DNA of 34,798 nucleotides. Origin: Chrysochromulina tobinii. Lineage: Eukaryota. The stretch lies in NCBI GenBank assembly GCA_001275005.1, contig JWZX01002892.1:1-34798 (forward strand), given 5' to 3'. The notes under the pieces were generated by a model, which searched no databases, was not told where the DNA came from, and saw nothing but the letters and a program-made list of their open reading frames with translations. The position numbers were made by a program, and so were the translations under genes. Of the stretch, positions 1 to 34,798 are shown in pieces (position 1 is the first letter of the stretch; every line of letters begins with the position of its first letter).

Positions 1-490
1 ACCTGTATGTCGCGAGCGCGCGCATGCGTGAGATATGGAGGACGGGGTGTGTGGCGCGCACCGCAGAAACGCCCTCGACCACTCTTGCCGCCGCCGTCTC
101 AGCCGCCCTTGTTGCCTGGCCAAAATCGATTGGCGTGCCCTTGTCAGGCCCAAAAACGCCAAAACTCGTCGAAGAAAGGCCGCGCGTGCTCGACGCGCGG
201 CGCCGGCGGTCGCCAGGCTCTACCGACACCTTGGCCCGTCGGAACAGCCATCGCGCATGCCCCCGATCGCTCCCATCGTCGGCTTGGAGCCGTGTTGCAT
301 TGCCGTACTGTAGACTTCCTGAAAAAGGCACGATGTTGAAGCCCCAGTGCGCCGCGATGATCAAGAACAAGAAGATGGGGATGATGCCCCGACTCGGGGC
401 TATCCAGTGGTGCCGGTTGCGCCGAGATCTGCCCTCCCGATCGCTCGCGCCAGCGTTGGGCACCAAAGGCGGCGGAAAGGCGACCGCCAT
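1..490 (-). CDS. 5' part of a hypothetical membrane-anchored protein (runs off window start)
   Basis: Not in the ORF track because it has no stop in the window. ATG at 490 gives MAVAFPPPLVPNAGASDREGRSRRNRHHWIAPSRGIIPIFLFLIIAAHWGFNIV..., open to position 2. A basic stretch followed by one hydrophobic segment suggests a type II anchor. Confidence 0.6.
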   Translation of the reverse strand, partial: MAVAFPPPLVPNAGASDREGRSRRNRHHWIAPSRGIIPIFLFLIIAAHWGFNIVPFSGSLQYGNATRLQADDGSDRGHARWLFRRAKVSVEPGDRRRRASSTRGLSSTSFGVFGPDKGTPIDFGQATRAAETAAARVVEGVSAVRATHPVLHISRMRALATYR

Positions 491-491
491 T

Positions 492-533
492 TTGACTTGA
501 CTTGACTTGACTTGACTTGACTTGACTTGACTT
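492..533. repeat. (TTGAC)8 pentamer array in a ~93 bp divergent intergenic gap
   Basis: Eight perfect TTGAC copies read directly between the ATG at 490 (-) and the ATG at 584 (+). Confidence 0.95.
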
Positions 534-583
534 CCCGAAAACCGCGGCATCAGACGATTCGATGCTTTACCCAGCTCTGCGTC

Positions 584-1678
584 ATGCCCACTCGCTACGT
601 CTATGAAGACGCCCTGGGCGCCCGCGGGCAAGGCGAGCTTCGCTTCCTGAAACCGGCAGCCGTTGCGACCCTTGGAGGCTCGCGGCAAGAGACGCTCATC
701 GTGAGCGACACAGGCAACCATCGCCTGCAGCTGCTCCATCCGTCCGGACAGATGGTCCGGACAATTGGCGGTCCTACACTCACGCATGCCGACGGACGGA
801 CGATCAGCCCGGGATTGCGCTACCCAATGGGCGTCGACTCCGAGGACGACGGCTCCACCATCATTGTCAGCGACATGGCAAACCATAGGATCCTGCGCCT
901 GCGTGCCTCGGATGGTGCTGTGCTTGCCAACGCAACGAGCTGGCAGCAGACGTTTGGGCAAGTGGCGCAGCCCCTCCTTCGACCGCGTGGGCTCGCTCTT
1001 CACATGCAGCTTTGGCCCCCCTATGGCACACTCCCCATCCTCTTTGTTGCCGCCTCGGGTAACAATCGCATTGTCACGTATGCGCTTGCACCGCTGAGCC
1101 CTGCTACGATCGCGTTGCCCGGGGTGATCGCAACCGCGAGTGATGCGCGGATGATCCCCCTCATTTCCTTCGGCCAAAGCGGCAACGGCGCGAGCGACAT
1201 GGCGGAGCCGGCCGGCGTCTGTGCGGGCGTCCTCGCTGACGCGGAATTCGGCTTCACAACACGTGTCTTTGTAGCGGATCCGATACATAACCGCGTGCAG
1301 GAATGGCGCTTCCATCCGCAGCTGACCAACTACGAGCACGTGCACAACATCCTCGGCACGGAACCAGCGCTCTTCCAGCGCCCGTCGGCCGTTGCACTCC
1401 TTCCAGCCGCCGACCGACGCGCCGAGACCAGCAGGCTATTTGTAACGGAAAGCCAAGCTGGACGAGTTCAGATGCTCGATGCGAATGGCCACGCGCTGCA
1501 GGTGCTCGTCCCGCCGGCACGCGCGACGCTCGAGCGGTCCAATACGCGCCCTCTCGCCGGCATCGGCTTCGCCCGCCGACGCAACGCCGACCCGTCTGCG
1601 GATTCCCACAGGCTTATCGTGGCTGGTGGCGCGGGCTACAATCGGCTCTTTGTCTTCCGGCGCGAACGGTTTGCTTGA
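584..1678 (+). CDS. NHL-repeat beta-propeller protein
   Basis: Repeated NHL motifs: LKPAAVA..IVSDTGNHRLQ, LRYPMGVD..IVSDMANHRI, LRPRGLA..VAASGNNRI, EPAGVC..FVADPIHNRVQ, FQRPSAVA..FVTESQAGRVQ. First ATG at 584; intronless. Confidence 0.9.
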   Translation: MPTRYVYEDALGARGQGELRFLKPAAVATLGGSRQETLIVSDTGNHRLQLLHPSGQMVRTIGGPTLTHADGRTISPGLRYPMGVDSEDDGSTIIVSDMANHRILRLRASDGAVLANATSWQQTFGQVAQPLLRPRGLALHMQLWPPYGTLPILFVAASGNNRIVTYALAPLSPATIALPGVIATASDARMIPLISFGQSGNGASDMAEPAGVCAGVLADAEFGFTTRVFVADPIHNRVQEWRFHPQLTNYEHVHNILGTEPALFQRPSAVALLPAADRRAETSRLFVTESQAGRVQMLDANGHALQVLVPPARATLERSNTRPLAGIGFARRRNADPSADSHRLIVAGGAGYNRLFVFRRERFA

Positions 1679-2026
1679 GGGCTGGCTTCTGCGCTGGGCG
1701 AGCCGGCAAGCCGGCGAGGTCATCAAAAGGATGGTGTTTTCCGGTGTTCCAGTTATTTCCCCTGTCTCGTGTACAGCATGTTGAATGTTCCCGCCCGTGC
1801 TACACCCCGGGAGCATGCTGCCCCGGGAGAGGAAAACAGCAACACGTTCACGCCTCAATCCACAGCCCGTTCACACATCCATCGAGGAGAGGGCCAGGGA
1901 TACAGCACGTACGCGAGGGCGAGCGACGGTGCCGGTATCGCCGCGGAGATGCTGCTTACTTTGCCCAGGCCGATTCTGCTACGGGTGCATGCACTCTTCG
2001 TTGATCCGCAATCTCTAAATTGCAGC

Positions 2027-2899
2027 ATGGCCACATCAACAGCGTTGCGCTCCATCGCTCTCGAGGCTTCAGCACTCCGGAGAGCCGACCTGAGTCAAGG
2101 TACAGAGTCATGTGTCGTGCGCTGTGAGAATACAGTGAACGGTGAGCAATTTCCAGCTACGCCGTACGCCGCTGCGTGCTTCAGCACAGACTCACGGCTT
2201 TCAAGTGCAGTGATTCGTGGATGCAGTTGCGCAGATGCGCAGTGTGGCACGTTGGCATGCAGTTGTGCTTCTTCATCTGCATACGATGCGCACGGTCGGT
2301 TAATCTCCTTCGAGGTACCTGGCATCGTCGAGTGCTCCGAGCGCTGCCGTTGCGATGCACTGTGCTGCCGCAACCGCGTGGTCTCCCGCGGTCTACGAGT
2401 ACCGCTAGTCGTCTTCAAGACACGCGATCGTGGCTGGGGAGTGCGGTCTGAGTGGCCTCTGGAACGAGGCGAGTATGTATGTGAGTACGCCGGCGCGATC
2501 ATCTCGTCCGAGGAGGCGACGGCTCGGCAGGCACAGGGTGGTCACAACTATGTGATGAGCCTGCGTGAGCATCTCGCAAGCGGGCAGGTCTTCGTCACCT
2601 GCATCGACCCGACCGACAAAGGAAACGTAGGCCGCTACCTCAACCACTCCTGCGACCCTAATTTGGCCATCGTGCTGGTCCGTGCGGGCTCGTTTGTACC
2701 GCGTGCAGCCTTCTTCTGCACGCGCCCTGTGCCTCGAGGCGAGGAGCTCACATTCTTCTACGGCGACAGCGCGAGTACGCATGCGAGCAGCAAGCCTACG
2801 CCGCCGGAGGAGTTGCAGAACAAGAGCAACGCGGCGTCGCGGCGCATCTGCAGATGTGGAACGAAGCGATGCATGGGCTTCTTGCCGTTCGATGCATAG
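2027..2899 (+). CDS. Pre-SET/SET/post-SET histone-lysine methyltransferase (SETMAR/SUV39-like)
   Basis: Cys-rich pre-SET (GCSC..ECSERCRC..CRNRVV), RGWGVR, EYAG, GRYLNHSCDPN, ELTFFYG and post-SET CRCGTKRC. Start codon uncertain; the frame is open from 1769. Confidence 0.92.
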   Translation: MATSTALRSIALEASALRRADLSQGTESCVVRCENTVNGEQFPATPYAAACFSTDSRLSSAVIRGCSCADAQCGTLACSCASSSAYDAHGRLISFEVPGIVECSERCRCDALCCRNRVVSRGLRVPLVVFKTRDRGWGVRSEWPLERGEYVCEYAGAIISSEEATARQAQGGHNYVMSLREHLASGQVFVTCIDPTDKGNVGRYLNHSCDPNLAIVLVRAGSFVPRAAFFCTRPVPRGEELTFFYGDSASTHASSKPTPPEELQNKSNAASRRICRCGTKRCMGFLPFDA

Positions 2900-3586
2900 T
2901 GCCGTCCGCCACTGTCTTAGTATAAAGGCCCTGAGGTCCCCGGCAAGCCAGAGTACGGACAACCAACACGTAAGTGTAAAATGTTCGCCTTCTTCGTGGT
3001 CTATCTGTATTTCGGCCCTGCCGCGGCGCCGGGCACCCGCGGCAGCCGGCGCGATGTACTCTCGCCGCGGGTGTGCGTAAAGGGGTGCGAGATGTACAAA
3101 ACAAAGACGATGGACAAGTACGGTACGAGCCAAAAAAAACAGTGAAATCAAGCTGGATCTGAGCTGGATCCAGTCTCAGGGGCAATTACTCAGGGCGTCA
3201 GGGGCCCCTTCCCGTGGAATTAGGGTTTTGGACTGGTTTCTGAACTTGCCTTTTGAGTATGGGATTTCCACGTTCGATTCTGAAAGTTTTGAGCCCAGAT
3301 CTCATTGGGAGAGCAGTGGACACCTCATCTCTATAACATCTCTCACTACTCCTCCTACTACTTAAGTAGTTCACTACTACTAGAACTTAAGCAGTCACTA
3401 CTTCCCATGGTCTGTCGGTCTCGAGTTACAGAATGCCAGAATCTACGAGAGCAAAGCGGCGTCGCTAGTCGCGACACATCTGCAGATGTGGAGTGATGCG
3501 ATACAAGGGCTTTCTAGCCGTTGTGTGACTTGACTACGATAAGAGCTTCGGTCGAGGCTGTGGCCACGTCACCGCAGCCTTTTTCT

Positions 3587-5018
3587 ATGAAGAAAGGCGA
3601 TTCTCTCGTTCAGCGCGCGGCGCAAGCCCTTCGCGAGCGGGCACTACGGCCCGACGGAATCGTGCAGCGCCTATCGGATCGGATTGCGTTTCCGCAGCTG
3701 TACAAGCGCTACAGCGAAAACTTTCTCACACATGGCGAACAGTTTTTGAAGGGCGACGATGAGCTGCCACTGTTTGCACCCGGCGTGTGGCATGCGCCAC
3801 TCAAGTGGCGGCCGATACCAGGGCCGACGACCGTCAGCCTTTCTCGCGCCACGCTCACAACGACTGATACGGGCACGGCGATGCTGCGTGGCTTCTACGG
3901 TGGCTCCCGAGGAGATGTAGCCTTGCTTGCCGGTGTGAGCGGGGCAACGGAGAAGGCACCAGTTGGCGCCGGCGCGTGCGGTGTGGGCTCCACGGGCCAC
4001 TGGACGATTGACCTAGCACAGCATCATTGGCTCGAACTCAAGCTGCGCACCGGCACCCGGCGGTTCGAGATGGTGGTCCAGGCGGATGGCCAATGGGAGG
4101 GCAGCACGCGGCTCTGGCGTGCGATCATTCCGGCAGCTGAGTTGCCGAGCCCAGCAGCTGCCGCCAAGAGCAGTGCCGGCGGTGGCGTGGGCCGTGGCGC
4201 ATACGGCATCCTTGGCGTGGCCGCCGACGCGAGCGACGCCGAGATCCGCGACTCGTACCACACGCTAGTGAAGAAGCTTCATCCGGACGTTGCGGGCGGT
4301 AATGAGGAGCAATTCAAGCGCGTAAGTCGCGCGTACGGCCTCTGATGACCTCTGATGACCTCTGATGACCTCTGAGAAGCTCTGAGGACCTCTGATGGCC
4401 GATATGGCTATGTCTCTTGCGAGCAGGTGAGTCGCGCGTATGGGCTGCTTTCGGACGTGCAGAGGCGGAAGCGGTACGACGAGCTCGGCGCCTCTGAGGA
4501 CGACGCGGACGACGACGAGGCGCTCGACGATCTCGGACCTTGGAGATCGATCAAGGTGCCGTTCACAGCCTTCCGAGACCGCGGTTTCTATCAGAGGGCC
4601 GAGCACATCAGCGTCGTGTACTTGCTGCTAGCGGGCGAGTCGACCGGACCGTTCGCTCTCGAGATCGGCGAGGTCAAGGCAGGCCGGTGCGAGAAGGCCC
4701 ACCTGGACGGCGCCGGCCAGTGGGGCCACGTCTCTTGCGAGCAGGTGAGGACCTCTGATGGCCTCCTGGATTACCTCCTGGATCACTGCCTGGATGACCT
4801 CTGATGACCTCTGATGACCTCTGATGACCTCTGATGACCGATTGGGCCACGTCTCTTGCGAGCAGGGCCACTGCGAGTGCGGCTACTATAACGGGTTGCG
4901 CACGGAGGCTTTCGATGGGCCGCTGAAGCTGCAGTCCAACGGGCGCATTCGAGATGGCGCGCTCGAGTGGGGCTTTGCGGAGCACCACCTCAAAGAGGGC
5001 GAGTTTCACGACGGTTGA
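3587..5018 (+). CDS. CIA30-like domain protein with an internal DnaJ (J) domain; exons 3587-4321, 4427-4744, 4866-5018
   Basis: The J domain YGILGV..EIRDSYHTLVKKLHPD..QFKR|VSRAYGLLSD..RRKRYD is restored across GT-AG intron 4322-4426; second intron 4745-4865. Flanks resemble the two halves of CIA30 (IDLAQHHWLELKLR..; WRSIKVPFTAF..GPFALEI). Confidence 0.85.
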
Positions 5019-5453
5019 TCCGGCATAAATACGGTACATGGCGATGTAGTAATTCAGGTGCTGTACGAGGGTTGCCGCCACTCTCCGTCGTCGGAGTAAC
5101 CTGTCTTGTGGTTTTGAGATTGCGATAGCTATGACGCCAGCACCAGTCCGGTCCTCGTCAGATCTCAGAACTCGTCAGACGTCTCACGTCAGGAAGCGCC
5201 CTCTCAGCCCAGGACCCAGGTGACCGTGGGCAGCGGAGCCTGGGAGAGCCGTACTTTGAGACGGAGTGTGGTGAGCGCGCGCGGAGTGTGGTGTCCGCGA
5301 ACTTCGGGTGGAAAAACCAGCATTTCGAAGTCTTTGGAACCTTGGCGCAGCTTCTTCCACACCGACCCTGCCTGTGAGTTTGGGGCGAGCTGAAGGCCGA
5401 AGCGTCGAATGCGCCCCGCATATGAGGACACCTCGTTCTTGAGCGCCCCTGGC

Positions 5454-5973
5454 ATGCGACGAGGTTTGATGACGCTGCTGCTAGCGCTCAGCATCCACGT
5501 TGCTTCCCCGTTTCGGTGCGGATATGGAGCCGGGGGCTTCTCGATCACCGCTCGATCGCCACGGCCGATCGTCATGGCCGACAAATTACTGAGCGAGGCA
5601 CTACTCATCAAGATTGATGAAATACGTAAAACGATGGAAGCTGCGCAAGCACAGCTCACGCAAGCGCAGCAACAGTACGACGCGCTGTTGACTGAACTGG
5701 TCAACAGTCAACTGGTGGTACCTACGGACGTTGAAGCTCCAGTGGCCCCGGAGGAATCGGCAAAACAATTGCAATTACCCAGCCCACCACCGCGATCAGA
5801 ATTCAAAATCGAAATGCCGCAACTCGAACTACCCAGCCCACCGCCACCGTCGGCGCTGCAGCTGTCCGTGCCACCGACAACGAACATCACCGACTCTCAG
5901 GCCCCAGTGACGGCAGCACAACCCAGTGCAGAAACTGAGGAGCACCGTGCGGCGGCATGGCAAGCGTACTATC

Positions 5974-6012
<39 letters not shown>

Positions 6013-9000
6013 CGCAGCAGCAGGCGCAGCAGCAGCATCAGGCGCAGGCGCAACAGCAGCAGCAGGCGCAGGCGCAACAGCAGCAGCAGGTGCAGCAGCA
6101 GACAGCTTCGTCTCTGGCAGCAGAGGCCGCACCAACGCCGCTCGAAAGATTTCGTGCCAAGGCAGAGGCTGAGGCCGCTGAAGCTGCGGGCAGGGCGAAA
6201 GCTGAGGCTGCGACCACCGAGGCTGCGGTCAAGGCAGAGGCTGAGGCTGACGCAAAGTTGGAGGCAGCCTTCACCAGGGCCAGGGCGAAGGCTGAGGCGG
6301 AGTTGGAGGCAGCCAAAGCGGCAGCCGCCGCCGATGCAGCCGCCGCTGAGGCCTCAGCCTTTGCCCTGGCCCTGGCGACGAGGAGGGCGAAGGCGGAGGC
6401 CGAGGTGGAGGCAGCCAAAGCGGCAGCCGCCGCCGATGCAGCCGCCGCTGATGCCAGCGCCAAGGCGAAGGCGGAGGCCGAGGTGGAGGCAGCCAAAGCG
6501 GCAGCCGCCGCCGAGGCAGCCGCCGCTGATGCCAGCGCCAAGGCGAAGGCGGAGGCTGAGTCGGAGGCAGCCAAAGCGGCAGCCGCCGCCGAGGCAGCCG
6601 CCGCTGATGCCAGCGCCAGGGCGAAGGCGGAGGCCGAGGTGGAGGCAGCCAAAGCGGCAGCCGCCACCGAGGCAGCCGCCGCTGACGCAGCCGCCGCCAG
6701 ATCAGCCGCATCAGTACTGCGTGCGGCGCCGACGGAGCCAGTGGAGCCTCCGGCGCCAGTGGCGAACGCGAGGCCCGAGCCCGGAAGCTCAATAACGGGC
6801 GGTGGTGGCACCGTGATGAGTACCCTTGCTTCGTTGCAGGGGCCACCGATCTTTTGGGGCGTCGAGGGTGCCAAATTAGGATATGGCGTGGACGACATCA
6901 AAGGGTATGACAACTTTGGGAGATTTCTGGCCGCGTGCCGTGAGCACGGCGTAGACTTAGACAGTGGGGAGTATACGCTGCTGGCTCCGACGGACTCGGC
7001 TATTGCGGCTCACCTGAAGTACAAGGAGGTCACGATCAGCGCCGAGCTCTTGCGCTACCACCTGATCCCAGGTCGCAAGCTCCAAGCGGCGCTTACAGTG
7101 GATCAGACGACGGTGAATGGCGGAACGCTCAAGTATGAGCGGCGCTTTCGTAAGACGTGGCTCGGGGATGCTGTCATTGGGCAGGCTCCGTCTGACGTGG
7201 CGTGCAGCAACGGCATCATCCACGCCATCAGCGTCGTGCTTGTGCCGGAGGGCGCGGCGGCGGTGGGTAAAGGGCAGGGTGGCAGTGGCGCGGGTGCAAG
7301 CGCGGCGGCGGCGGGTAAAGGGCAGGGTGGCGATGGCGCGGGTGCAAGCGCGTCGGCGGCGGTGGCTTCATTGGCTGAGGAGGCAGCAAGGGCGGCTAAG
7401 GCGGCGTTTCTCGCCAAGTCGAGTGCACCATCGTGGGGCAAGAAGGCCGCTAGTGATTCTCTGTATGCACCGCCCACACCGCCCCAAGTCAATCTTCGGA
7501 CATCGCCTCTCCCGTCTCCTCCTACGCCTCCGTACGTGCCGCCCTCCATCGCGCCACTTGATCCAAATTTGGGAAGTCCTGGTGGGTTCGTCTCGTCGCG
7601 TGGCCGAGGTAACCAGGGTGGGCCGCCGCCCTCAGTGCCGGACTCATCATCTCCGCTCTCACAGTGGAGCTCATCGTCTCTATCCTCGCCTGATGGTGGC
7701 ATGCTGTCGTCTCGTGCTCCGGCGACCGGCAGTCCGAATATGGACAATCCAAGTATAGGCAGTCCAATCATGGGTAGTCCTCGTGGGTCCATCTTGTCGC
7801 AGGACCGAAGCAACCAGGACGGGCCGCAGCAGCCACCGCAGCCTGGCATGCCGCCGCAGTCCGGCATGGCGCCTATGCAGGGTGGCATGGCGCCTATGCA
7901 GGGTGGCATGGCGCCTATGCAGGGTGGCATGGCACAGCAGCCTGGGATGGCACAGCAGCCTGGGATGGCACAGCAGACTGGGATGACGCCTATGCAGGGT
8001 GGCACGGCGCAGCAGACTGGGGCTCCGTTCCCTTGGAACGGTGCGCTCGAGCAGCCGGGGATGCAGCGTCCGTCGACGCTTCCACCGACCGTGGGCGGTA
8101 GCGATGTTCCCACCCAAATGCCACAGGAGGCTGAGGATCCCTTCAGACGAGGACTCGAGGCGCCGGCTGCAGAGTACGGCGGCGGCAGCGGCGGTTACGC
8201 TCCACCACCGCCCACCACTAGCAGTAGGCCTCCGCCTATCGACAGCTCTCGTCGTGACCGCTCGCCTGGCATTCAGAACAACTTTTATGACGTCTCCACC
8301 TCAGATTTCAAGAAGTCGTACGGCTCATCTGGGGCATCTCCGCCGCCTCCAATGGATGGCGGCGCGTCGCCGCCGGGCGGCTACGGCGGTGCACCACAGC
8401 CGGGAGGTTATGGTGGCGCATCGCAGCCGGGCGGCTACGGCGGTGCACCACAGCCGGGAGGTTATGGTGGCACACCGCAGCCAGGCTATGGCGGTGCACC
8501 ACAGCCGGGAGGTTATGGTGGCACACCGCAGCCAGGCTACGGCGGTGCACCACAGCCGGGAGGCTATGGTGGCGCACCGCAGCCAGGCTACGGCGGTGCA
8601 CCACAGCCGGGAGGCTATGGTGGCGCACCGCAGCCAGGCTACGGCGGTGCGTCGCAGCCGGGAGGCTACGGTGCGCCACCGCAAGGCTACGGCGGCTATC
8701 CGGCGCCGGCTGGCGCAGGGGCCGGCCCATACAACGGCCGCCCTCTGCCTGCAACCGCCGGGGGGAGCTTTGGGTTCGGGGCGAGTACTCTTTCTATTCT
8801 CCCGCCGACTGAGCGACCTACGACGTCTTTCCAGACGGGCCCCCCTTCGCCTCCCCCTCCCAGTCGGACAAGCCCGAGCCAGTCCCCCGACACTGCTGGT
8901 GCCGGTGGCGGCAGCTCGGAGGAGTTGCCAGCACAGAGGATGCTTAACAGGTTGAAGGCGAAACCTGCTGACAAGTCGAAGGAGGCGCCTAGGAGGCCTA

Positions 9001-9089
9001 CGCCTCCGCCGGCGCCGCCGGTTGCCATGGAGCAGGGCGGCATGATTCCGTTCAAGCGGAGGCCCTTCACAGGGCGAGAGTGGCAGTAG
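5454..9089 (+). CDS. Fasciclin (FAS1) domain protein with bipartite-like presequence and long low-complexity regions
   Basis: FAS1 motifs YTLLAPTDSAI, LLRYHLIPG and DVACSNGIIHAISVVL. N-terminus is a signal peptide ending ASP-F followed by an R/S-rich transit-like segment. Also polyQ, Ala/Glu/Lys repeats and Pro/Gly/Gln/Tyr repeats; single 3.6 kb open frame. Confidence 0.85.
5976..6101 (+). repeat. Coding CAG-rich (polyQ/QA) repeat
   Basis: Runs of CAG interspersed with GCG within the FAS1 gene. Confidence 0.9.
6281..6690 (+). repeat. Coding ~60 bp tandem repeat (AKAKAEAEVEAAKAAAAAEAAAADAS-type units, some longer)
   Basis: About five near-identical units containing GGAGGCAGCCAAAGCGGCAGCCGCC. 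Confidence 0.85.
8374..8700 (+). repeat. Coding 24/27 bp GGYGGAPQP tandem repeat
   Basis: About 12 units of G(G)YGG(A/T)(P/S)QP. Confidence 0.9.
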
Positions 9090-9494
9090 CGCTTTCCTTT
9101 CAAGACCTGTGTGTCAGAAGTCACACAGACACACATTCAAATTCACACGCACACATTCACACCAGTGTGTGAACACGGGTTGCCATGAAATTGACAAGTC
9201 CCATGTTCTGACACTGATCATGCGGGCTTCCATCTCTACGACCTCGGAGGTTTTTCGGAAAGTCCTCACAGCTGACCTTTCTTGCTCTTGTCCTCACACG
9301 CTTCATCGTTGACTCGTGTGAACCCGTTTTTTTCTAACGAAAATCCAGGCCGTCGCTCATCCACGAGCGGCGACGTTGGGAAATTCATTTCCAAAAGTCT
9401 AGCACGAGCCAAGCTTCATCGCGCCTCGCCGCCTGCACTCGCCGCCCTGCTTGCGCCGCACGAACGGCCTGTGGGGCCAGTGCGAGACCTCGAG

Positions 9495-12195
9495 ATGTTT
9501 GCTGCCCTCCTTTTTCCGACGCTTCTCGTCGCGCTGCTGGTGCTCCCAAGCCCCGTGGCATATAGAGGGCTCCACTTTCTGGGCTGCAGGATCCACCACG
9601 ATTGCCAGCAGACCTACTTGGTGCGCGTCGATGGCGAAGGCACGCCGCGCGAGCTGCGCCACGTCGGCAACGGCAAGTGGCTCTTGGACCGGGATCCTGC
9701 GCCAGTGGCGATCGAGCTGGGTCAGCCGGGCGATGTTTTCGAGCACGCTTCCATGCAGGGAGTCGAGGCAGCCGACAACGACCGTGACGATGCCGCCGCG
9801 CGCGCGGTGCGCGTTCGACGAGCGGCACCGCACTGGCCAGAGAGCTATGTGCGCTCGCTGGCATCGTGCGGCATTAGCGGGCAGGGCATGATCGCCTTCG
9901 ACGCCGACTTTTTCTTGTCGCAGCTCACGTCGACAGCGATGGACCATCCGCTCCTCTTCCCGCACGCCGCGGCCAAGCTCGAGCTCAACGGCCTGCGGCG
10001 ATGTGAGGAGCTGATGGCGGCAGCGGCCGTGACCCTCCGATGCGGCCGTGCCGACGTTTCGTCAAACGCCTTCGCGGAGGTGGTGCAGCGTGCCCAGCGG
10101 GCTCAGCGCTCGGTTGCGGCGATGGCCGCGATGGCACGCGACGGCGTCGGCGTGGCCGCACAAGCAAGCGACGGCGTCGACCCGACTTTGCCCTTGTGGG
10201 ACGGTGGTGGGCGCCTGATCGGCGAGTATGTCGACTGCCACTGATGGCCACTGATGGCCGCTGATGATGACCGCTGATGATGACCACTCTTGATGACCGC
10301 CGATGATGGCTGCTCATGATTCCCACTATTGAGCCGCATGATTCCCACTAACGAGCGCTGACGACTACGAGCGCGCCCCTCATCAGGCACCTGCCCAAGC
10401 TCCTGGATTGCGTCTTGATTGCATCTGATTGCACCGGATTGCACCCTCATCAGGTACCCCGACGGCGAGCTCGCACAGGTGGGCACACGGACGTGCACGA
10501 CATGAGTGCGACTCTTGCGACTCTGATGGACACTGATGACACCACTGATGACGACACTGATGGCGACAGGTGGGCACGGACGTGTTCGACGGCTGCGCGC
10601 TCGCAATTGGCCAAGGGCTGCTACGCACGAGCTTCGACCCGTCGGAGCCACTTGGGATCAGTTTCGGACCGTTGGCACGGCTCGAGGGGCGAGGGTGCGA
10701 GGTGCTCGAGGTCGAGCCGGGCGGCGCTGCCGAGCGGCTGGGCGTGCGCGAGTCGATGGTGATTGCGCTGATTGCGCGCACCACTGCTTGTGCCACTGAC
10801 GGCCTCTTTAATGGCGTCGCTGATGGTGTCCGATTGCCTCCCTCATCACCGACGGCCTTTTTAATGGCGTCACTGATGGTGTCCGATTGCCACCCTCATC
10901 ACTCATCGGATGGCCTCCCTCATCGCTCATCGGATTGCCTCCCTCATCAGGTGCTCCTCATCCTGATGACCTCGGATTGCCCCCCTCATCAGGTGCTCCT
11001 GCGCATGGAGCGTCCCGATCTGCTCGGTCTGAGCGATCTCCTGTTCGAGGACGTGATGGCCCGGATCGACGAGCGGCGGTCGGGCCAGCTCGGAGCGCCG
11101 TCCCGGGCACTCGACGAGCGGCGGTCGGGCCAGCTCGGAGCGCCGTCCCGGGCACTCGACGAGCGGCGGTCGGGCCAGCTCGGAGCGCCGTCCCGGGCAC
11201 CCCCTTCTGACAGCGGAGAGCTCGTGCTCGGAGCGCCGTCCCGGGCACCCCCTTCTGACAGTGGAGAGCTCGTGCTCGGAGCGCCGTCCCGGGCACCCCC
11301 CTCTGACAGCGGAGAGCTCGTGCTCGTGTTTGAGACAGCGGCGCCAGTGAGCCATCTGTATGCCGTCGAGCTTCCCGCCGTGCCCGCGCTCGCCGCCTTC
11401 GCTGCGAGCGAGGGACGGGCGACCGAATGGGTCGCGGCCGATGCCGATGCGAGCGGCGCGGTGCATCGGGCGCTGTCTCGGGCGCGTGAGGTTTCGTCCG
11501 CGCTGACCGGACTTGCCAATTATGGAAGTGGTGCGGTGCTGTGGAAGGAAGAGGAGACCAAAGCTTTCATTGGAGAGGCGAGCTCGATGACGTGCGCGCA
11601 CGTGGACATCGCGCCGCAGCTCGAGATAGCTCATGGGCTCGCTGGGCTGAAAGTGGTTGGAGTGGGCTCACACGGAGAGACGTTACGGCTGCTAAGCGAG
11701 CACGCGGGCGCATGCATGGAGGAGGAGGAGGAGGAGGAGGAGGAGGAGGGGCTGGCGACATGCGTCCCAACTGACAGACCTCTCAAGACGCATGAGGCGG
11801 CCTTGCTAGGTGACCCGGCCGTGACACTGTGCTGCCTTCATCCGGGTGATGCGCTCGTCTTCTCATCCGCCGTACGCTGACGAACCATGATTACCACTGA
11901 CTGATGGCCACTGATGACCCATGATTGCCTCTGAGTGCGACCGAGCGCCGCTGATCGCCCCCGTCATCAGGCGCTCCACTTTGCCACCAACGGCGCCGAG
12001 GGCATGCAGGCCGCCCTCTATCACGGCCTCGTCTCTAGCGCCTCTCTGCCCCGCTTGGAGGAGGCAGCCGTGCGCAGGCAGGCGGGCGGCGGCCCGTATG
12101 CGGGCGAGGATGGAGGCGCATTTGGAGGCGGGGTGCTCAGTGCGGTCGACGTGCTCCTCGAGGCCCAGCTTGCCCAGCGGGCTCTCGGCCTGTAA
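9495..12195 (+). CDS. Signal-peptide/anchor protein with PDZ-like and JmjC (2OG-Fe(II) oxygenase) domains; exons 9495-10225, 10454-10478, 10570-10758, 10993-11871, 11971-12195
   Basis: Four GT-AG introns join the frames. PDZ-like PLGISF..EVLEVEPGGAAERLGVRESM|VLLRM. JmjC metal triad TCAHVD..LAGLKVV..LHPGDALVFSSA|ALHFATN. Hydrophobic N-terminus. Confidence 0.75.
11066..11325 (+). repeat. Coding tandem repeats: 3 x 45 bp then 3 x 48 bp sharing CTCGGAGCGCCGTCCCGGGCAC
   Basis: DERRSGQLGAPSRAL x3 followed by PPSDSGELVLGAPSRA x3. Confidence 0.9.
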
Positions 12196-12997
12196 ACTAG
12201 ACACGTGCCCTAGATATGCGCCCCACTGGTCTTCTTGGGTGGCTCGGTGCTCGCGGACATCAATCATCATGAAGGACAAGGAGGCCTTCTGGATGACGGA
12301 AAGGCCGAGTATGATAGTCGAGTATTTCGATCGAGTATGAAAGGCCGAGAAAGGCGTCTCCGAGGTGCTCAAGACGAGCTAGCCTATACTGAGGAGGCAC
12401 AGGGCTGCAGGGGGTACGCGGCAGACCGCGCGACATAGTTTTCAGTGTGGGTGCTGACTGCTGACATGTTTTCGCAAAGCGAGAGCCCGGCCGAGAGGGA
12501 GGACCAGTAAGCAGTGTCGCTGCGTCTCCGGACGACTGCGCCGCGCACTGGGCACGATCCTACAGATGTGCCAGGAAATCGTGATTATTAGAACCGCGCA
12601 TGTAGAACCGACCGTTTACTTGGTCTTGGATGTCTTGTGATTGGAGCTACCGTTTCATCCGCGTTTGGGTTTGGGTACGGTCTCGAGCGGATGTCGAACC
12701 GACCCCCTAACAACGACCCCGCCCGCGGCGCCCGCTGCGGGGGCGCTGGCGTGTATTTTACGTTCCATGCCTACTGAGACGTTGGGTAAGAGGCTGACTA
12801 CCCATGCGCCAAATCTCCGAATGGGGTCTGAGACCCCAATCGCAATGTCGAATGCCTCCTGCCACAGACCCTGATGGCCCGGACGCCCTCAATCCCATGC
12901 TCGTTGCTCTTTCACGCTCCAACATTTTTGCACACACTCGAGCCAATGGTCATGAGCGCATTCAGATCGTCATTGTCCATGCGCACACAGTTGTTCC

Positions 12998-15322
12998 TCA
13001 GAAAAGCAGCTCAAATCCAGCCTTTCCTAGCAGTGCCTCACGGATCAAGGCCTTCCCTTCCTCTCCAATGAAGTTGCTCGACAGCCTGTATAGGGATGCA
13101 GACAGGAAGGTTGTTCACACAGGAGGTATCCTTCCGTGGCCATCAGCTAGGCACGTGGTTCTTACAAATCAAAGTTTGGGAATTGGGCGACAAACTTACT
13201 CGATTTTTGTCAGCGAGCAGTTGACGCCAAGAGCTGCGGCGAGCTCCTTGATGCCTGTCATGTCCGTGCCCGAATGGGTGAGATAATTATTGGACATGTT
13301 GATGCTCGTCAGCCCGCCTGTGACGCTCGTGCGGAGCGCCTCGGCGATCAGCTTGACACCAACAGGGCCGATGTTCTCGGAGGACGCGTCCATAGACATG
13401 ATCTTGCTGTCCTTATTGCCGCAGATGGCGGCAAAGATGGCACCCCAGCCCTTGTCCCCGAGCTTGTTGCCCCTGAACTCGACGGACGTCAGCGCGCTGT
13501 TGACGCCAAGCATCTTGGCCACGTGCTTGGCACCTGCTGTGCAACCAATGTTGATATTTCCGTATGTACCGCCGCTGATGTCAAGCTCCTTGAGCGTCTT
13601 GTTCTGTTCAAGTGCCTCACAGATGGCCTTGGTGCCCTCCTCCCCCAACTTGTTTTTGGCGAGTGATATTTTGGTCAGCCCGCCATTAACACGCAGGGCG
13701 TCGGCAATTGCAGTGATGCCCTCTGCGGTGTAGGTGCCATATTGGTCGCCATCGTCGTCAGTCCAGATGCCACACAGCTGGCTTCTGGAGAGGTCGATGC
13801 TTGTCAGCCCGCCATTAACGCGAAGCGCATCAGCGATGGCGTTGATGCCCTCCGAAGTGTAGTCGCCATGCTGCCTGCCATTATCGTCGTCCCAGACACC
13901 ACAGAGACAATTGCCTGAGAGATTCAACTGCCAAAAAGATGCACAGGACCACTGGGTCAGGAGAAGAGAAGCCAGGAGGCTGTGGGCTGACAAGCCTCCC
14001 ATACCTCCGTCAAGGCGCCCATGACGGGTATGAGACCCGCCACAACCATGACTCCCTCGACTCCGAAGTCCTTCCCATTCAGGTCCAGCTCCGTGAACGA
14101 GTCGGCGCGCATCTCCTTGATCGGGATCTCGTTGAACATCTCGATCTTGAGGTTGCCGAGGACTGCCGCTGAGAGCTGCGCAGCGCCGTCGCCCGAGATG
14201 CTGTTACGGCGGATGTCGACGCGTGTTAGCGCGCCCATGACAGGCACGAGGTACGCAAGAAGCATGCCACCCTCGACGCTGATATTTCTCTCTTGCAGGT
14301 TGAGCTCAGAGACGGAGTCGTCGCGCATCATCTGCACCGGTATGCCGCGAATCTCGCCAGAGCCGGCGCAGGCGACAGCTGCAAGCAGTAGCTCGAGCGG
14401 CGGCTCGCCCTCTCCCTCAATGCAGCTGAGGAGAGCGGTTTTGGCAGGGCCTCCAAGGAGGCAGGGCCTCTCGTCCTCGTCCTCGTCCTCGTCCTCATCC
14501 CTCTCGTCCAGATCCACCGCGCGGACCGCGGCCACACTCACCTCGAAGCCCTCCCAACGCAGTCGGGCCAGGCTGGGCAGCATCCTCCCTGCCGCCGCCG
14601 CCTCCCATAGCCGGCCCGCGTCGACGAGGACCTTGATGTTGAGATCGGTGATCTCAGCCAGCTGAGTCGGCGCGGGCAGACCCTCACAGCGGCTGAGGCG
14701 GGAGCAGAGCACTCGCCGCGCGAGCGCCAACCACGATTGGCTCACGCCCTTGAGCTCGGCCAGCGTGCCCACGTCGACCATGCCCAGCGCCACCTCCTTG
14801 GCATCTTCTGTGGCTGCCATCCCCGACAGCGAGGGCTGCGGCTGCAGCGCGGGCGGCCCCGCCGCAGAGCCCACCGTGGCTACTGAAAGCTGCCCCCCCC
14901 GGCGAGAACGCCGGCTCTGCGAGTGCCGCCACACGATTCTCCGCACTGTCAAAGTCATCTGTTGCGCCGAGCAGCTCTCTCAGCTCATCGGCACATTTGC
15001 CGTTGAGGCGCGAGGCGAGGGCGCGCTGCGCGTGATTGAGCGCCCCGGGGGCGTCGAGGAAGCCGGCGCCCTCGACGAGCCTGAAGAGCTCCGAGATCGA
15101 GCACTGCTCGAGCCTCGCCGGCATGGAGTCGGCCTCGCACATCTCCCGGAGCACTGCCAGCTCTGCCGCAGCAATCATCGGCACCGGGTAGACGCCATCT
15201 TCCGTTGGAGCGTCGTCCATCATGTCTTTGAGCGTGCCTGCTCGCTGGGCCGCCCGGCGCGTCCACTCGACAGCCTCGCCCTCGCGCGCCCGCAAGCGCA
15301 CGCGCTCCTGGCCGTCAGTCAT
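12998..15322 (-). CDS. Skp1-like + F-box-like + RI/NLRC3-type LRR protein; apparent 1-nt frameshift at 14893-14900; exons 15322-14005, 13927-13200, 13085-12998
   Basis: Skp1-like N-terminus (AGTLKDMMDD..ELFRLVEGAGFLD..LASRLNGKCADELRELLGATDDF). F-box-like segment LAELKGVSQSWLALAR. Many LTxLDLxxNxIGxEG..IADALRVN LRRs. Introns 14004-13928 (GTATGG..GGCAG) and 13199-13086 (GTAAGT..TACAG). Removing one base of the C8 run joins the two long ORFs. Confidence 0.8.
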
Positions 15323-15832
15323 TTTGATAGCGATCAGCGTAGGACCACCGAAGCAGAAGCTGGGATTGCGACGGGAGCAAAGCGCCCGCCGTCGCGTCGT
15401 CGGGCGTCGAATGGGTACTATGGTCTAGATACATGTACCGGTAGGAACCTGTGTCAGCGAACCGACCCCCCAAAGATTAACGTAAACCGACCGAACACCG
15501 TACACGCTTCGTATGCCTGGGGGGTTCGCCACGTGTACGCTGCCAGTACGTACCTTATACTTTCTAACAACGTAAACGCTAAACCGACCGGGAACCCACA
15601 TCCCGGCATCCGAACCGACGCCGAACCCCTTAACACTCTATCCGATGCACCTCTGCTGACCCCCAAACGCTGCCTCTCCGCTGGCGCGAAGTCCGTCTTC
15701 GCGACATATGCTCACTACGGCGCCCTCGCCCAGCGCGGCGGGCGCGGCGGAGTGGCTGTGGGAGTACCCCGAGCGACCCAGCGAGCACATCCGCGCACCC
15801 TCCCAGCCCGCGCCGCCAAGCAGCGAATCACG

Positions 15833-17011
15833 TCACCTTGCGCCACACTCCGCGGGCGTGCCGCGATACAAGTTCTCGGACGTGCGTGTGGTCGCGAGAT
15901 CGATGGTGGCCCCTCGGGCCCGGCCCGCCTGCAGTCGTGCCACCTCCTCATCCGCAAAGCGGAAGTCGAGGGTGCGCTGGTGCGTGTAGATGCCCGCGTC
16001 CTGGACGGGCATCACCCACGCGTCCTCGTCGCCCTCGTTGTGATGGGAGTGCCACCAGCCGGGCGGCGTCACGAACACGCCGCCCGTCTCCCACTTGGCC
16101 ATCATCGGGTTCACGAGAGCACCTTCCCCATCCAACTCACGAGACATGCGCGTGTAGACGGGCGCGCCCTCGGCGGCGTACACCGCGAGGTCCAGGGCGA
16201 CCGAGTTGTGCTTGTGTGGCTTCTGGTTCATCTTGGGGCCGATCGTGTTGAGCAGGGACCAGAGCGTCGGCGTGAGCGTGCGCGTCTGCGACGTGGCCGA
16301 GTTACCGAGCAAGATGCCGCGGCGGTTCTTCACCTCGCCGTCGGCATCGGTGTTGCTCAAAGACTGGACGGTGGCCTTCATGGCCACGGACGTGTAGAAG
16401 GCGGGATCGAAGCGGCGGCGCGAGCTGGGCTCCACGCCGAGATACTGAAGCAACGGCTCGTCGTGCACCCAGTACAACGCGCACCCGCCGTACTCGGGCT
16501 CCGCCGCACACGTGTGCACCACGCACTGCGCGCCGGCGGCAGATGTGGTGCACACTGGCTCGACGTCATCGCCGAAATAAGGGAGGACGAACATGTCGCC
16601 TGCCGCCCACTCGACGGTGCCATTCCGCGTCAGCGAAGAGCCCCTGCCACGGATCACGTAGAATGTCTGCGAGGTCGCTGCGAAAGCCACCCCGGTTTCG
16701 AGCGTCTCGTTCTCGAGCACGCGGACAAAGTTGGCGAGCAGGTTGGGCGATGTCGCGGGATAGTCAACTTCCAGCTCACTCGAGAGATCGAATGGCATGA
16801 TCGCAGAAGGCCCGCGTTGGTGCATTGAAGGAGGGTAGACCCGCACTGGCACCTCCGTCATGGTCGGATTCGCGTTGGACACGTACTCGTAAATGCGGAC
16901 CGACCGATCCCAGCTGGCGCCCGCGTAGTCGGTGTGCACCTGGGAGCACACCGGCAGCTCCAACGCGGCTCCCACTGCGAGCGGCGCGGCAATTGAAAGA
17001 AACGCTCGCAT
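15833..17011 (-). CDS. Bicupin protein (gentisate 1,2-dioxygenase-like fold) with signal peptide
   Basis: Cupin motifs FYVIRGRG..WAAGDMFVLP and QKPHKHNS..W..GGVFVTPPGWWHSHHN. N-terminal MRAFLSIAAPLAVGAA; intronless. Confidence 0.88.
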   Translation of the reverse strand: MRAFLSIAAPLAVGAALELPVCSQVHTDYAGASWDRSVRIYEYVSNANPTMTEVPVRVYPPSMHQRGPSAIMPFDLSSELEVDYPATSPNLLANFVRVLENETLETGVAFAATSQTFYVIRGRGSSLTRNGTVEWAAGDMFVLPYFGDDVEPVCTTSAAGAQCVVHTCAAEPEYGGCALYWVHDEPLLQYLGVEPSSRRRFDPAFYTSVAMKATVQSLSNTDADGEVKNRRGILLGNSATSQTRTLTPTLWSLLNTIGPKMNQKPHKHNSVALDLAVYAAEGAPVYTRMSRELDGEGALVNPMMAKWETGGVFVTPPGWWHSHHNEGDEDAWVMPVQDAGIYTHQRTLDFRFADEEVARLQAGRARGATIDLATTRTSENLYRGTPAECGAR

Positions 17012-17211
17012 CCCGAAAGATGCGTTCGCTTTCCGAAATGGCTCGGAACTGGCTCGGTCGGAAAGCGAACGGCGTCACCACGCGTGACTTCCACAGGAAT
17101 CTTCAGTTGTCAGCCGCAACGCCCGATGTTCGTGGCCGACGGAACTTTGCGACGTCGACTTTGGTGGAAGAATTCGTCGATGCGCGTTGTCGCGGTACTA
17201 TTGTATCAACG

Positions 17212-17673
17212 ATGTTGTGTGCAGGAGCGCTCCCGATGGTCGGCGTGGCGGTGTCGGTCTGGCTCGACAGCAGCTGGCTGAGTGGAGTCGTCGTCGAGTC
17301 GAAGCCCGACGCGGGCGAGTTCCGCGTCGACTTTGACGACGAGGCGGAGGGCGAGGCGTGGGTGAGCGCGAGCCAGCAGTGGCAGCGTCTCGGGCCCGCG
17401 TTGGAGGTGCCAGAGCCCACGCCGACGGAGCCTGTGCTCAGTCAACGGAAGCCTCCGCCTGCGGAGAAGGAGCCCCAGAGCGCTGACGCACCACCCTCAA
17501 ATGATGAGGTCTCAGCCGATGACGAGGACCAACTCGGCCGCGTGGTGCTACAGGAGTTTGCGCAGCTGGTCCACGCGGCCATGCAGGCGGATGGCTTTGG
17601 GCCGGAGCCACTATTTGAGACGCGAGCGCGATTTCAGAGGCTGCATGATGCCGTGGTCACCGGTGTTGGGTAG
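17212..17673 (+). CDS. Small Tudor-like domain protein
   Basis: VGVAVSVWLDSSWLSGVV..FRVDFDD..EAWV fits the Tudor/agenet pattern. Confidence 0.6.
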   Translation: MLCAGALPMVGVAVSVWLDSSWLSGVVVESKPDAGEFRVDFDDEAEGEAWVSASQQWQRLGPALEVPEPTPTEPVLSQRKPPPAEKEPQSADAPPSNDEVSADDEDQLGRVVLQEFAQLVHAAMQADGFGPEPLFETRARFQRLHDAVVTGVG

Positions 17674-17798
17674 TGTCCGATGAGTGTGTTTCAAACGAGA
17701 CAACCATGCAAGGTGACCACCCGTGCCTGAGCCACACAAGTTGCACATGCGAACGCGGAGCGAGAGACACTGTGCGCCGCGCGAGAGAGGATGAGAGT

Positions 17799-19867
17799 TC
17801 AGTCTTCCTCCGCACGAGCGGCGGCCTGGCCTGCGGCAACGAAGGCGAGTGCGCTGAGCGTGTACAGCACGCCCACCGTTGGGGCTAGCAGCTGCGGCAG
17901 CTCGTAACCTCCCGATTGCACGGCGAGCCCGATAGCGTACGGCGCAAAGTTGCCAACGAGCGTCAGGCACGAGAAGACGCCGGTGGTGAGGCCCTGCGTG
18001 CCAGCAGGTGCGGCGGCCTGGAGTGCCGTGATGGTGGGGCCGAACCAGCACTCGGCGAGCAGATACCTGATGAGGGAGGCAATCAAAGGGCATCAGGGGC
18101 ACGCAGAGGCCATCAGAGGTGTTATCATAGGTGTTATCAGAGGTGTTATCAGAGGTGTTATCAGAGGTTTCATCAGTGGCAATCCGATCTCGCCAGAGGC
18201 TTCCGATCCACGCACTCTATGAAGAGGCTCCCAAGAGAAAGCTCGAGAGTCGGCGCGTCGAGTGCGCCGAGCCAAAACGGGATGGCCAGGAGAGAGCCTG
18301 CCGCAGGCACCCAGTAGGAGGCGCGGCGGTCGAGCACCTGTAGGACAGGGCGCCGTAGTGAGCACTTGCAAGCAGCGGGCACCCAGTACGAGGCGCGGCG
18401 GTCGCGCACCGAGAGCTTGTCAGCGAGAAACCCCCCTCCAGTCGCCGAGATCGAGCCAGCGACGCCGTTGACCGAGGCCTTGATGAGGGCGAACTCGGTG
18501 CCAATCTCGGCGGGGAAGCGCGCGCGGTAAAAGGGTACCACCCACACGCCGATGCTGCAGCCCGCCGAGTGACAAAGCACCCGATGAGAGGGGCCATCAG
18601 ACGCAATCAGACGCAATCAAATGATGGGGACGTTGACGAACCTGAAGCCCGCCAAGAATCGAAGGGCGCTCGCGAGCAGCAGTAGAGCGACCACGGGCTC
18701 TGCCAGGAGCCGCTTGAGGTCGACGACCACGCTCTTGCTAGCTGCAGGGCGGCTGAGCTCCGCCGTAGCTGGCTTAATGAGCTCGTCCATCTCGCCCTCG
18801 CCGCCGCTCTCGGCCGACCGAGCGCCGTCCTGAGCGCCCTCCGCCCAAGAGAAGGATGCCTCGCGCCCAGTGACCTCGGTGACGACGCTGGCACTGTTAC
18901 CGTTGCTAGCTGCCTTCAATGAGTTCAATGAGTCCAAGGGCTCTGGCTCTGACGAACCTGACGAACTTGACGAGTCCAACGGCTCTGGCTGGGACGATAC
19001 AGTCGCGAGAGGGAGGGTGCGCATGGGCGCTGCGCCGGGCGCCTTGTCGAGCGTCGGCGCCATCGGCGGCAGCGTCAGCTGCACGGCGGCCGCGCTGGCG
19101 AGACCCAGCACACCAACGATCACGCACAACTGGCGCCAGCCTAAGGAAGCATCGAGAAGCACGGACAGGGCCGCTAGCCCGCCACCAAAATATAGGCCGG
19201 AGGCATAGAGCCCGTTGACGGACGCGAGGCGCTCCGGCGGATAGAGCCGGCGCAGGATCGCGTACGCCGTCGGATTGGCAAACGCCTGCCCGACGCCCGA
19301 CACCATACGCGCCGCGAGGACCTCATTGAAGCTGCCCGCTGCGCCCGTCAAGACTGTCGCACCTGTCCACAGCACTGACGTGCTCGTCAGCAAGTTGCGC
19401 GTGTCGGTGCGGTCCACGAGGCCACCCGCCACGAGCGAGGTGAGCGAGAAGAGCGCGGCAAAGCCAATCGACGCCAGTATGCCGTACTGCGCCTCATTGA
19501 AGCCGAGATCGACATTCATGAACTGGAAGGCAGCGTCGGCCGAGGGAGTTGCCTTGAAGTCCACGGTGTAAAAGATGAGCTGGCGCGCCCATTGATTCGT
19601 AGTGAAGAGCAGCAGCAATATTAGCACCGCCGCACCGCCGGGCCCGGCCGCCTCTGGCGGCTTTTCGTCCCCGTCGCGGTCTGGACCCTGCGGCAGCTTT
19701 GCGCCCTGGCCTGTGGACGTGTCGATCGCCTGCATTTCGAGAGTCTGGCGCCGCCGCGTCATTGGCGAGCTCATCATGGGAACCGTGCTCGTGCGGAAAG
19801 CAGCTGCGGGCGCGAACGATGTCAGGCCAGCAGCGCCCACGACCGCGAGCAACGCAAAACAAGCCAT
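17799..19867 (-). CDS. MFS transporter (spinster-like), probably plastid-targeted; exons 19867-18642, 18554-18410, 18337-18216, 18066-17799
   Basis: MFS motif A GGLVDRTDTRNLL and GGFLADKL; multiple TM helices. Introns 18641-18555, 18409-18338 and 18215-18067 restore FLAGFSIGVW and LFIEYLLAECWFGP. N-terminal signal plus transit-like peptide. Confidence 0.88.
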
Positions 19868-20075
19868 GAACGTGAACACTGACTGGCTTCTTCATTATGA
19901 ATACACACAACACGTAAGCAGCACAGCCGTGAAAACAATACTATACAATACAGGCCAGGCCCCACATGAGACACATGCAGATGGCTTCTTCACGTTCATG
20001 GCAAGTAAATTTCAACAACCGAAACCCCGAGACGACAGATGCAGCAGGCGCACACAAACGTCTACTGTACGTCTG

Positions 20076-20241
20076 TACCCGGTACCGGTTCATAAACACC
20101 GGGGGGAGCCGGACAAACTCACGAAGCACAAAAACCGGTTCAAACCCCCCTCGGGTGAGCCGGACACGTGACACACGATAGACACACGAACCATAGAAAC
20201 AAACCGGTAAAAAGACACCGTGGGAGCCGGTACACCGGGTA
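20076..20241. mobile_element. Candidate MITE (~162 bp, imperfect TIRs, TA flanks)
   Basis: TA|CCCGGTACCGG ... CCGGTACACCGGG|TA in a divergent intergenic region; non-coding and CCGG-rich interior. Confidence 0.4.
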
Positions 20242-20305
20242 TGCGAGCTGCACGACGATCAAATGAAACGATCATCACAAACTTTGCGTTTCACGTTTGC
20301 GCACG

Positions 20306-21523
20306 ATGAGGGACTCGCGTGTCATTCAAGCAGTCGCAAGGCCTCTACCCGACCCGTACGTGTACAAGCAGTCGCGGAAGGGCGCCCCGTTCTTTGCAGC
20401 AGTCGGGTCGCGCCCTAGCTCCGCCGGCGTGTTGAAACCAAATGTCGCAAATCGTATCTTCGATCAGCCAATCGTTGCTGGCGCTGTCGACCGCCAAGCA
20501 GAGTGGTTGCTGCAGCAGCGCGAGGCGGTTATCAGCAAGCTTCGCCAACGTGCCTCTTCGGCAAAGCTACGCCAGGAGTCCATCGTGCACGCAGCTCACG
20601 CTCATCTATCGAGCTCCCCGGAGCCGGACGGCCCTCCTCAGCGTCCGAAATCAGCACACTCGGCATCAAGAAGGGCAGGTGTCGAGTGGATCGAAGCACC
20701 CGCTACCAACGTCGTCGCCGCCCCATCGAAGAAGCCGAGTAGGCCCTCAATGCGCTTTGAAACTACGTACAAATCTCACTATCCTGAGTTCAGAGGGTCT
20801 TCAGACTGGCTACGTCCTCCAAGGGTCAAGCCACCGAACAATCCACCGCCCTACCCGCTGGAAACCGACGAATCTATGGGCCGTACGACAAGCCAAGACT
20901 GCTTTCACGTGCCTCCAGTCGGATTTCCTGCGCGCGCGCCTGTCTGCCGACCAACCGAGGGTGAGCCGGTATGGTTTGAGCCCGCACAATCAAATCGCAC
21001 ACTGTGCTCAACCTACTGCGCACAGTACAAAGGATTCTTCCAAGTCCCGCAGCAGAAGCCTGTCGTATACCCAGTCAACCCGCCACCCTACATGTATGTC
21101 GGCCACGAGGAGGCGATGAGGCGGTCGACGAGTGTCGATTCCTTCCCCAGGCCACCTCGGAGCATGTTGCAGCGGCGAGAGCCGTTCGTTCCGCCAGTCA
21201 ATCCGCCACCCTATGAGCACGTTGGCCTTGAGCCGCCACTGTCGCGGACGACGAGTGCCGATGCCTTTCCCGAAGCTGGGAGATATGGGAGCATGTGCCG
21301 CAAGCGAGATCCAATTTTTCCACCTCAAAATCGCGCGCCCTACTCGAGCGCGGATGACTTGTACATGGACACGCCTCTTACGACCTATAAAGCTCAATTC
21401 CTTCATATGGGAGCGGACGTTTCAGCCGCAATTCAGGTTCAACAACCCGTCGCTGGCCGCACTCTGGTCGATCCCTTGCAGACCGCTGGTGGGGCAATCT
21501 TCAGCAACGACGACTACTATTGA
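20306..21523 (+). CDS. SAXO/STOP-like microtubule inner protein (repeated Mn-like motifs)
   Basis: Periodic motifs FETTYKSHY, RTTSQDCF, STYCAQY, RSTSVDSF, RTTSADAF and LTTYKAQF, separated by P.NPPPY units. Confidence 0.6.
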   Translation: MRDSRVIQAVARPLPDPYVYKQSRKGAPFFAAVGSRPSSAGVLKPNVANRIFDQPIVAGAVDRQAEWLLQQREAVISKLRQRASSAKLRQESIVHAAHAHLSSSPEPDGPPQRPKSAHSASRRAGVEWIEAPATNVVAAPSKKPSRPSMRFETTYKSHYPEFRGSSDWLRPPRVKPPNNPPPYPLETDESMGRTTSQDCFHVPPVGFPARAPVCRPTEGEPVWFEPAQSNRTLCSTYCAQYKGFFQVPQQKPVVYPVNPPPYMYVGHEEAMRRSTSVDSFPRPPRSMLQRREPFVPPVNPPPYEHVGLEPPLSRTTSADAFPEAGRYGSMCRKRDPIFPPQNRAPYSSADDLYMDTPLTTYKAQFLHMGADVSAAIQVQQPVAGRTLVDPLQTAGGAIFSNDDYY

Positions 21524-22329
21524 GGATCCGATCCGTATCATCGCAATGGCGAGAACACGCGTCCTCGTCCAGCAGCGGACCGCGCGGCGTGGAGCGGTAC
21601 AGTACGCGCTGCCCTCGATACTCATACACGATACAGCCTTTTTCTCGCACTTAATCCATGCACCTATCTCGCTCAACGTCGGGTCCGATCAAAACTAACA
21701 AAACCGAACGGTGTCCGCGCGAGGAACACGTGTTCCCGGTGTTGCCCGATTCTGTGTCAGGCGGGTCGCAATGTAGTCGCATATTAGACTAGATTGATGT
21801 ACGTTTGTCGATACATGTTACTGTGGTACGCGTATGGAATCGCGCGACAGCGGACCGACGGCGCGCGGACGGGGACGGCACATCACGCACAGTCGCACAC
21901 CAGGGCTCGCCGCCACGAGCGCCACACCGCGCGCCCGGCGACGAGGTGACGCGTCCTGCCACGTCGTACCGCGCAGCGCGCATGGGCATGCAGGACGGAC
22001 TGTGCTGCACGCGAACCAGCAACCACCGGGCACTGGCACCACTGCACCAATTCGTGCGCCCTTGATTCCTTCTCTGATTGCGCATTATTTTTGCGCCAGA
22101 ACCACCGCGGGTCCGCACGTCGACTGGCATGGGGCATGCTGGTCGGGCCGGCCGAGATGGCGACGCGCTCACCACTCGATGCACACAGCTGCCGCGCACA
22201 ACACGCAAGAACTCTCTCACTTCACTGGTGGATTGGCCTGCAAACTTCTCCAGACCACCACTGCATGCATCGACCGACCCAAGTGCTAATCCAGGCAAAG
22301 CAAGATCCAAGAAACGCGTGGCTCAGCTT

Positions 22330-23306
22330 TTACCTCTCCATCTCTGCGATGCGCCGCGACTGCTCGAATCCCATGCCAGCAGGGCGCTGCGGCCCACCGC
22401 GAGAGCCGCCGAGCTCGGGCTTTGCCTTGAGCAGCGCTTTGATCCCCATCGACCGTAGCTCCAGGATCTCGTTGGCTTCGTCAGCCTCGGCCTTCATGCG
22501 TGCGTACTCGGGGTCGACTGGGTACTTGCCGAAGTCGCCGGGCGTTTGCCCACCATAAAAGCGGCCGGCATCGTCGCGACCGTCCCACCCGCTCACAGCC
22601 GCCGGCGCGCTCTTCGGGTTGATGCCACCGCTGTTCTTCCAGTGGGAAGTGCCGTCTGCAGCAATGGGGTTCCGACAACACGCACAAAGTCAGGGGCTGG
22701 GGACTCTCAGACGAGCTCAGCGGGTTATCTTAGCGGGCAAGGCATCCGAGTTCGAATCTCGCCGTCCCCACAGTTCTTGTCAGCGTCGGCGAGGCCGCGG
22801 ATGTGTCCGGTGAAACCGACGACGGGCATCACGTACGGGTGCCCCGAGGTGTCAAGCGCTGACGTGGGCCGTTGGCGGGGTGGCGGTGCCGCGTTCGACC
22901 CAAGCACGTGGTGATGAGTCCCCTGTGGCCTGAAGCCCGTATACCCTGCGATTCCGGCGTACACGTTGGCGCAGGCAGGCTTATGGCGAGATTCAAAGTC
23001 TGTGTCGTTGTCCATAGCAGCGAGGGCGCCGGCAGCTACGAGGCCTTGCTTGGGAATGTGGACTGTGGTGCTCTCCTGGATGATTCCGCCGAAACGGCTC
23101 ACCACCGTCCTCAAGTTGGCCGTCTCAGTGTTTAGGACGCGTGCCGGAGGCATCTCAACCGGTGCTGCGAGCGTGGGCACGGCCACGGGGGGTCTGGCGA
23201 AGCCCATCTCGACGCGGCGGTGACTATCGAGCAAAGGCTTGGATGGAACATTGATTCGAACTCCTCGCTCGAGGGCCACCGTCCCAGGGTCGCGTTGCCT
23301 ATGCAT
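22330..23306 (-). CDS. FAM166/CIMIP2-like protein with GY/FTG motifs; exons 23306-22772, 22655-22330
   Basis: GIAGYTGFRP and MPVVGFTGHIRG motifs. GT-AG intron 22771-22656 joins KN-Y-GTSHW in frame with ORF 22330-22596. Confidence 0.65.
22699..22770 (+). other. Degenerate tRNA-like / tRNA-SINE-like sequence antisense within an intron
   Basis: 72 nt. GGGGAC..GTCCCC-A acceptor-like stem, T-arm CGAG-TTCGAAT-CTCG and A-box-like AGCTCAGCGGGTTA. No clean D or anticodon arm. Confidence 0.5.
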
Positions 23307-23650
23307 GATGGCACCTCCCCCTGAAGAGTCCCAATGGCCATTGCGGAGCGAACTTAGTTTTCGTAGCAGCACATCAACGAAACCGAAACGGTCGCTGCAC
23401 AGTTTGCATACACGCGCGATTACAGCAGAATTGAACTACACAGCCATGTCGCGTGGGTTTCAAAACACACACATGCCGCCGTCGCCCAAACCATCCTCAA
23501 CGCCGCCAGCGCGCGCGCATGCTCCGTGTCTCATATGGGGTCGTGTAAGGTGTGTGTATTTTGGGCGGGCAGTAACAGTGCCGTAACACCGGCTGTCGCG
23601 TCTGTCGTGTTAACGTTCACACAGGATTCAAAATTTGCGGTGCACTAGCC

Positions 23651-24956
23651 ATGCCTGTGCATGCGCGCTGCCTCGTGCTGAGCAACGGCATGGTCGGCGC
23701 CGAGAAGCAGGCTCTCGCTTTAGCTGAGGCGATCGGGCTGCCGTTTGAGGTGCGTAGAGTGAAACAGGTCATACCGGCACTCTCTCGGCTGCCGTCCTCC
23801 GTGCTAGCCTCCGCTACACATCTCCTGGGAAGCGTCGGCGTGAGTGGGATCGGTCCAATAGATGCTCCGTATCCGGCGCTGGCCATATCATGCGGCCGCG
23901 GGAGCATACCTGCGAGCATCGCGCTGCGCGACGCGGGCCGAGGAAGCACACTCACCGTGCACATTCAGCGGCCCGAGTGCAGTGCGAGCTGGTTCGACCT
24001 GGTGATTGTGCCGCGCCACGACTACCCGACGCTGGCACCGCCGAATGCAGTGCTGACCCGAGGATCGCTCCACAGCGTGACGCCCGAGCTGCTCGCTGCA
24101 GCGCGCAGGGAGTGGGAGCCCGTACTGAGGCCCTTCCCGTCACCGCGCCTCACGCTCCTCCTCGGAGGCACAGGTGAGATTGCCACTGATTGCCCCCAAT
24201 GATTGTGCTCTGATTGTGCTCTGATGGCTCCTGATCCTCCTTGGACGCACAGTGTCGCGTAGCTGGTGGCAGCGGCCGCTCGCACCCGAGCTCACCGAAG
24301 AGAGCGCGCGGGCCTTCGTGCACTCCGCACTCGGCGCCGTCCGCCGCTTGGCCGGCAGCCTGCTTGTAACCACCTCACGTCGCACCCCGGCGGCAGCACA
24401 CGCGGCGGTCGCGCTGGAGCTTAAGGCCGCCGCAGCTGCGGGCGTCCCCTGCCAGTTGTGGACTCCCGATGCGACGCCTAATCCGTTCCACGGACTGCTC
24501 GCATGCACGGACCAAGTGGCCGTTACCGCCGACTCGATCAACATGGTCACGGAGGCATGTGCCGCGGGTGAGCCGCCATCTCGCGTGCTCGACCACCCTG
24601 ATGGCCACCAAGAGAGCCCCTGATTGCCACTGAGTGCCACTGATTGGCCCTCCACTGAGTGCCCCTGATTGCGTCGCTCATTAGGTAAGCCCATCTACGT
24701 GTTGGACCCGTTAGCGTGCCGCCGCCGGTACGCGGTCTTCCACAGCCGCCTGCTTCAAGAGGGTCGCACGCGCCCGTGGCCGGCCGACGGTGTGCTCGAG
24801 CCTGCGACGCTGTGGAGGCGCAGTAGTGAGCACTCGCATGCCAACGGTGACCTCGAGCGTTCGACGTTGTGGACCGCCACCGACGAGCTGAGCGACACTG
24901 AGCGCGCGGCGGCGCGAGTGGCAGAGTTGCTGCGCGAGCGAGGAGTTTTGGTGTAA
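23651..24956 (+). CDS. ELM1: Mitochondrial fission protein ELM1-like; exons 23651-24173, 24253-24567, 24685-24956
   Basis: G..GAEKQALALAEAIG, AISCGR, VHIQRP..FDLVIVPRHD, LLLGG, VTTSRRTP, NPFHGLLA..VTADSINMVTEACAAGKPIYV. Introns 24174-24252 and 24568-24684. Confidence 0.92.
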
Positions 24957-25374
24957 GCGGGCGTGGAGCGACTCTACCCCTTAGTCGCCGTGCTGCAAGA
25001 GCAAGGAGTGATGGCTTTTGCGGTTGGTGGCACATCCCGAGGGGAGGCTGCGCTGCGTGCCGTGTGCCGGTGGGATGTGCTGATAGGCTGTCGGTATGGT
25101 CCGATCTTTCACGCCCTGCCCGGAGCCCGGGGTGCGCGGTACGGATAGATTAGCGAACGTAGCTCCCAGCACCCAACGCAAACCCAATGAGTTAATCAGA
25201 TCACACAAGGCATCCGCGACGGAGTGTAACTCAACTCACGAAGACATACAGGAGCGGGTTGCTGACTCAATGAACTCAGAAAGAGATCACACTGGAGTCT
25301 GGACACGCCTCGTGTGTCATGAGGAGACACAAAGGCTTCCAAAAGAGCATGATGAGGCGACGAGGACGTCCGCT

Positions 25375-26328
25375 CTAGGAGTCGCAATTAAAAGTGTGGC
25401 CTCGGACTCCGCTGCAAACCCCTATCTTCCAGGGGCTGCGGGAAGCGTTGCCTTCCAACGTCCCTATCCATGGAAGTATCAAATCGCAGCCAAAATTGTG
25501 CTCAACGCATGGTGGCGTGTGCACAGGAACTTTGAAGCCGCACTCCGCAAAAAGCTGTTTGAGCTGTATTGGCGAACAGTCGGCACCCCGCAATAAGTGG
25601 CCATAAAATTCCACTTTGGCCACACCCACCCTGCCCTCTTGCAACCATCTTTTCATGCCACGCACAGTATGGCATTCATGTCCCTCCACGTCAATCTTCA
25701 AAACGTCCGCACGAAATGAGTCCGGCAGTATGTTATCCAGTGCGCGAACCGGCACATTCTTTTGGTACACCGTCGAGCTGTCCCTAGGGTTTTGCGTTGC
25801 GTTGGATTCTCTGAGAAACGCATGGCCACCATTATGTCGTTTGATTGCAAGTTTCATGGTGCTTGACGTGCTACTTGCGGCAAGTGGGTAGACAATAGCC
25901 CGGCCGGTCAACTCTGGATGCTCGCGAACGGCTTCCGAAAGTGTCGATGTCAAGTAGAAAAGGTTGGCAGGCGACGGCTCAAACGCAACTATTGATGCAT
26001 TCGCTAGCAGCATAGGGAGGGTGCATGCCCCAATATTGGCTCCGAGCTCCAAAAAGGATCGACTCGATCCTCGAGGAACCTTATTAAGCAAATGAAGCAG
26101 CGGACCACATTCAAACCAAGATCCAGCCCTCCGAAGCGAATCTGACATCAAATCGCTGCCCAGACCGTAGAGACACATGTGACCATATTTTGTATGTGTC
26201 CAATGGCATCTGTGGCCGGGCGGAGGTGGCAGGGCGGCATCACCCGCACGCCACGCTCTCCACGCCAAGCTGTCGCAAGGCACAGCTGTGGAGCCACAGC
26301 TTTCGTTGATCACAAGTTGCGCCAACAT
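25375..26328 (-). CDS. FkbM-family SAM-dependent methyltransferase
   Basis: FLELGANIGACT, VAFEPSPANL, VRALDNIL and VLKIDVEGHE..V.GM. Intronless; start uncertain. Confidence 0.88.
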   Translation of the reverse strand: MLAQLVINESCGSTAVPCDSLAWRAWRAGDAALPPPPGHRCHWTHTKYGHMCLYGLGSDLMSDSLRRAGSWFECGPLLHLLNKVPRGSSRSFLELGANIGACTLPMLLANASIVAFEPSPANLFYLTSTLSEAVREHPELTGRAIVYPLAASSTSSTMKLAIKRHNGGHAFLRESNATQNPRDSSTVYQKNVPVRALDNILPDSFRADVLKIDVEGHECHTVRGMKRWLQEGRVGVAKVEFYGHLLRGADCSPIQLKQLFAECGFKVPVHTPPCVEHNFGCDLILPWIGTLEGNASRSPWKIGVCSGVRGHTFNCDS

Positions 26329-26469
26329 TACAATTGCAGGGAGAAGTTTGGTGCTGTGTCTATTCAACAAGTTTGGTCCAGACCAGCTCTGAGCGAAGCG
26401 CCCTAGTTTATTTCTGTACCGGTAACCCGGTTTCGGGTATGTCTCAAGGTATGTCTGTGTGATTTGCGT

Positions 26470-26695
26470 GTCAAGTCAAGACTCAAGAGTCAAGTCACTC
26501 ACTCATGTCAACTAGGCTTTACAATTAAACAACAGAGAGCAAAGAATGTGCTCCGGAACACCGGAAGCCAGCTATGGAAAACGGGAGAATGTTGAGAGGG
26601 CGCGGGGATCATATATAATGAGGCGCCACGGGAGTGGACTTGACTTGACTAATTGACTTGACTTGACTTGATCGCCTCTTGACTCGCGGGGCCGC
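26470..26695. promoter_or_regulatory. Divergent promoter region with outward-facing TTGAC clusters and a TATA-like element
   Basis: GTCAA(G) cluster at 26470-26512, ATATATAAT at 26611-26619 and a TTGAC array at 26637-26670. Regulatory role is inferred from position only. Confidence 0.4.
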
Positions 26696-26803
26696 CCTCT
26701 CTCAGCCCGCCCTCTCTCACCCCTCAAAGAACCCAAACGCACGCGACGCGTGACATCTCCACACTCGTCTCCTTCTTCACGAACACACACCGAGGTGCTC
26801 AGG

Positions 26804-28626
26804 ATGCCGCATCCCCCAGCTTCTGCGTCGAAAAACTGGGTAGATAAACTCAGCCCTGACGGCTCAGACGACTGGAGGCTTGGGCCGAGGCAAACTGGCG
26901 GAGGGGGCAAGAGCAAGGCGAAGGAAAAGAGCGCTAAGTTCGCGCCTCGTTCTGCGTCTCAGTTCCAATTGGCGCATCAAAGGCTCGCCGACCATCTTGC
27001 GTCGACGATCGACTTCCAGCCCGCCGGTCTGGTCTCTCCGGAGCGATGCCCGCGTCTGCAGCGATTGATACACACGTGCAAGGATCGGCAGCGCATGGAG
27101 CTTGGTCTACCCTCGGGCGACAAGAGGGACTGGACGGACTTTGAGATCGACCGCGCCACGGTCAGGATGGCCAAGGAGTGCACGGGCGTCTCCCCTTCTC
27201 CGGATGTCAACCTGTGGGAACTTGTGATGGAGTGCACGTGCATCAAGCCAATAAGTGACGAGATTTGCGGGCGAGAAGAGTATGTGGAGGCGCTTGTTGT
27301 TGTGAACGGCCTCAGGACGCTCACTGTCGGGCGCGCACTGCCCAAGAACGGCGACTTTCTGCATACGGGCTTCCTGAGCTTTTACGACGACGGATGCGTC
27401 AAGCATGCGTACGGTGACGACCCGGCTATTGGGTGTCAACAAGTCTCACAGATCAACGACGCGCAGGCGACGATCTACTTTGAGTTTGCGAAGGTGTACC
27501 GCAAGTACCTCGCGGTCGAGGATCAGATTGCGAAGCTGCTCGGCATGCACATGAACTTATACGCGCAGGCCGCCGATCAGCTCGAGTCACTGCGCTACAC
27601 GTTACTTTCGGTGCCCCAAATGCCCTCCCACTGATTGCCACGGATTGCCCTTGATTGCCTCTGATGGCCCTTGATTGCCTCCTTCATCAGGTGCCCAGAA
27701 TGCCCGCCCACTGCCGCGCGATCTTCGAACTGGTCAGCCGGCGGCTGCCGCACTTGTTCCGCGAGTGCGCCTTCTCCAAGTCGCAGAACCTGGAGAATCT
27801 CGCCATCATCGAGCCTCTCTACACGCTCGAGCTCGAGGTGAGATCGACGCTGGATGCATCTGAGTGCATCTGAGTGCTGCTGAGTGCAGCTGAGTGTGAT
27901 GTTTGAGCTCGAGGTGAGATTGTCGCCGCTGGTCGCCACGGATCGCCATTGCTGACCACCAATTACATCCCTCATCAGGCAATTGTCGCCATCAGTCCGG
28001 TGCAGGCCGCTCGAGCGGAGCGTGCCATTGCCGCAGGCAAGGGGCGTGCCGCCGCCGGGCTGTCGCAGTGCATGACCTCAGAACAAGCCTATGCGCTGCT
28101 CGATGCTGAGGACTCTGCACGGGCGTCCGAATCCCGCGCACTGCTGCCTCCACCTGCGATACCTCACGTGAGACGAAGCCGGGGAGATCGGAAGAGATCG
28201 GAGGAGATCAAGCGAGACCAAGCGAGACCGAGCGAGATTACGAGACCAATCGAGCTGCCCATCTCGCCTCCTGCTGCCGCCCCCGCCGACGCGCTGCCCT
28301 CACCACCATCCTCCTCCATAACCGCCGCCGACGCGCTGCCCTCACCTCCATCCTCCTCCATAGCCGCCGCCGACGCGCTGCCCTCACCACCAACCTCCTC
28401 CATAGCCGCCACCGACGCGCTGCCCTCACCTCCATCCTCCTCCATAGCCGCCGCCGAAGCGCTGCCCTCATCTCCATCCTCCTCCATAGCCGCCGCAGAC
28501 GCGCTGCCCTCACCTGCCGCGGCCGCCTCTGCAAGGGAAGAGTTTGGGCGGCTTGCAGAGGCAGTGACGGCGGGGATTGAGGACCTGGCCCTCATCAAGG
28601 GGTCATCATCGAGGGGCCTTCAGTGA
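26804..28626 (+). CDS. Hypothetical protein; exons 26804-27610, 27691-27837, 27979-~28626 (3' structure uncertain)
   Basis: Three ORFs are joined in frame by GT-AG introns 27611-27690 and 27838-27978. No domain recognised. Further introns are possible near 28168 and 28602-28680. Confidence 0.65.
28285..28515 (+). repeat. 42 bp tandem repeat (ADALPSPPSSSIAA) x ~5.5
   Basis: GCCGACGCGCTGCCCTCACCTCCATCCTCCTCCATAGCCGCC units read directly. Confidence 0.92.
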
Positions 28627-29077
28627 TCGCCCCTGATCACCACTGATGGACCTTCAAGCTATCGAGGGGCCCTCATCAAGCCCCCCCCTAGGATTCCTAC
28701 CTTGGAGTGGCCAGAATGCCAAGGCTCCTACTGCATGCCCGCTATGGATAGAAAGCGAAGGGACGTTGGATGCTCTGTCGTGTGGACGTGGAACAGAAGG
28801 AACAACGAAGTGCGGCCAATTGAGTGCGGCGACGCGACGTCCGAGAGCGCGGACACAAGCGGGGACCGGGCCCCCTCACGTCGCCCGTCTCTCGAGTTTT
28901 CAGGTCTGCTATTATCATGGCTTCCTATTATACAAAAATAGTAGACGAGACGCCGCCGACGGCATGTCCATGACCATGTGCCGGTCGGCGAATGAAATTG
29001 GAAAATTCGACTTACATAGATCTAACGTATGAAAACTGCAACGCTGTGGGAACAACGGGTCTTGTTACAAACTGCAT

Positions 29078-32021
29078 TCAACAAGACTCCCAACTAGTCG
29101 AGAGCCACTCATGCCTCGCCGCGTCCTCCGCAGTGAGCCTCCTCTCGTAATCGACCGTCATCAGGCCGCGCACCATGCTCTTCGCCTCCGCGGAGATGTC
29201 ATCCCACCACGGTGAAGGGAAGCTGTACTCGCCGCCTAAGATATGCCGGTGCAGCACCGCCTCGTCGTCGGCACCCCACGGAGGGAAGGCGCACAACATC
29301 GTGAAGAGCGTCACGCCGAGCGCCCACATATCTGCGAGCCGGAGGGCACAATCAATGGTCCTCAAAGGCTAATGAATGCGAGCCGACGGACACAATCAAT
29401 GGTCCTCAAATGATAATCAGTGCGAGGCAACAGAAAGAGCGCGAGGGGAGAGGCTATCAATGGTACTCAGAGGTCATCCGGCGCAATCAGACGCAATCAG
29501 TCGCAATCAGTCATGCGCACCCGGCGTCGTTGACTCGAAGCCTCGGCCACTCAGCTGCTCTGGCGACACATATTTGGGTGTGCCGCACCAGCTCGAACCT
29601 CGCAGCACGTTCGGGCGCACGATCGCCGCGTACCCAAAGTCGATGAGCCGTATCGAACCCGCCTCGTTGACGAAGCAGACGTTCTCAGGCTTGATGTCGT
29701 TGTGAACGATCGAGCGCGCGTGGAGGTACCCGACGACGTCAAGCAGCTCCGCAAGGATCAGAGCAGCCTCATCCTCCGCGATGGCGCCGCCACGCTCGAT
29801 GAGGCTGTAGAGCTCGCCCCCTGCCGCGTACTCGAGGACGAGGCTGATCGTACCTGTGAACGAGCGACGCCACGCTGTGAACGAGCACATGCATGCAGAG
29901 GAGGTCAGGATCACGCTCCTCGTACCCGAGATAGGATCCGAGATCGTCTCATAGAGCTTCGCTATATATGGATGGTGGAGGCTGCGAAGCAAGGCCACCT
30001 CAGCCTCGACGGTGGGCAGTTGCGCATGCATCGTCACCTTCGCCACGTCGATGGTCTTAATGGCCACCTCGTCGGGGTAGCCGTTGGCCTTGGCGCACAG
30101 GTTGTGCGCACGGCGCACAATCGCGTAGCTGCCCACGCCAATCGTCTCAACGAAGCTATACCTGGTGAGGGAGAGGTACTCAAGAACGCAATCAACACGT
30201 AACCATCACGCCATCATCACGCAATCAACACGTTACCCTGCCAGCAAGTTGAGTGGCAGCTGAGGCGCGGCTTTGTGACGAAGCGCGGTGTCGGCCTCCT
30301 CGGGCTTGGCGCTTGCATGCACTCCCTTTTTGGACTCACGCTTTGCCGCGAGCACCGCCTTCTTGGCGGCCAGCCTATCGAGCGGAGCCGCCACCACAGC
30401 GGTGGAGGGCACGTGGGGCGCCGAGACGGGCACGTGAGGCGGTGTTGCCACTGGTGAGCTGCCCGCGCGCGCCTGTGGGGAAGAAGGGTGGCGCACCGTG
30501 GTGAGCGTGTGCATGCAAGGCAGAGGGGCGCATCTCGAGCTGCCCGCGCGCGCCTCCTTCTTGGCCGTCGCCATGGCACCCCGCCGCGCCGCGAGGATCT
30601 CCTTCTTGGAGCTCACCTGATGGAGGAGGCCATCGAGGCTCATCAGTGGTCATCAGTGGTTATCAGTGGTCATCAGATTCATCAGAGTCATCAGGCCTTC
30701 GAGGGTCATCAGTGGTCATCAGAGGTCATCATAGGCCATCGGAGGCCATCGGAGGCCATCGAGGGTCATCAGTGGCACTCAGGGTGGCACACAAGGTGGC
30801 AATCTCGTGCTTGGAGCTCACACTCGAGGTGGCAATCTCGTGCTTGGAGCTCACACTCGAGGTGTCAATCTCGTGCTCGGAGCTCACACTCGAGGTGGCA
30901 ATCTCGTGCTTGGAGCTCACACTCGAGGTCGTGCGCCAGCTCAAGCTACGCGAAGAGGACGAGCATACTTCCTCCATCAACGGCACAGGCAGTGGGCTGC
31001 GATTCATACCCCATCCGTCGTCGGACGTGAGTGCGCTCACGGCGCTCACGGCGCCGCGGCCACCGCCGTCGTCGCTGTCGCCGCCGTCATCGCGCGCGCG
31101 CGCCGGAGCCTCTGCGTGCGCGGAAGTCGCCGACGGTGATGGCCACAGCCGGCGCCGCTCGAGGACAGCGTCCAACCCCGCGGTCGGCTGGGCGCCGGAG
31201 ACGTCGTCGGCCAGCGCGCCGTGGAGGGCGACGGCGCGCCGCGCATGCATCATGAACGTCTCGAGAAGCTCGAGCGCGCCACCGCCGCGCGCCGCCACCG
31301 CCGCGAGTGGCAGCGCCATCAGCCCTGCTTGCAGCGTCGCTGCGGCGTTCGCTTCGAGCCGGAAGAGACAGAGTGCATCCTCGACGATCTCGACGCGCAG
31401 CGCCTGCAGCGCGCCATTCGTGGAGCAACCGAGGCTCGCGCACTCGAGCGCGACGGCCGTGAGCCCTTGCAGTCGCGGCAACTCAGCAGCCAGCTCGCGC
31501 ACGGTGCGGCTCGCCCACGCACGGCCAGCGTGGCCGTCGGCGTCGCGGAGCGTTCCGACGCCACTCCACTGGCAGAGCGCGCGCATGAAACCAGCGCACT
31601 CGCTCACGTACTCGCCCTGTGCGTGCCGGCCCTGCGGCTCGCAGCACACCGCAGCGAGCTCGCGCACCGCTTGGGAGAGCGACGCGACGTGCCCTGCACT
31701 CGCGACGCGGCGGAGCACGAGCAACGCCTTGGCTGCGACCGTCGCCGAGGCCGACGAGCGGCACGCCTGCAGCCGCTTGGTGAGCTCCGCATCCACCTGC
31801 GCCGCCGTCTTCTCCTCGCCCGCGAGCCGCACGATCGTGAGCACGTGCTTCTCCTTTGGTGGCAGCCAGTCGTCGGTCGTCGCCTCGAAGAGCGCCGTCT
31901 TGCACTCGTCTGTTTGTTGCGTTCGGCGGACGGACGATGCCCGCCCCTCTGTCGGCAGACGCACTGATGGCTGTCGCGCTGGCTTGCTGGCGGCACAGCC
32001 GCAGCCACGCAGCCGCAGCAT
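29078..32021 (-). CDS. ANTH/ENTH-like domain fused to a CAMK-group Ser/Thr kinase; exons 32021-30921, 30616-30554, 30472-30237, 30161-29926, 29853-29521, 29331-29078
   Basis: N-terminal ALFEATTDDWLPPKEKHV..LTKRL..VAAKALLVL. Kinase motifs IGVGSYAIV, VAIK, HNDIKPEN, DFG, CGTPKYVSPE, DMWALG and WDDISAEAK. Five introns (four GT-AG, one GC-AG at 30553-30473) keep the frame throughout. Confidence 0.8.
30796..30929 (-). repeat. 33 bp tandem repeat x4 spanning a splice donor
   Basis: Unit ACCTCGAGT|GTGAGCTCCAAGCACGAGATTGCC with donor-like GT at 30920, 30887, 30854 and 30821. Confidence 0.9.
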
Positions 32022-32921
32022 GCCCGTGTCGGGGTCCGACCACCGAGAGCGTGCAAACTAGGGGACAAGATTTGGGTACCAAGTGCCGTTAATCGGCAAA
32101 AGGTAGGGGGAAGTGGCGCAGGTGGCGCAACTATTGAATCAAAAGCGGGTGATTTATGCTGCCGTGACCCAGCGGGCAGCGGCCTTCCCCTAGAGTAACC
32201 CGATTTGGGAACCTCTTATGAGTTCTTTTTAGCCACAGGACACGGTTTTACCCAAGGGGGTCAGGGAGGCGGAGGGATGTTAATCTTCTGGATTTGCACA
32301 AAATCGTGGAACTCATAGTTACCCTGATTTCAAAGTAACTGAGATACTGAGTGATTTACAGTACATAGTCCCAACGGGGGGGGTAGACGTACTAAGACGA
32401 CTGAGGAGGGATTATTGTCTGGATATTGCGCACAAGATTCCACGGCACGCGATCCGGGCCTCAACCCCGCGTCGGACATCGCCCTCTGTTTTCACGTCGC
32501 GTCAAACCGTGCAGATTTGTACCCTGAGAAGTGAGATATTAATCTCAAATCTGACGGTGTTCACTTCACAGTGCGCACACTCTCGTGACCGCCCGTCACT
32601 GTCAGTTGTTCACTCACATCAGTGCATGCATCAGTGAGTCAAACTCACTGACACACGCTCCGCACTCGCACTCACACACACACATGCTGTGCAACACTCG
32701 CACACACACACACGCTGTGTGCACCTCCTTACGCACCCACTACGCTGCCTCCCCGTCTCAAAGCGAATCGGCTCCGCTGCCCTCGGTCAAGACAAGTAAT
32801 GAGTACTCGCTCGTGTTCCATCGATGCACTTATTCGATGCGAAACACAACTCCCCCGCAAGTCCAGATGGATACAGTCACATCATGCTCGATCGGCTCAC
32901 CAAAGCCCGCTTTGGCTTTTC

Positions 32922-34798
32922 TCAGAGCGTGCCGCACGCATGCTGCTGGCAGTGCGGGATGTCATGGATGGCATACCCGCCCCGATCGCGCTTGCAGTCT
33001 CTGGCAGGCTGCTCCATATCCTTGCAGCAGCCCTTGTAGGTGATGCCGCCGACGCCCGCGGAGAAGTCGTCCATGCCACACGTCTCATGCCACCAATAAT
33101 TGGGGACCCAGATGACCTCACCCGGCTGCTGCACACACTCGAGGGTACTCGTCCGCCGACTGGCCTGATGTGGCCTGCACTGGTCGGCCGGATCGCGCAC
33201 ATGGCGTGCCATCATCTCGGGCGGTTCGGTCTCGCTGTGATGATATCGGAGCAGCAGGAAGCAGCGCGAGGCAATCAGCATGCAATGAAGGAGGCAATCA
33301 GCAAGGGGGAAGCAGCGCGATGAGTGGCATCATCAGAGGCGATGAGTGGCGACCGGATGCAATCAGTGTCCAATCACCTGTCCGGATGCAATCAGTGTCC
33401 AATCGCCAATCACCTGTCCGGATGCAGAAGCCAGCGCTTCCGTCCGACGACCGCCGCGAACCACGACGCCGGGTGATTCTCAGGCGGCACGCCCACGCCG
33501 AGCCCCGAACCAATCCCCATTTGGAAGGTGCTCATGGGCTGGAAGTAGGGGGGCACGTGATACGAGCCCTTGGCAATCTGGGGCGAGGGAAGCAATGAGG
33601 AGGGCAATTAGGACGGCAATTAGGGAAGCAATGAGGAGGGCAATTAGGACGGCAATTAGGGAAGCAATGAGGAGGGCAATTAGGACGGCAATTAGGGAAG
33701 CAATGAGGAGGGCCAACATGACACAAACATACGATGCCACGATCTGGAAGTCATGAGGCAATTATGACGCAATCATATGATGCCACGATCTGGGCAATCA
33801 TCACGAGGCAATCTCGATGCAATCTCGATGCAATCTGAGGCCATCACGAGGCCATCAAGAGGTCATCAAGAGGCAATCACGAGGCAATCACCTGCTCGAA
33901 TAGGAAGGGAGAGTACGGCCGCCATGGGTCCGAATAGCATGCATGAGCAGGGTAGACGGCGTGCCCCATGTGGTACTTTCCCTCCCAAGCAAGCAACTCG
34001 CCCAGGCTCTTATTGTACGTGTCGTGCAGTTGGAAAGGGCTGTGGAAATGCTCTTGCAGGATCACGTCGCGGGTCCATCCTTGCAGATTGGTCCAATTAT
34101 TGGTGAGGCCGTCGATGATGAAAGGCCACTCAGCCGTCTCGAGCAGCTCGCGTGTCACCTGCCACAGTGCGACGCGCTGCAGTGAGCACTTGCATGCAAG
34201 GCCACTCAGCCTCCTTGAGCAGCTCGCGCGTCGCCTGCCATCAGCGGCAATTACTATAGAACGAGGCCATCAAAGGCCATCAGAGGCAATCAGTGGCCTC
34301 TAGTCGCAGCCACCTCGGTCTTCCGAGCGTCCATTCGCCACAGGTCGCATCCCTTCGTCTTGTACGCCCCCGGCAGCTTGAAGCGCCCGGTCTTGGGAGA
34401 CCCTTCCATCCCAGCTCCCACGTGCGAGGGATCAATGTACCTGTGGGTATCGGGCTCGTCACGGGCTCGTCAGTGTTTCGTCAGGGTTCGTCACGAGCTC
34501 GTCAGTGTTTCGTCAGGGTTCGCCCTCGTGCGAGGGATGAAGGCACCGTTGGTGGGCAGGAGGGTTCGGCAGTGTTTCGTCAGGGTTCGTCACGAGTTCG
34601 TCAGTGTTTCGTCAGGGTTCGCCCTTCGAATGTACCGTTCGTGCTCGGGAATGTGGGACCACGCGTGCATCTCGGCAGGGACGTTGATGCCGGCTGCGAT
34701 GGCCTCGCTCAGGGTCATCATCCCTGGAGGGGGGCTGGATCTCGTGCTCGTGCCGCCCTGGGCGCCCATGCCCCCCATGCCCCCCCTTCCCCCCATGC
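32922..34798 (-). CDS. JmjC/cupin-8 protein (JMJD8-like), 5' end may lie outside the window; exons ..34636, 34440-34314, 34158-33892, 33577-33414, 33234-32922
   Basis: GCDLWRMDA..WPFIIDGLTNNW..WT, FQMGIGSGLGVGVP, VVGRKRWLLHP and ECVQQPGEVIWVPNYWWHET. Four GT-AG introns keep the frame. Confidence 0.82.
33587..33712. repeat. 36 bp intronic tandem repeat x ~3.5
   Basis: GGGAAGCAATGAGGAGGGCAATTAGGACGGCAATTA units inside intron 33891-33578. Confidence 0.9.

Follow-up and report, generated by a model that had tools for sequence, protein, structure and literature searches.

Among the introner classes of Polarella and Symbiodinium are some in which a target-site duplication is co-opted for one of the two splice sites (10.1101/2020.10.14.339549), and a marine Chrysochromulina sp. 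MAG carries introners with 4 bp duplications (PMC9860276). The published duplications are class-specific and short, with 3-8 nt in Polarella and 3-9 bp in general (10.1101/2020.10.14.339549; PMC9860276). The introner family fam24 of Emiliania huxleyi is described in supplement file 8 of PMC12130899 by five copies with 10-bp terminal direct repeats. The same 2025 screen assigned 0 introner families to C. tobinii (PMC12130899 supplement file 7); its filters required similarity up to both boundaries and dropped simple-repeat families (PMC12130899). More generally, introner screens detect near-identical full-length copies only. Neointrons of Daphnia pulex arising from staggered double-strand breaks include 33 direct repeats among 90 neointrons, of 4-12 bp, with AT-rich inserts of mostly unknown source and with empty alleles in existence (PMC4202315). 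Micromonas introner elements and same-gene intron pairs of Oikopleura were attributed to reverse splicing (PMC3879977). The Replitron-1 elements of Chlamydomonas measure 0.9-3.6 kb and have a hairpin as well as terminal direct repeats (PMC10288648). How new introns originate is a standing question, and repair-based gain rests on short repeats and on inserts of unknown source. A literature search, mostly outside subscription journals, returned no description in C. tobinii of the pattern reported below.

Half of the modelled introns carry a copy of their flanking exon

The window is the whole analysed stretch of 34,798 nucleotides, taken from a contig of the freshwater alga Chrysochromulina tobinii. 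We modelled 24 introns by hand on this one contig, 10-11 of them with an RNA joint, and their removal leaves long open frames in all nine intron-bearing genes. Twelve of the 24 have at one end a copy of their own flanking exon (an echo), which is 7-38 nt long, decaying, and joined to sequence common to other introns (Table 1). They are spread over seven genes: four named from Pfam (a DnaJ-domain gene, MFS, ELM1 and an ANTH/kinase gene), two unnamed genes at 9.5-12.2 and 26.8-28.6 kb, and a gene at 32.9-34.8 kb that has no match in Pfam. All 12 echo pairs quoted in the first-pass annotation, from these seven genes, are present in the sequence, but two introns had to be relocated: the second DnaJ intron lies at 4745-4865 and the first MFS intron at 18555-18641.

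An anchored echo score was compared with 20,000 derangements of the exon partners. Scores of at least 6 are found in 12 of the 24 introns (null mean 0.44, maximum 4) and scores of at least 10 in nine (null mean 0.05, maximum 1), so the claimed frequency of echoes holds up against shuffled exon pairs. Taken singly, three echoes are weak: those at 24568 and 29925 score 6.5 each, and the one at 34635 has 7 nt. The long echo is one-sided in 12/12 introns, at the 5' end in nine and at the 3' end in three, and one splice site (GT/GC, or AG) is recruited from the duplicated exon. This bears out the proposal that a one-sided duplication of variable length supplies one splice site.

The RNA evidence consists of contigs from three RNA runs, covering positions 26690-34798. 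Ten of their 11 joints fall at modelled introns and one is the collapse of a tandem repeat. Within this reach the predicted junctions are spliced as modelled, with joints at four of the 12 echo introns: 29854-29925, 30473-30553 (with a GC donor), 30617-30920 and 34441-34635. A fifth, 27611-27690, has an RNA hint, an 8-nt overhang in one contig only. The introns at 30473 and 29854 are removed in L004 as well, a contig that looks like a transcript. The NCBI model treats the intron at 18338-18409 as coding. For annotation, in-frame and stop-free echo introns are recorded as duplicated peptide (KOO26098.1).

Table 1. Introns of the window with terminal, internal or nested echoes, or with widely shared ends (positions in the window)
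Intron	Positions	Strand	Structure	Support
DnaJ-domain gene, intron 1	4322..4426	+	5' echo of next exon, 17/20 nt; family-A 10-nt repeats	NCBI model KOO26102.1
DnaJ-domain gene, intron 2	4745..4865	+	family-A body; 3' echo (22/22 nt) from the end of the previous exon, gives AG	NCBI model KOO26102.1
Unnamed 9.5-12.2 kb gene	10479..10569	+	5' echo, 23 nt with 2-nt insertion; family-A body	reading frame alone
Family-A intron	10759..10992	+	secondary copy across 3' splice site; 8-nt echo within the intron, at 10951; in frame, without stops	frame and filler content only
MFS, family A	18067..18215	-	without long echo; 3' end common to ~30 other contigs of DNA run X1	
MFS, 72 nt	18338..18409	-	5' echo 38 nt (34/38); family-B body; in frame, without stops	homologues only; no RNA joint seen
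MFS	18555..18641	-	family-A body, own 3' end decayed; then 3' echo 13/15, fading to ~23 nt, provides AG	homologues
ELM1	24174..24252	+	family-A body; 3' echo 16/18	homologues
ELM1	24568..24684	+	5' echo ~27 nt, gapped, decayed, weak; family-A body	homologues
Unnamed 26.8-28.6 kb gene	27611..27690	+	5' echo 20/23; 6-nt overlap of echo into family-A body	RNA overhang
Family-A intron	27838..27978	+	internal copy of 5' splice-site region; internal 9-nt echo	RNA joint
Kinase, 72 nt	29854..29925	-	5' echo, decayed, exact over 7 nt and traceable over ~20 nt; family-B-like body	RNA joint; L004
Intron, 81 nt	30473..30553	-	perfect 17-nt 5' echo (19 nt counting shared AG), supplies GC donor; family-B body	RNA joint; L004
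Intron	30617..30920	-	5' echo 18/20, amplified to 33-nt tandem units across donor; then family-A body	RNA joint
Family-A intron	33235..33413	-	internal 13-nt copy of upstream exon end and donor	RNA joint
Compound intron	34159..34313	-	family-A intron, then nested unit (34159-34234) of ~40-nt exon echo and family-B body	RNA joint
Intron	34441..34635	-	7-nt terminal echo; family-C body (11-nt repeats); internal ~32-nt copy across exon-exon junction	RNA joint

Shared bodies and decaying echoes

The non-echo parts of the introns are sense-oriented and common to other introns, with a family A of 10-nt repeats and a body of ~40 nt; family B is non-repetitive and recurs in unrelated genes. Sense likeness to other introns reaches a score of at least 14 in 18 of the 24, against a best antisense score of 10.5, and the filler motif is found 69 times in sense versus once in antisense. 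Best pair scores between introns range from 9.5 to 50.5. The copies are not near-identical and one end is the locus-specific echo; similarity to both intron boundaries is absent in the 24 introns. Duplication lengths are not fixed per family (2-27 nt in family A, about 7-41 nt in family B), and family A occurs with both 5' and 3' echoes. The intron at 4322 repeats, over ~74 nt at its 3' end and at 88%, the 3' part of its neighbour at 4745-4865, that intron's echo included, and the copy runs up to the AG. There is a hint of later homogenisation here: the 4745 echo is perfect, yet what appears to be its copy in 4322 has decayed. At 13 echo/body junctions picked by eye, the overlap sums to 39 nt against ~24 expected (P ~0.004), being strong at four junctions and at chance level at nine. 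The first-pass annotation had a low-complexity filler supply the other splice site. The filler is common to several loci and not merely low-complexity. Outside the echo, these introns are copies of intron families that recur in sense orientation, which brings them closer to introners than had been implied.

The echoes mismatch their exons at 33 of 276 sites, distributed 11/9/13 over the codon positions. This even distribution indicates neutral decay, and the echoes are fossils; their use as alternative coding copies is ruled out, as there is no third-position excess. Four of them preserve an older exon state. The echo at 27611 keeps a Ser that is found in 5/10 cluster members among the matches listed, an exon allele still segregating in relatives; that at 34234 keeps a Glu found in sister-lineage exons; that at 29925 keeps a Met codon also seen in the sister lineage and in L005; and that at 18409 keeps an Arg present in 9/10 distant homologues among those listed. 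Another echo, upstream in L001, is perfect in the relatives P0260/269/271. The 29925 echo could also be read as a mere filler motif, from loose ends in RNA contigs, an idea that we set aside because the sister-lineage exon fits the echo better. On the question raised in the first-pass annotation, whether echo identity falls off with intron age, the echoes do decay with age.

Relatives and the origin of the echo introns

Clusters of relatives were analysed from the matches listed, at most 15 per cluster, and these lists favour intron-bearing look-alikes; the echoes read in them are those other than 27611, 34635 and 10479. Read-through peptides place the introns at 4322, 4745, 18555, 24174, 24568, 29854, 30162, 29332 and 33578 in the more diverged lineage as well. 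At the peptide level, 12/12 members of one cluster have at 18409 a second unit, made of an exon-type echo and a different B body, and 13/15 of the window's cluster, among members listed, have a single unit. Judging from these peptides, the second unit is specific to the sister lineage and absent from the window strain. A different GC donor within the 18409 unit, also considered, would replace a conserved Gly. A metagenome scan with the kinase exon gave 5 useful loci out of 80.

In distant haptophytes, introns are lacking at the three MFS sites examined. The MFS echo sites are crossed unbroken, at the peptide level, by P0026, P0029 and P0287, and the one at 18555 also by P0024; these homologues are genomic because they run into introns elsewhere. 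At another site P0287 terminates in a peptide of family-A type, and P0029 seems to have an intron at the 18067 position too. Among 186 distant homologues of MFS, 78 run across the site at 18555 and 33 across that at 18338. Most of them are not distinguishable from transcripts and so were not counted as empty, as is the case for L005 and P0045. The first-pass annotation had asked whether the positions are novel or polymorphic in orthologues and sister strains, or ancient and shared across haptophytes. Sharing with distant haptophytes is not seen at the three MFS sites, and no polymorphic empty exon site was seen among close relatives.

The echo introns likely record a mode of making new introns that was missed by the published screens of this genome, and we think it probable that they are insertions accompanied by duplication, and that these events created the introns. 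The more specific account, in which intron pieces are copied into staggered exon breaks by DNA repair, has in our view an even chance of being right. We infer gain, break geometry and DNA-repair enzymology along the following lines. Offset nicks 2-40 nt apart would give rise to the duplication; the broken end would pair with another intron at a few matching bases and prime there; the copied stretch would bring branch-point-like motifs and one splice site; and the duplicated exon bases would provide the other (GT/GC, or AG). Selection would leave only sense-oriented products with clean splicing. Where such an event struck the start of an existing exon, it would produce nested units, and local tandem copying over splice sites would produce internal echoes. 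Existing introns are hit as well, as the nested units and the tandem copies over splice sites show, so an echo is not in every case the mark of a new intron. As no polymorphic empty exon site was seen among close relatives, the suggestion of a major route of intron gain is drawn from the anatomy and the distant outgroups, on one contig. We more tentatively consider a dedicated, so far undescribed intron-copying system in Chrysochromulina. It would write fragments of introns, as RNA or DNA, into exons, and the long duplications of variable length made in doing so would provide whichever splice site is missing, in either polarity. Such a system would have made most introns of the genus unseen by introner screens.

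An RNA template would likewise predict copies that stop exactly at the AG of the donor intron and lie strictly in sense orientation. It is rather unlikely, although the leading alternative, that a non-autonomous mobile element spreads the intron pieces with variable target duplications, either by target-primed reverse transcription of debranched intron RNA (with a non-LTR or Penelope-type enzyme) or by an HUH (Replitron-like) transposase. Variable duplications and 5' truncation are typical of non-LTR insertion. Here, 3' ends constant at AG, variable 5' ends and microhomology, in sense orientation only, would match such an element, as would the family-B body in unrelated genes and the family-A 3' end on other contigs. 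This pattern fits the nine 5'-echo introns but not the three 3'-echo introns, and family A is also found with an intact 5' end and a 3' echo. There is no tail, and the best end-to-end inverted score is 3-6 in 24/24 introns, which leaves no terminal inverted repeat. None of the six bodies folded has a stable or significant hairpin, Rfam gave 0 matches, and the intron comparison revealed no common terminal repeat. The nearest template of 4322 is only 400 bp off, and bodies are not near-identical. Filler and family-B patterns had 0 matches in viral contigs; their single bacterial match in GTDB is taken as chance. Replitron-1 duplications are variable, and C. tobinii is reported to have one Replitron locus (PMC10288648).

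We regard as improbable a later addition of the echoes to introns that already existed, whether by template switching between splice sites or by partial conversion with cDNA, without any intron gained. Secondary copying into existing introns does occur (the nested units at 34234, in L001, and at 18409 in the sister lineage), the tandem arrays at 30920 vary from 2 to 4 copies among strains, the window and L003 differ in the 5' part of intron 30162, and close relatives are without an empty site. However, the intron at 18338 is echo and family body end to end, as nearly are 30473 and 29854, so that no older intron remains, and distant genomic homologues are intronless where MFS has its echoes. 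An origin by plain tandem duplication of part of an exon, with the middle overwritten later by expanding branch-point repeats, is already disfavoured and very improbable: short tandem duplications are common here and the mechanism is established (PMC3443670), but it predicts echoes at both ends, where a long echo on both is found in 0/12 introns, and family B is non-repetitive and common to several genes.

DNA-run contigs span the introns at 18338, 18555, 24174, 24568, 27611, 29854 and 30473, L001/L002 are 99.99% identical to the window over 19522-34798, and L003, a 98%-identical relative, retains 10/10 introns within reach; independent assemblies thus carry the same duplications. An origin by assembly artefact or chance has a negligible probability, even with introns rich in repeats and the best DNA runs possibly being the window's own source: it is refuted by the RNA joints, by L003, by echo peptides in many independent contigs, by the permutation test, and by copies that are diverged rather than identical.

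Comparison with described systems

In half of the introns, one can read the duplicated target as well as the sequence of the donor. The host is an alga in culture, for which RNA data exist and wild relatives are many; each echo in it is a dated fossil of an exon, and a genome-wide version of this analysis would test directly how much intron gain current screens miss.

Replitron-1 is alike in being copy-and-paste and orientation-specific with target duplications of variable length, but its termini are absent here, and intron formation is not reported for it in the sections of PMC10288648 used here. The window introns share with Micromonas introner elements and Oikopleura same-gene pairs the sense-only repeat introns, the nested or merged copies and the same-gene copies; reverse splicing would presumably leave no exon duplication, unlike what we observe. 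Compared by its description alone, fam24 of E. huxleyi, also from a haptophyte, has the 5' site co-opted and the 3' site carried. Daphnia neointrons have the same one-sided direct repeat of the adjacent exon, with later breaks adding internal repeats and length, whereas repeats in the window reach 38-41 nt, the inserts are traceable to other introns, and no empty alleles are seen yet. The introners with target-site duplications likewise form repeated intron families in unrelated genes, with one site carried, the other taken from the duplicated exon, and the mRNA unchanged. The window differs from them in duplications of 2-40 nt within one family, in either polarity, and in bodies that are partial and built of repeats.

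Frequency and splicing of the echo introns

Introns that carry a copy (echo) of a flanking exon at one end are real, frequent and spliced. Every intron/exon pair quoted in the first-pass annotation is present in the window, where nine genes read open once 24 introns modelled by hand are removed. We scored intron starts against the downstream exon and intron ends against the upstream exon, with 20,000 shuffles of exon partners as the control. Scores of at least 6 were obtained for 12 of the 24 introns (shuffle mean 0.44) and of at least 10 for 9 (shuffle mean 0.05), above the shuffled-exon control in both cases. The echo is at the 5' end in nine of these 12 introns and at the 3' end in three. 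The downstream exon starts with GT or GC at 16 of the 24 modelled introns, and this or an upstream AG is found at 22, which fits minimal duplications as well as a general proto-splice bias.

RNA contigs cross 10 intron joints within 26690-34798, plus one at 22656, including those of four terminal-echo introns (one with a GC donor); a fifth echo intron is supported by an 8-nt overhang. The proposed splicing is thus confirmed by RNA for the first four, and the other echo introns follow NCBI models, homologues or reading frame. Retained introns are seen in the RNA contig X15 (34441) and in the transcript-like L004 (30162). The MFS gene corresponds to the NCBI protein KOO26098.1. The same structures occur in DNA contigs, in two further assemblies and in the 98%-identical relative (L003), which argues against the assembly artefacts envisaged at first.

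Coordinates of individual features (window positions, unless the independent assembly L001 is named)
Feature	Position	Observation	Source or scope
In-frame, stop-free intron	18338-18409	Annotated as coding; corresponding 24 residues absent from homologues	KOO26098.1
In-frame, stop-free intron	29854-29925		
In-frame, stop-free intron	30473-30553		
In-frame, stop-free intron	10759-10992		
Older exon state in echo	27611	Ser	5/10 among cluster members listed
Older exon state in echo	34234	Glu	Read-through proteins of relatives
Older exon state in echo	29925	Met codon	Relatives
Older exon state in echo	18409	Arg	9/10 among homologues listed
33-nt units	30788-30920 (-)	Each with donor, frame kept; spliced at first donor or at second (+11 residues, or assembly collapse)	RNA contig X13 (first), L004 (second)
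Five 33-nt units	L001 4710-4860	Span a 3' splice site, from the end of family A into the first bases of the exon	Upstream part of last gene
Intron 5' third	30162-30236 (-)	Window and L003 unlike; window version copied locally from further downstream in the same intron	
Filler-like sequence	28590-28690	Short duplications, partly antisense, around stop of 26.8-28.6 kb gene; read through unspliced	One RNA contig
SET-like gene 3' end and decayed ~80-nt copy	2820-2890 and 3445-3525	Copy ~620 nt downstream, separated by an AT-richer stretch	Seen by eye
(GACTT)n runs near gene starts	495-535, 26470-26500, 26630-26670	Very high look-alike depth	DNA run
Kinase gene first exon	31138-31868	Several diverged look-alike contigs	DNA run X1
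~500-nt direct repeat	L001 4-500 and 2290-2780	Either side of gene upstream of window	

Intron bodies and the decay of echoes

The remaining parts of the introns (bodies) are copied too: 18 of 24 resemble other introns in sense, none in antisense. Family A is a 10-nt repeat with recurring ends, built on a motif that we liken to a branch point; within introns this motif occurs 69 times in sense and once in antisense. In DNA run X1, 29-30 contigs diverge from the alignment directly past one family-A 3' end. Family B is a non-repetitive body of ~40 nt, found at 18338, 29854, 30473, 34159 and in L001, and 34441 carries a third type, an 11-nt repeat. Over its 3' 74 nt, intron 4322 duplicates intron 4745 as far as the AG of the latter, the echo of 4745 included. 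We found no TIRs in the introns, no stable hairpin in the six bodies folded and no Rfam family. At 13 echo/body junctions chosen by eye, four overlap by 5-6 nt and nine are at chance level, and the summed overlap is 39 against ~24 expected after a rough bias correction.

The echoes are duplications undergoing decay, differing from the exon at 33 of 276 aligned sites (11, 9 and 13 by codon position). Four of them keep an older exon state, as judged from read-through proteins of relatives (table). Further upstream in the last gene, three relatives have a perfect version of an L001 echo that has mutated in this strain, and the 18555 echo is nearer to the exon sequence in proteins P0076 and P0077.

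Age, gain and repeated events

None of the close relatives examined lacks a tested intron, so these introns predate the split of the lineages; the members listed come from clusters that favour look-alikes. The distant MFS homologues P0026, P0029 and P0287 cross the MFS echo sites without a break and, since each runs into introns at other places, we count them as genomic. At another site, P0287 ends with the type of peptide expected from the start of a family-A intron (one of 203 distant proteins scanned), and P0029 apparently also has an intron at the echo-less 18067 position. Two homologues read into introns: P0024 shows a 10-residue periodic peptide (perhaps a different 10-nt-type filler) and P0029 what may be a short echo at the site equivalent to 18067. 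Given the unbroken genomic homologues, parsimony suggests intron gain in one gene, MFS.

At 34234, and again in L001, an older 3' splice site is followed immediately by a unit made of an echo plus a family-B body. At the level of peptides, not DNA, a sister lineage has a second unit at 18409 in 12/12 members of one cluster, with an exon-like echo and a body unlike the first, and the window's own cluster has a single unit in 13 of the 15 members listed. Tandem copies span splice sites at 10951, 27838, 30920, 33413 and 34441, the 30920 array having 2-4 units among strains.

Mechanism and known systems

We favour, with about even confidence, a model in which a copied intron piece would insert at a staggered break and selection would keep spliceable, sense-oriented products. 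Both polarities, the local donors, the overlaps and the nested units are all explained by it. The exact ends at AG and the dispersed family B are explained equally well by an RNA- or transposase-driven element, which seems to us rather unlikely. That echoes were added later to old introns is certain for the internal copies and doubtful as their origin elsewhere. Plain tandem duplication is very improbable, since it predicts echoes on both sides and none of the 12 echo introns has a long echo at both ends.

Echo introns escape published screens, and the literature searched for this pattern held no account of it. PMC9860276 gives introner TSDs as 3-9 bp long, and those of a marine Chrysochromulina MAG as 4 bp; in 10.1101/2020.10.14.339549 they are 3-8 nt, fixed by class. 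Supplement rows of PMC12130899 give C. tobinii 0 families; the filters described in that paper would probably drop one-ended, repeat-built families. Parts of PMC4202315 report 90 Daphnia neointrons, 33 with exon repeats of 4-12 bp; excerpts of PMC10288648, PMC3443670, PMC3879977, PMC3296678 and PMC8469720 are related, and those of PMC4580454 mention introns once. Echo introns behave like a cross between a TSD-type introner and Daphnia-type break repair, but depart from such an introner in having neither a fixed TSD nor full-length identity.
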